The notes under the pieces: model-generated
What the model saw: the letters and a program-made list of their open reading frames with translations, nothing else
What the model was told of the DNA's origin: nothing
Database searches by the model: none
Translations under genes and position numbers: made by a program
DNA from: Psammoneis japonica
Taxonomy: Eukaryota
Assembly (NCBI GenBank): GCA_008632985.1
Contig: QPGO01000009.1
Location: 558,001 to 622,000, forward strand
Direction of reading: 5' to 3'
DNA length: 64,000 nucleotides
In this document: one piece after another, positions 1-64,000 of the stretch
Numbering within the stretch: the first letter of the stretch is position 1
Layout of the letters: each line of letters starts with the position of its first letter

Positions 1-844
1 TGTTCTGCACAAAGTACGAAGCATGAAAAGGTTAGTGTCGAGGTAACAGCGAGTACTGTATGCCAAAACATGGACTGTACTTTGCCGGTATAACAAAACT
101 AAGGTAGAGGTAAATTCTTTTCACATTTTGGTGGTTAGCATTAGAGACGAATGAAGCTTCGGATCTAGGAGATCAAAGGTTTCTATAGAAAAGTATGAGA
201 TGTCAGATGTCAACCGCACGGTGTGTCACATAAGGAAAATAAAAGCACACGTTTCTCGGTGTTCGCCCTCTCCTTATGGTCGTACCGTTCTTGGTAGAAG
301 TATCTTGAACCCAATCGTCGTTGACATCCATGGCTCCACAGCTGTGTCGATTAATGCTTTTTCCTCTTCCTTATCTGCATGTCTAGCGATCTTGCTTTCA
401 TCCCATGCACCTTCCCGCGTCTCACAATAGGGCATCTCTGGTTTGGTTTCTGATGACCAACCCACCAATATGTTCTAGCATTATCACACCATGGCGATCC
501 TTCTAGCATAATCATGGTAGGTCCAAGCACGCGTGTTAGCGACTCAACAACCGTTACCTTTGGCTAGTAATCCTTGTCTGCTTGTATCTGGAACATTTTG
601 ACTACCCTTACCAAGTTGGGCAGCAAATACATATCCTCAGTGCGGAGGTAACCAGCAAAGCTAAGAGCTTTATCTTTCAGTCGGCCATCTGCTGTTCCAC
701 CACGGACGCCAGGAAAGTCGAGAGGTGTACTATTTTCCCTTTCTTGGTTTTTGTTCTCCTTCATCGTGTACCGGTACGAAGTTTGACTTTCTCAGGAATT
801 CTTCTCTCCTACGGTGAGCTTACGCAGATTCGTTCGCTAGAGAG

Positions 845-2414
845 CTAAGCCAGATTTTGACGCCTGCGGTAGTTCCTTCCATGGGTCCCTCCTTTCATAT
901 CGACGGGTTCTAACAATAGCCTTGGCTCAAAAATCGTGGCCTGCTTCCATAGTGCGCCCAACAGCTGTCATGTATCCTACCCAAAGTGCGAGCTACATAA
1001 ATAGATGAGATGCCGTCATACTGCCTGACGGTTACGGTACCGGTAAGCCTCTTTACCATCTCGCTCGCTCAGTGGGCACTTTAATGTCTTAACCATTGAA
1101 TCAACTAGTACATCGCCTACGTGGACATATCACCACACGCGACATCCTCCTTACTAGTGACTTCAATGTTCTTCGTTCAACGGAGATCGATTCAGATTTC
1201 TTCGATACTCCTCGTTCCTTTGTCAAGTCGGTTCCCCTGAGATTCCTGATTCCTAGGTCAGAGAATCGGTCTGTACACCGCTCCTTCTCATCCCTTCGAA
1301 CAGAAAGTCTCTTTCGAGTTTCGAACCTTCGACCTCTTTGACCTCACCGCCAATCGGAACTTTCAGCTGCGAAGACCTCGTCTTGCATCCGCTGTGTCAA
1401 GTAGCTATGTAGGTATCTCACCATGTCATGTATCCTACCCAAAGTGCGAGCTACATAAATAGATGAGATGCCGTCATACTGCCTGACGGTTACGGTGCCG
1501 GTAAGCCTCTTTACCATCTCGCTCGCTCAGTGGGCACTTTAATGTCTTAACCATTGAATCAACTAGTGCATCGCCTACGTGGACATGTCACCACACGCGA
1601 CAAACAGCAGCGAATCATGGCTACACAGTGCAGCTTTGAAATCATCTGGCAGAGGAGCGGTGATGCTGGGCAACCCATCCAACTCCAAACAGAGACAGTG
1701 GAGTCCGAGTCGATTCAACCCCAGTCGTTGCCGCCACCATCGATTGACTTTGGAATCTCCATGAGCAGTGTCACCAATCACAGGTTGTCCCATTCTTTGT
1801 GCGTGGCGGCGAATCTGATGTGTCCGTCCTCCCAATGCGGGTTCCACCAACACTGCACAAGACGAACCAAAAGTTTCACCATCCTTGCCAGTTGCAGCAC
1901 AATGAGATGAAATGACAGCAAACTTCGTCTTGGCTTCCTTTTCGATCCCATGAATGTTGAGTGGTGCATCAACGACGCAGAACGCTTCATCGTGACGCGA
2001 CCACCAATCGCCCCGCAAGATTGCAATGTGTTGTTTTCTCCCTCTCTTCAAAGCCGCATGCAATTCTCCGCAGGTTTCGGAGTCAAAGGCAAACAGCATC
2101 GCCCCGGAAGTTCTATGATCCAAACGATGAACTGGACAGACCTTGCGTGACAATTGACGCTTCACCAAACCAACCAGTGTGGCTTGCTTCTTTCTTCGCG
2201 TCATGCTGTTGCAGTGGACAGTGATGCCACTGGGTTTGTTGATGCACGTCCAATCATTTTCGCATCGTAAAATTGGAATTCTGGGGCGACTTGTCTTGGG
2301 CGGGGATGTCATTGTCATTGACCAGCAGCTCGAGAAGCAGCACAGCAAAAACAAAAACAGCAGCATGATGAGATCGTTCATCATTCCGCGCTTTGATGCT
2401 CCACCAGGAGGCAC
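845..2414 (-). pseudogene. RluA-family RNA pseudouridine synthase, disrupted by a TRIM insertion and TpA-mutated
   Basis: Motifs NKPSG, PVHRLDHRTSG, GRTHQIRRH, IGDTAHG. Removing the TRIM and one TSD restores the frame to ...LLLGALWKQATIFEPRLLLEPVDMKGGTHGRNYRRRQNLA* (TAG 845-847). The start is GTG here but ATG in the paralogue at 16638-16640. No Tyr right of the TRIM. Confidence 0.9.
966..1602 (-). mobile_element. TRIM (terminal-repeat retrotransposon in miniature), 637 bp
   Basis: Two 179-bp direct repeats 966-1144 and 1424-1602 (TG...CA), 6-bp TSD AACAGC (960-965, 1603-1608). Minus-strand PBS-like TGGTGAGATACCT abuts 1423; PPT TAAGGAGGA abuts 1145; 279-bp non-coding interior. Confidence 0.93.
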
Positions 2415-2629
2415 ACTTTTTCAGACCGAGCGAGAGGGATGTCGTCGTTTTCATGCCTCACACCCTCTACGAAGTTTCAACCTACACTGGGGCCTTGCAT
2501 CCGTGTGACTTCGATGAGGAGTGAGGCATGTACCGGCACCAACATGTTGTGTGTTTTGTTGGTTGTTACTTTACGGTGGGTTGCAGGTTGTGTGAGTGCA
2601 TGCATGGGAGGTGCACGCGCTCTTCTCAA

Positions 2630-5600
2630 TTGGTTCCTCCTTTGTGGTAGGAACTCTGGACACGAAGTGAGGAGGTGTGGAACCCGGGCTGGTTTGGATT
2701 GCCATGCGCGCGAGCATCAAATTTTAGAGCTTTGATCTTTACTTGCCACCAATCATTTTTTAAAAAATTCGCACGCTTAAATGATGGGTTCGCAATTGAT
2801 TAATGTGCGACGCAATTCTACATTGATGTTTTAACATTATGTCAAAAAATGGCGATTTAATTCTTGCATTCGTGTGTGGACATGTCATAAGAAGAGACGT
2901 GGGTTTCCCCTTTTTGATAATTCTGGTGTGATCGTTCTATGGCAGATGATAAGAGAACTGTCCTAACGTTGTGCATCACTGGTTGCTGAGTGTGTCTGTC
3001 ATTGCAATAATGTGCTGACATCGATTTGTTAGATTAGACCCTTTGTTTTCTATCGGTTGTTGCCGGGCACGCTTGCAAGCCCGCGTGTGAAGCCTGGAAC
3101 ATTTTCCAAAAGGTAGAAATAATTCCCACATGCAGCATCAAAATGTTCCATTTGTCAATTGGACTGCAAAATGTCATCACACTGTTCGTTGGTGAAGCAC
3201 GCGACACTTCTTCCTTCCATCAACTGGAGCAGGGCGTTGCACCCGTCCGGCAGTCTGCACAGACTTAAATCTCTCTTCAGCGGTTGCCGAAGATGCAGAC
3301 CATTTCTGGTCTTGACCCTGGAGAGCATGACACATGCCCAGTTTTGTGCACAGCTCCAGCTAGGTACAAACACATTGTCGACACCGCTTCCTTGAAGCTT
3401 GTGTCCTGTGGTTGCATTGTTTGTCATGAATGGCAATTGGGTTGCTTTCAGTCCGAGCGTGTGTTTCTCTTTTTCCTCAGCTGTCATCTGTTGGGTTGGG
3501 TCCTTTGAACAGGCTTTGAAAGTGGAAGACTTGGGCTTGAGCGAAAAGGTGGGTGGATCGATGCTTTTGTTGCCATGCTTGAGTTCTACATGATCCACCT
3601 GGGATGCCTGGCATTAGAATTGCGATGTTTGTGTTACATGTCAGCTTGGATCTGCTGATTGCAGGGCACGATGCATTCTGGAAAGCATCGCATTTTCTCC
3701 TCTTGGGGACAATTTCTTTGACGCATCTATGACGGAATGAGCCATCCCAAGAGAACCACTTAATTTTTGCNNNNNNNNNNNNNNNNNNNNNNNNNNNNNN
3801 NNNNNNNNNNNNNNNNNNNNNNNNNNNNNNNNNNNNNNNNNNNNNNNNNNNNNNNNNNNNNNNNNNNNNNNNNNNNNNNNNNNNNNNNNNNNNNNNNNNN
3901 NNNNNNNNNNNNNNNNNNNNNNNNNNNNNNNNNNNNNNNNNNNNNNNNNNNNNNNNNNNNNNNNNNNNNNNNNNNNNNNNNNNNNNNNNNNNNNNNNNNN
4001 NNNNNNNNNNNNNNNNNNNNNNNNNNNNNNNNNNNNNNNNNNNNNNNNNNNNNNNNNNNNNNNNNNNNNNNNNNNNNNNNNNNNNNNNNNNNNNNNNNNN
4101 NNNNNNNNNNNNNNNNNNNNNNNNNNNNNNNNNNNNNNNNNNNNNNNNNNNNNNNNNNNNNNNNNNNNNNNNNNNNNNNNNNNNNNNNNNNNNNNNNNNN
4201 NNNNNNNNNNNNNNNNNNNNNNNNNNNNNNNNNNNNNNNNNNNNNNNNNNNNNNNNNNNNNNNNNNNNNNNNNNNNNNNNNNNNNTCTGTGATGGACAGT
4301 CGAGTGTAATCCTCGCCACATGTCAACCCAGTTGTGCAGATCCGACTGGTCAGTTTGGATGGTGTTCTTTTACCATCACGCCTGAAATCTCTGTTGTCAG
4401 AATGCAGATTGTCTCTTGCTGTGTTTGTGTCTTCAAACCATGCCTGAATGTGACCGTGTGCCGAGAGTCTACCTTGTTCTTCCACTGCAGCTATGAAAGC
4501 GGAGGGTCTCCCCATGTAGAATTCAAAATCTTCTCTGGGTGAATTCCTTTTTAAGTCCCATCCTGTCACTTCTTCTATGACGATTTCCAATGACATTTCG
4601 AGTGCAAAAGCGGTGACACCCGGGTGCTCCACACGAAGCTCGTTTCTTGCCCCCAGCCTTTTCGGTCAATTCTTCATCCAACATTTCTGTCACATCTCTG
4701 CCTTTGTCGATGAGCATGTCCGCATAAATTTGAACTAAAAAGGAATTGGCATCATAGGGGCTTTGTCGTTGAAAATGCTCCAGGTTGTCCAAAGTGGTGT
4801 TGGCAGGTTTCAGCATTTCTTCTCATTTTTTTTGCTGCTTCATTTGCATGTGGAATAGATGCCAACACCACATCCACTGCACTTAAGAAACGATGTCCCA
4901 ATGCGCAATTCCTGCGTTCACCAGTCTGTCTGTCATGTGTGGCACGGTCGACGTCGTCTTGTGTCAGTTCATTTGAGAATTGTCTGGCTTGATTTTTGTC
5001 TCTTACTTTCCATCCAGCACTGTGCACCATTCGTTGCTTCACAGTCAGATTGCACAGGGTCAGAACAAAGAGTTGCTTGTGGAAATGGGGCTGAGAAATG
5101 CGGGCCAAGTGATCTGCGCAATGTGCCAGATTTGCACAGTCGGCGAGACTCCCGTCTTCTTTCATTCTTGTTTCATCAATGCCGCCATGCCCACAAGGAA
5201 ATTGCAGCAAGCAAGCATTTGCCAGGTTGTTGTCCTTAAAGTCACTGACTGATTCTTTCAAAAGATCAGCTTTGAATTCAATGTCAAAACCGCTTGCAGC
5301 TGCATCGTGCACCAAGTCTTTGAAGCTGTCTAAATTACGTTGTCCACCAGTTGTTGAAGAAACGGTGCCATCGGGGAAACAAACACTGCAGGACTCCGTG
5401 GTTTCAATGTTTGCATTTTCGCTTTCGTCCAAACTGCCATTGTCCACTAAAACTGGATTCTGCAAATCACTTCGCACTTCCTCTAGATCGATGTCTTGAT
5501 TCATCCAATTCTCGTGGTGATGGACAAGCCATTCTAGTGCTCTCATTACATGGTGAGTCCTGATTTTGTTCTTTTGTCTGGCCATTCGCCTTTGCTCTGG

Positions 5601-7099
5601 TGTCATTTTGCCGGACACCAACACAACCACATTTTGATGAAGGTTCAACACGTCAAAGTGCACAATGGTGCGGGCGATGCTCTTTACGCTCATCTTGTAA
5701 TGGGAAAGACTGCCTTGCAGTTTCTTCTGTTTGCCACCGACAAAACTGAAGCAGCAGCCACATGTTTTCACAGGTGTCAACAAAGCCAGTTCCACTTCGG
5801 TGAGACACGATAATTCAGGTGGTGGTGTTCCAAAACAGTGGTCATTTGCCATTGCGCACAGAGGCATGGAAGCAGTGCAGAGACTTCTTTTACAAGGCCT
5901 GCAACACGTGAATCCTTCAGACCTTCTGTTGTCGTTCGGAACAATGTGTCAAGCTCTTGGCGAAAGTGACAGGTCGGAAATCCATCGGCAATCCCGTGGA
6001 ATGTGGTCGTCATCGATGCGACAACAATCGTGCAGGTCTTCCGACACTTGGTTCCATTCAGATGGAGTTGACAGGTGTCTGGCTTCATTCAATCCATTGA
6101 CAGAAAGTCGAGCAGTCTGAGACGGTTTTGACAATCTGTCACACACCAAACAAACCCAAGGGATGCACTCGTTTCCATTCCTGCAACAAAGCTTCTCAAA
6201 ACATCTGTTTATGTTGTCTCGGTGCCTGGTGTTGCCATCATCCACAAGACAGCTTGCAACGGCAGGCTCACACTGCGCAAAGATGAGTTGAACCAACAAC
6301 GCAGCAATGGGTGCACGCCAGATGACACGACGACCCATGAGACTTGCAAAATGAGAACAATCGGAGTAAAGTCAATGTGATCAACAGATGGTGGACAATC
6401 CGACCTGCAACTGGTGTTCCCAGTCACTGCAGGGTCCACTTCCAGTGTTTTCTGGACTCAGCAGACGAGTGTGTGCAACAAATCTTCAGTGTGTCAAGAG
6501 CACAATGAACAACAATGAATGCGAAATGACAAATCTGCAGCCGGTGTTTCCCGGTCTCTGCAGACTCTGCGACCAGTGTGTTCTGGTCCCCACAGACATT
6601 GTCTCAGCTGCAACTGGCGATGCTTTGTGTCGAGATGGCTGGAGAGTCTTCCTTTGCAAAAGTTCAGATCTCATGAAAAATGAGGGTTGAAGCAAACTTC
6701 CGTGCATGATTGACGGACCCGACACGTTGTAGATCGCTCGTCTCGACCCACTTGACACGTCATCGTTCGCTCGTGCGTTCCACATTGGGGTGTGCTGCCA
6801 ACAGCAGTGGCATCACACCAGTGAGGTCATGAACGTCAGCGGGAACGATGTCTTGTGGAAGTTCAATGTGCGATGATGTGTCTCGCAGTTGAAGTCGGTT
6901 CCACCCACTACGACCATGCGACGTTTGCACGACTGTGACACCTCATGTCTCGATCTACTGCCAAGTGTAACAGATGTGTGCATGCCAGACACATGTTCTT
7001 GCTGACGTCGTACAGCATGTTTCAACGAATTCTACTGTACAAATCCTACTCATTATGTAACCGTGGCTGGATGTGAGGAACTGCTGGACAGCCATTGTA
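2630..7099 (-). mobile_element. Helitron-like rolling-circle transposon (degenerate Rep-helicase)
   Basis: HUH Rep motif VEEQGRLSAHGHIQAW (about 4440-4490); PIF1-helicase C-terminal motifs TGHKLQG and WACVMLSRVKTRNGL (3155-3598); N-terminal PPELSCLTEVELALL. Ends inferred from the empty site CTCAATTCAACGG at about 11952 and 16819; no TSD. Confidence 0.85.
3771..4285. other. assembly gap (N run) inside the Helitron
   Basis: 515 Ns. Confidence 1.
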
Positions 7100-7699
7100 T
7101 TCAACGGTCGACGGACGTTCCTACCATTTTTCATTTCTTTTCCTCAGGAATTAAAAAAAAAATCCCTAGTGAGATTCCGCCGCCGAAATCAAAATTTCAA
7201 AAAATGAAAAAAACCTTGAACACATAACATCAACGAGAGGAGTCTAGTCACCGAGACGCGAATAAAAAGCGAATCCGCAATCATCATCCACGTCAACCAA
7301 TCGCGGGAACAAAATACCCATTATTTTATTCTTTTCGAGTCCAAGAACGAGGCGCTTTTTCATTCTACAAAGTAAATCGATTGTCCAATCAGTTGAGACA
7401 TACATTTAGTACCTTATTAGTTTTCAAAAAGGTGAGTGATGGGAATAGTAGCGATTGCAAGAGTCACCTGCCTTGAGTCGGACGAAAACTGAGTTGTTCG
7501 TGAGCGGTCGGAAGAAAGCAATAGTGGTTCTATAGCGTCAAGTGAGATGTTGCTCTGCACCGTCCATGGAAGAACCAAAAGTCTACATTGTGAACACAGG
7601 CATCGCTCGGATTTGTTGGTTGCTTAGCCTAATTCTTCGTTTGGTTGCTTTTTTGTGCTCCTTGCTCCCAGAGATTTTTTTCCAGTAACAGCTAAGAAT

Positions 7700-8845
7700 A
7701 TGACTACTTCAAAGTTTCGGATTGTTCAAGTATGGATTGCTATGATTTTCTTCCTCGGGGCGATTCACTGGCATTTTCTGGATAACGTTAATGACCTTGT
7801 TGCGCAGGCGGAACAGCATGAGAAAGAAGAATCAAAAGAAATTTGTGCCGGTTGGGATACAAACATGGATGCATGGTGGACTCACCATCCCGACTACGAA
7901 GTCTCACACGAGAACGAGACTGGCTATTGCTTCTCACCCATAACGGACAAGAGAAAGGCTAAATTCTTTCGCCATCTTTACCAAGTTCAATACAAAAGCA
8001 ATTGCTCCAATGCGCGAACAATAAATATGGCGTCGAATGGCTGGGGTGCAACCTTCAATATGGTCGACGAGGGCCTTCTCTACGCATACGAAAATAACCA
8101 GCCAATCGCAGTATATCCAACCAAGGGACGGTGGCACTATGCCGCTAAAAAGGATGCTAGCAAGCCTGTTTGTAAACGCAAGGACATGTCGTGCTACTTT
8201 CTCAATGTAACATCCTGTCAAGCTAATCCAAACAAGATTGAAAACCTAAAACCCAAGGGGGACTTCACGGTGAATTCACACCATGGCCGTTGGAGTTACG
8301 AATATGCCACACGTGGTCAAACTTGGTTGAGACGAGAAGTGTACAAAATGACGGCCTCGACAAAGCTTGTTACGCCGTGCACTGTCATGCACGTTCGTCG
8401 GACAGATGTTCTGCTAGAGGGGAAAGAAAGAGGGAAGCACCGTAAATACCATGATATCACGGAGTATGTCCAGGGGGCTGGGAAGAACCTGACGGATAAT
8501 ATCTTTCTTCTCACGGACGATCAAGATGCCATAGAGGAAGCGACAACGGAGTTTCCTCAGTACAACTGGATGTTTCTGAATCGACCTCGAAACAGGGGAA
8601 TAGAGGGCGGTTTTGAAGGACATATCCCCTCCGACGATCCAAAGTTTGAGGTCGTAGTCATTCTCGCCACTCTTCTGTTAGTGAAGCATTGTGAGACGTT
8701 TGTATACGCAAGAAGCAGGTTCGCTACACAAATTCGAAGTAGCATGCCTGGTGCCAAGATGATCTATCTCGACGAGGGCAAGCAAATTTATTTCGATAAC
8801 TCTGTAAATGAGACTGCGATCCAGACAAAGTCACATCCTGGGTAG
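7700..8845 (+). CDS. GT23/FUT8-like alpha-fucosyltransferase, copy 1
   Basis: N-terminal TM anchor, MHVRRTD (FUT8 motif I VHVRRTD) and IFLLTDD; intact ORF, first ATG at 7700. Confidence 0.8.
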   Translation: MTTSKFRIVQVWIAMIFFLGAIHWHFLDNVNDLVAQAEQHEKEESKEICAGWDTNMDAWWTHHPDYEVSHENETGYCFSPITDKRKAKFFRHLYQVQYKSNCSNARTINMASNGWGATFNMVDEGLLYAYENNQPIAVYPTKGRWHYAAKKDASKPVCKRKDMSCYFLNVTSCQANPNKIENLKPKGDFTVNSHHGRWSYEYATRGQTWLRREVYKMTASTKLVTPCTVMHVRRTDVLLEGKERGKHRKYHDITEYVQGAGKNLTDNIFLLTDDQDAIEEATTEFPQYNWMFLNRPRNRGIEGGFEGHIPSDDPKFEVVVILATLLLVKHCETFVYARSRFATQIRSSMPGAKMIYLDEGKQIYFDNSVNETAIQTKSHPG

Positions 8846-9449
8846 TACTCGGTAACAGTATTCGGGTGCATTTCCCACACTACTCTAGAGTGAATTTAGA
8901 TAGATTTACCATACGGTACAATGTACTTCTCTAGAGAATTGCTCATGAAAGAATTGGACCTCATCGTTTGGAATCGTCTGGTCTCGCCACTGCGGACTCT
9001 TTTTTGAAAATTTGACAAGACAGTACAAATGCAGCAGATTGGACCTAGCAAACAGAAAGGCAAGTACAATTCAAAACACCCGATGAACCAAACTGACTGC
9101 GACTGCAGATGAGAGGGCTGCAAGCCAACGAAGACAGGGCATTGAACCAGATCGTGTCCGCATCATCCTCAGTCAGAGCTGACAGAGCCGCGGGAACAAG
9201 GAACCGGCCATCGCTAACATGGGTCCCCACCATCGACAACTTCCACATCGGAGACAGAGTGAGGATCATCAACACACTGTGATGCCAGCATTCGGCAGAA
9301 AGTCAGCAACCCAACAGGACTGCGTTGGTGCCGTGACCAAGACAACTGCTCATCTGAGAGCCCCAAACAATGTGGGGTTCCTGTCAGACTAAAAATGTCA
9401 GAGCCAAGACTGGACACAGCACCCAGAACCACTGACCGCACACCAGAGA

Positions 9450-10560
9450 AACTTTGTCCAATCAGAGCCATGGGGGAAGGAAGCAACGAAAGCAAGAGGG
9501 TGGCAAATTCACGTGCGATGCATCAGCCAACAAGGACACATTCATGAAGACGACTGGGATCATCACCGAGTCCATTGGATGGGAGTGTGATGATGCTGGA
9601 GAGTTCTGCACTGGGGCGGTTGCCCTCAGACTGAATGGTCTCATTCTTGTCCTGCTTGACCCTGACCCAGTGGCCGGAACAGCTGTCCTGAAAAATGGAA
9701 AAACTTGTGCACAAGACCCATCAGCCAAAGCCTTTGCATTGACACTGAGACAGTGTTCCCAGGCACTGCGCAACTGTGTGGAGGCCCATGAAGATTGGGT
9801 GGCTGCCAACAAGAACTCCAACATTGTCGAACTGCTTCAGATCATCTGAGCCTTCATGATGCAGCATCAGACAAGGAGACATCCTGTGCATGCCATCATT
9901 GAGGCAGAGTTGGAGGTGCTGCTGTTCAAGCAAGGATGGCTCATGTTTGCCAGCAACTGCTTTGAGTGATTCAAAGATTCCGCAGGGATGGCGGAACATC
10001 TTGGGGGCAACATTGGATGCCAGCAGTTCCAAGCAGTGGCAAGGCTTGCTTTGATGGTGGTTGATGCCAATGTTCCCACCAACAAGGAGTGGGTCCAAGC
10101 CAGGCAGAAGTGCATGACAAACACCTGGGCATGCTCTTCCTGCCAAACAGCAACAAGTGCAGGTTTGGCAACCTCATCTGTGACCTGAGAAATTGAGAAA
10201 ACAAGTGCACCAGGGGGACAGACAAGCACCCCGTCACACTCAATGCAGCACACAATTTCCTGGTCAACTGCCAAGCACCACATCACCCTGGGACACACAG
10301 CACAGACCAACATGAGATGGCTTTCCTTGCTGATGGTGATTGCCCTGGGCAAGGACGTCACCAGGACGTGGGGGTGGACACATGCCCGGGGACAAAGCCC
10401 AGGATGTGGATGAGGTTGAGGAGGCCACAGTGACCCACTGTGCCGCATGACTGCTGACACCAACAACCCGCCAGCGGATCAGGATGCAGCAGAGCCTGAG
10501 GTGAAGGACAATCAAGGTGCAATCAAAGTGGGATGCAGTTCTCACCAGACAGTTCCTGTG
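9450..10560 (+). mobile_element. Ty1/copia (CoDi-type) gag remnant
   Basis: ESIGWECDDAGEFCTG, QCSQALRNCVEAHEDW..SNIVELLQII and ENKCTRGTDKHPVTLNAAHNFLVNC resemble diatom Copia gag motifs with Y>C/H; frameshifts and stops. Confidence 0.65.
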
Positions 10561-11444
10561 ACCCCGAGAAGTTTGTTGATGGGCACTCATGCACGCTCCA
10601 GCAGAGCCAGCCTGAAACCTTCTGTTGGATGCCCATTTCAATCATTTGCTGCCACAACATGATTCGTGGCTCTTCACAACAGGTGCAAATGAAATGCTTT
10701 GCAACAGTCTGGGAAGCACATGCCATGCCCATCTTGCAGTTGATGCCATTGCAGCTGTGACAGCCAAAACAATGCTCTGTTTGTCCTGAAACCTTCTGTC
10801 GGGCACCCATTTTGATTGTTTGACACCACAACAATGTGCGCGGCTCTTGCTTTGATTGATGTGCACATGATGCTTTGCAATGGTCTTCAGCAGGAAGCAC
10901 ATGCCATGCACAAATGTGCCATTTGTGGGCTGCAGCACAGGTTGACGAGCACATGGAAAGTGGTGACATGATTGCCCAAACAAGGGACACAGATCCAAAA
11001 TCAATGGATTCTCTTCCACCCTCCTTTGCATTGCTCCAAAGGCAAGAAATCATTGCCACAATGATGATCAGTGTGCCAAAGTTGTTTGGAAAAGTGCCTT
11101 GAGTGACTCTGCTTGCAGTGCTGCACCTTCCACTTGGCTTCCAAATCTTTGGCAATCTTTGCCATGTTGCCAGTGGGATGGCAGGTGAAATGCAGATGCG
11201 CAAAGTGACCAAGAAAAATGAGATGTTGTAAGACGGGTTTCCAAGAAAAGGTCAAGCAGCTCTTCCATGATTTTCCCATTTCAGCATTCTTGTGTAGACT
11301 CCACAGGGTGCTAAACACATTGACAATAAGATCTGATGCAAGTCAACTCAAGAACCAAACAATGCTGATGCTGCCTCAATGGCTTGGCATCCACCTTGAC
11401 CCAAATTCGGCATCATGGGATGGATGGCATGGCCCATGAGCAAA

Positions 11445-11775
11445 TCAAAGGCAAACAGCATGGCCCCAGAAGTTCCATGATCCAAACATTGCACTAAATG
11501 GACTTTGCACGACAATTGGTGCTTCATCAAACCAACCAGCATGGCTTGCATTTTGTGCTTCGAGTTGTGTTGTTGCAGTGCTCGACAGCCACGCCGCTGC
11601 TTGGTTTGTTGACACACGTCCAATCATTTTCACAATGTAAAATTGGAACTCTGGGGCAAGTTGTCTTGGACAGAAGCATCATTGACCAGCAGCATGAGAA
11701 GCAGCACGGCAAAAATTGCAAAAGCAGCATGATGAAATCGTTCATCATTCCGGGCTTTGATGCTCTCAGGCATGC
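11445..11775 (-). pseudogene. 5' fragment of the RluA pseudouridine synthase, copy 2
   Basis: Aligns to 2082-2414 (CENDWTCVNKPS, VQCLDHGTSGAMLFAFD); truncated and frameshifted. Confidence 0.85.
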
Positions 11776-12553
11776 TTTTTCAGACCAAGAGGAATGTCAT
11801 GGTTTTCATGCCTCACACCCTCTGTGAAGTTTCAACCTACACTGGGGCCTAATGTCCGTGTGACTTCGATGAGTGAGGCCCTTGCACATCCAAAACATGA
11901 TGTTTATGACACCGGCACAAATGTTGTGTGAGTGTGAGGTGCACGCATCTTCTCAATTCAACGGTCGACGTTCCTGCCATTTTTCCTTTATTTTCCTCAG
12001 GAATGTATACAGTAATATGAATATACAATATTAGTACTCGTGGAACAAAAAATGCAGAAATCAAAATTTCAAAAAATGAAAAAAACCGTCAACGCATCAA
12101 CGACACGACACGAATGAAAAGCGAATCAACCTCTATGTATGATACTGTAGCAACCAATCGCGGTAACAAAATACCCATTATTTTATTCTTTTCGAGTCCA
12201 AGAACGAGGCGCTTTCTCATTCTACAAAGTAAATCGATTGTCCAATCAGCTCAGAGTTACATTTAGTACCTTATAGGTTTTCAAAAAGGTGAGTGATGGG
12301 AATAGCAGCGATTGCAAGAGTCACCTGTCTTGAATCGGACGAAAACTGCGTTGTTCGTGAGCGGTCGGAAGAAAGCAATAGTGTCATAGCGTCAAGTGAG
12401 ATGGTTGCTCTGCACCGTCCGTGGAAGAACCAAAAGTCTACCTTGTGAACACAGGCATCGCTCGGGTTTGTTGGTTGCTTAGCCTAATTCTTCGTTTGGT
12501 TGCTTTTTGTGCTCCTTGCTCCCAGAGAATTTTTTTCAGCAACCGCTAAGAAT

Positions 12554-13708
12554 ATGACTGCTTCAAAGTTTCGGATTGTTCAAGTATGGATTGCTATGAT
12601 TTTCTTCCTCGGGGCGATTCACTGGCATTTTCTGGATAATAATGGATTCGTTAATGACCTTGTTGCGCAGGCGGAACAGCATGAGAAAGAAGAATCAAAA
12701 GAAATTTGTGCCGGTTGGGATACAAACATGGATGCATGGTGGACTCACCATCCCGACTACGAAGTCTCACACGAGAACGAGACTGGCTATTGCTTCTCAC
12801 TCATAACGGACAAGAGAAAGGCTGAATTCTTTCGCCATCTTTACCAAGTTCAATACAAAAGCAATTGCTCCAATGCGCGAACAGTAAAAATGGAGTCGAA
12901 CGGCTGGGGTGCAACCTTCAATATGGTCGACGAGGGCCTTCTCTACGCATACGAAAATAACCAGCCAATCGCAGTATATCCAACCAAGGGACGATGGCAC
13001 TATGCTGCCAAAAAGGATGCTAGCAAGCCTGTTTGTAAACGCAAGGACATGTCGTGCTACTTTCTCAATGTAACATCCTGTCAAGCTAATCCAAACAAGA
13101 TTGAAAACCTAAAACCCAAGGGGGACTTTACGGTGAATTCACACCATGGCCGTTGGAGTTACGAATATGCCACACGTGGTCAAACTTGGTTGAGACGAGA
13201 AGTGTACAAAATGACGGCCTCGACAAAGCTTGTTACGCCGTGCACTGTCATGCACGTTCGTCGGACAGATGTTCTGCTAGAGGGGAAAGAAAGAGGGAAG
13301 CACCGTAAATACCATGATATCACGGAGTATGTCCAGGGGGCTGGGAAGAACCTGACGGATAATATCTTTCTTCTCACGGACGATCAAAATGCCATAGAGG
13401 AAGCGACAACGGAGTTTCCTCAGTACAACTGGATGTTTCTGAATCGACCTCGAAACAGGGGAATAGAGGGCGGTTTTGAAGGACATATTCCCTCCGACGA
13501 TCCAAAGTTTGAGGTCGTAGTCATTCTCGCCACTCTTCTGTTAGTGAAGCATTGTGAGACGTTTGTATACGCAAGAAGCAGGTTCGCTACACAAATTCGA
13601 AGTAGCATGCCTGGTGCCAAGATGATCTATCTCGACGAGGGCAAGCAAATTTATTTCGATAACTCTGTAAATGAGACTGCGATCCAGACAAAGTCACATC
13701 CTGGGTAG
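12554..13708 (+). CDS. GT23/FUT8-like alpha-fucosyltransferase, copy 2
   Basis: Near-identical to copy 1, with a 9-bp in-frame insertion (NGF); intact. Confidence 0.8.
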   Translation: MTASKFRIVQVWIAMIFFLGAIHWHFLDNNGFVNDLVAQAEQHEKEESKEICAGWDTNMDAWWTHHPDYEVSHENETGYCFSLITDKRKAEFFRHLYQVQYKSNCSNARTVKMESNGWGATFNMVDEGLLYAYENNQPIAVYPTKGRWHYAAKKDASKPVCKRKDMSCYFLNVTSCQANPNKIENLKPKGDFTVNSHHGRWSYEYATRGQTWLRREVYKMTASTKLVTPCTVMHVRRTDVLLEGKERGKHRKYHDITEYVQGAGKNLTDNIFLLTDDQNAIEEATTEFPQYNWMFLNRPRNRGIEGGFEGHIPSDDPKFEVVVILATLLLVKHCETFVYARSRFATQIRSSMPGAKMIYLDEGKQIYFDNSVNETAIQTKSHPG

Positions 13709-14306
13709 TACTCGGTAACAGTATTCGGGTGCATTTCCCACACTACTCTAGAGTGAATTTAGATAGATTTACCATACAATGTACTTCTCTAGAGAATTGC
13801 TCATGAAAGAATTGGACCTCATCGTTCGGAATCGTCTGGTCTCGCCACTGCGGACTCTTTTTGAAAATTTGACAAGACAGTACAAATGCAGCAGATTGGA
13901 CCTAGCAAACAGAAAGGCAAGTACAATTCAAAACACCCGATGAACCAAACTGACTGCGACTGCAGATGAGAGGGCTGCAAGCCAACGAAGACAGGGCATT
14001 GAACCAGATCGTGTCCGCATCATCCTCAGTCAGAGCTGACAGAGCCGCGGGAACAAGGAACCGGCCATCGCTAACATGGGTCCCCACCATCGACAACTTC
14101 CACATCGGAGACAGAGTGAGGATCATCAACACACTGTGATGCCAGCATTCGGCAGAAAGTCAGCAACCCAACAGGACTGCGTTGGTGCCGTGACCAAGAC
14201 AACTGCTCACCTGAGAGCCCCAAACAATGTGGGGTTCCTGTCAGACTAAAAATGTCAGAGCCAAGACTGGACACAGCACCCAGAACCACTGACCGCACAC
14301 CAGAGA

Positions 14307-15415
14307 AACTTTGTCCAATCAGAGCCATGGGGGAAGGAAGCAACGAAAGCAAGAGGGTGGCAAATTCACATGCGATGCATCAGCCAACAAGGACACATTC
14401 ATGAAGATGACTGGGATCATCACCGAGTCCATTGGATGGGAGTGTGATGATGCTGGAGAGTTCTGCACTGGGGCGGTTGCCCTCAGACTGAATGGTCTCA
14501 TTCTTGTCCTGCTTGACCCTGACCCAGTGGCCGGAACAGCTGTCCTGAAAAATGGAAACTTGTGCACAAGACCCATCAGCCAAAGCCTTTGCATTGACAC
14601 TGAGACAGTGTTCCCAGGCACTGCGCAACTGTGTGGAGGCCCATGAAGATTGGGTGGCTGCCAACGAGAACTCCAACATTGTCGAACTGCTTCAGATCAT
14701 CTGAGCCTGCATGATGCAGCATCAGACAAGGAGACATCCTGTGCATGCCATCATTGAGGCAGAGTTGGAGGTGCTGCTGTTCAAGCAAGGATGGCTCATG
14801 TCTGCCAGCAACTGCTTTGAGTGATTCAAAGATTCCGCAGGGATGGCGGAACATCTTGGGGGCAACATTGGATGCCAGCAGTTCCAAGCAGTGGCAAGGC
14901 TTGCTTTGATGGTGGTTGATGCCAATGTTCCCACCAACAAGGAGTGGGTCCAAGCCAGGCAGAAGTGCATGACAAACACCTGGGCATGCTCTTCCTGCCA
15001 AACAGCAACAAGTGCAGGTTTGGCAACCTCATCTGTGACCTGAGAAATTGAGAAAACAAGTGCACCAGGGGGACAGACAAGCATCCCGTCACACTCAATG
15101 CAGCACACAATTTCCTGGTCAACTGCCAAGCACCACATCACCCTGGGACACACAGCACAGACCAACATGAGATGGCTTTCCTTGCTGATGGTGATTGCCC
15201 TGGGCAAGGACGTCACCAGGACATGGGGGTGGACACATGCCCGGGGACAAAGCCCAGGATGTGGGTGAGGTTGAGGAGGCCACAGTGACCCACTGTGCCG
15301 CATGACTGCTGACACCAACAACCTGCCAGCGGATCAGGATGCAGCAGAGCCTGAGGTGAAGGACAATCAAGGTGCAATCAAGGTGGGACGCAGTTCTCAC
15401 CAGACAGTTCCTGTG
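14307..15415 (+). mobile_element. Ty1/copia gag remnant, duplicated copy
   Basis: Near-identical to 9450-10560. Confidence 0.65.
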
Positions 15416-16306
15416 ACCCCGAGAAGTTTGTTGATGGGCACTCATGCACGCTCCAGCAGAGCCAGCCTGAAACCTTCTGTTGGATGCCCATTTCAATCAT
15501 TTGCTGCCACAACATGATTCATGGCTCTTCACAACAGGTGCAAATGAAATGCTTTGCAACAGTCTGGGAAGCACATGCCATGCCCATCTTGCAGTTGATG
15601 CCATTGCAGCTGTGACAGCCAAAACAATGCTCTGTTTGTCCTGAAACCTTCTGTCGGGCACCCATTTTGATTGTTTGACACCACAACAATGTGCGCGGCT
15701 CTTGCTTTGATTGATGTGCACATGATGCTTTGCAATGGTCTTCAGCAGGAAGCACATGCCATGCACAAATGTGCCATTTGTGGGCTGCAGCACAGGTTGA
15801 CGAGCACATGGAAAGTGGTGACATGATTGCCCAAACAAGGGACACAGATCCAAAATCAATGGATTCTCTTCCACCCTCCTTTGCATTGCTCCAAAGGCAA
15901 GAAATCATTGCCACAATGATGATCAGTGTGCCAAAGTTGTTTGGAAAAGTGCCTTGAGTGACTCTGCTTGCAGTGCTGCACCTTCCACTTGGCTTCCAAA
16001 TCTTTGGCAATCTTTGCCATGTTGCCAGTGGGATGGCAGGTGAGATGCAGATGCGCAAAGTGACCAAGAAAAATGAGATGTTGTAAGACGGGTTTCCAAG
16101 AAAAGGTCAAGCAGCTCTTCCATGATTTTCCCATTTCAGCATTCTTGTGTAGACTCCACAGGGTGCTAAACACATTGACAATGAGATCTGATGCAAGTCA
16201 ACTCAAGAACCAAACAATGCTGACTGGACATGCATCCTCAATGGCTTGGCATCCACCTTGACCCAAATTCGGCATCATGGGATGGATGGCATGGCCCATG
16301 AGCAAA

Positions 16307-16640
16307 TCAAAGGCAAACAGCATGGCCCCAGAAGTTCCATGATCCAAACATTGCACTGAATGGACTTTGCACAACAATTGGTGCTTCATCAAACCAACCA
16401 GCATGGCTTGCATTTTGTGCTTCGAGCTGTGTTGTTGCAGTGCTCGACAGCCACGCCGCTGCTTGGTTTGTTGACACACGTCCAATCATTTTCACAATGT
16501 AAAATTGGAACTCTGGGGCAAGTTGTCTTGGACAGAAGCATCATTGACCAGCAGCATGAGAAGCAGCATGGCAAAAATTGCAAAAGCAGCATGATGAAAT
16601 CGTTCATCATTCCGGGCTTTGATGCTCTGCCAGGAGGCAT
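16307..16640 (-). pseudogene. 5' fragment of the RluA pseudouridine synthase, copy 3
   Basis: Aligns to 2082-2414; retains ATG at 16640. Confidence 0.85.
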
Positions 16641-17387
16641 GCTTTTTCAGACCGAGAGGAATGTCATGGTTTTCATGCCTCACACCCTCTGCGAAGTTTC
16701 AACCTACACTGGGGCCTAATGTCCGTGTGACTTCGATGAGTGAGGCCCTTGCACATCCAAAACATGATGTTTATGACACCGGCACAAATGTTGTGTGAGT
16801 GTGAGGTGCACGCATCTTCTCAATTCAACGGTCGACGTTCCTGCCATTTTTCCTTTATTTTCCTCAGGAATGTATACAGTAATATGAATATACAATATTA
16901 GTACTCGTGGAACCAAAAATGCAGAAATCAAAATTTCAAAAAATGAAAAAAACCGTCAACGGATCAACGACACGACACGAATGAAAAGCGAATCAGGTAA
17001 CAAAATACCCATTATTTTATTCTTTTCGAGTCCAAGAACGAGGCGCTTTCTCATTCTACGAAGTAAATCGATTGTCCAATCAGCTGAGAGTTACATTTAG
17101 TACCTTATAAGTTTTCAAAAAGGTGAGTGATGGGAATAGCAGCGATTGCAAGAGTCACCTGTCTTGCATCGGACGAAAACTGCGTTGTTCGTGAGCGGTC
17201 GGAAGAAAGCAATAGTGTTATAGCGTCAAGTGAGATGGTTGCTCTGCACCGTCCATGGAAGAACCAAAAGTCTACCTTGTGAACACAGGCATCGCTCGGG
17301 TTTGTTGGTTGCTTAGCCTAATTCTTCGTTTGGTTGCTTTTTGTGCTCCTTGCTCCCAGAGAATTTTTTTCAGCAACCGCTAAGAAT

Positions 17388-18530
17388 ATGACTGCTTCAA
17401 AGTTTCGGATTGTTCAAGTATGGATTGCTATGATTTTCTTCCTCGGGGCGATTCACTGGCATTTTCTGGATAACGTTAATGACCTTGTTGCGCAGGCGGA
17501 ACAGCATGAGAAAGAAGAATCAAAAGAAATTTGTGCCGGTTGGGATACAAACATGGATGCATGGTGGACTCACCATCCCGACTACGAAGTCTCACACGAG
17601 AACGAGACTGGCTATTGCTTCTCACTCATAACGGACAAGAGAAAGGCTGAATTCTTTCGCCATCTTTACCACGTTCAATACAAAAGCAATTGCTCCAATG
17701 CGCGAACAGTAAAAATGGCGTCGAACGGCTGGGGTGCAACCTTCAATATGGTCGACCAGGGCCTTCTCTACGCATACGAAAATAACCAGCCAATCGCAGT
17801 ATATCCAACCAAGGGACGATGGCACTATGCCGCTAAAAAGGATGCTAGCAAGCCTGTTTGTAAACGCAAGGACATGTCGTGCTACTTTCTCAATGTAACA
17901 TCCTGTCAAGCTAATCCAAACAAGATTGAAAACCTAAAACCCAAGGGGGACTTCACGGTGAATTCACACCATGGCCGTTGGAGTTACGAATATGCCACAC
18001 GTGGTCAAACTTGGTTGAGACGAGAAGTGTACAAAATGACGGCCTCGACAAAGCTTGTTACGCCGTGCACTGTCATGCACGTTCGTCGGACAGATGTTCT
18101 GCTAGAGAAAGAAAGAGGAAAGCACCGTATATACCATAATATCACGGAGTATGTCCAGGGAGCTGGGAAGAACCTAACGGATAATATCTTTCTTCTCACG
18201 GACGATCAAGATGCCATTGAGGAAGCGACAACGGAGTTTCCTCAGTACAACTGGATGTTTTTAAATCGACCTCGAAACAGGGGAATAGAGGGCGGTTTTG
18301 AAGGACATATCCCCTCCGACGATCCAAAGTTTGAGGTCGTAGTCATTCTCGCCACTCTTCAGTTAGTGAAGCATTGTGAGACGTTTGTATACGCAAGAAG
18401 CAGGTTCGCTACACAAATTCGAAGTAGCATGCCTGGTGCCAAGATGATCTATCTCGACGAGGGCAAGCAAATTTATTTCGATAACTCTGTAAACGAGACT
18501 GCGATCCAGACAAAGTCCTATCCTGGGTAG
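17388..18530 (+). CDS. GT23/FUT8-like alpha-fucosyltransferase, copy 3
   Basis: Near-identical to copies 1 and 2, with a one-codon deletion after LLE; intact. Confidence 0.8.
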   Translation: MTASKFRIVQVWIAMIFFLGAIHWHFLDNVNDLVAQAEQHEKEESKEICAGWDTNMDAWWTHHPDYEVSHENETGYCFSLITDKRKAEFFRHLYHVQYKSNCSNARTVKMASNGWGATFNMVDQGLLYAYENNQPIAVYPTKGRWHYAAKKDASKPVCKRKDMSCYFLNVTSCQANPNKIENLKPKGDFTVNSHHGRWSYEYATRGQTWLRREVYKMTASTKLVTPCTVMHVRRTDVLLEKERGKHRIYHNITEYVQGAGKNLTDNIFLLTDDQDAIEEATTEFPQYNWMFLNRPRNRGIEGGFEGHIPSDDPKFEVVVILATLQLVKHCETFVYARSRFATQIRSSMPGAKMIYLDEGKQIYFDNSVNETAIQTKSYPG

Positions 18531-21038
18531 TAATCGGTAACAGTATTCGGATTCATTTCCCACACTACTCTAGAGTGAATTTAGATAGATTTACCATACA
18601 ATGTACTTCTCTAGAGAATTGCTCATGAAAGAATTGGACCTCATCGTTCGGAATCGTCTGGTCTCGCCACTGCGGACTCTTTTTGAAAATTTGACAAGAC
18701 AGTACAAATGCAGCAGATTGGACCTAGTAAACAGAAAGGCAAATGCAATTCAAAACACTCGATGACTCCCTCCTTGGCTTGGTGGGAATCTTATTGAACG
18801 ATACCTATTGACACTTGCCAGCTCAGCAAAAAAAGGGAGGATGAACGAAATTGATTGCATGCGGCGTTTGAGGAGGTCTTCGATTGGAGCTGCTGCATTG
18901 TACAATCCGGTAAGCGCGTCTGAACTCGAGCGACTCAAAATTACGTTCCTTCGTTTCAAATTGATTACAATGCCCTGATGAGGAGTTTGGCTCTATCACA
19001 TGCACATCTACTTGCTAAAAACAGTTCCCGTTTCTAGTGTGTCTATCTCAAAACAATTGTTTGGCGAAGACGATCGATGGCATTGTGTGCCACGATGCGC
19101 TTGTGGTGACAAAGGTAATTCTCCTTCTCGAGACGCTCAATCTCTTAGCGTGACTCATTATTCCAGTTGTGAAGGCGCTCTTTCTCACGGCGTTCCCTGT
19201 CACGCTGATGGCGATGCCAGTCTCCAACTTGCTTCCACCATCCTGGAAACTGGTTGGCCTGCTGAGAGGCAAGGTGAATGAGGCTGGAGACTGGAGCTGT
19301 CTTTGATCAGACTCGCTTTCTGTCCCACACATGACAAAGCTCTGGAAGAAAAAGTCTCCGGTGCAGGACCCCAGGGTGATTGTCTTTGACTGCTTGCGCC
19401 AGTCTTCAATCGTTCACAGAGAAGCACACAAAACAGCCCAGTCAGCTGCAATGATGTTGTCAATGCATTTGTGCATGTCCACAGCACCTTGATGGTCAAG
19501 GTGGATCTTGCCAAGTTAATCATCACAGTTGACCTCTGCCAAATCAGTTTCAACATTGGCAGACCTGTGCATGCCAACGTTGCAGTGAGTCGCCGAGAAT
19601 GGGCACTTTTTGCATGATGCATTTGCCACAGCCCATCAGGCCCTCACCTTTCAGCAAGATGGAGTGGAGGTCCATAGTCTGTGGACAAACAATGGTCATG
19701 ATTGGCAGTTGTGCACAGGCCACCAAAGCCAGCAGCAAAACAATGACAAGGCTCATTTTTGATTCAGGGGCAGCAAGCATGGCTGGGCCACCATGTCATG
19801 TTCATCCAAGATGCAGGCAAGAACACAAACTGCATTGAATGACAAAGTTGAGATTGTTGATGCACCCTCATTTTGTCTCCCACGATGCCGGCCTCAAAGC
19901 TGCATGCGAAGAAGTTTGGAGAAGACTGCTGCTTCTGGGGCGCACTCGTTTGGCAGACCAGACAAGAAGTTGGTGGTGCTGCTCATTGTCAAAAAGAATC
20001 TTGTTTGCAGCTGATGCCCAATCAACAGATGGCATGTTTTCCAGTGCCTTGTTCTGGCCAAGAGAGCGCTGCTTGCTCTGTGCTGCTTTTTGCAAGATGC
20101 CAACATCTCCAAGAAGCTGTTTGCTGGCTTGTTTGCGTCTCTGACAGTGTTTTTGAGTTGTTTTGTCCCCACATGCACTGCCTGGGACACTGGCCATGTT
20201 TAACTTGCAGATCTCTGTCACCATTGTTGGGCCAAAGCTCCTCTCTCTGACTGCAGGTGAGCTCTCAAGAGGTCCTTTTTTGTCCGCACAAGTGTCTGGA
20301 AAACACCCCCAGCCCCACTTTGGTGCAGTGACGTGGCACTCCTGCCAGATTTTTTTTGCATGGTTCACACTGTGCATCATCCCCACACAGACAAGAGAGA
20401 TGATTTTTCATTGTGGGGGGTGAAAAGTGCACAGGCGGGTTGCACCCCACGCTCCTCCTCACAAGCAAATGTGGCCGAGCAAGGCTGAGCAAGAAGTTTG
20501 TTCTTCTTGTGTGTCATGTCTCCATTGTGGCGAATGTCACACACAAGTTTTTGAGCCACGTGCAGCTGGCTAGACAGACCAGAGCACATGGCCATGACCG
20601 CACTCTGGCTAGAAGAGGTTGAAAGAACCCTTCGACCTCGTCCCTCCGATTGCTCATGCGCCGAAGTGTGGCATCGCACGTCACCAAAAATTCTTGCACC
20701 GCCGCGGCGGTGCGCCCAGCAGGTAGCAGGTTGAAGTTGCCGCAGATTCATTTTCAAGACGCACGCATTATGTATTTATCGCGAATCATCATCAATCATC
20801 CCTTCGGCGGCCTGTCGGCTATCGTTCTCGGCGCTTCTGGTTTCTGTTTTGGAGTCTTGCGACGACTCTTGCCAGAATACAGTAACAGGCAACGACAGCA
20901 ATCGCAGTTCAAAAGGCCTTGCTGGTTTGTCTGTGTTACCATCAAAGCAATTCCGTCCGTACAACCTGATTATTCTTTCCTCCTTTGAAACCGCATCCGG
21001 CACCAAGCATAACGAGGGCATTTCTGTGACACAATACT

Positions 21039-21977
21039 ATGAGTGATCGCACTAACAAATTCCCATCCGACAAAAAGACTGGTGGAATGGATAGCAGGGC
21101 ATCGGCGAGACGAGGAAAGCGTGACAACAAGAATTCATGGACGGCGGCCGCAGGCGAATCATCCGCTGCTTATGCTACAACTGACGCAGAAGAGTCGTCG
21201 TCTCGTGCCCAAAAGGCAGAAGCATCTCGTCGTAAGCAAAGCTCAGCTGCTGCTCATGCCGCTCCACTTTGTCGTTTCTTTGCCTTGCATGGAGACTGTC
21301 GATATGGTGAAGATTGTCGCTTTTCCCATACTCTACCACAGGGCGGCCTGATTGAAGCACGAAAGCAAATCCCGTGTCGATTTTATCTGCAGGGGAATTG
21401 TCGCTATGGTGATTACTGTGAATTCCGTCACGATGCCACGAAACCAAAGCACACATGCGGTATTTGTTTCGAAGCAGTTGGAAATGCCTACAATAGGCGC
21501 TTTGGGCTCTTGGAGGGTTGTAATCATGTGTATTGCATGGACTGCATCATGTCGTGGAGAACCGAAGGATCGAGCGAAGCGGAAGATCGACGAGTGTGCC
21601 CCTCGTGTCGCAAAAAAAGCCTTTACATTATTCCTTCTTGGGAGTATTGTGTTGGTGAAGAGAAGGAGCAAGTCATGAATGACTACAAGGCAAGATTGGC
21701 CGTTCTTCCATGCAAGCACTTTGACGGAACTCCTGGATCTTGCCCGTTTGGAAGAGACTGCTTTTATGCGCACCTTCAAGGTAACAAGGATGTCAAGTCA
21801 GAGGAAAAGTCCATGGAAGAACTACAAAATGCTCGTGAGGAAAGAAGACGACAACGTCATGAAATGGATGATATACAAATCATTCAAATGTTTCTCATGT
21901 TGATGGAGCTTAGTTTGGAAGAGCAGGAAGAATCGGATGACTGGAGAGACAGCGACTATGAAGATGATGAATACTGA
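21039..21977 (+). CDS. MKRN: Makorin-type E3 ubiquitin ligase (CCCH zinc fingers + RING)
   Basis: Two CCCH fingers (CRFF..GDCRYGEDCRFSH, CRFY..GNCRYGDYCEFRH), RING CGIC..FGLLEGCNHVYCMDCIMSWR..CPSCR, and C-terminal CKHF..GSCPFGRDCFYAH. Confidence 0.92.
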   Translation: MSDRTNKFPSDKKTGGMDSRASARRGKRDNKNSWTAAAGESSAAYATTDAEESSSRAQKAEASRRKQSSAAAHAAPLCRFFALHGDCRYGEDCRFSHTLPQGGLIEARKQIPCRFYLQGNCRYGDYCEFRHDATKPKHTCGICFEAVGNAYNRRFGLLEGCNHVYCMDCIMSWRTEGSSEAEDRRVCPSCRKKSLYIIPSWEYCVGEEKEQVMNDYKARLAVLPCKHFDGTPGSCPFGRDCFYAHLQGNKDVKSEEKSMEELQNAREERRRQRHEMDDIQIIQMFLMLMELSLEEQEESDDWRDSDYEDDEY

Positions 21978-22649
21978 TATGCTACGGTTGTTGAGGATTG
22001 AGGATGCTAGTGGTGGGAACGTTGGTTTTTGTAGAATCTTAATTTTAAACTGGACTTGTATGTAGTTGTCTGTGCAGTCTAGCTAGCTTTGCCGATTGAC
22101 TACATACGACACTCCTTGGTGATCTTTCATCTGTTCTCCATGCACAGTTTTGACATGACTCTCGGGCAAGCTCATTATGGCTTGACACGAAAGCGACCCC
22201 GGTTCAAATGCTCTGGATGTTCGCTGAGCCGCAAAAGCAGTGGGCCAACAAGGAAGCGTTGCACCTGTCCCTTCTATGCATCAAGCAATGCCACACATGA
22301 CATTCAACGCTGGTAGTCTATCACTCCTATAGTTCGATGGTTAGAGTATATACAATCTACCTGTCTCTTTCGACATGTCGTTCTACAGCATCTACCATCT
22401 GAATAATGCATAGGGAATCTAAAACAAGGGAGGGTTCACCTTCGTATTCCCGAACGAGAAGCTCCTTCATTTCTACAAAATGTTTCAAACTATTCGCTGG
22501 TGTATCTTGCATGCACATGAATCTCAGCTTGTTAGAGCATGACAAACGACAAAAAGGATGATGAACAATCGATTCGCAGCTTTGTCACAAACAACGAACG
22601 AACATGCTTTCGATTCACCCAAAGTATGGAAGCGAATCAATCGATCATG

Positions 22650-24060
22650 TTAAAGATTGGTCCAGCATGGCGCTGTGCCAATGGTGATGCCGACACCAGC
22701 TTCAATAAACCTGGCCTTCACCATGTGGAAAAGGCACCACTGGTGGGCAGCAGACTTGACTGCCCAAAGTTTAAGGGCTCGAGATTTGCTGACCTTGGTC
22801 TTTTGAGTGGGATCATTTTCAAACTGCAGGCTCTCCTCTGGCACCTTTCCATGAGTGTGCAAGTGCTTTGAAATGTCAGATGAGATGCACTTGATTCTTG
22901 CTGCACCCAGAAGCCCAGCACCAGAGCAGCTCTTGTCCTGTTCTTTCAGCTTGAACATTCCATTAGAGACAGTCTTGATGAAGTGACCCAAGTTCAGCAA
23001 TTGTTGCACAAGATGCTCCACAGTCAGGCCAATGATGTCAGGGCAGATGAAACCAATTGCTCCCCTGGTGTTGCCATCTGTGACAACTTCTTCATTGGCA
23101 AAATTGCCTCATCATCTGGTCCTCAAAACAATCCATTTTCATCACACTGGAGAAATCTTGCAGTGTTGATGTGTGTGCACTCTTCTGCCATGGCCAGACC
23201 ATGTGCCGGCACTTGTGTTTTGACAACATTTGCCCTTGTGCTCCAGCGAGCAAGCACTTGCAACCAATGGCTTGCAGTTTTTCTTCTCAAGCTGTTCTGT
23301 CATTTTGGCTGTGCATTTCTGACATGACATCTGATTGTTCCAGACAAAGATTGGCTTGCCAGTGACAAAACTGAACACCATCAAATGGTGTTGGTTGCCT
23401 TTTGTTTTGTGTGCATGCACTCTTGTGGCACTGTTGCCATCACTGGCAGTTGCACCCCTTGCAATTTGATGATTGTTGCCTTCCTTGTCAATGAATGTGA
23501 TGTTGCCCTTGTGCCCAGGGCTGTTTCTGCACTCTTGAACAAACTCCTTTTGACTGCACTCCAGCATTTCTGGAGACAACATCAAACTCTGGCCCTTTGC
23601 ACTGTTGTGCAGTTTGTGCAGAGTTGATCAACTGGGGTGCACAGTGCCACCTTTCTCTCCACAGAAATCAGTTTTTTTCTGAGGAAGAATTGCTGCTGCA
23701 ATGCCACCAACTTTACATCAGAAGAGGTGGGGCCCAGTCTTCCATCTTCATGCCTGGCAACTGGACAACAGCTGTGCTTTTCCAATGCAGTGCTGCAGCC
23801 CCTGCAATGGCAGAAGTTGAGAATGAGACTCCAAGTGATTTTGGTGCAACAAATTGTTTCCCATTTGGCACATCTGCAATGTTGCACATGTGTTGTGGCA
23901 CACACCATCCAATCAAAATTGCACTCAATGCCAATGAACTTGTGACCAACTCTCTGCCAGAATCAGCTTTGCTTTCACTGCCAGCTTCATCATTGCTGTT
24001 GGTGCATGCTGGATGGCAGGGGAGCATGCTTTTTGAGTTGGAATGACAAGGAGGGGGTGG
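22650..24060 (-). mobile_element. Mutator-like transposase remnant
   Basis: SDG..TRVHAH..GNQH..VFSFVTGKP..SCQKC, HKGKC, EEVVTDGNTRG and GHFIK across broken frames resemble Mutator-like DDE transposases. Confidence 0.5.
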
Positions 24061-24879
24061 CACTCATGCTGGAGTGGCAGCACCTGATTGGCTGCTGGAA
24101 ATCACTGGGGGGCACTGGTTGTCACTGGGGTGCTGGCAGTCACTCAACAAGCGGCAGCCACTTGAACAGCAATTGCCAGAGGGGCCAGAGTCACTGCTGG
24201 AACATTGGGAAGGGCATGAGACAATGAGGTGGCCTTGAGGCAGCATTCACTGGGGTGGTGGCAGTCACTGGAGTGGCAGTCACTTGGGTGGTGAGCACCG
24301 GTGGGGCATGGGCCACTGCTGGTGCAATGGAAGCACAGTGGGAACAGCATGATTTGACCACACACCTGCACCATGAGCGGCAGAGGAAGAGGTCTGGGGT
24401 GGAAGAGACCAAGGCTGAGGAGGTGGCCAAAGCAGAAGCAACTGGTGCATGAGTTGCATTGCCCACTTGCAGTCTCTGTTTGAAACTGCAACAGCGTGTT
24501 AAAGCGTCTCACAACTCATGGTGGAAAAGCAAGTGCCATTACACTTCAGCATGGGCAAAGGCATTTTGACCAAACAAGAATGACCACAACAAGCCGCAAT
24601 GCCAAACAGTCAAGTCAAAGGCAAGAACGGTTTGCACCACATGGAAGAATGGAGCAACGGCTGCTAGAGACTGCCAATGCCGCACCAGTGCAAAGACCAA
24701 GCTTTGGTGGAAACAAAAAGATGCATTGTGGCTTGTTTTGCCATTCTAAATTGTTGCAGGTTATTTGCAAAAAGATGACAAACACCATGTGATGCACTGG
24801 ATGTGTCTCATGTGCTCGCACAGCCCATGCTCCTTGAAACCCGTTGTTCCAAATGCTGTGTAAAGAGAACAATGTTCAT

Positions 24880-25400
24880 TTCTTCAAAATTTCTGGTTTG
24901 GTCTTGACAACAAGGCAATGGAGGTTTGGGTTGTTGCCAACCAGTGCCAACACTTTGGTCCACATAACATCAGGAACGGAGTCATGATGCAACAACAGCA
25001 AAATGCACTGCAACAGCTCACGGCCCCTTTCAACCTCAGATTGTAGCTCCTTGCCAATGCTGCCCCACGGTTCCCAAGGAACAACCTTCATGTTTCCCTT
25101 CACGCCATCCACCATGGCTGCCTTCCCACAACATGCTCAAAAGTTCGATTGTGATGTTTTTCACAAGCATCTGTCCAAGGGCTTTTGCACCACCATCTCC
25201 AATGTTGTTGCCACAAAGAAAAACAGCAACAATGGATGAGTTTTCATGCATGCACCTGGCCAATGCTTTGGCTCATTTCTGCCCAATGTGACAATCATCT
25301 AACACCAAATCTGTCAGAGTGCGATTTTTCAGTGACAGTTGTCCAATGTGTTCTGCACCTTGACAGCCAATTGCATTTCCCATGAGGCAGACATCACCAA
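24880..25400 (-). pseudogene. RNI-like leucine-rich-repeat gene remnant
   Basis: VFLCGNNIGDGGAKALGQMLVKNITIELL and LGNRGAALAR; frameshifted. Confidence 0.6.
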
Positions 25401-25967
25401 TTGCTCTGCTCTCTTCCAGTCCTGCACACAAAGACTTTACACCCTCAGGGCCAATGCTGGCATGATCAAGAATGAGTGTTTCCAGCAGAGAAAGAGAAGG
25501 GAGATGACTTTTGACAAACGCTTGATGCCATCATCCCCAATGTGAGTGCGAATCAAACAAATGGTCACCAGCTTTGGGAGATGCAAAAAGGCTTAAGGCA
25601 AATCATCCATTCCCTCTAAAACAATGTCACAATGAGACAAACTCAGAAATGTTAATTCACGAAAGGACGGAAGGACTCGGTGCAATTGCCTGCACTTTTT
25701 GGCATCGATTTCTTCCTGCCACAAGTCTGTTTTGCGAAGAACCTCACTTGGGTTTGTTTTGGCCAACACCACTTGCATGCTGTGCAAAGACCTCATTGCA
25801 ACACAGACAGGAGATTTGGCAGATGCTCAACAACCTTTTGCTTGAGAATGAAGTCATTGTTGACATGAAAATCACCCAGGTGTGTGAAACTGTGTGAGTG
25901 GACTGCTGGCACTGCAGCACCATCCGCAAAGTTTTAAAACATCAACACATGTTGGACATTGCTGTTT

Positions 25968-26540
25968 GACAGATGCCTGGGGTGCATGGTGGGTGGCAGA
26001 TGGCAGATGATGGCAGATGCTGGATGGTGGATGCAGGATGATGGCTTCAGGATGCTGGATGTTGGATGCTGGGTTGGATGGTGGATGGCAGATGGCAGAT
26101 GCTGCATGGTGGATGGCGGATGCTGGATGGTGGATGCTGGACAGTTGATGGTGGCAGATGGCAGGTGGCAGACAGTGGATGGTGGATGGCAGATGGCGGA
26201 TGGTGGGTGCAGGATGCCAGCTTCAGGATGCTGGATGGCGGATTGTGGGTGGTGGATGCTGGATGTCAGATGCTGGGCTGGATGGTGGGTGGTGGATGGT
26301 GGATGGCAGATGCTGCATGGTGTGTGGCAGATGCTGGATGGCAGGTGCTGGACAGTGGATGGTGGCTGATGGCAGAAGGTGGGTGGCAGATGGAGGATGC
26401 TGGGTGGTGGATGCAGAATGCTGGATGATGGCTGGATGACAGCTGGATGACAGCTGGATGGTGGTGGATGGCAGACGGCGGATGGCAGATGGTGGATGCA
26501 GGATGCTGGTTTCAGGAGGTGGATGGCAGATGGTGGATGG
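25968..26540. repeat. degenerate 7-bp tandem repeat (GGATGGT/AGATGGC/GGATGCT)
   Basis: About 570 bp of 7-nt periodic RGATGSY units. Confidence 0.85.
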
Positions 26541-26699
26541 GCTGACTCTTCATTCCCTTCATCAAGCAAGGGTTGTGGGGAGCACTGCAGCCAACATGGC
26601 TGTTCAAGAAACATGTGTCAACAGCAAGGCAGTTGCCAGACCCAGCAGCTGCAGCAAGCAAGATGCTGTGTGTTTCCTTGACACAGCTGTCCACTGGGT

Positions 26700-27230
26700 G
26701 AGCTTCACCTGCATGGTCTTCCCCACTTGTGGGAATGTGCGCATGACCCCAAGTTGCTTGTCCAAAGGGCACAGTGCATTTTCTCAAATTCTCCCAGTGT
26801 CTTGCCTGCTTTGACGAGATCTTCTTGGAGCTTCTGGATTGTCAGAGCATCCCAAAGCAAGGAGAGCGCATCATCTTTTTCTCCACACTTGGCCCAAACA
26901 AGGCAGCCAATCATGTTCAGCATGTTGCTGTCCTCCTTGGAGTCTTTGCCAAGTCACAGCTTCCATGGACTGTTCAAGGCCTTCTCAAAATATTGCAAAG
27001 CCTGCTCTGGCTCATCTTGATTGTGCAGCATGAATCCCATTCTGTGCAAAGCAGCTGCAATGTCCTTGTGGTTTGGTCCCAGGCTGATTGCAATCACCCA
27101 CATCATCTGCCAAGTCACAAAGCTCACACAAATCAGAACCCACCAGCTCATGATTTTCATGGTGTGCCAGCTTGTTGCGAATCTGCAGGGCTTCTTTCAA
27201 GGCAGTTTCCACTTTCTGACTGTGCCCTGC
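26700..27230 (-). pseudogene. TPR (kinesin-light-chain-like) gene remnant
   Basis: LGPNHKDIAAALHRMG..EQALQYFEKAL and MLNMIG..GEKDDALSLLWDALTIQK; frameshifted. Confidence 0.7.
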
Positions 27231-30200
27231 AGCCTGGATGGGGTGCCGATTTCTCATGTGCACATGCCCTGAAACCACCTCATTGCTGTCAGGCAATCGC
27301 AGTTGATGGATTCCAAGTGTTTCGTCTAAACATTTCTGTGCCTTGCCAGGTCAATTCTACATCTGGTGAAGGAATGCCATGTTGAACCAAGTGCTGGCCA
27401 CATCAAGGTGTGCCAATCAAATGATTCTTTGTGGGGCATAAAAACAGATGGTGGCAAGCTTGCAGTGATCAATTTTAACCAAGCTCCACTTTCTTGAATC
27501 AAAGAGAGTCTTTGCACCACAGGATTTGGGTGCCTCTGGCACATCGCCTTTACTGCATCACAGGCTCTGCATGGTGCATGTTTCCTGTCCTTTCAAAAAC
27601 GTCCCCAATGTTGATCCAAAGACAATCAGGCTCAACATGCACAACATCTGACACCCAGTTATAACTGTCCATTGCCTCATTGCAATCACACATTCCCAAA
27701 AGACATCACCAATCTTTTGCATGGCTTGGGCATGCAGAATGTGTTTCAAGGCCTTGACGCACTGACCAATTTCCACAAACACCATTCCACCATTGACAAG
27801 ATCAGACACAACAAACTCCTCAAAACCCAAGGATGCAATCAACAAGTTCCAAACTCTTGACTGATTTCCCAGTGCAAAATGGATGAGTGCCATGATCACC
27901 AATCACGTGCTGTGCTCCACACACTGCACTCGTCCAGTTTCCAAGCACAAGGCTTGCTCTTCCTCTGCCTTGCACCCACTGTCTCCAACAGATGGAAAAT
28001 TACCCAATGCCTTGCAAGTGCACTCCATGAGCACTCAAGGGGGTTTCTTTCTTGATCCCTTTGCAAATCACAGAGCTCTTTGCAGTCAGCAATGTGTTTC
28101 CCAGTGGCATGGTCAACATGGTGTCAATGACATGTAATTTCACCACCATGGCCCACTGCTGCAACACCCCCATTGTTCCACAGAAAAAGGAGGAGGACGT
28201 CAAGGGGGTGGGAGAAGAGATTGGCACATTTTTGATGCCATGTGCACACGGTGTTGTCTCAGAGTCTTTTGGCTTCAAGCACATTGACTGCAAAACACAA
28301 GTGATGACACCATGGAAGAAGCAAAGAAACATCCAGCAGCCTCTGTAAATTACAAGCAAAGCAGCATTGTTGAGATTCTGGAAAGTGGTGACAAGGAATC
28401 ATTGAAAGACACTGCAGCACTGCTCTCTCTGCAGCAAATCTGAGGAGAACTGCTCTGTTGCTCCTGAGCTTGGCCATGTCTTTCCCGCATTTGAGTCAGT
28501 GCTTCTGACCAGTGTTGCTGCATCGACTGCTTCAGAAGAAAGTGCCAAGTGTCTGACAAGGTGCACAAGAACTCTCCTGGCTTTGTTTTGCACTGTTTCA
28601 TTGATGCTTGTGTCAACTTTGAATTTCCATTTGATGTTGGAGGGTGAAGCCTTGGCAACTGCAATGCACCAATGCATCTTTTGCTGGCCATTGCTGCTCC
28701 CAGGCACCACCACATCTTTCACACTGAATTTGCAGGAGAAATCAAGGGTGTGTGCATTTGTCAAGTTGGTGAATGCAGAGGCTTGCACCTGCATCTTTCA
28801 CGTTGAATTTGCAGGAGAAATCAAGGGCATGTGCATCATCCATGAATCAGACTCAGCATTTGACTCATGACTTGTGCCCACATCTCAAAGCCCAAGCTTT
28901 GCAAGAGACAATTTAGCCAATGCCAACGGAGGCTTTGCACCATGCTCTAGAATGACAGTGGAGCACACCAAGCAACAAGACAGGTCACACCCATTTTCAC
29001 TCAAGACATGGTCTCTTTGCCCCAGACTCTGTGGAAACAAACAGAGCTGACACATCAACTTGGGCTTGTCTTGACCCATGCCACGCTGCTGCAGGATTAA
29101 TGTCATCCCAAGTCTGTGCTGCTCTTGTGGAATTGCCGCCAAAAGCACATCGCAGTTGAGACCATTGCTGCTGTGGCTTGTCCATGCCAGCCAACATGAA
29201 TGCCAGCAGCAGTGTGGGTTTGCAGCAATTGATGGTTCAGGTGGATGTGATGGGCAACCTTTGTCCTTGTCATCAAGAAGGATTTGCAAATTCTGCCAAT
29301 GAGTTGGATTTCTTTGCCACCCACAGGGTCCAGCCTTTGTTTTGCCATTGCAGCAATGAGACAAAATGATTGTTTTGCCTCTGCCATGTCTGTCAGTTCT
29401 GTGGCAATGCAAGACAAAACCAACAACATTGAAAACAATGGCAAAAATTCTTTTTCCTTGAGCAGCGGTCTTTCAACAACAGCCATTGTGTTGCCAGCAC
29501 TGTCTTGGGTGCCATGATTGTGTGTTTGCTCTTTGCTGAGGGATGTTGTTGTGCCAAAATGATGACTGGATCACGAACAAGCTGTTTCAAAAGCATGGGT
29601 CTGAACACGTCCCTTGCCATCCACACATCCAAGGGTTTGTTCCAAGAAAAATGCCAATTTGGATGGCTCTTTTTGGACTTCACTGAAAAAGCCCAAACAA
29701 GCACAATGACAAGCACTGCCAAGTTTGGCTTGACCATCCAATCTGTCCTGTGTGGAGGATGGTCAAGCCAGCAGCAGTCCCAAGAGTCAACAGTGAGCAG
29801 TTGTTTGAATTGACAACAGACCAATTCCAGCTGTGACTTGTCATGGAATGATGGATTGCACTTGGCTGTCAAAAGAAGGGTGGTGGTGGACTTTTGGCAC
29901 ATGCCTGTTTGCTCAATGATGGCACTCAAGAGGCAGCCACGCACAACCCTGGTTCTGCTGTGTCAAGTGCAGCCATGTTGGGCACTGCCACAGCAGCCAG
30001 TTCCTTGTTGGTTGGCACCACTGTTTCAAGATGAACATGACATTTCACCCAGCAAGACACAACAAGGTGTCCATGCACCACCGGGTTGATTGGGAATTAG
30101 CATGGATGCCATGCTGGGTGGACCTCCCAGTCATGTCAATGGCCAGTTTGATTGGACAATCAATGGCAAACAGCATGAGTCAAAGATGGAAAGTGACATT

Positions 30201-32764
30201 GAGCAGTGATGTTGAACAACAAAAATCAACAGAAACCATGCAGGAGAAGAAAGCCCATTCTCTTGGTTCCTTGGAATTGTGACTTGTGGCACGGGATGGA
30301 TGATTGAATTTGCGTGTGTGCTGTGGGTCCATGCACACACCCTGGAAGATGTGCCGAGTCTACATGTGCGATGCAGCAGGTGGTGCTGACTAGAGCAGTG
30401 CTGACTCTGGAAACTGCAGTGACAATGAAGACAACACAGTCACCAGCCTGCCAGCTTCACTCTCTCTTGGTGCCGGCAGAGCCACAGCTGCATGCAGTGG
30501 TGTTGGGCTGGCAGTCAAAGTTGCAAACTCTCAGGCAGAGAAGCAGATGACAACCAACATGTTGCAGCACACCTTCTGCTTGAGATGCACTGACGTTGTG
30601 ACTGCATTGTCTCCCACATGTCATCCAAGCCTTCCAGGTGCACAGAAAACACTGGCTCAAAAGGCAAGCATGATTTGTTTCAAAACTGTCACCCGCCTTT
30701 CACAGGCAAGTGCTGGAGCCTCAACAGCATTCTTGGATTCTTTGCAGGGTTTCAAAAAGGTGCAGAATCTTGAAGAACATTCATCAGATGTGCAGCAAAG
30801 TGTCAACATGCTGGGTGTGTGCATGACAGTCAGACCCACCAGACAGACAAGAAGATCTCTTTCTCACTGGGCCAGTTTGCAGGGAGGTTCCACATGCTCA
30901 TCACTGTTGCTGTTGCTGCTCTGTCAGATCATGGCCTTGCAATTCTCCTCTGCTGCCTTTGGGTTGATTGCTGCACTTTATTCTCATCATTTTGTGAGCA
31001 GATTGAGCACCTGCCTCTTTTTTGATCTGCAGGACACAAGTCTGAAAAGAGTGCCATTGATGCCCTTGCTGACATTGATTTTGTTTTTGATGAATGCCCT
31101 GGTCTCCTTCACAACAGGGAGATCATGAACAGCATTTGTGACACTTTGACATAGACTTTGATCTAGGTGTGGTGGTTTTTGAAAATGAGAAACACACACA
31201 AATGCAAGACTGTGTCCTTCATGAGCTCATCCCAGCTCTGGCAAGGAACCCCCAGGACATGGCACCCATTGTGTTGATGATCAACAGAGCTGCTCTCAAG
31301 GTGATGACCAAAGTTGATGGCAACTCCACATCTCCCCCATCCAGACAGAGGTTTGAGCAGAGTGCCCAACTTGCTCTTCAAGCTGGCAAGGAGACTGCAA
31401 GAATTCAGCTGGCGCAGAGCACACACGCCTCAATTCTGACATCCAATGGACTGGAACAGGCACTCAAACAAGCACGCCTGTCTCCACTGTCATTGGCTGC
31501 TGCTGATCCTCTGTCAACTTGCATGGCTGATCTTGTTGTGGACTTTGTGCAGATGCACCAAGTCCTCCACTGCCACACACAACACCCAGCACATGTTGTG
31601 AAGATGCCCCAATGTTTTGCGTGTCCGGTGTCATGCTGCATGTGGCCAACCAAGCACTTTTGCTCCCTCCAATGGCAAAAGCATCTTTTGCATTGGCCCA
31701 TGCAGAGATGATCTTGTTGTGGCACCATGCATTTCCATGTCAGGACCTGCATCACCCTGCTCCATGTCACAAAGGCTGCTGGGAAGGCTGTGGTTGGCTG
31801 TTGTGTTTGAGTCCCTGACAACAACAGTTTGTTTCCAGATTGGGAGAGGGAGCAATGTGTTGCAGATGGGAAGTGTGCAAGAACAACAAGTGCGCCAGCT
31901 CCTGCAGTGGTGAATTGTTGGGTGACCAAGATTTGCACATTGCTGGACATCCACCCACCAAACATTGACCTTCTCTCAATCTTGAGGGGTGCTTCAAGTT
32001 GAACTCTGTTTGTCCAGTGAGATTTCCAAGGGTGCAGAGCAACATTGGCAATGCATTGTTCTCTCCAGTGGTTTGCTCTCACACCATGTGTGGCTGCTCT
32101 GCCCCCCATCTTGCTCCTCCACCCTCCCTGCTGCTGGCAAGTTAGCCTCTGTCCCCAACAATGACCCCACCGTTTCTGATCAGCAGAGGGGTGAAATTTC
32201 CCACCCAGTCACCAGCCCTCTGTTTGCACAGTCCTGGGAAACAAAGTGGATGGAATCAGATCCACAGATTTGTTCCCTGTTTCCCAGCCACTGTCTCAGC
32301 AGCACCACACAAACACAAATGCCTGTGCATGTTTCTGCACATTGAATGTGTTTGTGTGTTGATTGTTGTGACCATTTGGCAGCTTGAACTGTGTCACATC
32401 ATTCAGGTTGCAGCCATGCAGAGGCAGTGCCAGGGAATCTGCAGCTCATGTTGTTCAATGCTCACCTGCAGCGTGTCAATGCTCTGAAGACATTGAGCAC
32501 TTTTGTGATGTGCTTTGTTTGTCTGCTGTCATTTTCAGGGCAAAGTTTGCACAGGACTTTGTGCCAAGTGCTGCAGCATGCTGTGTTTGGCTGGCAGGCT
32601 GAAAGGGTCTTCTCTTTGTTCCAGGTTGGTGCAGTCAGTTGTGGTGCAAAACAGCACAGTGTCACTCTGTGGCTCTCTGCTGCAGCACCCCCAGTTGTTC
32701 CACCCAGAGAAATGAAGGAGGTTGAGGCTGAGGGGACAGGAGAAGTGACAACTCATTTTTGATG

Positions 32765-33085
32765 CAGATGGATTGGCACGCAGAGTTTTGCCCCAAAGTT
32801 GGCATGCCAAGTTTTGCAACAAAGTTTGTGTGCCAAGTTTTGCCCCAAAGCAGGCATGCCAAGTTTCACCCCAAAGTCAGCATGGCAAGTTTTGACCAAA
32901 CGTTTGCAAGCCAAGTTTTGTTCCAAAGTGAGTTTTGCCCCAAAGTTGATGTGCCAAGTTTCAACTTAAAGTCAGCATGCAAAGTTTCAACCCAAAGTTG
33001 GCATGCCGAGTTTTGACCCAAAGTTGGCACTTCAATTTTGCTGCAAAGTTGGCGCACCAAGTGTTGCCCCAAAGTTGGCACATCT
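32765..33085. repeat. satellite of about 21-22 bp units with palindromic core TTGGCATGCCAA
   Basis: Repeated CCCCAAAGTTGGCATGCCAAGTTTTG variants. Confidence 0.85.
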
Positions 33086-36000
33086 GCAACATGTTTCTGT
33101 GCTTGACAAGAGTGCAGCTTGTCAATGATTGAAATTTTCACATGTGCTGTGCTGATCACATCTGCAGATCTTGAACACAGACAATTGTCAATTTTGTTTC
33201 TCAGCACACAAAGAAACAAATCTTTTTTTCTGATTTCAAGCCACCTGCATGGCTTGCTCTGTTCACATTTTAAACACTTGTTGAGAACAGTTTCTTTTTT
33301 TTCTTCCTTTTGTCAGATCTCTGCCTTTGTTTAAGTTGCCCGTGTGGCTCACACAAGTGCGTTCTCTGTGTGCTGCAGTTTGCTCTTTTGTGTGAGCACC
33401 CACCAGCAACCTCCTGCATGTGTTTCTGTGCATGTTCTTGTGCCAATGTCGCCATTCTCAGATGGTGTTGATTTGGCTCTGACAAGCTCATTCTGTCCAT
33501 GTTTGCCAATGGCACGTCCTCATTGCAGCATGACAAGCAAAGCTTGTCAGTGGAAGATGACAAGTGTCGCAGCATGTTGGCTTGTGTGCTGGTTGTAATT
33601 TTCTGTTGCCTCAGAAAATTTTCTGCACAAGTTCCAGTGCAGATTCCATGTGAATCCACAGATGCTGCTGACAATCTGCACATCACTTCTGCAGCCTGCC
33701 ATCATCCTTGCCAGTCGGTCTTCAATGCTGCTTCCTTTCCTTGCCATGCAATCAAGTCCTTCTTCACTCTTTGTGGTGCAAGCATGCTTCTGTTGTGGCC
33801 TTTTTCAGCAAGAACATTGGTTGTCCTTTGGAGTCATTTGATTGTTGTCCATTTGCTGCTCCCACTGGTTTTTCTGTGCAAGATCTGGTGTTGTTTCTGC
33901 ATGTTGCCACTGACCATCTGCATGTCACTTCTCCGCACTGCTTTCATCCTTGCCAGTTGGTCTTCAACCCCCCCCGTTTCTTTTCTCTGCTGTGCAGTCA
34001 AGTGCTTCACTCTTTGTGGTGAATGTGATGCTTCTGTTGTGGCCCTTTTCAGCAAGAGCGCGAGTCATCCTGTGGTGCCACTTGATTGTCTTTGGTTTGC
34101 TGCTCCCACCGGCTTTTCTGTGCAAGACCCAGCATTGTTTCTACGTGCCATGAACATTTGCTCCAATGACCTGCTCATCTTGCCTTCAAGGCTCCTTTTG
34201 TGAACCATTTTAAAAACCTGTCTGAATGCAATTGTCCATTGCAGTTGTGGCATGCCTTCTATGGCTGTCATCAACAAGCACACAACAAATCCCTTGTGTG
34301 AATCATTCCTTTTTAGCTGTCTTGGTGGGGTGTCACCTTCTGGTGATGCCCATTCCAGCCAATCCCACGCAAGCTCCTGCCGCACTTGACTGTGCACTGG
34401 GGGTGTGGGGTCAGCCGGTGCTGGCATGGCTGGCAAAGAAGTGACAGCACTTTAAATTAAGATCTGGTTTTTTGTGTGTGTTGCAGTTTGCCACTTGCAA
34501 AGCAAAAAAGAGTTGTTGACAACTGACAACTGCCAGGGATTGTCTCATCAGGGTGTCATTTGAGCAACAGGTTGAAACTTTTGGATGGCTTGGTGCAGAC
34601 ATTGAGCCGATTTGATTGTTGCAAATGATCATGACAAGCAAGGATTGCCGCGATTTCTTTTGTTTTTGACACAGAAAACACTGCCAAAGAAAGAGCTTGT
34701 GCCTTTCTGTGTCATCTTGGTTGAGTGTGTTGTCCAGTTCATGGGTGCCTGCACAATGTGCTCCACTTTTGACCTTCAAAACATTTGCTGTCATGTTGGA
34801 TGCAAAAGAAACAAAGAAATTGAGTGAAGAGTTCAGATGATGATTGGGGGCAGTGAACGAAAATGCCTTTCTTCAGGACACCCACCTCGTGATTGCAATG
34901 ACATTTGAACATGCTCTCTCCTGGTGTTTCTTGCACTTGGTGCTGAATGTTGCCACCTCTGCAACTGATCCCATGGTCAACTCGAGTTGCATTGTGTGTC
35001 TGTGTTTTGGAAAGAAAAAGAATTGATTTTATGGGTCACAAGCGTTTTTGTGGAAAATCACAGCAATGGCTCATTTTGTCCTCATTTTAAGGCTCATTTT
35101 GTCCTCATTTTGAGGCTCATTTTGTCCTCATTTTGAACTCTTGTTAAGAACATTTCATTTGTTTTTTTTTCCTCCACATGTGCATGTCAGATCTCTGCCT
35201 TTGTTTTAGCTGCCTGTGTGGCTCATTTTGTCCTCATTTTAAACCTCTCAAGAATGGTTTCATTTGTTTCCTTTTCCTTTCATTTTGTCAGCTCTCTGCC
35301 TTTGCTTTGCTCTGTCTCTGCTGCACCTGTCCTTTTTCCTGCTGGGCGCTGCACAACTCATCCACTGATCTAACATCCACCAACAACATTGGCGCACCCC
35401 TGTCACAATCCACTTTGTTGTCCTGGTTGGATGTGTGATCATGACAACAGCAACAAGCGTGCTCTCCAAAGGCATTTTCAAAGGCATCTCCAGCGTTGTT
35501 CTTCTTTCTTCATTTTAGCCTGAACCCTGACAATGACTTTAGGAAGCACACCCCCAGTGCTGCAGGAAGAGAAGCACTGGGAACAGCAGGGAAGAGCAGC
35601 TTAGATTTAAACTTGCCAACAAGGCACGGTCTTTGCATCTCATGAAGCAAGCAATGGCTCTGCTCCTTGGAAAGCTGCTGCTTGAAGACAGAGACTGGGA
35701 AGATTGTTTCAACTTCTTCCCTGTCACCATCACCACAAATCAAGACAATGGCCAAGAGTTCATCAGCCACACATCCTCTTTTCCAAGGGTTTCATTCTGG
35801 TGTTGAGTTTGATGACATGTCTTGGTGTCTCCAGTTGGAGCAACAGGCTTGCTGGGTGGATGGTGCATGATGCACAGGCCAGCGCCACTTGAAAAGCTAA
35901 AATGGAGCATGTGGTGGTGTCCCCATGTCCCAGCAAACATTTGCCAAATGCCAAGCCACATCATTGTAAATGCACACTGGCTTGAGTTGCTGCCTGCATG

Positions 36001-36089
36001 ACATGCACACCAAATGCACTGGCTGAGTCTGCATTTGCTGAGTGGGTTGGCCCAATTGTGGCATCTTTGCACTCTTGATTTGGGAAGCT

Positions 36090-37380
36090 GCAGGCCTTGT
36101 CTTGGGCAGCAGCAGCCCCGTTGCATGACTCCTCCACAAACAAGAAGATGCCCAGCTGCGCAAGGTGTGGAAGCATGAGGCCAACAGATGTGAAAAAGGA
36201 GGTGTGTGCAGTTGTCTTGGAATGGCATTGGAGGACTCCAGTGGGTTGCCAGGGACATGCCAACAACCATGGTTGGGGAGCAAATGCCTTGTCTTGTGTC
36301 AACACAGCACCTCATTGTCTCTCTGACATGACTGGCTTTGGCCCAGCCAGCTGACCGGCCAGGACAAGCACAGATGTGGCAAAGGAGGTGTGCAGTTGTC
36401 TTGGGATGGCATTGGAGAACTCCAGTGGGTTGCCAGGGACATGCCAACAGCCATGGCAGGGGAGCAAATGCCTTGTCTTGCATCAGTGCAGCACCTTGTC
36501 TCTCTGACATGACTGGCTTTGGCCCAGCTGGCCCACCTGCAGAGACAAGGGAAACATCTGTGCAACAGTGCAAGTGCTCCATTGTCTTGGGATGGCATTG
36601 GATGACTCCATTGGGTCCCAGAGAATGCAACAACAACAATGGCTGGGAATCCAAGACCTTGTCTTGTGTCAATGCAGCACCCTGTCACTTTGACATGACT
36701 GGGTTCTTTGACCCAGTCACCCCACCTGCAAGGACAAGAAAATCATCTGTGTGACATTGCAAGTGCTCAGTCATGTCTTGGGATGGCATTGGATGACTCC
36801 ATTGGGCCCCAAGGGATGCAATGACAACAATGGTTGGGAAGCAAAGGCCTTGTCTTGTGTCAATGCAGCCCCACATCTCTCTGACATGACTGGGTTCTGC
36901 GGCCCAGCCACCCCACCCACAGAGACAAGAAAACCATTTGTGTGACAGCCCAAGGGCTCAGCTGTTGTGAGATGGCTTTTGACAACTCTGTTGGATCCCA
37001 GAGGACACAACAACATCAATGGCTTGGAAGAAAAGGCCTTGTCTTGTGTCAATGCAGCACCTTGTCCCTCTGACATTGTGACTGGGTTTGGCCCAACCAA
37101 GAACCAATTTGCAAGAAAGACAAGGGAGCCATCTGTGTGACAGCACAAGCACTCAGTTGTCTTGGAATGAGCACAAGAGACTTCATTGGGTCCCTGAGGA
37201 GGCAAGAACAACAATGGTTGGAAGGAAAAGCCTGGTCTTGGGCCAACACAGCCTCTTTTCTGTCTGATGCAATTGACTTGTTTGGCCCAGCCACCTCACC
37301 TGCAGAGACAAGGGAGCTTTCTGTGCCATGTGACAGTGCAAGTGCCCAGCTGTCTTTGGATGGCCTTGGGTGCCTCCATT
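36090..37380. repeat. minisatellite, about 7 diverged units of about 185-190 bp
   Basis: GCCTTGTCTTGTGTCAATGCAGC-like anchor at about 36095, 36286, 36470, 36656, 36847, 37035 and 37230. Confidence 0.85.
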
Positions 37381-38134
37381 GTGTCCCAGGGGAGCCAACA
37401 ACAACCAGGGCAGGGAGTCAATGAATGGAAATTCATGGTGGTCCCTGTCTCAAGCTGAGGGTGTCTTGCAGGAAGGAACTGCATCGCACTCCTTGAGAAA
37501 GTCAAGATCTTCTTGTTGAACTGCAGGAGAATCACAGCTGTCAGACACATTGTCAAAAGCATTGACTTCTCCATTGCATCCCAGGGGAGCCAACAACAAC
37601 CAGGGCAGGGAATCAATGAATGTGGATGGTGTTCCCTGTCTCTTGTTTGGATGGAAAATGGAAAACCAACAAAGAACAGAAGAGCAAGACCCACCTTCAA
37701 GTTGCCCACTTTCTCTAAGAGGTTGGTCTCCAAAGTTGTCATTTCACTGGCATGAAGGGTCTGTTTCTGAGCTTTCTGGAGAGAGAGAGAGATGATTGTC
37801 TTGTTGGCAGTGGCAATTTTTGAACACACCGCACATGGCAAAAAGGTGTTGATTGAGGTCCCCAAGCTGGGAGTGTGTGGCACGAGTGTGACAATTTCAA
37901 CATTAACAAGAACACCTTGATGTGATGAAATCAAACTTTTGAACACACACGTGTGACATCAATGACTGAATGATTCATTGAGGCAGTTTCAAATCATTCA
38001 AATCATTGTGTTGCAACAAAATCATTGGTTTTTAAAACAAAATTGTTGCTCAAAAAGTGATGCCAACAGAAATCAACTGACGGTCAGGCTCGCATTTTGG
38101 CCAAAAACATGAATTGTTGCTCCCTCACAAGACA

Positions 38135-39115
38135 CAAAAAATGCAAACTCAAGTCGCACCCAACATCTGACAATGAGAGCAGTGGGAACAGGCAGCGGCA
38201 TTGCAGACAGGACTGAATAAAATGCAGGCAAGTGGCAAATGCATGGAGGTTGGGCACACAATGAAAACAACTGACACCCACACACATCTTTGCACACAGA
38301 CATCCAGACATGTGACCTGACCTGCAACGGAAGATGGGCAATGGGGAAGGGCACAAAGGTGAGCAGAAACAGTGCATGAGACAAGAGATTGCAAGAAAAA
38401 CAAGACATTCACAAAACCCAATCATTGGCACAAAGTTTTTTCTTGTTGCAGGCAACACTTTGGCCTGCCAAACAGAAGGAATGCAAGACAGATCATTGCA
38501 GGACAATGTTGTTGCCTGGTGCAGATGATCACAGAGAGAGTGAGAGTGACAGCAAGGAGGACACAAGGACCAAAAAATCACACCCGTTGTGTGGGAATTG
38601 TGAAGGACAACAGGAGCTGGTGAAATGCAGGAAAAACACAAACAGGACAAAGGGAGCATTGTTTGGTGTGCAGCGCAGAAATGATGAAATGGAACATTTG
38701 CAAAATGGACAACAAGCAGCACACAGCCAATGCACAATCAGGTTTGCAAGACAATTGAACATCATCATTGTCAGAAATGAACAATGTCAGAAAAAAGTTG
38801 TTGTGAACACACAATTGTCAAGATGGAAACAAATGCAAGTTGCAAGTTTCATCAACTGACATTTCCTGCTTGGAAGGTCAGTTTAATTGTTGACAGATGC
38901 AAAAGCAATGTCAAAACAAGTGGACATGAAAAATTGACAAGAATGTGCGCATGATGTGACTGATTTACATCAGCTGTTAAGCCCCACTTGGAAGGTTCAA
39001 ACAACAATTAAACTCCTTTTGTCAACAATTTGTCAAGGACTTGTTAAGAACAGACAATTCTGAAAAAGAGAATGTGAGTTCTGACCAAGAGCCACAATGT
39101 TTTCCAGACACATGC
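38135..39115 (+). repeat. about 1-kb degenerate element, inverted copy of 46875-47853
   Basis: E.g. CAACATCTGACAATGAGAGCAGTGGG (38161) is the reverse complement of about 47805-47830; CAAGAGCCACAA (39087) matches TTGTGGCTCTTG (46894). Confidence 0.85.
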
Positions 39116-41419
39116 TTGGCTGTCATGCTGCTGCTTGCATGTGAAGGGCTGGGGGTCCATTTTGTCAACAGCAGTGCTGTTTTGCCAATGGTCAATGTTT
39201 TGCCACATGCAATCTGAGGATGTTTTGAGAAGTGTTGTGATCCTGTTTGGACAGTTGCACAGAATCTTTTGTCCAGATTCTGCAGTTCTTTTGGGCTGCT
39301 CTGCAAGATTTTTGAGTTGATGCACACAAATGTCAAAAGCCAAGAAAAATTCAATGACATGCAAATGCATCAGAGACCAACATGAATTTGTCTTCCTTGT
39401 GAACCATGTTCTCCTGCCTGCTTGCACCTCACACATGCATTGTCAACACATGGCACAAGTTGCAGCACATGTGGAAGACCAGATCAAGCTCCAGCTTGCC
39501 ACAGAATGCAAGCCACATTGTTGCCAATCATTGAAGAAGCATTGAACATTTTGTTGCAACTCTTTGTTTGTGAAGATAATGAGATGCAGCCATTTGGCAA
39601 AGTGTCCAATTGATGATGCACAGCCACTCTGTCTCCAATTCTGAAGTCATTGATGGTGGGGGCACTTTGTCTGGCAAGCAACTTCTCCCAGCACCTGCAG
39701 CAGAATCAGCTCTGGCAGTGGCAGTTGCTGCTGACACAATCAGCCCAAGTGCCCTGCCCTTGTTGGAGCATGGTTCCCTGATCTCCAATTGCAGTTGGCT
39801 TCATTCTTGCATCAAATCTTCCAGCATGGCATGGGTCCACTCTCAAGTGTGTGATGCCAAAGGCCAACACATGTGCAAAGCATCACAATCAACACTTTTC
39901 TCTCACAGAAATTGGAGCCAAGGACAGGCCATTTGCCAGCTCTGCCCACAAAGCAAGAGCTTGTAAAGGACACAGTGCTGCAAGTGCTCCTTGCAAGAAT
40001 CTTTTGATTGCCAGCTGGGTTTCTGCAAGAGAGCAAAAGGTGTTGTTGGCTCTCTCAATCTTGTGGTTGTTTTGCTGCAGGAAATTCTGATCTTGTGATC
40101 TTCTGGGTCTTTGTCATTCCAGAAGACTTTGCCCTGTTGGCAAAAGATGTTGCACCATCCTCATCAGGTGTTGAGCTCTTCACCACCTCTGCACAGATCT
40201 GGGTTTTTGAGCTATCCCCAACATGTGCACCCATCTGAACAAGGGCCAAACAGCCAGAGGTGGCAGAACAAATGACTTCAGGCTCCAAACGTGGCAGGCA
40301 CAGAGACAAGGAACACCCTTGGACACCTGCCTCTGTTGTCTTTTTGCAGTGCATCTCTTGTTGTGACTCTGTTGAATTTCTTTTTCATGGCTAAGATGAG
40401 CCCCTCTTTGTGCTGTTTGCTTCAGCTGCCATGTCATTTGCCCCCCCCCCCCCCTGCTCTGATGCCACTCACTGTCATGACTTCTTGTCTCCACAAGGTC
40501 AGGAGCATCTTCATGAAAAAAAATGCCAAGAAGCCTTTGGCAAGGCTGCACTTGGCATTGTTGACAATGACTGTAACAGCACTGTGCTTGGGACAAAGCT
40601 CAAGCTCATGCTTTGATCTGAGAGGGAGATGAAGGTTTGCAGAGTGTCAAGCTCTGGAACACGGGTGCTGGTGGGCTTGGCACCAAGGAGTTTTGTAAAC
40701 TTCTTGGCAACCAAGCTTGCTCTTGGCAGCAGAGTCACCTGGTGGAGACCAACAACCTTGACCATGACATGCTTTTCTGCATCTAGAAAGATGACAGTAG
40801 ATCTGTGACATCCAAGCTCATTCTTGCTTTCCAACTTGAGCGGGTTTTTGACGTTGCAGCACAGCACCATGGACACATGGGTGGTCATCTCAAATTGGGT
40901 TGCACGTTCAATGACATCAAGAAGAAGTTTTACAATGTCACAGAGATGCTGGGTTTCTCACTCCCACTGCCACATGCTGGTTGCTGCACCCCTTGCAGCC
41001 AAACAACCAGAGTGCTGGAGAAGCCCCTTTCTTCAATGCCTCCAGCTGCTTTCCAATCAGCCAAGCCATGCACTCACCATGGGTGCAGGCTCTTGTTCTG
41101 GCGTGTTGTGTTTTTCTTGGCAGTGGTGCTTGGTCAGTGTGGGTTCTTCCTGTTGAGCAATTGTGTGCACTCACAGCTTGGGAGGTCTGCAATTAATTGT
41201 GTGTAAAATGTGTGGTGGGGTGGATGTGTTCAGGTGGTGGGGTGGGGGGAAATGCCTCGCAGCCAATCACGCACAAAATCTACGCTCTGCAGTCTGCAGT
41301 GGGGGGGAAATGCCTTGAGTGCAAAAACTGCCAACTGACTTCGATCGCCCCAGTTAGTCTACTGTACGTGACATTACATGAGATTCATCGGTCCCGCCCC
41401 ATGTCAACGGAATCCAAAA

Positions 41420-41760
41420 TTTTGAATTTGAACGAACAGACAGTGAAAACCACAATGGGCACATCGCAACAAATGCGACAAAGTCGAGATTTGCAACCCG
41501 ACATTATTTCCTGTGCAAGTTTCATGGAATGCCTGTCGAAAAGCACCGACCCCGATGCCTCCTTAACAACGCTGGACCTTTTGGAGCAAGCAACCGAAAT
41601 GTACAATCGCGCAACGAATGAAGAGCACATGCCGAATCTAAGAACGTTCACGATGGCTTTTCTGGTGTTGTCCAAGTGCCCACATCGTGTTGGTAACGTG
41701 GTCAAGGGGCACGAGAATTGTTGCAAAGACCAAACGACATGCACACAGAGACTTAGTCAG
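41420..41760 (+). pseudogene. pentatricopeptide-repeat (PPR) gene fragment
   Basis: LQPDIISCASFMECLSKS and MPNLRTFTMAFLVLSK are PPR-like; truncated. Confidence 0.55.
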
Positions 41761-42450
41761 CAAGGTTCAAGCTACCCGCATCACCTAAACAATTTGAGGT
41801 AAGTTCTGGTCCACAACCATGTGTTTTGCAATGAAAAGGAGATAGTCAGAATACTAAAACATCCGCCTTGGTTTAAGACTAACGACCACCCCTACGGTAG
41901 AAGTGCGCATGTGCGAGCTAGAAGTAGTACTCTACTAAGGTATTGTATAGAATTACAAGCGGACGTTTTAGGAACTCTGTTTTCTATTCCTTTTATTTGA
42001 GACGTGTTTTTATTGTCTCTCTAGAGAGGTATGATTTGTAGTTTTTTCATGGGAGCCTTGTAAAATTATTGCTCCCAACGAATGCTCTTTTCTCTTCCGT
42101 CAATGTTTCAACAACAAGCTTGACTTCCGAAGCGACACGACTTACATGATAGCAATGCGAGCCTGAATTAGAGTGTGGTCAATGAATTCTCTTTCGTCAA
42201 TGTTGCCTCTCTGTTTCAACGTGACGTCCGAAACGGCCTCGGCTTACAGTACTGCGAGCCTGAATTCTTGAGCAGTAAAAGCGAACCGACATGGTGCAAA
42301 CGTCAGAGAAAGCGCGTTCTCTATTAGATTGCAATGTTCTTGGACCGACTGTGTCATCAATATTCCGAGTACTAGCCTTCATATGGTCTGACATGGTCAC
42401 CGGATGTCATAACAAACACCTCTTCGGAAGGACTTGTTGGTGGAACAGGT

Positions 42451-43088
42451 GGGGGCATCTGGTGAGTTTTAGCTACTGCTTCGAGACTACCACACAGGTA
42501 GCCCTACTAGGCAACCCCACGACTGACGTAATGCCCCCCTTGGTGAAGACGTTGGCGAGTGTTGCGCTACTGCTTCGTGACTATCGGTAAAGGCTAAATG
42601 CCCGGTCCGCCGATGCCCTATTAGGTAGCCCCGTCTAACGTCCACCTTGCCTTTGCGGCAAAATTCGTTCTTCTCCCAACCAATGGATATGCGTGCGAGT
42701 TGATGTGCCACTGCTTCGTGACTATGAATAATTGACGAGAGGCTGAAGCCTTCACATCTACTCATGCCCTAATAGGTGGCCCCGCAATCTAACATTCCGG
42801 ACTGTGAATTCGTGTGCGAGTTCGCGTTACTGCTTCGAGTCTGGATAATTGACAAGAGGCCGTCTCGGGTTGCGAGACTGAGTGCCACGTCTATCCAAGT
42901 CCTAATGAGTAACCTCGCTTCCACGTTCACGCCGCCCCATGGCAGCAAAAGCCACAACAAGTCAAGTACGAGATTTTGCTACTGCTTCGGGTAGAGCAAT
43001 TGACAAGAGGCCGTCTCTTATTCCAACGTTGTTGGGAGACCGAGTGCCACGTCTGCTCAGTCCTAATGGGTAGCCTCGCATTGCTGCT
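42451..43088 (-). ncRNA. putative structured RNA: five tandem covarying hairpins with a conserved internal loop
   Basis: Units at 42462-42520, 42555-42634, 42695-42785, 42816-42918 and 42968-43079 share invariant ACTGCTTCG and GYCCTA, with compensatory stem changes. Most mismatches become G-U on the minus strand. Confidence 0.6.
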
Positions 43089-44979
43089 GTGCTTTTCAAA
43101 ACGTCCTTCTTGGTGAATCCAATCCCAAACCACAATCAGTACATCGCCTCGCCTTGAATATCCCAGACCGCCGTGCCGCAACCTAGACACGAGCACCTCA
43201 ACGTATTCGCTTCTTGCCCGCAACCACGGTGAACGATAATTCTGTCTCTGTGTACGTACAAGCAGGCGAGAGCGAGGTGAGTGGATGAAATACAAAAGAA
43301 AAAGTAACAACACGATACACGATTACGACAAGAACACACGTACCTTACTCTGCAACGACAAAGCCGGCAGCAAGCAGAACGCCCATGGCCACTGCAACGA
43401 GCGCCATGGTCAAAAGAGAAACACAATCAACTCCTCCATTTTACTGCCGTGTTGTTCGAGTTGATTGTCAGAATTATGAGCAAATCAAGAGCGAGCGGAA
43501 ATTCAGCATCGGATTGTTCGTGTACCAGAAGCACGTAAAGTCCACGGAGCCTCAGTCCTCGGTCTTCCACGACTCGTGTGCTCTCGGTGCCTGGCAGGTT
43601 TCGACAACTTATCCTCAAGTGGGATCAGATATTTTCAAAAGTGTCGGAACCGGTACTGGCATGCCGAATCTTCCAAAAACGAGCGGCAAATCGATCGCGA
43701 GCGTCATGGCATGGTGAAGTTTCTTGTTCTTTGATGGTCGCGCGTTGGTTAGTCCTCAGATCTTTGCGGACGCACATCAGACGTAGATTTCGAACATTTC
43801 AAAATTTATGAGCATGTATGTTATTTTGTTATTTTGTCTTGATGTCTTCCGGATGTTCCATTTCGCGGATGACAAAAATAAACGTTGCTGCATCGATCTT
43901 TACCGAGCTGTTCCATTGGGAAAGAGACTGGTGGTCCCGCGCAAACAGAATTCCATGTGGAAGGAGGTCCATGGCGCTGTGTGTTCGGGGATGGAGCCCA
44001 CGAAACGATTTGTCTTTGTCTCCAGTTCCTTCTGCTTCAAGATCGCACTTGGCCCAAAACAGCTCTTGTTTTCTGCTTTTCATGTTGCAAAAGATCTTTT
44101 TTCGACGGGATCTCTGGTGATGAGGAAAACCAACAAAGATTGCAGCAGACAAGCTGTGTCAGCAGCTGCTGTGGCATCGGATGCTTTTGGGCAATGTTCT
44201 CAAATCATTTGGTGGTTGCAATCGCCTGCCTGGTGTGGAGCGCCAGTTGCGCTCGCAGTTGTTTTCTGCTGGCAACTTGTCAGAGAGCATGCACACAGTC
44301 CATCTGGAGATGTTTGAGGACAACCTCATGTGTCAACCTTGTAAGTTTAGTGACTTCGTTGTCAAAATTTGGCAATGCTGCAAAGGTGATTGCATCAACG
44401 TCCAACCAAAAAAACATGCTGCAACAGTGTCTTCTCACCAAAGCAATCAGCAAATGATGTGACCACATTTGTCACAAAAAAATTGTCCACTGACTCTTCC
44501 TTGTCCAAGGCCAAGACAGCCATTTCCCCACAATGCAACAAACTTGCCACACAGGGCTTCTCTCAGCCTGCTCGCCATCTGTGGTGTCAGCGATCAGGTT
44601 TTCAAAAAGTGCACAACAAAAATCACATGGCTTTAGCCCAGCCAAATGACAAGTTGACAGAAAGACAATCTCACTCCAAAGATGCAACAGGACTCCTGCA
44701 AACTGGTGGCAAAAGTGACTCCCCCCAATCCTCCATCCTGCGGAAGATCCTAAAACTCATCTGGAGTCAAGACCACCCTCAAACATCCAGAGGTTTTGGC
44801 AGATGCCTGCCATGCAACTTTTTCTTTTGAAAAAATGCAAGGAATGGTGCTTCTTTGCATGATCTTGTGCTCAGCAACATGACAAGCAGACCTGCAGAAT
44901 TTCATGGTTCAATTGATGCTGTTCACATTGCAGCCAACCAACAAGCCAGCTGATCCCTGAGACAACGTTTTCACACATG

Positions 44980-45890
44980 AGGCTTCATTCCCATTGACAG
45001 CCAACAATGAGTTGCAAACTTGAACTGCTTTGGCAAGGAACTGAGAAACCAGATTGTTTTTGCTGTCCCAGAAAGAGCTTGCAGAAAAACAACAAGCTCA
45101 CAGTTTTGAGCTCTGCTTCACGCTTGCAATGTGAAATGAATGATGAAGCACCAGACTGGCACCAAAGCAAAATGTGTTTGTCATGCAAGATCATGTTGCC
45201 ATGTGCCTGCAAAAGCATTTTTCAACTCAAGAAGGATCCCAAAATGCAACATCTCAAAGGTGCTCTGAAACTGAGCCGGGAGCTTGGTTTCCTCCAGCAC
45301 AATGGCTTGTGTGAACAAGAACTCTCAACTCTGTGACTCAGTGTGACAGAGCTTTTTTTTTTTGATTGGTGTGGCTCTGAAGCCATGCCAGCTAATTGGA
45401 GATGATTTGCTTGACACGAGGCTTCATTCCCATTGACAGCCAACAATGAGTTGCAAACTTGAGCTGCTTTGGCAAGGAACTGAGAGACCAGATTGTTTTT
45501 GCTGTCCCAGAAAGGGCTTGCAGAAAAACAACAAGCTTGCAGTTCTGAGTTCTGCCTCATGCATGCAATGTGAAATGAACAACAAAACACCGGACTGGGG
45601 CAAAAGCATTTCTTCAACACAAGGATCCCAAAATGCAACACCAAAGGTGCTGTGAAGCTGAGCCGGAAGCTTGGTTTCCTCCAGCACAGTGGCTTTTGTG
45701 GACAAGAATTGTTGACTCTGTCATTCAGTGTGACAGAGGTGCTGTGAAGCTGAGCCAGAAGCTTGGTTTTCTCCAGCACAATGGCTTTTGTGGACAAGAA
45801 TTGTCAACTCTGTCATTCAGTGTGACAGAGCTTTTTTCCCATTTATGTGGCTCTGAAGCCATGCCAGCTGATTGGAGATGATTTGCTTGC
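44980..45890. repeat. tandem duplication of about 440 bp with a nested about 90-bp duplication
   Basis: GAGGCTTCATTCCCATTGACAGCCAACAATGAGTTGCAAACTTGA at 44980 and 45418; GGTGCTGTGAAGCTGAGCC at 45646 and 45738. Confidence 0.85.
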
Positions 45891-46874
45891 CAGAAGGTTC
45901 AAAGCTTCCAAAAGCCACCCGCACCACCTCAACAATTGACAAAAAGCTCCAGGTCACAACAGATGTGCACACCATTTTGCATTGCAAAGGAGACAGCCAC
46001 AACACTGCCACACATCCCTCTTGCTTTGTGGCTGATGACCACCTCCAAGCCCTCAAAGTGCATGTGTGCCAGCTGGAAGCAGGGCTGCAATGATGAACAA
46101 GTGCAAGTGGGTGTGTGGCAAAAACTGCTGGCACTCCAGAGAAACTGAGTTTGGCACTTGGACCAGGTCAGCAAATGCAACTTGAAGGCAGCTGTGGCTG
46201 GGAACAACAAAGAGTCAACCCCTCATTTCTTGTTGTTGTTTGCTGATGTTCTCATGGGAGAGTGTTCTTGTGTTCTGAGAAAGTGGTGCTCCCCACCACA
46301 ATTTCTCTTCAATGCAAGTTCAGCCCACTGCACCTTCAAACGGCCACCATGTCAAAATCTCACTGAGGTCTGTCAGGTTTTTGGCACACCCAAGGTCTCA
46401 ACTCACCTGCTGATGAATGACATGACAAGAAGCAAGACTGCTGTCTGCACCACCTTGCACAGCATTGCCAGAGAAGTTGTGCAGTTGAGACAGATGCAAG
46501 GAAACTGCCTTGTGCTCAGAAGTTGTGTTGCACCCAGTGTCTCTTCTGTCATGTTGCGCCAAAGTTCTGGAAGAGTGCCAGCTTTGCACATTTTGTCATG
46601 GTCTTTGAGGGCATGACATGGAGTGGTTCTCAAGGCAAAACAGTCCCTGCAGAAGGCAGAACTGTCAACAGCATTGTGCCACATCAATTTGCTGGGTGCC
46701 GTGGCTCACAACAACAGAGTTGAAGCTGAAACAATCCACCCTTCTTGCTGCTTGGTGCAAAAGACTCAAAAACATGGAGACCATCATGCCAGAAAAGTGC
46801 TTGTGTCTCTTTTGGCCAAGAGTTGCTGACATCTGAAAAGGAGCTTTGGTGCTTCTTGGAACAGAAAACTTGAA

Positions 46875-47853
46875 CAGGCACAACTGGAAAATGTTGTGGC
46901 TCTTGTTCAGAATTCAGAGTTGTGTGTTCACAATCATTGACAAAGGGAGTTCACTGATTGTTGGAACCTTCCAAGTGGGGTTTGACAGTCAATGTAAATC
47001 AGTTGGTGCATCACAAACACACTTCTTGACAATTTTTTGTGTCTGCTTGTTTCAACATTCTTTTCATGTCTGTCCACAATTAAACTGACTTTCCAAGCAG
47101 GAAACAACAGTTGATGAAACTTGTCACTTGCATTTGTTTCTGTCTTGCAGTGACAACCATGTGTTTGCAACAACTTTCTTGACATTGTTCATTTCTGACA
47201 ATGACGATGTTCAATTGTCTTGTCAACCTGATTGTGCATCGGCTGTGCACTGCTCATCATCTGATTTGCAAATGTCCCATTTTGTCATTTCTGTGCTGCG
47301 CACCAAACAACGCTCCATTTTTCCCGTTCTTGTTTTTCTCCTGCATTTCACCAGTTCCTGTTGTCCTCAGTCCCTGCACAATGGGTGCAATGTTTTGGTC
47401 CTTGTGACCTCCCTTGCAACCACTCTTGCTCTCTCCACAATCATCTGCAGCAGGCAACTGCATCATCCTGCAACAATCTGTCTTGCATTCCTTCTGTTTG
47501 GCAGGCCAAAGTGTTGCCTGCAACAAGAGAAAACTTTGTGCCAATGATTGAGTTTTGTGCATGTCTTGTTTTTCTTGCAATCTCTCATCTCGTGCACTGC
47601 TTCTGCTCACCTTTGTGCCCTTTCCCATTGCCCACATGCCATTGCAGGTCAGGTCACATGTCTGGATGTCTGCACGCAAAGCTGTGCATGGGTGTCAGTT
47701 GTTTTCATTGTGCACCCAATCTCCATGCACTTGCCACTTGTTTTTCTCACCTTGTGTCTTGTGTCCTGCATTTGTTCCATCCCATCCACAATGCCACTGC
47801 CTTCCCCACTGCTCTCATTGTCAGATGTTGGATGCGACCAGAGCTTGCATTTT
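46875..47853 (-). repeat. about 1-kb degenerate element, inverted copy of 38135-39115
   Basis: Colinear reverse-complement similarity to 38135-39115. Confidence 0.85.
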
Positions 47854-47856
47854 TAA

Positions 47857-48485
47857 AACTTGGCATGCCAGCAACTTTGGGGCAAAAATCAGCATGCCAA
47901 CTTTGGGGCAAAAGTCTGCACACTGACTTTAGGTTGAAACTTGGCACACAAATTTTGGGGCAGAACTTGGCCCACCAACTTTGGAACAAAACTTGGCATG
48001 CCAACATTGGGGCAAACTTGGCATGCCAACGTTGCAGCAAAACTTGGCGTGCCAACTTTGGGAAAAACTCAGCACGCCAACTTTGGGGCACAACTTGGCA
48101 CACAGAGTTTCAAAGCAAAACTTGGCATGCCAACTTTGCAGCAAAACTTGACATGCCAACTTTGGGGCAAAATGTGGCATGCCAACTTTGGGGCACACTT
48201 GGCATGCCAACTTTGCAGCGAAACTCGGCATGCCAACTTTGGGGCAAAAACTGGCACGCCACTTTGGGGCGAAACTCGGCATGCCAACCTCAGGGCAAAA
48301 CTTGGCATGCCAACTTTGGGACAACAAAAGTTGGCATGCCAAGTTTGGGTTGTTTTGACCCAAAGTTGGCATGCCAAGTTTGCCCCAAAATTGTCATGCC
48401 AAGTTTTGTCTTTGAGCTGGCATGCCAAGTTTTGCCCCAAAGTTGGCATGATTTTGCTGCAAAGTTGGCACAGCCCACCAAGTTT
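47857..48485. repeat. TTGGCATGCCAA satellite with an orientation switch at about 48325
   Basis: AAACTTGGCATGCCAACTTTGGGGC units, followed by inverted units; same family as 32765-33085. Confidence 0.88.
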
Positions 48486-49640
48486 TGTCCCTTGGATCAA
48501 GATTGTAAATGCAAAATTTGCAGGCTGATCATGATCATGCATTGCATGTGTTTTCCCACCATTTCCATTGAGCGCTCTGCGTGGCTGTCAACAAAAATTG
48601 CACCTGCATTTCAAAATTCTCAAATCAAAAGGAAGCTTGTTCTCAACCAAAAATGCAGCATGCTTCTCTGCCACTGCCTGAGCAATGAAGCCCAAGAGAA
48701 TGTGCCTCATGGCTTGTGCCATGTCTGCTTGTTCATGATTGTTTGCACCCAGCACAGCCAAGATCTTGCTGTTCTTGTTGTTTTGTGCATGTGAGCACAT
48801 TGCGTGTCATCGCAGGCATCGTCACATGCACATCAATCAACAGTGCCTCCTCTGCCATGCTCTCCTTCCTTGGTCACTTCTGACCCATCCTCATCAGATC
48901 TGGCTGCATTGGCTGAGAGCCCCAAGGCAGCCAAGGGATTGCAAAGGCAACACAGAACAATCTCAAGTCTTGATGTTTCAACATTCAACACTGAAATGTG
49001 GCCCCACCCCTCCGCTGAACACAGAACCTTCAAGTGATTGTGACACATGAATTTGTTCTGTGGAATTCTGCAAAATAGACAGCAATCATTGCTCAACAAA
49101 AACGTTAGATTTTGCACCCAATCAAACTGCCAAGCGAGCTCACAAGGGTGCTTTTGTGCGCACTGCGCTCATTCACTCAACCCAGCGCACCCCGAGATGA
49201 TGGGGATTGCTCCTCACAGGTTTGGACTCATGTTGTTTTATGTTGTTGAGGATGCTCGAAGCAGGCATGGGGAACAAAGGCAAGAGCTGTGGGGAAAAAC
49301 AGTGTTACAGTTGATACACGCGAAAGCAAATTGAGCTGCGATCTCTCTCTAGCTAGCCAGAGTAGAGAGAGTGGAAATGCGGGGATTGTTTGTTGTTTTT
49401 CGAAATTATTGATTTTGGAATTTCAATATAACATACATTGCGGCATATCCGAAAATGATATGATACCCTTTTGGCTATGTAGGCGCTGGTATGTTTCGCT
49501 GCGTAGATAGAAGTAGAATACCGGTAGCATCATTGGTGGCAGACAACGACGAAGCAAGATCGTGCCCCGCCCTCGTGTCGTCGAGTGTCGAGAGATGCGA
49601 GAGTACCTCACAACACCAAACATCATCAAGCCGGTCAACC

Positions 49641-50723
49641 ATGATGAAGCCGTTGCAGCTGATATTCCTAATATCCCTCGTCGTAAGGAGACAAGAGGTG
49701 TTTATTGAAGCACGGTACAGCAACGCTAGAGGTGGAGCAAGTAACAAGGGCGCCGCTCGCCCAAAGAACAAACAGACTACGTCAGAAGACACAGACGGCA
49801 AGAAAAAAATTCCGTTGCAAACCCTTTTTGCGAGTGTCAGTCGACAGACGGCTGCTCCGTTTCTTCGAAAAACGAAAGAAAATGTCAAGGTAGCGTCGCA
49901 GACAGTGGTGGAATTCAAAGAAAAAGCGGCGCACGCGAAAGAACGCTTTGATTTGGAACAGCAATGCAAAGAAGTTGAACGACAGTAAGTTTATGCGGGA
50001 CCTTTGAGGTTTCATTTTTGCACTCGTGATTCTTATATGATTATATTGTTTTCCATCAGAGCCTTGCATCACAGGACACGCGCCGACTCACTCATGCTGG
50101 AGAGCGATACGATTTTTGAAAAGCGCCACAAAAGCCTCGGTTCACCCGATACGTTGCTGCCGTCCTCAGAAGCCCGACGTCTCTTGGATAGCTTCTTAAC
50201 GCTCGACAAAAAAGTCACAGGCGTCGTTTCGTCTCCAATTGATTCTCTGGTACAAAAGGAAATTAAAGCATTAGAAAAGGAAGAGCTTCAAGCCAAATCT
50301 AAGCAGTGGCAAGTCAAGGAAGCAGAGCGACGGGTCTTGGCGGCACAGCGCAATGTCGAGGCGGCCAAGAACGCCGAACAAATGGCGTTGCAGCGACTTG
50401 ACGATGCACGAAGGAATCTAGTACAGGCGACGCGGAATATTGAGTCGAGTGAACAAGAAAAAGAAGACATGGAATCCAAAGAAGCGATTGCTGTATCCGA
50501 AAATGATTACGCCCACGATGCTCTGGATAGACAGCGGGAACGCGTTCGTGCGGGACTATTGAAAAAGGAAACGGAAAGTCTGCTCGGTGAGGCCGCAATG
50601 TTGAAATCGCAAGCGGCCGACGAGGAGAAAGAGGCCAAGGCGTTTGAAAAGGAGGGACAAGACTTGAGGAGTCAACTGCAAAGAATGATTGCCGAGCATA
50701 GGAGATTGGGTTATTGCAATTGA
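49641..50723 (+). CDS. hypothetical coiled-coil protein with signal-peptide-like N-terminus; 2 exons (49641-49984, 50060-50723)
   Basis: GTAAGT...CATCAG intron 49985-50059 joins the two ORFs in frame; E/K/A/R-rich helical sequence. Confidence 0.75.
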
Positions 50724-51093
50724 AGCAACTGAATATGTTGTGAGATACAATGGGATGGGGTGTTTTTTTTTAACGATGCTAATATTAACTAGGTCAACCG
50801 CAGCAAAGTTCTTAATAGCGAGATCTGGCACCGACACACCCTGCCCCATACCGGTAAATAAAAGCAAGGTCGATCGATTATCGAGGAAGATGATGATGAT
50901 AATTCCACGATTCCACGTGTTGTTTGAACCGGGCGACGACTGACGGAATCGCGACGATGCGCCGCGATGCGATGCGACGATGCGACGATCGACGATGACG
51001 GAAGTTGACAACACTGTAACACAAAACAAACAAGGACGGGACCGGCCACTTTAAAACACCATTATTGCATCAAGCTGCAGTGTAGAAGCACTC

Positions 51094-52761
51094 ATGTCCC
51101 TGTTGCATAGAGAGAACCGTGGTAGAATGCAGAAACATGACAACATACGCCATTCAAACAATCGATCCTTCAAATTTCGTGCTGAATTGATTTCTTTGCT
51201 GATTTGCATATTTTCAGCAACAATACAAGCAAGCAGCTACAACGACAACCATGGCGGTCGATATTACCGACCAGAACGAGACTCACAACAACCACAGAAC
51301 TATGGTAACCGACAACAAAGTGATGACTACCGACGAAGAGGCGAATACGACGAGCAAAGGCGACCACCGCCTCGGAGAAATACGTGGGATGACGACCCCT
51401 CAAAACGGCCACAACAGCAAGCATCCTACCAGGAGGATCAAGAATCTAGTACTTTATTTTATGGCAGAGACAATGGAGCACCACAGCCTCAACCCAAGCG
51501 ACCATCTGATCAATACAATAGAGCAACACCCACGGATCCACAGCGAGACGAAAACCCTTATGCTTCGTCAAATCGTACACCCATTCATTATCAGTTCCCT
51601 AGACGACAGATGGAATCCGTAGACACTGACAAGGACGACTTACCACAAACCACCTTGGAAGATTCTAGGCCCCAATACAGTGATGATGCACGAGTAGACG
51701 GAGAAGATGATCAAGGAGGCAGGAGGGGTCGAGACACTGCATCTCCGAGAAATGATGCTGTGACACGATACATGTCAACAAAAAGGGGGCGGGTGCTATT
51801 GACGCTGAGTTCTGGTACAGTTGGTGCAGCGGCAGGAGGGTTTGTAGGAAAAGTAAGAATCGCTTCTAGTTTTATGAGAGATATCCGTAGTTGTTATTCG
51901 TCTCACCCTTTGTCTCTCAGTCATTAATTAACAGGCCTAAACCTCTCATGGTTGTCATGTTTTTCGTCATGGCGCTTTGCACCAACGTCTTGAGAAACGC
52001 CTATGGAGAGCTTTCTCGTGCACTCGGATTGGCTTTGATTTTTGCCGTTCAACGCTTTGTCTACATTCGAAAGCGATACCCGACGGTCCGACATATCAAG
52101 GCGTGTTTGCGTGCCGGTCCACGTCGAAACTTTCCGCCCTCGGATAATCCTTGGAATTATAACGGTGACGAGGTTCATTTTAAAATGCTACAGACCGCTA
52201 TTGCCATGGCCTTTGTAGGTAGTGTCTGTGGCGGCAACATGCCGCTAATTCCAAAATGGATGGGAGGAATGGCGGGTGCGGGTGTGTTGGGTTTTGCTAC
52301 CACACTCAGGACGTCACAAGTAAGCAATGTTGATTATGCTAGTGTTCATCTATTCCCATGCCGATAGTGATACACACGGAACCACTCATGACAACTTCAC
52401 TCATTCTTCATCAATGCTACAGGGAGACTTGGCTCGAACCATGGGAATGAGAGTTGTTGCACTTGCGGAAGAAGTCTTTCATATCAACTCCGAGCTTCGT
52501 TTGTTGCGCCACATGGGCACCGTCAGCGGACGCGTCTTTGATAAGCTGTTGATTTTGGATCGAAAGCACCGTATAAAGGATCGTCTCGCGACGGGATTTC
52601 AGTGGCTATACAACCAAGCATCCCGTACAGCCGAGCAGGTTCAGTCGGATATGAAGGAGGGTGGAGGACGTGAGAATGGCGGCGCAGACAGAGGCGACCG
52701 AAGCCGAAGCGGACCTGGTGGGTTTGCTGATGATAGAGATCCCTCCAACCCGCGTTACTAA
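51094..52761 (+). CDS. hypothetical membrane protein; 3 exons (51094-51852, 51921-52319, 52423-52761)
   Basis: GT-AG introns 51853-51920 and 52320-52422 are both phase 0 and join three ORFs. Signal-like segment, disordered region, TM helices. Start uncertain (51094 or 51127). Confidence 0.8.
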
Positions 52762-52929
52762 GCCATATTGCAGCTTGCCAAACAGTATCTTTTTGAACTG
52801 AGCCCGAAATAGTACGTGCCTTCGAATCAGGTTTTATAGTTTCGCAGAAGCTAATTTGAGAAATACTGTGGCCTCCTCAATGCGCAAGAGTACACAGAAC
52901 TCGCTAATACCGTAGACTACGTGAACAAG

Positions 52930-53550
52930 TTCTAGCCAATTTTTCAATTGGTAGAGGTATTGCCAAATTGATTGGATTCTTCAAGGCTTTCACTGCGTCG
53001 CTTGAAAATGTACTCGGTATCTTGGATAAGAACAGCGAATACTCTGACATGCATCATGGCGATCTACTGATACTTGGCTATCAGAGTCGAGTTATGGTCC
53101 TAAAAGCCAGCGACTGCGGAGACCCTTAGGATAGGCCACGCATCTTTCTAGTTGTCTCTCGCAAGGATGTCCCTCTCCCTCGTTTTCTAAACCAACCCAC
53201 GGAGACGGGCTCCAACCTTATAGATGTGCCGGGACGCGGAGGTCTTGGGAGATCTCGTGGAGATGGACCCAACAGATTTTGGTCATATCATGTTGAACGG
53301 GGAAAGAACTATGGACTACCCCAGACAAGGGATCGAGTTGAAAGAAAATGGCATCGTGCAGCTTCTCTCTGACCAGCCTGTCGCGACTATCCGTAGGAAC
53401 AATCCTGCGAAGCACTACTGGCACGAGCGCTGCTTGACTCTTTGAGAACGAGCTCGTATCCAATCATGTCCGGATGACGTTCAGTTGTCAGGACAAATGA
53501 CACAGAAGAATGCACAGATTGGCAATGCTGTACCCCTGAATCTAGGACGC
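52930..53550 (+). pseudogene. C5-cytosine DNA methyltransferase fragment (motifs VI-X), copy A
   Basis: LENVLG, ASDCGDP*DRPRIF, RCLTL*ERARIQS and QIGNAVP; stops and frameshifts; paralogue of 58890-59540. Confidence 0.8.
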
Positions 53551-54375
53551 GCCCCCCGCCCCCGTTGTCTACGAAGTCTCACAATGCCTCTTTTATCAAA
53601 GCATCGCGGACTTTGGGATTGCTTGTCTTTGTAACCTTTGCTGGCTTCAGGATGGCCACTCTGTTGAGCGATCGTGGTATACTACTTACTAAAATCGAGT
53701 TTAGTATCGAAGAGAGACATGACGAGGTGTGAAAGCTAGTCATCGGCCCGCGCGGTGTAGACTCAGGTGTATGGTGTGCAAGTATTGTGTAGAAGTATTC
53801 TGNCCACTTTCACCCCAGATTGTCAAAATGTGTAAAACACCCCTGTTTTGTAAAACGCCCTAGTAACAAGCAGCGGCTTGGGTCGTCATGGTGCTTTCGA
53901 CAGTCGAGTCGAGCAGTTTTTGGTGTTTGCGCATTCAAATCGCGCGCACTGACAGTGAATGTTCACTTCCGGGTTCCTTTTGGTTTGGGTTCGCCATCAA
54001 AAATGACCAACGACAGACCGACGACAGACCGACGAATGCTCGAAAAAGCCTGCTACGTAGGATCCTACCGGTACGTAAGATATAGGATAATGAGCCAAAA
54101 TGTGTGTTTTACACGACGAAGCACGTGTTTTACAGAATAACACGTGATTTTACGATCCCCCCCCTCCCCCCCCTTCACCGCGAAGGTTGCGCCCAATGCG
54201 TGAGATCAATTCAGCGCGCCCCTGTGTGGACACCGCCAAGTCCTTTTGCGGTTTTGACGGACAATTTAGAACAGAAGCAGACAGACTGTGCCTCTCACTA
54301 AAGTGCGTTGTCTTACAACAGAATTCAATTTGCTCTGTTCGATTCATCAACCCATGGAGGCATCGCATGATTGCT

Positions 54376-56970
54376 TCAGCTTCCGATGCCAGACTGCACA
54401 GCCAAGGGGTGTTCCCTCAGTGGGACAGAAGATGGTGTCGACAGATTCTGTGTTGCTCTCACAGTCTTGACATGCCAAAGAAAAGACAGGAAGCATGGAG
54501 GAAGAATCTTCGACAAAAATCGCCGGCCCATGCTGCTCAGCAAGGCAGCGAGCAATGGGTGCGTGGCTTGATTTGCAGGCTTTGTGGAGAGGGAGCTCAC
54601 CACGTTGGTCCCTTGCGGCCAAAGCAGAAGGGTTTCTCTCCACCAAACGCATGGTTGCATGCCGCGACAAGCCAGTTTCTGCTGCCACATGCAACGGCGT
54701 ACAACCATTTTCATCAAGAGTAGAAATGGCTCTAGTGTCGAATAGGATTTCCACGGTTTTAGAGAACGCATACCTCTGGCATGCAACATGCAGTGGCGTC
54801 CGCCCTTTGTTGTCAACGATACCCAAACCTTCACAGTACAATGCAACCAAGTCGGTTACAACATAACGTTGAACAAGGCTCGGATTCTCAAGCGCGACGT
54901 GCACTGGAAGTTGTCCAAAATTGTTCTTCTTTTTAGCAGCCTGTGGATTCAACTTCAAAAGCTTTTCAAACAGAGACTGATGCCGAGAATTAAGCAGAGA
55001 ATGCCGCTGCACTGACTTGACAGCAAGATGCAATGCAAATTGTCCACACACGTCAATGTCATCCACGTGCTCTGGAAAACTCACGACAAACCACAAAGCA
55101 GTGGCTTCCTTGTCTCGAAGGCAAGAATCCTTCAAGATAGAATGTAATGGCAAAGCGTTTCTGTCGTGGCGTTCAAATGCAAGACATGTTCAAACGAGCG
55201 CCTGTGTGCTGGCCACTGGGCGCACTCCAAAGGTGGGCCACGAAAAGGATGAGACATGTTGAGCGATTCTGGATAAATCGAGATGAGACATTTGACAGCT
55301 TCAAGATCCACCGATGACGTGTTGAAACAGGTCGCGAGAAAGGTGTGAATGGGCAGTCCGTGATGCGAGCTGAACACACGTGCAGCCTCTGGCCACCGGT
55401 CTACGAGCCATTTCAAGAGACGAATGAGGCTTTGACTTTGAAGCATGTCGAGTCGTTTCTTCCGTCGATGAGCTGCCATGTGAAGAGGCACTTGTCCCAA
55501 ACAATCTGAAGCTTTGATTCCGTCAGGCAGCTTTTCGTACAGATGGTCGAGAACGTCTTCTGAAACATTGGCGTTCTGGCATGCTGTGTGTAAAGGCAGC
55601 TCACCCATTCCATTCCTGGCACAAATGGCTGGAGGAAATGCTTCGAACAGCTTGGCGCACAAAAACAGGCCTTCATCACCACAACGGCAGACGCAATGAA
55701 GTGGTAGATCGCCTCTGCAATTGATTTTTTGAAGCCCTGAAGGGTGCTTTTCAATGAGGAACTCAATGACTTCCATTGACTCATCGTGTGCTGCATGATG
55801 TGTCGACAGAGCACCATTCGTTGACTTTGGGGAAACTGCCTCGGGATGCTCCTTGTGAAGGAGCTCTGTCGATTCAACTTTGCCCCCATGACAAGCCAAA
55901 AACAAGGGGGTCTTTCCGTCATCATCGAGAGCTCGAACTGAGTCAGGGCATCGGTCGATCAAGATTTTCACCGCTTCTGTGTTCTTTGCTGCTGCAAGGG
56001 CAAGAGGAAGTTTCCCACCGAAACCTTTACATTGAACCGCCTGTGGATGGCTTGAAAGCAAAAATTCCAACACACGAGGGTCGAGGTTGAACTGTCTTGA
56101 GCAATGAAGGTGGAGTGGGAGCTCTCCGCGCAACGCACGTTCCGAAATCACATCCTGTCTCTTCTGGACAAACAAGCGGAGGAAATCGACGGAAATGCTT
56201 CGGTTTGCACAAGCTGTCTGAAATGCTGTAGAGCCCAAATCATCGCGCGCTGCAAGCACCTCCTGAGGACTGGCATTAATAAGAAACTTGACAACATCAA
56301 TCGGTGGCAACGTTGTTCGATCTGATGACACCATTTCATGAATGGGAAGACGACCGTCAGTGTTTGTGAGCTCAGAAAGAACTCTGCGTTCACCATCGAT
56401 AAGAAGCTGAAGGATTTCGACTGAAGGATTGTCCTGGCAAATGAGAACGTCAAACGGGGTACTCTCGAACTCGTTAGCTTGATTTGCAAGCGCTGGACGG
56501 TGCTGATCAACGAGCATCCTGACGAGCTCCACATCCACATGGTGCATCCTCTTCATCAGGCAATGAAGCGGCAACCCATCTTCTTGATTCGATGCTTCCA
56601 GAGATTCTCGATGCTGAGATATGAGAAAGTGTATCACGGGGCTCGGGCAATGATCGTTTGGGCATGCCAGGTGCACTGGCAGGTTGCTCGCGTCTCCGTC
56701 GGCGCACCGCCGCAGTGCCACGTCCGCCGGGAGTAACTCCGCGACACACTTGACAATGTCACATGTTACATTCTTGTTTCTGCAGACGACATGAAGAAGT
56801 GTTTCGGTGCCGTAAAGTTGTTCTTGAATGATCTCCTTGGGACACGCTTCAATTTTCTCACGAAGCAGATCCAACGAGAGATGTTCTCCGCAACAGAGCT
56901 GCCCCAGTTCTTCGAATGCCTCCATGTCCGGTTTTAGCTCCGTCCTCCATAAGTCTGTACTCGATTCCAT
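54376..56970 (-). pseudogene. ankyrin-repeat protein, frameshifted and partly TpA-mutated
   Basis: Many G.LPLH.AC / G.TPLH repeats; ATG (MESSTDLW) at 56970; frameshifts near 55200 and 54430; expected YP.A repeat ends often read HP/CP. Confidence 0.8.
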
Positions 56971-57142
56971 ACTGGAGAGAGGTAGTGTCTTCAGATCTAT
57001 CTTGTTAGGCCCGAGCGCAAGAGAGAGACGAGAGAGGCCGCGGCGCCGTTTGCTTTTACCGGATGCCGTCGTGGATAGACGGACGGACTTCAGAAGCACA
57101 CAGGCCCGCCCATTCACCAAATACTGTATCCATACTGTAATA

Positions 57143-57395
57143 TTCATCGTGGGACCCCACAAATACGGAGGGACCCGCAACCCGGAAATGTGTAGAGTTC
57201 TACGTGAATGTATGGGGACTGTTCACGTAGGTTTTGTACCAGAGCTATCTCGCGAACTAGGCGTTTTTTCGGATTTTTGTCGTAGAAACTGTACCAGTTT
57301 TGCGTATGTAGGCTACATGTTTCAGTACCACATACAAAAATTCGCGTAGAGCTCTACAGGAGGGTCCCTCCGTATTTGTGGGGTCTCACGATGAA
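57143..57395. mobile_element. MITE with about 34-bp TIRs, probable TA TSD
   Basis: TTCATCGTGGGACCCCACAAATACGGAGGGACCC (57143-57176) vs its reverse complement at 57362-57395 (1 mismatch); flanked by TA on both sides. Confidence 0.85.
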
Positions 57396-57844
57396 TATGA
57401 CATATGACTTCAAATTTTAAATCGATCAATGAAAGATATGAAGCTTCTAATATATAAATAAAGTATATAAGCTAACGGGACGAATACTGTATTTGCTTTT
57501 AACGGTCAATGTCATCGCCGATCTTGCCGACCGACTGCCGACACACAACACGACAATGGCGAAAAGCGAAAAGCATCAACAAAAAACCAAGAGGGAGGAA
57601 CCGGCGGGAAAAGCTATCTGATTTGACGACTCTTCGCCCAGTATCGCTTTCGATGTAAAAAGTCGACGTGTTGCCGAAGAAACCGTTCGTATTGACATGG
57701 ATGAGGAGAGTATCGAAAGCGAATTTCTTGACGATCAATGCCAGAAACAGCTCTCTCAAGCAAGATACGATAGATTACAGATTAGGAAGAAATTCGTCAA
57801 AATCTAGATGAAGAAAAAAAAAAGATAAAAGGCAGAAGCCGTTA

Positions 57845-59570
57845 TTGCTTGAAGAAGATAGGCAAAAGTACTCTTTGGACGTAGCAACACAGCAGAAGGA
57901 CACGGAAGATGCTCAACTTCTCGATGATGACAATGATTATGCTTACTTGGAGGCTCTAGCTAAATCGAGAAGTCAAAAGCCTATACCGAGGAGGCTGAAT
58001 GGGTTGCTAAACGTGTCCAGTGGGAAGACACCAAGGCGACGAAACAACAGCAGATCCCTAAACAGCAACAACAGAACATTAGAGAATACTTTACAGACGC
58101 ACTGAAAACGATGCATCAAAAGGTAAAGGAAGATTCAACGATAATGCTTTGTAAGAACTGGCTTCACAACAGTGGAAAGACGTGGTCATGTAAGCAGAAT
58201 CCGAGGTATTTCTTCACTCTATCCAAGCTCATAAATCAACATAGGACGCGCGGAAAGGAAGGTGCTTGGGTTGGAGTTGCCTTGTCGTTGGAGAAGACAT
58301 TCATAGGGGAGACAGAAGCCATGCGAGTGGCGGAAGCCTGGAAATCTCAAGGTCTGCTACAGCCAGACAAGGTCGCCCTGGCTAACACCATGGGTGTCTT
58401 GAATCATGGTCGAGTTCCTCTGCTAGCTCCCACAGACCGATAACCAGGGTGGCCTGGAAAGCCATTGGTAGAGTACGTACTACAGGGTTACTTTGGTCCC
58501 CAGTCTGATGACCCCAGAAGGTCGATCAATCAATCGGTACCGGGTTTTACGTATGCTTACCGTTACAAAGATTTGGCCAGGCCCATGACGGTGCCACACG
58601 ACGGCAAGCCTCGCTGCCTAGATGTATTCGCAGGATGTGTTTTTTCGTCCTTGGTGTTCGATCAAGAAGGCTCTCAGAGTTTGAATAAAGTGGAGAATAA
58701 TGATCATGCTATTTCTGCTCTAAATTGCAACTTTCCCGGTACAGAGATCTACGAGGAGTGTGTAAAAGTGTTTCGACGCTACGCTGGATGCTAAAGAGGG
58801 TTATTCAAAATCGGTGGATCATATTTATACGAGTCCTCCGTGCGATGGCTTTTCCCGAGTCAATACAGGCAATGGGAAGAATGACAAAGCCAATAATCGA
58901 TTGGTAGAGGAATTTGTCGAATTGATTCGATTCTTCAAGCGTTCTACTGGGTCGATTGAAAACGAACTCGGTATTTTGGATAAGAACAGCTCGAAAAACA
59001 AGCGCGAATACTTCGACAAGCTTCATGGCGATCAGTTGATGCTTGACTATCAGAGTTTAGTTCTGGTCCTGAAAGCCAGCGACTATGGAGACCCTCAGGA
59101 TAGGCCATGAGTCTTCCTAGTTATCTCTCGCAAAGGCGTCCCTCTCCCTCAATTTCTTAAGCCAACACATTGAGACGGATTTCAACCTTATCGATGTGCC
59201 GGAGACGCGGACGTCCTGGGAGATCTCGCGGAGATTGTCCCAACAGACTATGGTCATATCATTTAAACGGGCAAAGAATGAAGGACCACTCCAAACAAGG
59301 GTTCGAATTGAAAGAAAGTGGCAGCATGCAGCTTCTTCTCCCTGACTAGCCTGTCGCGACTATCAGTAGGAACAATCCTTCGAAACACTACCGGTACAGG
59401 CACGAGCGTTGCTTGACTCCCTGAGAACGAGTGGAGCTAGTATCCAATCATTTACGGATTAGTTCCAGTTTTCAGGAAACATGAAACAGAAGAATGCACA
59501 GATTGGCAATGCTGTACCCCTGAATCTTGGACGAGCCGTTGCGAGAGTCGTCCGAAGAGTCGCACGCTCA
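57845..59570 (+). pseudogene. C5-cytosine DNA methyltransferase pseudogene (RID/DNMT4-like), copy B
   Basis: Motif I CLDVFAGC (about 58615), IV TSPPCDGFSRVNTGNGKNDKANN, VI IENELG, VIII YGDPQDRP*, X QIGNAVP; several stops and frameshifts. The 5' extent is uncertain. Confidence 0.78.
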
Positions 59571-60158
59571 GTATCAAGAAAGGTGGCATGATCAATTTCA
59601 TTGGCACTGTGACGCCCGATTTCTGCAATCGTAAGATGGCAACACTACGACTAGGACAACCTTGTAAACTTTCTAATCGGAATGATCCCTTGTACTTCAC
59701 GATGCTGATCGGGACGCAAGAAACGTCTCGAATTGCATCGAAAGCCGCGGGTTGGAGTTGAGCTTATACAATTGGGGGAAGAGAGTCGCTGCATTGGTAC
59801 AAGGACAGGGAAAGTCAAACTTTGAAAATAATCGTGGACATGTGGTTGTGCTTTAAACGAGGAAATTCGATAGGATGCTCCAAAAGGACAAACTGGTGCC
59901 ACTGGGACGTCCATGGTTGAACAGTTACAGCTCGTTCCGTAGCAAAGACCATGATGGCACCATCACCTCGCCGGGAGGCATGTAGCTTCTTACCGCTATC
60001 GGGGGTATTTTGACAACACTACGACTAGAACACCCTTGTGAATAATATGTTTCATTTCTAATCTGAATTATCTTTGAATCTCTAAAGTAGTAAGCAACCC
60101 CACGATGCTTATCGGGATGCAAGAACCGTCTCGGTTTGCATCCTCTCCCGCTCGGCGT

Positions 60159-61700
60159 CTACGACGTCTCACAATGCTTCGAGATGCGAGCCCGCAATCG
60201 TTCAGTTCCCTTCAGCCATCGCTGGCACAATCTAGCACTGTAGTTGTCCACCGATCCTGCACCCATAGAAAACTTTGTCGAACACCTTTTCGAGATGCGA
60301 GAATTAATTCGTCGGATTTCCTTCCGCCAACGTTTGCACTTGCCATTCTCAATGCGGGGCTCAATATGCTTAGAGACACGAGCCCGCAATCGTTCAACTC
60401 CCTTTTGCCAACGCTGGCACAACTTTGCGCTGTAAATGTCAAACGATCCTGACCCCATCGACGACTTTGTCTCACACCTTTTCGAGATGCGAGAATTCAT
60501 GCGTCGAATTTTCTTTCGCCAACGTTTGCTCACAACACTCTGAATACGGGGCTGCTTAGCCATCAACTTTGGCAAACCATTCGTCTGAATCCATTTGGAC
60601 ACGTCTTGCACACTCTCTTTGATACTGTGTCTGTCCGACAACAACAAAAGTGTTTCAAAAGGCGTCGCCATGCCTTTCACGCGCATCGACCAACGCCTCA
60701 ACAGCTCGAACTGGCAGTCTTCGACACGATGTTTCAACAAGAGAAGCGGCATAGTCTTGTGTTCTTGCAAAAGGCGAGCCTGAGTCTGTACTCGAGTGAA
60801 CAAGCGCATTGAGGCGTCTTCGACTGTCTTCCCCCAATTGTATACGCGCAACTCCAACCCGTCGCTTTCGACACTAGAGCTGTACAAAGTTGGGATCTGA
60901 AGCGGCATAGACTTGCGTTCAAGCAAAATACTAGCCTGAGTCTGCACTCGAGCAATCAAGCGCATCGAGATATCTTCAACTCTCTTCCCCCAATTGTATA
61001 AGCTCAACTCAATCTCGTGCCTTTTGACACTGGAGTTGTACAAAGTTTGGATCCGAAGTGGCGTGAACTCATGTTCTTTCAAAAAGTCAGCCTGTGTCTG
61101 CACTTGAGTGATCAAGCGACTCGATGCGTCTTCGACCGTCTTCCACCAGTTGTAAAACCTGTCGTAAAAGGTTGGCTCGGCATCAGTGTGCAAGTAAAAG
61201 TTGTCGATGGAGGACTCGATTGGAGCAATATTGCGAAGGATTTGCTCCACGGTCTTGAGGTAGTCTGGTTCGTCCGTATCGTTCTCATAAAAGAAACAGA
61301 AAGTGCTTTTCGAACGGTCCATTGGCCTAACAGTCACGGGCCTAGTCTTTTGTAGAACTTGTAGAAAAGCGTCGTTGTCGGCATGCTTTAAAGATAGGCA
61401 AAAGGGCACCAAGCTCGGGGTGACGTGAGCTTCTTCCGTGGGAGTCCTGGCACTGCTTGGGGCATCGTGGTAACTTTCCAACTTTCCCCTGAGTTCCTTC
61501 ATAGCAAAAGCCATTTTCCAAGCATTGCGTGACAAGTCTTCGTGCATCACGGCGATACGCTCTGCCGAGGCAATCGAAAGAGCTCGAAGACCGCTCTTTG
61601 CCGTGTCGACAAGCGAGGCAGGAGGGCTGGCGGCGACAGCACCAGCGCTCATGGCGGCAACAAAGGCAAAGCAGAAAAGGATGCTGATAACAATTTTCAT
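60159..61700 (-). CDS. secreted hypothetical protein with internal repeats
   Basis: 513-aa ORF with signal peptide; three about 50-aa repeats (YNWGK.VED.S.RL..RVQTQA) and basic C-terminal repeats (KRWRK.IRR.NSRISKRC). Confidence 0.8.
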   Translation of the reverse strand: MKIVISILFCFAFVAAMSAGAVAASPPASLVDTAKSGLRALSIASAERIAVMHEDLSRNAWKMAFAMKELRGKLESYHDAPSSARTPTEEAHVTPSLVPFCLSLKHADNDAFLQVLQKTRPVTVRPMDRSKSTFCFFYENDTDEPDYLKTVEQILRNIAPIESSIDNFYLHTDAEPTFYDRFYNWWKTVEDASSRLITQVQTQADFLKEHEFTPLRIQTLYNSSVKRHEIELSLYNWGKRVEDISMRLIARVQTQASILLERKSMPLQIPTLYSSSVESDGLELRVYNWGKTVEDASMRLFTRVQTQARLLQEHKTMPLLLLKHRVEDCQFELLRRWSMRVKGMATPFETLLLLSDRHSIKESVQDVSKWIQTNGLPKLMAKQPRIQSVVSKRWRKKIRRMNSRISKRCETKSSMGSGSFDIYSAKLCQRWQKGVERLRARVSKHIEPRIENGKCKRWRKEIRRINSRISKRCSTKFSMGAGSVDNYSARLCQRWLKGTERLRARISKHCETS

Positions 61701-62278
61701 GGTTGATCCGTGAATCGACGGCGATTCTGAAAATTATGACACAAACACTCGACACTGGAAAAAATCTGCGTGGTCGGCATCCGATGATGTTCAGTACAAA
61801 ACACGTAGAAATGTACATAGCGTTGTCACGACTCGGTGATGGGCCGGGGTGCTAGCGAGACGAGTAGGTTTGGCAATCATGTGTCGTGTTGTGTCGTGGA
61901 TACGGATTGGTGTTGCCACATTTTTGGAGACAAGTTCTAAACTACTTTCGTCAGCCACTGTCACACAAAAGGCGTGCCATCTTGACCGACTCGTCGTCGC
62001 CGCTCCGCGTTTTTGTTTCGTCGTCGCCTTGTACGGTATTGTGGTGCGGTGTTCGAGTGTGTGGTTTGCTTTGCTTACAGCTTTGGTTTGTTGTGCTTTT
62101 GGAGAAGCAGCGCCGTACGTATGTACGTACGTACGTGCGTACGTCTGTACGTTCCAGCCGTCAGACGTCAGGCAAACGCAACAAACAACATGAAACAACG
62201 GGCCGACGCAGCCATGAACACCGGCAAAGGGCGCCTTTTTAGACTACTTCTACCTGGAACGTCGCTACTGCAGTAATC

Positions 62279-62865
62279 ATGTCGAGCGATAGCACTCAAT
62301 ACGACGTCAACAAAAGCGACAACAAAACGTCGTCGGCATCGTCAGTTGATCAGCAGCAGCGTTTGCTTCATCCATCTCTGCACAACATTCCGCAACAAGT
62401 TCGATTCGGTTTGACGGGTGCCTTGGGCAATGTGTTGTTTATGATTATCTACAATGTCTCGGTAATACAACTCGAACACAAATTGGAAGCGTCCACCATT
62501 TACGCTGTCGTTTATTTCTTTTACATTCCACTCGGGCACCTCTTGACGTCACTTCTCGTGTTTGGATGGCCCAAGAACAAGTATCTGTCGTCGCTCTTGA
62601 GCAATTACCCATTGGATTGACCGCCATGGCGTTGGGAACGGCGTGTACGTTTTATCTGGATCACATTCATTTTAATGAACGTGTTGAAGATTTTATTCGA
62701 CAGCACGTGTCGGCAATCGAGGAGGTGGCGACTGATGAAGACGAACAGGGGGAATTCTATTCGTCGCTCGTGGTGTTGGTCATTACCAGTGTATGGACCT
62801 ATGTCTTGTCCGTCATGGTGAATAGTCCAACGGAAAAAGTGCCAGACGAAAAGAAAGAGCTATAA
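62279..62865 (+). CDS. GtrA-like small membrane protein with an apparent 1-nt frameshift
   Basis: QQVRFGLTGALGNVLF plus 4 TM helices split over two frames; one extra C at 62608-62610 gives ...SNYPIGLTAM. Confidence 0.6.
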
Positions 62866-63102
62866 ATGGTCAGGAGTACGTGTTTGTGTTTGTTTGCTAC
62901 ATACTCATCCGGGAGGTTGCGAGAATGTTGTGGTTTCCTGATTGGTACAAGTACTAGAGAAAGCTCGCTATGAGTAAAGGGACTGCTGCGCCTTACGAGT
63001 ATAGAAATGAGAAACCCGCAAATAATACTATAGTGGAAAACAGTAGCTACTAGAAAAAAGCCGTCAAGTCTAACGCTACCGACAGCTAGCTCGTGATGCG
63101 CA

Positions 63103-63690
63103 CTATGATGATACTTTTTTGCTCTTTTTCTTTTTGCTCTTTTTTGACTTTTTCTTCTCCACAACATCATTGTCACTACTACTAGGGTCGGACGATGACG
63201 ACTCCTCCTTTCGTCGCTTCTTATCAGGCACTTGTTCGTCTTCTGCTTTTCGCTTTTTCTTCTTGTGCGTCTTTCCAAAAATAGCCGCCATGTCATCGTC
63301 ACTCTTGTTGCTTAAATCCTTGGCCCTTCTCATTTTTTGTGCGTGTCCCGCCGTCACTTTGTTTCGTGCCAACGTCAAGCTGTCCTTTTTCTTCTTCTTG
63401 CTTTTCTTCTTTTTCTTTTTATCATCAGACGCATGAGTTTGTTGCAAATTGGTCAAGACGGACGCAAAATCGTGTCCGGTAGCATGCCACGCATCATCCT
63501 CTGTTGCAGTTGAGGCTCCAATTCCCATGTTTTCCGTCAAACGCACCGCTCGTAGCGCCGTGGTGGTGCCTTGTCGACGTTTCCCCAAGCCTTGTCCCTC
63601 GGACCAACCCATTTTTTCCAACATCTTGGAACCAATGTTGCTCTTGGTCCATTCGGCATTGCGAGTGTCGTGTGTTTCGACTATCGTCAT
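63103..63690 (-). CDS. G-patch protein, PINX1/Pxr1(Gno1)-like
   Basis: W..SNIGSKMLEKMGWSEGQGLGK, AKDLS..D.AAIFG and a KKE/S-rich tail. Confidence 0.85.
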   Translation of the reverse strand: MTIVETHDTRNAEWTKSNIGSKMLEKMGWSEGQGLGKRRQGTTTALRAVRLTENMGIGASTATEDDAWHATGHDFASVLTNLQQTHASDDKKKKKKSKKKKKDSLTLARNKVTAGHAQKMRRAKDLSNKSDDDMAAIFGKTHKKKKRKAEDEQVPDKKRRKEESSSSDPSSSDNDVVEKKKSKKSKKKKSKKVSS

Positions 63691-64000
63691 TTTGTGAATA
63701 ATAATAATAATGAAAAAACAACGAAAAGAACAACAAGGTTGCAGTCTACCGGTCGCAGCAGAGCATTAACAACAAGCATCACCACACGCGTTACGTTGTG
63801 TCGTCGGTGTCGCCGCTCGGTGGCTGGTGTGTGTGTGTTCGCAAAAAAAGGGCGGGAAAACTCGCGTCACATACGATACTCACGTAGAATTGTACGTTGG
63901 AGCCGTTGTGGGCCATCCAATGTTGTCTCGATGTTGGAATGTTAGTTTGTCCAAACATACCGTTTTTCGTCTCCGTCGCGTACCTCCCTCCACAAGGTTT

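Follow-up and report, generated by a model that had tools for sequence, protein, structure and literature searches.

Hypermutation of particular DNA segments is known from several systems. In Neurospora and other fungi, repeat-induced point mutation (RIP) turns C into T, for the most part within CpA, with a rise in TpA. The closest described case is that of the alga Bigelowiella natans, where mutation-accumulation lines allowed a TpA signature in integrated viral DNA to be measured directly (Mettrop et al., bioRxiv 10.64898/2026.01.13.699255). According to the main text of that preprint, two hypermutable regions collected 231 mutations, of which 230 were A>G or T>C, and the GC-biased mutations are stated to fall all on TpA. 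The process discussed here is of the same kind; having been reported in one other alga, it makes the original prediction for this locus less novel.

About 56% of the 64-kb window (the whole stretch of DNA that was analysed) consists of sharply bounded TpA-depleted domains, which were called in 1-kb sliding windows and by a 300-bp segmentation. The depleted segments lie at 1.7-2.45, 3.2-3.65, 4.65-6.85, 9.1-11.85, 13.95-16.7 and 19.2-20.6 kb in the left part, and at 22.65-41.2, 43.95-49.2 and 54.3-56.3 kb in the right part; the limits predicted for the transposon-rich domains were thus recovered almost exactly. The sliding-window comparison of observed/expected (o/e) TpA and CpG, which had been proposed as a check, gave a strong contrast rather than equal ratios in genes and domains, TpA o/e being 0.64 in the intervening genes and 0.06-0.15 inside the domains. 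In pooled counts, 24.3 kb of normal DNA contain 1,098 TA (frequency 0.0452, o/e 0.64), 5.4 kb of domains depleted in TA only contain 52 (0.0096, o/e 0.15, with CpG o/e 0.73), and 30.7 kb of domains depleted in both TA and CG contain 114 (0.0037, o/e 0.06, with CpG o/e 0.17). In the TA+CG domains, TG reaches an o/e of 1.84 and CA one of 1.85. The longest TA-free runs found by segmentation of the window measure 1,839, 1,837 and 1,749 bp, and the chance of such a run at normal TA frequency is of the order of e^-80. The TpA depletion of the domains is real and far beyond chance.

The total frequency of YpR steps is constant across the classes (0.2425, 0.2437 and 0.2441), and TA and CG have therefore been converted to TG/CA by transitions only. 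Indeed, combined TA and CG losses of 0.0491 and 0.0891, computed from the pooled counts, are balanced by TG and CA gains of 0.0503 and 0.0906, respectively. AA, AT and the other A-containing steps show no depletion in the same counts (AA o/e 1.20-1.24), and TG and CA are produced in equal yields (3,541 and 3,532).

The only recognisable transposon in the window is a Helitron Rep/helicase remnant (3167..6212, minus strand), identified by tblastn with P0121 and by Pfam (DUF6570 and Helitron_like_N). It is internally deleted, because coverage of a 1,866-aa homologue is interrupted (aa 11-626, 820-875 and 1720-1864), and an assembly gap (N) lies inside the region at 3767-4309. Among its 14 conserved Tyr columns, nine read Cys, two His, one Phe, one Pro and one Tyr, so that 11 of 14 are Cys or His, compared with 2 of 315 in 23 homologues (leave-one-out; Fisher p=2.7e-16), and 11 of the 13 changes are transitions. 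Of ten columns with conserved Cys, eight are intact, as are eight of nine with conserved His; none has turned to Tyr. At these columns the flux is therefore not symmetric, in line with the predicted polarity: conserved Tyr commonly became Cys or His, and the reverse change is absent. Of 58 changes, 17 are TA-type replacements within codons (Y>C/H, I>M/T, L>S/P, V>A), compared with 14 of 728 in controls. The domain at 4650..6850 is mainly TpA-depleted and mostly keeps its CpG (TA o/e 0.10-0.40 and CpG o/e 0.61-1.08 in 1-kb windows).

Beside the Helitron lies a TpA-depleted fragment of an RluA/TruC-type pseudouridine synthase (1602..2450, minus strand; Pfam PF00849, E=1.8e-17), with a TA-free run at 1622-2114. 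Its ORF (1575-2414) is truncated at the C-terminus and, as had been stated, contains no Tyr in 279 aa; copies of its 5' part, 81% identical, lie at 11445-11877 and 16307-16744. Both invariant Tyr columns are changed (ILQY>ILRC and KxYIA>KQHIA). The peptides originally quoted as evidence of Tyr loss were all located on the minus strand (WACVMLSR at 3317-3340, KVCPVHRLD at 2118-2144, GDTAHG at 1758-1775). For RluA, however, the loss is found at the ILQY and KxYIA columns and not at the quoted positions, since KVCPVHRLD covers a mostly-Phe column and GDTAHG does not cover any Tyr column.

The same signature is present in independent public Helitrons. In locus L007, TA o/e is 0.03 over 7.8 kb, a 1,858-aa frame is open, and 26 of 34 Tyr columns read Cys or His; the corresponding counts in the proteins P0134, P0155 and P0145 are 9/9, 20/23 and 12/17, and a related metagenomic Helitron has lost both tyrosines of the Rep motif GQYxFKY.

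The other depleted domains give information on how the mutations arose. The TpA+CpG-depleted domain at 9100..11850 (TA o/e 0.00-0.14, CpG o/e 0.18-0.40), which holds the TA-free run of 1,839 bp, is the first copy of a tandem duplication; the second copy (13950..16700) is 98.1% identical. TA is already absent in both, and by hand reading about 11 of the approximately 27 substitutions between them are CpG<>TpG/CpA. CpG decay thus persisted after the duplication, and the domains therefore behave as methylated DNA. Both dinucleotides are also depleted at 19200..20600 (1-kb windows and segmentation) and at 22650..41200, the largest domain (1-kb windows, segmentation and pooled counts), which by Pfam is mostly unidentifiable DNA. 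Pfam detects in it an LRR_6 fragment (25276-25530, minus strand) and a TPR fragment (26957-27196, minus strand), and the genome contains multiple copies of its part at 32.7-38.7 kb, where the summed contig depth is 860-2,840; the single-copy part next to it has about 60-110. A repeat copy at 38229..39025 (plus strand) has an inverted partner (83.7% identity) at 46937-47740, within the TpA+CpG-depleted domain at 43950..49200, which was defined by windows, segmentation and repeat comparison and also contains tandem repeats at 47.85-48.35 kb. CA|TG flips, which are a mixture of TA and CG origins, account for 28 of the 46 adjacent double differences of this pair; in a control pair that is equally diverged, they account for none of 23. 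As far as sequence can tell, mutation is in situ and independent in each copy after duplication. Tyr-column polarity, YpR mass balance and CA|TG flips together uphold the predicted directional, domain-limited process: its direction, as read from these patterns, is TA>TG/CA, with A:T>G:C transitions in either strand.

Pfam gives no identity to most of the depleted DNA. The predicted Copia gag had no Pfam match among 386 stop-to-stop ORFs (55 aa or longer) scanned in the domains, while the predicted LRR and ANK domains were both found; of the transposons announced, one Helitron stands. That the process targets transposons is suggested by this Helitron and by the read-depth evidence of repeats. 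As for damage to neighbouring genes, the prediction seems to hold for the ankyrin-repeat (ANK) gene at 54300..56300 (minus strand; Pfam Ank families; ORFs 54347-55153 and 55132-57180), but not for RluA, a truncated and partly duplicated fragment rather than an intact host gene. The body and 3' part of the ANK gene are partly TpA-depleted with CpG kept, and TpA is normal at its 5' end (56.9-57.2 kb); as its TA positions show, a domain boundary can cut through a gene. No Tyr occurs in aa 124-547 (424 aa), where 23 distant homologues have 2.69% (p=1.6e-5). This is the sole case in which a host gene seems to have been hit as a bystander. An unaffected control is provided by a FUT8-like glycosyltransferase gene present in triplicate (7655..8845, plus strand, with Tyr 4.5-4.8% and TA o/e 0.5-0.77; 12500-13708; 17334-18530). 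These 1.8-kb copies, 96.6-98% identical, adjoin depleted domains and have normal TpA; their 57 polarised changes include 4 TA>TG/CA and 10 TG/CA>TA. The term RIP-like, in its sense of repeat-induced, is therefore not supported.

CpG decay co-occurs with TpA loss in five saturated domains, where ancestral TA and ancestral CG are indistinguishable at any given TG/CA, and is weak in two. In these two least-affected domains, the frequency left is 21% of normal for TpA and 77% for CpG; computed from the pooled counts, TpA loss in the TA-only domains runs about sixfold ahead of CpG loss. The CpG>TpG/CpA decay, of the form that deamination of 5-methylcytosine (5mC) would give, is a separate process that lags TpA loss. 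The predicted distinction from 5mC decay is borne out by the same two domains, which are TpA-poor and yet have a CpG o/e of about 0.73.

The bases flanking TA affect its fate. The order of preference is 5'-TAC >= TAT > TAG >> TAA, and TTAA is largely spared: in the TA+CG domains, survival is 0.72 for TTAA, 0.25 for CTAA, 0.13 for GTAA and at most 0.07 in every other context, and the order is similar in the TA-only domains (TTAA top, ATAT/ATAC bottom). In L007, 11 of the 13 remaining TA are NTAA/TTAN, compared with 42% in reference Helitron loci. Over the 37 sites of the window and L007 pooled, Tyr>Cys and Tyr>His changes number 29 and 8, and the His share by preceding base (G 3/7, A 2/7, C 3/17, T 0/6) follows the order that the context rule predicts. 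The metagenomic locus L041 has a TA o/e of 0.18 but does not follow the rule, so that not every low-TA Helitron is a product of this process.

The reading that we consider probable is that this is diatom nuclear DNA in which TpA is converted to TpG/CpA in place, site by site, within bounded, repeat-rich, probably methylated and silent domains. An enzyme recruited to its target DNA by chromatin state would convert TA in either strand. As the most likely agent we tentatively propose a TadA/ADAT2-type adenine deaminase that would use DNA as its substrate (A>I, with I read as G), although we know of no DNA adenine deaminase guided by chromatin domains.

The alternative that survives best, in our opinion an unlikely one, is the same process with another chemistry: a domain-targeted modification at the palindromic TpA, miscoding at replication to give T>C or A>G. 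One candidate is a TET/JBP-type enzyme that hydroxylates thymine (5hmU), another is N6-methylation of adenine followed by loss of the amino group. In dinoflagellate DNA, 5hmU is enriched at TpA, and a symmetric, maintained mark would account for TG and CA arising in equal numbers. The flank half-sites, calculated from context survival, are additive as expected for a modification, and the context rule is ambiguous, because adenine attack in T-A-Y equals thymine attack in R-T-A on the other strand, which fits equally well. However, evidence for such a modification was not found for diatoms, and the purity of A:T>G:C in B. natans, as given in the main text of the preprint, is more usual for deamination than for a modified base that miscodes weakly.

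Rather improbable is error-prone repair coupled to 5mC, in which repair of T:G mismatches would recruit a polymerase-eta-like enzyme, as in phase 2 of somatic hypermutation. Polymerase eta makes WA>WG errors, by which TpA would be eroded, TpA and CpG are lost in the same domains, and CpG decay continued there after the tandem duplication, as in methylated DNA. On the other hand, AA is undepleted, transversions are few (as the Tyr columns and the YpR sum indicate), TpA loss precedes CpG loss, and in B. natans the mutations are stated to lie all on TpA.

Very improbable is the absence of any mutation process, i.e. a base-calling or polishing artefact at modified bases, or foreign DNA that is natively TA-poor. 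Modified bases do give systematic long-read consensus errors. The TA-free sequence, however, recurs in k-mer contigs of a public run, which match 25.4-34.6 kb with 0-1 differences per contig at about 60-80x depth; this read check is not independent, because the only reads located stem from the probable source sample. Moreover, the signature is found in unrelated public data (L007, P0134, P0155), the change of conserved Tyr to Cys/His implies a TA-containing ancestor, and a depletion boundary lies inside the ANK gene. Finally, A-to-I editing of transposon transcripts by an ADAR-like enzyme, with reverse transcription and reinsertion, agrees with the preference for a U before the edited A cited in the Discussion of the B. 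natans preprint, but is the least probable of all, considering that the sole identified element is a DNA transposon, that whole domains with sharp positional limits are hit, including unidentifiable DNA and part of the host-like ANK gene, that both strands are equally affected, and that copies diverged in place after duplication.

Targeted conversion of TpA, the reading that we prefer, would act in defence of the genome and belong to the same kind of process as TpA hypermutation in B. natans. Because TA>TG/CA makes no new stop codon, reading frames stay open and Tyr becomes Cys or His; a transposon would thus be disabled by removal of its tyrosines without stop codons.

Like RIP, the process hypermutates particular segments by transitions only, in a dinucleotide context, and destroys the coding capacity of transposons. 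Its direction is the opposite, as had been predicted: RIP acts by C>T with a gain of TpA, whereas here TpA is lost and GC content rises. RIP also creates stop codons, which this process cannot do, and is triggered by duplication, whereas here a triplicated gene is untouched and, in the B. natans preprint, the target is single-copy. With 5mC deamination it shares attack on a palindromic YpR step and the products TpG/CpA, and such CpG decay is found within the same domains (CpG o/e 0.17); unlike 5mC deamination, it removes TpA. The polynucleotide adenine deaminases (TadA/ADAT2-3, ADAR) convert A to I, read as G, like the proposed agent, and ADAT/TadA substrates carry U/T directly 5' of the edited A. 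ADAR favours a 5' U as well (10.64898/2026.01.13.699255, Discussion). Hypermutation by the cytosine deaminase APOBEC3 is an established restriction of mobile DNA, like the proposed defence. All of these enzymes, however, act on RNA or single-stranded replication intermediates, unlike the targeting of DNA domains proposed here. As far as the preprint describes it, the B. natans process resembles the present one in its TpA target, in its TpG and CpA products on both strands, in its restriction to non-host-like regions, in its TpA-poor, CpA- and TpG-rich genome clusters, and in its GC-ward course against the usual mutation bias. Mutations were counted in lines there, whereas here they are deduced by comparing sequences. 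The flanking-base rule is new, the main text of the preprint describing none, and CpG decay, which co-occurs here, is not mentioned in that text. The host is a diatom (stramenopile) here and a chlorarachniophyte there; the targets are a Helitron, unidentified repeats and part of the ANK gene here, and NCLDV and virophage sequences in the preprint; and the depletion, mild in B. natans (Rho 0.45), is here saturated, with an o/e of 0.06 and TA-free kilobases.

In 1-kb windows along the stretch, the observed/expected ratio (o/e) of TpA falls to 0.00-0.15 across large blocks, with TpG and CpA at about 1.8-2.1, and is 0.5-0.85 in the genes between the blocks. Segmentation at 300 bp placed the depleted blocks at 1.7-2.45, 3.2-3.65, 4.65-6.85, 9.1-11.85, 13.95-16.7, 19.2-20.6, 22.65-41.2, 43.95-49.2 and 54.3-56.3 kb, summing to about 56% of the window; the longest runs free of TA measure 1,839, 1,837 and 1,749 bp. 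Boundaries are sharp, one lying about 90 bp past the stop codon of a FUT8-like gene and another within an ankyrin gene. Three classes of sequence can be distinguished. Normal DNA (24.3 kb) contains 1,098 TA (frequency 0.0452, o/e 0.64), with a CpG o/e of 1.06 and a TG+CA frequency of 0.1397. Domains depleted in TA only (5.4 kb) contain 52 TA (frequency 0.0096, o/e 0.15; CpG o/e 0.73; TG+CA 0.1900), and domains depleted in both TA and CG, hereafter saturated domains (30.7 kb), contain 114 (frequency 0.0037, o/e 0.06; CpG o/e 0.17; TG+CA 0.2303). The original prediction was of a domain-restricted conversion of TpA to TpG or CpA; with o/e values of 0.06-0.15 in the domains versus 0.5-0.85 in genes, the domain-restricted loss is real and striking, and the central inference drawn from it was right.

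The summed frequency of the YpR dinucleotides (TA, CG, TG and CA) is equal in all three classes (0.2425 in normal DNA, 0.2437 in TA-only and 0.2441 in saturated domains), and the loss of TA+CG (0.0491 and 0.0891 in TA-only and saturated domains, respectively) equals the gain of TG+CA (0.0503 and 0.0906). A-containing dinucleotides other than YpR are undepleted (o/e of 1.20-1.24 for AA, 0.87 for AT and 0.95-1.08 for GA), and the yields of TG and CA are equal (3,541 versus 3,532). The change therefore consists of transitions at YpR steps only, and this balance rules out a general bias from A:T to G:C pairs such as biased gene conversion. The GC content is 0.484-0.491 in the domains versus 0.467 in normal DNA. 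Decay of CpG driven by 5-methylcytosine (5mC) was likewise rejected as the sole cause, because in the TA-only domains TG+CA rose by 0.0503, while CpG fell by only 0.0135 and TA by 0.0356. A tetranucleotide forward model described the TA-only class slightly better with the change than without it (r 0.80 versus 0.76) and gave no better fit for the saturated class (0.59 versus 0.67 for no change). Variants in read-derived contigs were inspected for a TA-centred pattern, and none was clear.

The TA that survive in saturated domains are mostly those in resistant contexts. Relative to normal DNA, survival is 0.72 for TTAA, 0.25 for CTAA/TTAG, 0.13 for GTAA/TTAC and 0.07 for both ATAA/TTAT and CTAG; no other context exceeds 0.04, and no ATAC or GTAC survives. 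The order is similar in the TA-only domains, where TTAA is most resistant and ATAT and ATAC are most sensitive. Read on the adenine strand, sensitivity follows TAC >= TAT > TAG >> TAA, with TTAA spared, and in our calculation a model with additive half-sites accounts for most mixed contexts. It follows from this rule that Tyr codons (TAY) should become Cys more often than His, and that the share of His should decrease with the preceding base in the order G > A > C > T. In the window together with L007, a metagenomic Helitron locus described below, 29 Cys and 8 His were counted, and the share of His was 3/7 after G, 2/7 after A, 3/17 after C and 0/6 after T (37 sites only).

Loss of TpA and decay of CpG go together to differing extents: in the least-affected domains TA stands at 21% and CpG at 77% of normal frequency, and in saturated domains at 8% and 17%. 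Both classes would fit one time course, with TpA decaying about sixfold faster than CpG; it is equally possible that the two losses were targeted independently. CpG with A/T flanks decays fastest, and between 9100 and 49200 the surviving fraction is 0.075 for TCGA and 0.09 for ACGA versus 0.41 for CCGG and 0.43 for GCGC.

As regards the direction of the change, the nearest Helitron loci found at the DNA level reach only about 70% identity with L007 and about 66% with the element in the window, and polarity therefore rests on conserved protein columns. The Helitron of the window was mapped on an alignment of 24 full-length homologues, chosen from 59 matches by leaving out short and hypermutated ones. 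At the 14 columns with Tyr in at least 70% of the homologues, the window element reads Cys nine times, His twice, and Phe, Pro and Tyr once each, so that 11 of the 13 changed columns became Cys or His; at the same columns, leave-one-out comparison of 23 homologues gave Cys or His in 2 of 315 cases (Fisher p=2.7e-16). There is no reverse flux from Cys or His to Tyr at conserved columns: conserved Cys is kept at 8 of 10 columns and conserved His at 8 of 9, and none reads Tyr. Of 58 differences in the window Helitron, 17 are replacements of the type expected from TA loss (Y>C/H, I>M/T, L>S/P and V>A), versus 14 of 728 in controls. In an alignment of 25 RluA orthologues (chosen from 120 listed of 495 matches), both columns that are Tyr in 25/25 orthologues read Cys and His in the RluA fragment of the window. 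For the ankyrin gene, the best orthologues are only 21-29% identical and too distant for a column test, and Tyr content alone was compared: residues 124-547 of the ORF contain no Tyr versus 2.69% in 23 distant homologues (p=1.6e-5). In unaffected adjacent genes, Tyr amounts to 4.5-4.8% in the FUT8-like copies and 4.2% in a makorin-like gene.

Under the genetic code, neither TA>TG nor TA>CA can introduce a stop codon: TAA>TGA exchanges one stop for another, and the changes TAG>TGG/CAG and TAA>CAA turn stops into sense codons. A hypermutated gene consequently loses Tyr without being interrupted, and long spurious ORFs crowd all six frames of the domains. Of the 202 ORFs in the window that run for 100 aa or more between stops, 136 were assigned to the domains. 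Gene predictors and annotators of transposable elements can be expected to mis-handle such DNA.

The only element identified in the domains is the Helitron, whose Rep/helicase remnant (6212-3167, minus strand) carries an internal deletion and an assembly gap. The gap, of about 516 N at 3767-4309, adjoins the apparent deletion (homologue aa 875-1720), which could in part be an assembly problem. Pfam searches with 386 domain ORFs (stop to stop, 55 aa or longer) recognised only Helitron, ANK, one LRR_6 and one TPR fragment, apart from three sub-threshold matches; most of the domain DNA has no Pfam identity. No Copia, reverse transcriptase or integrase was among these ORFs, so the label Copia originally given to part of this DNA is not borne out, although heavy mutation may hide domains of transposable elements. 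The RluA-like ORF had been taken for a neighbouring gene. Its best named relatives are from diatoms (Amphora, Seminavis, Nitzschia, Cylindrotheca, Ditylum and Corethron; 40-53% identity), pointing to a diatom as host. The conserved C-terminal region is missing from it, copies of its 5' part are present at 11445-11877 and 16307-16744 (81% identity), and it lies next to the Helitron, downstream of the Rep ORF; it is therefore a truncated, partly duplicated gene fragment inside repeat DNA, and not an intact host neighbour. Capture by the Helitron is possible; inspection of the sequence for Helitron termini and for RluA capture established neither. A 179-bp direct repeat (966-1144 and 1424-1602, 98.3% identity), whose second copy ends exactly where the RluA fragment and the first depleted block begin, may mark a rearrangement or insertion junction.

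The region 32.7-38.7 kb is multi-copy, with a summed depth of read-derived contigs of 860-2,840 versus about 60-110 in the adjacent part. A CA-rich tandem repeat at 25900-26650, whose ORF resembles a repeated HPPSAI, is probably a satellite in high copy number; contigs there reach a summed depth of about 4,300 (single-copy DNA, about 70) and have many alternative joints. Two places inside depleted domains, 47850-48350 and 32770-33080, carry short tandem repeats of about 26 bp per unit, in inverted orientation and with 73-80% identity. Host-like sequence is also involved, as the ankyrin gene (ORFs 54347-55153 and 55132-57180, minus strand) is partly depleted; genes flanking the domains have a TA o/e of 0.5-0.85. 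Two depleted domains leave a gap of 2 kb in which an intact makorin-like CCCH/RING zinc-finger gene (21039-21977) keeps normal TpA, which shows how tightly the domains can bracket a gene.

Repeat copies within the domains bear on how the process acts. The copy at 38229-39025 shares 83.7% identity with the reverse complement of 46937-47740, and the two show 28 adjacent CA|TG flips among 46 double differences, versus 0 among 23 in a normal-DNA control pair that has diverged to the same degree. Such a flip arises when an ancestral TA or CG is resolved to TG in one copy and to CA in the other, and the process thus acts in place and independently on each copy. The orientation of the flips is not significantly clustered (15 runs over 28 flips, p=0.76), which fits many single events and not one processive burst. 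In a tandem duplication with 98.1% identity, both copies already lack TA, so that depletion predates the duplication; about 11 of the roughly 27 later substitutions inside the duplicated domain, as read from the substitution list, are CpG<>TpG/CpA, and the domain accordingly behaves as methylated DNA.

Three tandem copies of the FUT8-like glycosyltransferase gene (PF19745, with a score under the curated threshold) lie within 7294-18765, at 7655-8845, 12500-13708 and 17334-18530. The copies extend over 1.8 kb at 96.6-98% identity and have normal TpA; majority-rule polarisation gave 4 TA>TG/CA and 10 TG/CA>TA among 57 changes, with 20 transversions. Because the TA-free block is also part of the first two repeat units, its hypermutation preceded the formation of the array. 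Judging from these copies, duplication would not be the trigger here, and the term RIP-like, in the sense of repeat-triggered, does not suit the process; alternatively, the process may have been absent since the FUT8-like duplication.

The same signature occurs in public data. Among the 59 Helitron matches, two proteins, P0134 (866 aa) and P0155 (1,355 aa), have no Tyr at all and a third, P0145, has 1.0%; their conserved Tyr columns read Cys or His in 9/9, 20/23 and 12/17 cases, respectively. A search for metagenome DNA corresponding to P0134 found none. Among 80 metagenomic Helitron loci, L007 has a TA o/e of 0.03, a CpG o/e of 0.30 and a TG/CA o/e of 1.70 over 7.8 kb, with an uninterrupted frame of 1,858 aa in which 26 of 34 Tyr columns read Cys or His. 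Its near-invariant Rep motif GQYxFKY reads GQCNFKH, and the tyrosines concerned are presumably the catalytic ones, by comparison with HUH Y2 enzymes. Of its 13 surviving TA, 11 are NTAA/TTAN, versus 42% in unmutated Helitron loci. Three further loci lack the signature or the context rule and were not counted: L031 and L032 are low in TA but show no excess of TG/CA, and L041, a 4,289-bp metagenome contig (CpG o/e 0.06, TA o/e 0.18), shows no bias of surviving TA towards TAA/TTAA, perhaps because the two processes are balanced differently there or because the host is another one.

From the sequence, the direction of the change, its limitation to transitions at TpA, its restriction to domains, its action in place on both strands and its flank preference are established. 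We commit to the reading that the agent is an enzyme attacking the A of 5'-TAB-3'. As to chemistry, the most likely candidate, which we put forward tentatively and at somewhat below even odds, is deamination of DNA adenine by an enzyme of the TadA/ADAT2 type. These deaminases carry an HxE...PCxxC motif, and the substrate with which the comparison is made is UAC in tRNA-Arg; a T at position -1 is in keeping with ADAT/TadA substrates, and the extreme purity of transitions is in keeping with deamination. The T at -1 and the preference for TAC/TAT are the features that fit it so far. A rival is a modified T or A at TpA that miscodes, with which the palindromic nature of the site is compatible. Error-prone repair of the polymerase-eta kind is disfavoured, since AA is intact and transversions are few. 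Editing of the ADAR type fixed by reverse transcription is also disfavoured: it expects retroelement targets and edits confined to the transcribed element, whereas here the identified element is a Helitron, a DNA transposon, the 386 domain ORFs searched gave no reverse transcriptase or integrase, and copies diverged in place. Read-derived contigs, Tyr columns and independent data sets all speak against an artefact or a natively TA-poor composition.

The enzyme would be recruited to silent chromatin, as the CpG decay and the positions of the boundaries suggest, and would act as a genome defence. On a broader and still speculative reading, to which we give somewhat less than an even chance, diatoms and chlorarachniophytes, and perhaps much of SAR, share an enzymatic defence recruited to silent chromatin, which converts 5'-TAB-3' (best TAY) to TGB on either strand several-fold faster than 5mC decays, inactivates mobile elements through loss of Tyr, including the catalytic Tyr of HUH/Rep proteins, and of TA-rich signals, and which never makes a stop codon. 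If true, such a system would rank as the first DNA adenine base editor guided by chromatin to be found in nature, and an editor working on chromatin would be of direct biotechnological interest. The fingerprint of flanking bases offers a specific biochemical test for candidate enzymes.

Among known systems, fungal RIP converts C to T at CpA and leaves excess TpA and lower GC, whereas here TpA is removed, CpA/TpG are doubled and GC is higher. RIP is triggered by duplication, whereas the triplicated FUT8-like gene keeps its TpA (4/57 polarised changes being TA>TG/CA); RIP creates stop codons, and the process described here does the opposite, inactivating transposons by another logic in which Tyr is ablated and frames stay open. 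In the literature we found no report of this signature in diatoms and one report anywhere, a preprint on Bigelowiella natans (Mettrop et al., bioRxiv 10.64898/2026.01.13.699255). There, 231 of 302 nuclear mutations in mutation-accumulation lines fell in an integrated NCLDV and a virophage region, 230 of these 231 were A>G or T>C, and all these GC-biased mutations are stated to be on TpA; they arose at about 6e-7 per site per generation, a rate elevated about 1000-fold, 124 TpA-depleted clusters were counted genome-wide, and an ADAT2-like adenine deaminase was proposed (bioRxiv 10.64898/2026.01.13.699255). The words diatom, CpG and flanking are absent from its main text (bioRxiv 10.64898/2026.01.13.699255). 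The change in the window is likewise almost only A>G or T>C and restricted to TpA, with low TA o/e and AA, AT and GA undepleted; it differs in being saturated, in affecting Helitron and repeat DNA, in its spatial coupling with CpG decay and in its flanking rule. The window thus represents the same kind of process, first described in that 2026 preprint, in a second lineage. TpA-specific hypermutation is now found in a second, ecologically dominant algal lineage and in unrelated environmental sequences, which makes a conserved, dedicated mechanism more likely, and the present data add to the B. natans system lineage breadth, a context fingerprint and a clear picture of transposon inactivation.

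Follow-up and report, generated by a model that had tools for sequence, protein, structure and literature searches.

A young retrotransposon has probably inserted at the edge of an older stretch of DNA from which TA steps had been erased, and the same erasing process has then acted again on the newly arrived DNA at this edge. The element, which belongs to the TRIM type and occupies positions 966 to 1602, lies within a TruC-like pseudouridine synthase gene, and its two LTRs differ at three sites, each reading TA in the LTR that faces normal DNA and TG in the LTR that faces the TA-poor block. Positions are given throughout in the coordinates of the window, i.e. the whole 64-kb stretch of DNA that was analysed. 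To compare the assembled sequence with sequencing data we used Logan contigs, which stem from three runs of one study and from a single sample holding the stretch, possibly the source of the assembly itself. The features on which the argument rests are collected in Table 1.

Table 1. Features of the insertion, the interrupted gene and the adjoining TA-poor block (window coordinates)
Feature	Position	Strand	Remarks
TruC-like gene, C-terminal part	842..965	-	37 codons and stop at 845-958; 6 TA in 124 bp; one TAC Tyr kept
Target-site duplication, left copy	960..965		AACAGC, 6 bp
3' LTR (left in window), 179 nt	966..1144	-	unmutated form; 16 TA, 5 of them RTAY
Polypurine-tract-like run AAGGAGGA, abutting the 3' LTR	1145..1152	-	8-nt purines, read from the sequence
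Internal region, 279 nt, non-coding	1145..1423	-	no Rfam family
Primer-binding-site-like stretch TGGTGAGATACC, directly after the 5' LTR	1412..1423	-	starts TGG; candidate, from the sequence
5' LTR (right in window)	1424..1602	-	13 TA; all three RTAY gone from the outer 106-125 nt
RTAY-free block	1478..7010		only 2 RTAY sites (2531, 3365) vs 16 in the 965-bp left flank
G versus A1039 of the left LTR	1497	+	GTAC>GTGC (GGTACCG vs GGTGCCG)
G versus A1110 of the left LTR	1568	+	GTAC>GTGC (AGTACAT vs AGTGCAT)
G versus A1129 of the left LTR	1587	+	ATAT>ATGT (CATATCA vs CATGTCA)
Target-site duplication, right copy	1603..1608		AACAGC
TruC-like gene, N-terminal part	1603..2414	-	270 codons; 3 TA in 812 bp; 0 Tyr
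Helitron-like insertion, block core	2528..7098		DUF6570, E = 1.1e-16; holds N run 3771-4285

A TRIM-type element within a TruC-like gene

The 637-bp element is a TRIM-type non-autonomous LTR retrotransposon on the minus strand. It is delimited by direct repeats (966-1144 and 1424-1602) of 179 nt each, which are 98% identical and show the TG..CA ends of LTRs (TGTCATG...GCGACA). Stretches resembling a primer-binding site and a polypurine tract are found on the minus strand only, neither of them being present in the plus orientation, and the element is therefore assigned to the minus strand. It follows that the mutated right-hand repeat is its 5' LTR and that the changes lie in the outer part of that LTR. 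Among the listed open reading frames of at least 35 aa (1-965), one, a 49-aa frame, spans flank and LTR. The 64-kb window holds no second copy of the element and 0 tRNA genes that could be matched to the primer-binding-site-like stretch, and two exact-pattern scans of public metagenome contigs for copies of the element gave 0 matches. The idea of a retrozyme, with a ribozyme or another RNA family inside the element, was dropped after an Rfam search that gave nothing beyond a chance-level match.

Word depth, which is not to be read as a copy number, amounts to 48-58 on the flanks and to 430-1380 inside the element, so that the family must have many copies; contigs also show other family copies with other flanks. 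The loose ends of other copies in run X1, 30 letters each, lack TA in three of the four cases listed. Such TA-free ends would fit family copies residing in or beside TA-free blocks.

The gene in which the element sits is encoded on the minus strand (Pfam PF00849, E = 1.8e-17), and its named relatives are diatom proteins with 40-53% identity. As assembled, the frame of the N-terminal part continues into the LTR and reaches a stop at 1575-1577. The 37-codon peptide on the far side of the element matches the C-termini of the 60 best homologues with a median local score of 88, compared to 24 for shuffled sequence, and leaves a median of 8 residues over at the end of the homologue. An earlier, sequence-only reading of the window had described a mutated domain beside the element without mentioning that the element interrupts a gene; the deep block at this place includes 270 codons of that host gene.

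The LTR differences and the context of TA loss

Base-by-base comparison of the LTR pair yields exactly three differences, which are those reported in the sequence-only reading (A1039/G1497, A1110/G1568 and A1129/G1587), and its description of them as RTAY to RTGY, all in the right LTR, is correct as well. Each LTR contains 11 CpGs, which are the same in the left and right copy and had rightly been called untouched. With respect to targeting, 3 changes fall on the 64 bases in TA steps of both LTRs versus 0 on the 294 other bases (Fisher p = 0.0055). Given that 5 of the 16 TA sites are RTAY, the chance that all three changes are found at RTAY is 0.018, and the chance that all three fall in the LTR facing the TA-free block is 0.125. 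The changed sites are moreover the rightmost of the element's 13 RTAY sites, for which the chance is 1/286 = 0.0035; when position was ranked over all 16 TA sites, a rank-sum test gave only p = 0.055. The evidence base of the LTR comparison comprises three sites only.

The remaining window allows the same process to be viewed on a larger scale. Along its 64 kb, normal DNA alternates with sharply bounded TA-free blocks, the former having 16-41 TA per 500-bp bin and the latter 0-9. Within the blocks the observed/expected ratio of (TG+CA) is 1.5-2.1, and the deeper blocks are in addition CpG-poor (observed/expected 0.0-0.3). The block adjoining the element retains CpG at 0.5-0.9 of expectation, with TA at 0.06-0.29 bar one 500-bp bin at 0.49. 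RTAY-free runs extend up to 14.4 kb in the window. Strand-coordinated patches, sought as TGY versus RCA in 300-bp bins, did not clearly emerge, the asymmetry being modest and irregular. The window further holds tandem FUT8-like gene copies that are about 96% alike as whole units (98-99% in the listed 300-nt stretches) and have a normal TA content, and the Helitron-like insertion at 2528-7098 is missing from the paralogous tandem units further right. In a three-way alignment of the tandem units, of which the third is not homologous past about 18765, differences within blocks are mostly at CpG.

The loss of TA depends on the flanking bases. RTAY accounts for 313 of 1074 TAs in normal DNA versus 3 of 147 in blocks (Fisher p = 1.3e-16). 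Expressed as sites per kb in normal DNA and in blocks, respectively, RTAY falls from 13.69 to 0.08, YTAY from 12.55 to 0.87, RTAR from 11.81 to 1.19 and YTAR from 8.92 to 2.0. The most sensitive context is RTAY, and the order is RTAY > RTAR/YTAY > YTAR. RTAY carries a TAY-type A on both strands and YTAR on neither, and the observed order would fit an editor that prefers an A before a pyrimidine.

The left flank has 6.0 TA per 100 bp, and the density remains normal across the element as far as 1576, whereas to the right of the element 3 TA are found in 858 bp (1603-2460), i.e. 0.35 per 100 bp. Within the element, RTAY is kept at 1206, 1274, 1414, 1431 and 1477 as well as at all five sites of the left LTR, whereas 1496, 1567 and 1586 have lost it; further to the right it does not recur until 2531, followed by 3365 and 7011. 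Since RTAY is kept at 1477 and lost at 1496, the edge of the sensitive class lies between these two positions and thus inside the element. All six remaining TA sites within the final 106 bp of the right LTR are intact, and in the flank every class is lost. The LTR, having lost RTAY only, was thus lightly exposed, the flank deeply. The domain boundary that the sequence-only reading had placed inside the 637-bp element is therefore found there for the RTAY class (1477/1496); the deep block affecting all classes does not share it and ends exactly at the insertion site (1603).

Order of events and alternative explanations

Information on the timing comes from one X1 contig that joins 959 to 1603, skipping 643 letters, with 6 letters that fit either side, and that continues over 1603-2000 with 0 other letters. 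The left side of this empty-site contig measures 24 letters (30 with the shared 6), below the 31-letter rule for a bridging record. The X1 left-flank contig ends precisely at 965, which is what a fork would produce, and an X2 contig runs two letters into the element. Judged by these contigs, one sample seems to contain the filled as well as the empty site, so that the insertion is recent and probably still polymorphic. At its junction the empty-site contig shows normal DNA on the left and TA-free DNA on the right, so that the deep block predates the insertion; the order of events would be deep block, insertion and then, as the youngest, the three changes. That the process is recent, as the sequence-only reading had proposed, agrees with the lack of any other LTR difference and with the empty-site junction in the same sample. 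As the three changes are younger than a probably polymorphic insertion, the data suggest that the TA-erasing process was active very recently.

The course of events that we consider probable can be described as follows. A young minus-strand TRIM would have inserted into the 3' coding part of the TruC-like gene and would have landed exactly at the end of an older TA-erased block consisting of the Helitron-like element and most of the gene. After the insertion, the TA-erasing process would have acted anew at the block edge, converting A to G in 5'-TA-3' steps on either strand, fastest with a pyrimidine next and with palindromic RTAY sites converted first. Its reach into the new DNA would have been 106 to 125 bp, where the three RTAY sites would have been converted on the plus strand, and the six TA sites of lower sensitivity there, as well as the rest of the element, would have been left intact. 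We infer that the three changes arose in place after integration. Likewise, the block may represent a chromatin-like domain with an edge that has been spreading into the insertion, and the chemistry may be adenine deamination. Against this account it can be held, among other points, that a two-phase history is required for the sharp step from a fully erased flank to an LTR with 3 of 9 TA sites affected in its last 106 bp, and that the insertion falls on the old block edge. It may be that integration targets such edges. A more far-reaching version, in which the mutator is active today, the domain edge advances by about one nucleosome (106-125 bp) into new DNA and TRIM integration is guided to edges, is a tentative proposal that we hold to be possible but doubtful. 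If the mutator is active today and the insertion segregates, the locus would provide a dated rate per generation as well as a natural assay for a 5'-TAY-3' adenine editor.

Among the alternatives, the one that deserves most attention is that the three G's did not arise in place, being either an assembly or polishing error caused by mutated copies or a short gene-conversion tract derived from a lightly mutated copy. A family of many copies, with the difference in depth between element (430-1380) and flanks (48-58), would provide the source for both. Furthermore, none of the Logan contigs over 1493-1602 equals the right LTR, a result that is uninformative for the three G's in that contigs drop rare variants. 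Three diverged copies cover 1493-1602. At 1567-1568, where the element has TA in the left and TG in the right LTR, one of them does read TG and the other two read CA; at 1548-1549 TA is replaced by CA in one copy and by TG in two, and TG or CA likewise replaces the TAs at 1503, 1540, 1565 and 1577 among the differences listed. The differences of these copies at 1540, 1549, 1565, 1577 and other sites are, however, absent from the window, and only a copy that differs at the three RTAY sites and nowhere else would qualify as a source. An artefact is, moreover, not expected to choose the three RTAY sites nearest the block, and any donor of a conversion tract would in turn bear the marks of this process. 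We therefore regard an origin of the three G's outside this site as improbable.

It is also conceivable that the element came first and the block later, with the element or something adjoining it stopping the spread, in which case the boundary would be younger than the insertion. The deep block indeed stops in the middle of a gene exactly at the end of the element, which resembles a barrier effect. As to a candidate barrier gene or promoter in the left flank (1-965), only small ORFs and no Pfam family above noise were found there, and the 66-aa ORF of this flank has no homologue. Against a late block stands the empty-site contig, in which the unmutated left flank runs directly, with 0 other letters, into the TA-free right flank. 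Over 1634-2000 there is a single contig and no second, unmutated version of the right flank, which argues weakly in the same direction given that some contigs were filtered out. An element older than the block is hence quite unlikely, and insertion into a pre-existing block edge is the preferred order.

The LTR pair by itself gives no direction, so that the pair alone could equally be read as G being ancestral and the left LTR having mutated three times from TG to TA, which corresponds to CpA>TpA on the other strand and is the classic signature of RIP. The direction TA>TG that the sequence-only reading had claimed draws its support from elsewhere, i.e. from the family contig, the CA copies and the Tyr codons of the gene. 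A 138-nt contig with a depth of 536 agrees with the left LTR in every letter from 1002 to 1144, apart from 5 nt that it lacks at 1033. The form that dominates the family accordingly has A at 1110 and 1129, not the G that the sequence-only reading had named as the finding that would speak against it. The third site, 1039, lies at the edge of the 5-nt indel relative to this form, where it is compatible with A and uninformative if the gap is placed otherwise. On the evidence of contig depth, A is thus shown to prevail in the family at two of the three sites. In the diverged copies, the CA at 1567-1568 is two steps away from TG and one from TA, and TA is the sole state that is one step from all diverged-copy states. 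In the N-terminal part of the gene, the two alignment columns with a conserved Tyr, which is invariant in 60 of 60 homologues, are both changed, to Cys51 (TGC) and His129 (CAC). By comparison with these homologues the direction TA>TG/CA is shown in the flanking gene. Nearby blocks are TA-poor and rich in TG and CA, the opposite of what RIP produces, and the relatives of the flanking gene are diatom and not fungal. Ancestral G is on these grounds very unlikely, and we retain A as the original state.

Three ordinary, unrelated transitions that hit TA sites by chance, for which the small number of sites and the position test over all TA sites (p = 0.055) could be put forward, are hardly credible in view of the probabilities for TA targeting (p = 0.0055), for RTAY (0.018) and for the three RTAY sites nearest the block (0.0035), of the absence of any difference at the 11 CpGs or elsewhere, and of a context rule that is the same across the window.

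Comparison with known systems

TRIMs of plants and other eukaryotes have short LTRs, a short non-coding interior, PBS-like and polypurine stretches and many copies. The present element resembles them in its 179-nt LTRs, its 279-nt non-coding interior, the TG..CA ends, the target duplication, a size below 1 kb and its many copies, and differs from the TRIMs of plants in its diatom-like host. A literature search yielded no TRIM-type elements in diatoms among the matches listed, as judged by title, and one apparent hit proved to be a false match.

In ascomycete fungi, RIP converts C to T at CpA and thereby makes TpA; it is triggered by duplication and decays mobile DNA. The process described here has in common with RIP that it is a dinucleotide-specific transition hypermutation which decays mobile DNA, leaks into neighbour genes and forms distinct blocks. 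The direction is opposite, however, as TpA is destroyed here, and the host is not a fungus. Unlike in RIP, duplication does not appear to be the trigger, as the tandem copies keep TA whereas single-copy parts of the TruC-like gene are erased.

Deamination of 5-methylcytosine lets CpG decay to TG or CA on either strand in silenced DNA. Here, too, a palindromic dinucleotide is lost to TG/CA, and the deeper blocks are poor in CpG as well. In contrast to CpG decay, the 11 CpGs of the LTRs are unchanged and the adjoining block keeps CpG while TA is lost. Because CpG is kept where TA is lost, the loss of TA is separate from CpG decay.

A full-text literature search found no report of TpA-specific hypermutation in diatoms. 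In print we found one report of TpA-specific hypermutation, which concerns viral insertions in an unrelated alga, Bigelowiella natans, where integrated giant-virus and virophage DNA undergoes TpA-restricted hypermutation (Mettrop et al., bioRxiv 10.64898/2026.01.13.699255). According to this preprint, the mutations are exclusively A>G and T>C, occur at TpA in every case and lead to TpG or CpA; they hit bounded regions, with the remaining genome normal in composition, and were seen in real time at about 1000 times the background rate in only some lines, an adenine deaminase being proposed as the enzyme (bioRxiv 10.64898/2026.01.13.699255). In its text the words "diatom" and "retrotransposon" have 0 occurrences (bioRxiv 10.64898/2026.01.13.699255).

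Our locus agrees with the B. natans system in several respects. All three LTR changes are A>G at TpA, both invariant Tyr codons have become TGC or CAC, and family copies show TG or CA in place of TA. The loss of TA is likewise confined to bounded blocks on a normal background. The targets, which in B. natans are largely foreign or mobile DNA, may be similar here, in that the Helitron-like core and the family copies are hit; however, 270 codons of a host gene are erased as well. As a phenomenon, the locus is thus a further case of a process already described. If this process is a defence against mobile DNA, the locus shows its collateral cost.

Several features set the present case apart from the B. 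natans system. Here the process has hit a retrotransposon family, a Helitron-like element and the greater part of a host gene, and the relatives of that gene are diatom proteins. Unlike in the B. natans mutation-accumulation lines, the process is deduced here from sequence comparison. What the locus adds is, firstly, a snapshot of an early stage, in which RTAY alone has been converted and which gives the context rule support that does not depend on the heavily decayed blocks. Secondly, it carries a time stamp, as the changes came after an insertion for which an empty-site allele probably still exists. Thirdly, the edge is placed within 20 bp, with a host gene destroyed up to the edge. The locus consequently offers a place to examine the rate, the chromatin state and enzyme candidates. 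Finally, the flank rule RTAY > RTAR/YTAY > YTAR is seen here, whereas none is given in the accessible part of the B. natans preprint.

Duplicated genes and the DNA between them

To the right of the Helitron-like insertion, each of the tandem units (see table) carries a FUT8-like ORF in DNA of normal TA content, followed by a TA-free block, i.e. a sharply bounded stretch in which TA steps have been replaced by TG or CA. Hence, the near-identical duplicated genes have been spared, while the intervening DNA has been hit. Both copies of the 5' part of the TruC-like gene and its upstream region are placed at the end of such a block. At several of the differences, one and the same dinucleotide is TG in one sequence and CA in the other, which suggests that they decayed independently once duplicated.

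Repeats and Helitron-like ORFs in the window
Feature	Position	Length or period	Remarks
Tandem unit	7099-11955	~4.86 kb	units about 96% alike
Tandem unit	11956-16810	~4.86 kb	units about 96% alike
Tandem unit	16811 to about 18765		units about 96% alike
TruC-like gene copy (5' part + upstream region)	11445-11879		80-81% alike to 2083-2527
TruC-like gene copy (5' part + upstream region)	16307-16746		80-81% alike to 2083-2527
Helitron-like ORFs	3155-5867		minus strand; DUF6570, E 1.1e-16; Helitron_like_N match under its cut-off
Short tandem array	25995-26437	about 14 bp
Short tandem array	32758-33065	about 26 bp
Short tandem array	36195-37424	about 184-195 bp
Short tandem array	47886-48358	about 26 bp
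Short tandem array	60743-61210	about 156 bp

CpG content and overlapping decay

In the largest TA-free blocks (22700-41200 and 44000-49100) CpG is almost gone as well, with observed/expected ratios of 0.0-0.3; the block beside the TRIM element shows 0.5-0.9. Since, moreover, tandem units compared inside TA-free blocks differ mostly by CpG versus TpG/CpA, two decay processes overlap in the older blocks. A smaller TA-poor stretch at 55000-56500 (3-7 TA per 500 bp) has near-normal CpG and is overlapped by a 682-aa ORF (55132-57180, minus strand), which may represent another gene lying partly within a block. Most of the short tandem arrays are found in TA-free blocks.

The interrupted TruC-like gene and the adjacent block

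As assembled, the frame of the TruC-like gene interrupted by the element (1575-2414) continues for nine codons within the LTR until it meets a TAG stop (1575-1577), the TA of which belongs to the YTAY sites that survive. Within the adjacent block, a patch at 2461-3100 keeps 24 TA, only one of them in RTAY, the most sensitive context. This patch looks lightly exposed, much as the LTR does in its outer portion, while the neighbouring DNA is deeply erased. The Helitron-like ORFs are broken by an assembly gap of 515 N (3771-4285).

Other copies of the TRIM family

Loose contig ends at 965, 1605 and 1607 provide 30 letters each from the flanks of other family copies; among the four listed from sequencing run X1, three lack TA. 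Two unique contigs of other copies show depths of 28.7 and 29.6, about half of the 48-58 observed for the flanks of this locus, which would be consistent with additional heterozygous insertions; depth, however, does not amount to a copy number.

Follow-up and report, generated by a model that had tools for sequence, protein, structure and literature searches.

A dispersed repeat carrying five tandem hairpin units with a loop-E-like internal loop: a credible candidate RNA module, new and structured, from a diatom

The locus described here lies in a 64-kb window (the whole stretch of 64,000 nucleotides that was analysed; all positions are given on its plus strand), within an island at 41258-44254 which retains TA and CG dinucleotides between two domains depleted of both. 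The frequency of CG is normal over 41258-44254 and that of TA between about 41281 and 43901, and in the flanks the observed/expected ratio is 0.00-0.16 for TA and mostly 0.00-0.26 for CG, with one bin at 0.32. The unmutated island of 41.8-43.8 kb in the initial annotation is real, but wider than it was drawn there. At its left edge there is an open reading frame (ORF) fragment on the plus strand (41401-41799) that resembles pentatricopeptide repeat (PPR) proteins, with language-model feature scores of 0.95-0.97 to diatom clusters, several of them PPR-bearing, and Pfam gave nothing above chance for seven ORFs of the island, including this one. The fragment is reported as context; the annotated absence of a convincing ORF holds for the array, but not without this qualification for the island. 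Another element of the context is a repeat piece of about 215 bp (41762-41976, plus strand), which has a TA/CG-mutated paralogue at 45902-46126 (146 identical positions, 39 transitions, 23 transversions and 24 gaps in 232 columns). It was the only paralogue found when the 64-kb window was searched for decayed copies by transition-tolerant Smith-Waterman alignment with shuffled controls: there was no decayed copy of the array (best score 49, shuffles 42-49). A separate search with the mutated flanks gave no paralogue in the window.

The island holds an array of five hairpin units within 42451-43090. On the plus strand each of them carries the invariant nonamer ACTGCTTCG, starting at 42475, 42569, 42710, 42829 and 42981, and, after a gap of 19 to 72 nt, the motif CCTANTRRG, starting at 42503, 42617, 42768, 42901 and 43062. 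The pattern ACTGCTTCGNG has five matches in the 64-kb window, where 0.11 would be expected and none of 100 shuffles reached five; together with the 3' motif, as a two-part pattern, it found all five units against an expectation of 0.00 (three with the short gap and three with the long gap, unit 3 in both). The motif starts and this excess confirm the five-unit array at the place where it had been annotated. A covariance model was built from the five units and run on the whole 64-kb window with its filters off; it matched only these five units, at 54.5 to 106.9 bits, and the best score after them was 10.2 bits.

All units are read here on the minus strand. Unit 1 (42451-42538) is the shortest module, with a core at 42462-42520, an 8-bp basal stem and a 7-bp inner hairpin closed by a UGUGU loop; the covariance model matched 42456-42526 with 54.5 bits. 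Unit 2 (42548-42640) has its core at 42555-42634 and a 6-bp basal stem (model match 42549-42640, 80.7 bits). The core of unit 3 (42695-42785; match 42689-42791, 98.8 bits) is framed by GCGGG and CUCGC, has the second stem GCCAC/GUGGC, and contains in its inner arm an extra module which is common to units 3, 4 and 5. The core of unit 4 (42816-42918; match 42810-42924, 106.9 bits), with the second stem GUUAC/GUAAC, has a long inner arm with the conserved segments GCCUCUUGUCAAUU and AGACGUGGCACUC. In unit 5 (core 42968-43079; match 42962-43085, 99.2 bits) the basal pairing is looser and reaches out to 42941-43088. Spacers of 30-60 nt separate the unit cores. Identity among the units is 43-72% of aligned columns, and unit 5 is nearest to unit 4 (72%).

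Other candidate features around the array were rejected. Two 97-nt direct repeats at 42075-42270 (CCGAAGCG / CCGAAACG, GCGAGCC), considered as inverted relatives of the units, folded no better than shuffles and were unmatched by the covariance model. About 0.5 pairs such as the 14-nt inverted repeat around the array (42151-42164 / 43072-43085) are, by our estimate, expected by chance. For an intronic position of the array, behind a small minus-strand ORF (43405-43343) followed by GTAAGG, no downstream exon was found.

Minimum free energy folds and the alignment gave one layout common to all five units on the minus strand, in agreement with the consensus of the initial annotation. An outer stem GCGRG/CUCGC is followed by a second stem of five base pairs, GYYAC/GURRC, and between the two the 3' strand carries a bulge of 5-7 nt (UAAAA, GCAACA, ACAUCAA, GCGAA and AAAAU in units 1 to 5), which is rich in A (17 of 28 letters) and stands five base pairs below an asymmetric internal loop. 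This loop has YYANUA on its 5' strand and GAAGCA on its 3' strand; above it come a closing G-C pair, a one-base bulge, a stem of three base pairs and a variable hairpin of 19 to 72 nt. The second stems that had been quoted for the plus strand are all present, namely GCTAC/GTAGC (units 2 and 5), GCCAC/GTGGC (unit 3) and GTTAC/GTAAC (unit 4), and that of unit 1, GCTAC/GCAAC, pairs on the minus strand only, as GUUGC/GUAGC. Own basal stems had been assigned to units 1, 2, 4 and 5; they are clear in unit 1 (GGGGGCAT/ATGCCCCC) and unit 2 (GACGTT/AACGTC) but looser in units 4 and 5, and unit 3 has one too.

Pairing was counted in the MAFFT alignment of the five minus-strand units (alignment A2), in which 15 consensus pairs, i.e. 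75 cells, were named. Standard pairs occupy 71 of the 75 cells (94.7%), and when the 3' partners were slid by 1-3 columns the pairing fell to 28-63%. Both partners have changed in three compensated pairs, from C-G to U-A at 10-125 and at 15-113, and from U-A to C-G at 16-112. The column-shuffle control was moderately beaten, with 21 of 500 shuffles reaching the observed values, a modest margin that is due to having only five sequences and many invariant columns. RNAalifold, run without a supplied structure, recovered both outer helices and the inner helix. The folding z-scores of single units are modest (-0.33 to -2.61). The inner arms, 19 to 72 nt long, cannot be aligned among the units and each closes end to end; their z-scores on the minus strand against 1000 shuffles are -4.85, -1.58, -3.58, -2.22 and -1.19 for units 1 to 5, with no shuffle as stable in unit 1 and three in unit 3.

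Taken by themselves, the conserved helices make a thin case, in which the annotated covariation of the stems is real but amounts to three pairs among five paralogues. The stronger argument is the design of the module as it appears in the alignment: a run of nine invariant columns, CGAAGCAGU, and A.UAGG opposite to it have been kept despite an overall identity of 43-72%, and the adjacent stems vary and yet stay complementary. It should be emphasized that the structural evidence comes entirely from five paralogues of one locus, which are not independent of each other.

The two strands differ in how well they pair. Read on the minus strand, twelve consensus cells hold G.U or U.G, each of which would become A.C if the plus strand were read, whereas a single non-pair of the minus strand, an A.C in unit 2, turns into G.U on the plus strand; the recurrent A-C mismatches that had been said to become G-U on the minus strand were found as described. 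Consensus cells are paired in 71 of 75 cases on the minus strand versus 60 of 75 on the plus strand, RNAalifold gave -12.09 kcal/mol (22 pairs) versus -6.95 kcal/mol (18 pairs), the inner-arm z-score is better on the minus strand in each of the five units, and it is on this strand that the bulge is rich in A. Units 4 and 5 fold about equally on the plus strand (-31.2 and -36.1 kcal/mol, versus -30.5 and -33.9 kcal/mol on the minus strand), so that the strand call rests mainly on units 1-3. Among the variants in the source organism's contigs, those at 42596 and 42598 lie in the apical loop and that at 42703 in the bulge, and those at 42915 and at 42548 (the latter in run X3) change A-U to G.U on the minus strand; one minority variant, 42708 C>T, produces A.C on the minus and G.U on the plus strand. 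The minus strand is favoured, but not proven, as the RNA sense.

The internal loop has the letters A-N-U-A (columns 21-24) opposite G-A-A (columns 104-106) in all five units, closed by G25-C103, and the bulged position N is G, A, U, U and U in units 1 to 5, the loop strand thus reading AGUA in unit 1 and AAUA in unit 2. The loop-E core has been described as a stack of a sheared A-G, a trans-Hoogsteen U-A and a parallel A-A pair, in some cases with G or C bulged out between the U-A and the A-A pairs; most loop-E motifs are docking sites for protein or RNA, and the motif is also present in the hairpin ribozyme's loop B (PMC2879506). By its letters the loop of the array fits the loop-E/S-turn core as given in the passages of that source, and in this respect the likeness to loop E noted in the initial annotation is borne out in five of the five units. 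With G, A or U as the bulged base it would be looser than the classical motif, for which these passages name G or C (PMC2879506). The sheared A.G, trans-Hoogsteen U.A and parallel A.A pairs would accordingly be predicted for the array from the letters of the loop.

The array could not be assigned to a known family by the initial annotation, and the subsequent searches agree with this. No Rfam family reached its gathering score in the whole 64-kb window, and at permissive thresholds only chance-level matches appeared in or beside the array (Yar_2 with 16 bits, mir-224 with 15.5 bits). In the metagenome scan the short-gap form of the two-part pattern found 12 loci, none with complementary pentamers, which are chance matches, scoring at most 18.3 bits in the covariance model against 54.5-106.9 bits for the true units; viral contigs gave no match with either the short-gap or the long-gap pattern. 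In a marine sediment metagenome run a 235-nt contig covers units 1-2 with four differences. As the scans returned no relatives outside the source organism, there is no cross-species covariation to draw upon. Literature searches directed at diatoms brought up no description of such an array, which is not proof that none is in print. Apart from the universal ones, scarcely any structured non-coding RNAs have been described in diatoms.

Several known classes were considered individually and rejected. ARAGORN found no tRNA gene and no cloverleaf in the 64 kb, which speaks against a tRNA or a tRNA-derived SINE. Box C/D RNAs carry UGAUGA and CUGA boxes, and a K-turn has tandem sheared G.A pairs beside a 3-nt bulge. 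Between 42401 and 43150 both CUGAUGA and UGAUGA are absent from both strands, which speaks against a box C/D RNA, and on the strand facing GAA the letters before the helix are UAG rather than GA, so that by its letters the loop is not a K-turn. Box H/ACA guides have a single-stranded ACA or H box immediately after the basal stem on its 3' side, some 14-16 nt from the pocket top, and their pockets differ. In the array one unit of the five (unit 4) has ACA right after its outer stem, and the loop is identical in all five; the sole match of the H/ACA model (16.3 bits) lies outside the array and is at chance level. As for polymerase III genes, letters resembling boxes A and B match only 6-7 of 9 positions of the consensus, judged by eye, and runs of four T follow only two of the five units on the minus strand. 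A MITE or foldback transposon, which has conserved terminal inverted repeats around a variable interior and target-site duplications at its flanks, was rejected too, because the array shows the reverse arrangement: the outermost stems differ among the units, and the conserved parts are two internal strands that are not complementary to each other.

The region 41900-43400 was compared with contigs from the two DNA runs of the source organism, and the array stretch proved to belong to a dispersed repeat family, some paralogues of which have decayed. Contigs of run X1, 53 in number, match it at 80-100% identity (6 at 99% or above, 17 at 95-99%, 17 at 90-95% and 13 under 90%), distinct contigs overlap at one and the same place (4 over 42703, 5 over 42323), and the loose ends of contigs are TA- and CG-decayed versions of unit 1. 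A long paralogous contig skips 42455-42656, exactly units 1-2, showing that the modules are gained and lost as cassettes. The depths in X1, 450-580 for near-identical short contigs and 35-63 for long contigs with diverged copies, would fit roughly ten near-identical copies, although contig depths are not copy numbers. Membership in a family with decayed paralogues means that the fresh composition may only reflect youth, and "unmutated" may describe a young copy rather than a protected one. The step from an unmutated island to a functional one, which the initial annotation suggested, is weakened by the related copies at 80-99% identity and by the decayed paralogues of unit 1. Selection may act for a mobile element rather than for the host, or may have ceased; the array may be either a host gene or cargo of the repeat.

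The reading put forward here, tentatively and as a plausible rather than a probable one, is that the units offer one RNA-binding protein a series of docking sites, repeated along a minus-strand transcript that is non-coding or untranslated. The five paralogous modules would have stems that merely hold one conserved asymmetric loop in place; the protein would read the core, YYANUA-G on the 5' side and C-GAAGCA on the 3' side, as a loop-E/S-turn platform, the stems and the A-rich bulge would set the geometry, and the variable arms would be tolerated. The array could then act as a multivalent binding site, like repeated hairpins in untranslated regions, carried by ORF-less sequence that belongs to a small repeat family of a diatom-like genome. 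Such a multivalent protein-binding RNA was one of the initial proposals, and the design of the module, with a constant loop and varying, compensated stems, suits it. The data show the recurrence of the motifs, the common fold, the strand bias, the constancy of the loop, the cassette-like behaviour of the modules and their place in a repeat family, and we infer transcription, the non-canonical pairs, binding of the protein and an effect on the transcript or on the locus.

There is another explanation, in which the array is a cis element of a non-autonomous mobile element and its hairpins are recognised on a single-stranded intermediate, either RNA (for packaging or recruitment of reverse transcriptase) or single-stranded DNA of the rolling-circle type, so that selection would work for the element and not for the host. 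We consider this rather unlikely. It agrees with the 53 contigs of X1 on 41900-43400, up to four or five of which overlap one place, with the decayed versions of unit 1 among the contig ends, with the mutated paralogue of a part of the island 4 kb away, with the lack of an ORF of a known family in the island, and with the fact that G.T wobbles are tolerated in DNA too. On the other hand, the surroundings of the island showed neither terminal inverted or long terminal repeats nor target duplications or poly-A, a second copy of the array is absent from the 64 kb even with transitions allowed, homology does not end sharply at the array in contigs of the source organism, and five diverged modules correspond to no known design of a terminus. 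Moreover, as an RNA motif the loop-E core depends in part on contacts of the 2'-OH groups.

The array might also be a functionless relic, a tandemly duplicated hairpin unit in which residual similarity is combined with chance complementarity. The small number of sequences and compensated pairs, the 21 of 500 shuffles, the modest z-scores of the single units and the paralogues elsewhere that have been left to decay all fit such a relic. Neutral decay to 43-72% identity, however, should not spare nine invariant loop letters beside stems that vary and remain complementary, and neither five unalignable inner arms which all close end to end nor a one-sided excess of G.U pairs, 12 to 1, would be expected from it; this explanation is regarded as unlikely.

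A polycistronic cluster of separately processed small RNAs, one per hairpin (of the snoRNA, miRNA-like or polymerase III kind), would account for the closed hairpin and own basal stem of each unit and for the 30-60-nt spacers, and clusters of this kind are common for eukaryotic small RNAs. We find it quite doubtful, in view of the chance-level scores of snoRNA, miRNA and snRNA families of Rfam, the missing UGAUGA box, the single unit with ACA after its outer stem and the lack of tRNA-like genes. The internal loop is the same in all five units, unlike guide pockets, which differ between snoRNAs, and with a 6 x 7 loop halfway along the conserved arm the units do not resemble substrates of Dicer.

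The new self-cleaving ribozyme proposed in the initial annotation is not supported and is hardly credible: tandem structured units in repeat DNA often hold hammerhead, twister and similar ribozymes, and AUUA/GAA, which we take to equal the loop-E part of loop B in the hairpin ribozyme, stands in both cases in an asymmetric internal loop between two helices, with U at the bulged position in loop B, but no Rfam ribozyme family (hammerhead, hairpin, twister, twister-sister, pistol, hatchet or HDV-like) was matched at E up to 10, CUGAUGA is lacking, loop A and a four-way or two-way partner domain are absent from the array, the 5' strand of the loop falls short of that of loop B by two letters and has no position for its catalytic adenine, and units 1-2 are plain hairpins with a single internal loop, thus offering no second loop, junction or pseudoknot for an active site.

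Returning to the docking-site reading, one of the nearest likenesses is to 5S rRNA. The eukaryotic 5S arm consists of a 5-bp helix, two letters, ANUA, a closing pair, a hairpin, a closing pair, GAA, two or three letters and a 5-bp helix. The units share with this helix V - loop E - helix IV arm the A-N-U-A opposite G-A-A, the apical G-C closure and, towards the base, two unpaired or wobble positions followed by a 5-bp helix; unit 1, with 44 nt between the 5-bp stems, is also close to the 5S arm in length. Unlike in 5S rRNA, the bulged base of the array is not fixed as G, its 3' strand has three letters (GCA) instead of two, the other 5S domains are missing and there are five tandem copies. The 5S model (RF00001) had no match at gathering score in the 64 kb and none at E up to 10 in 41800-43400 and 42445-42650, and because no Rfam model matches, 5S included, the resemblance is one of design without membership.

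A precedent for 5S mimicry in another eukaryotic transcript is P5SM of the plant TFIIIA pre-mRNA, in which part of the 5S fold has been copied into the transcript and binds L5, as described in passages of PMC3378873. P5SM mimics L2/P2 and P3c/L3, exists as a single copy in a suicide exon of a coding gene, and is known from land plants only. The array resembles the loop-E arm alone, five times, in ORF-less DNA. The iron-responsive elements, five of which stand in the 3' untranslated region of the transferrin receptor as tandem regulatory hairpins, are likewise diverged hairpins in a row with one unpaired motif kept and covarying stems, bound multivalently by one protein; unlike the array, their motif is a C bulge with a CAGUGN apical loop, and the array is multi-copy with no adjoining coding gene identified. 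In the T-box Specifier Loop, according to the passages of PMC2879506, a loop-E apical half is followed by unpaired letters after GAA, which the S-turn turns outward for pairing; the corresponding letters of the array are the invariant GCA, of which G107 probably pairs with column 20. T-boxes are bacterial, the 3' strand of the array is one letter shorter, units 1-2 have neither the K-turn that lies below the Specifier Loop nor the distal platform above it, and the T-box leader (RF00230) had no Rfam match in the window or the array.

These analogies would allow a much bolder extension, which we consider very improbable: a multi-copy non-coding transcript with five 5S-arm mimics might serve as a decoy or scaffold for TFIIIA, uL18/L5 or uL5/L11, or might present GCA to an RNA in a T-box-like manner, and might keep the locus free of TpA/CpG hypermutation. 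If it were true, the array would represent an undescribed class of eukaryotic RNA.

In this work an array with no Rfam family and no relatives in the scans that were run was found in a repeat copy that escaped hypermutation, and its features make it credible as a candidate RNA module, new and structured, in diatoms. Should the array instead be a cis signal of a mobile element, it would be a new recognition module for diatom repeats. Whether the island was spared as an expressed one or is merely young bears on the target choice of the rare TA-erasing mutation process by which silent DNA is marked in this genome. If a loop-E platform is indeed kept while its stems drift, the array would give a major group of marine algae a protein-docking RNA that is compact and open to testing.

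The array of five loop-E-like hairpin units, folded as minus-strand RNA (42451-43090), is adjoined by two 97-nt direct repeats (42075-42270), which terminate in GCGAGCCTGAATT and contain CCGAAGCG / CCGAAACG. These repeats recall halves of the array units in opposite orientation. They were not among the matches of the covariance model that had been built from the five units and run over the whole window, and their folding was no better than that of shuffled sequences. A linker motif, AAYGYCC..CTTGGTGAA (repeat families D7 and D17), recurs on the + strand after units 1, 2 and 5 of the array (42530-42547, 42637-42649 and 43100-43117, respectively), the last of these positions being upstream of unit 5 when the minus strand is read, and it was found again (41858-41870) within a 215-bp repeat piece of the island, the TA/CG-retaining region around the array. 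The linker could be a repeat-unit extension or a processing signal.

A short, signal-peptide-like ORF on the minus strand, MALVAVAMGVLLAAGFVVAE (43343-43405), terminates at GTAAGG, a candidate 5' splice site that would lie upstream of the hairpin units; a downstream exon for this ORF was looked for and not found. The ORF fragment at 41401-41799 (+) is PPR-like by language-model features, with scores of 0.95-0.97 to diatom clusters, several of them PPR-bearing, and the Pfam search gave no match for it. Since its start falls within the mutated, TA/CG-depleted domain, this fragment is probably a gene scrap.

In the left part of the window, ORF reading revealed three near-identical + strand ORFs of about 402-406 aa (7628-8845, 12488-13708 and 17322-18530), spaced at a 4.85-kb period: a gene-bearing unit is triplicated here in tandem. 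The run of N at about 3540-4290, an assembly gap, appears as X in three reading frames.

The mutated right-hand domain contains tandem repeats of about 390-480 bp (44975-45900) with pairwise identities of 77-90%. The 215-bp piece is present in two copies, unmutated at 41762-41976 and TA/CG-mutated at 45902-46126. Of the 232 columns in their alignment, 146 are identical, 39 differ by a transition, 23 differ by a transversion and 24 are gapped. These two copies represent a small before/after pair for hypermutation.
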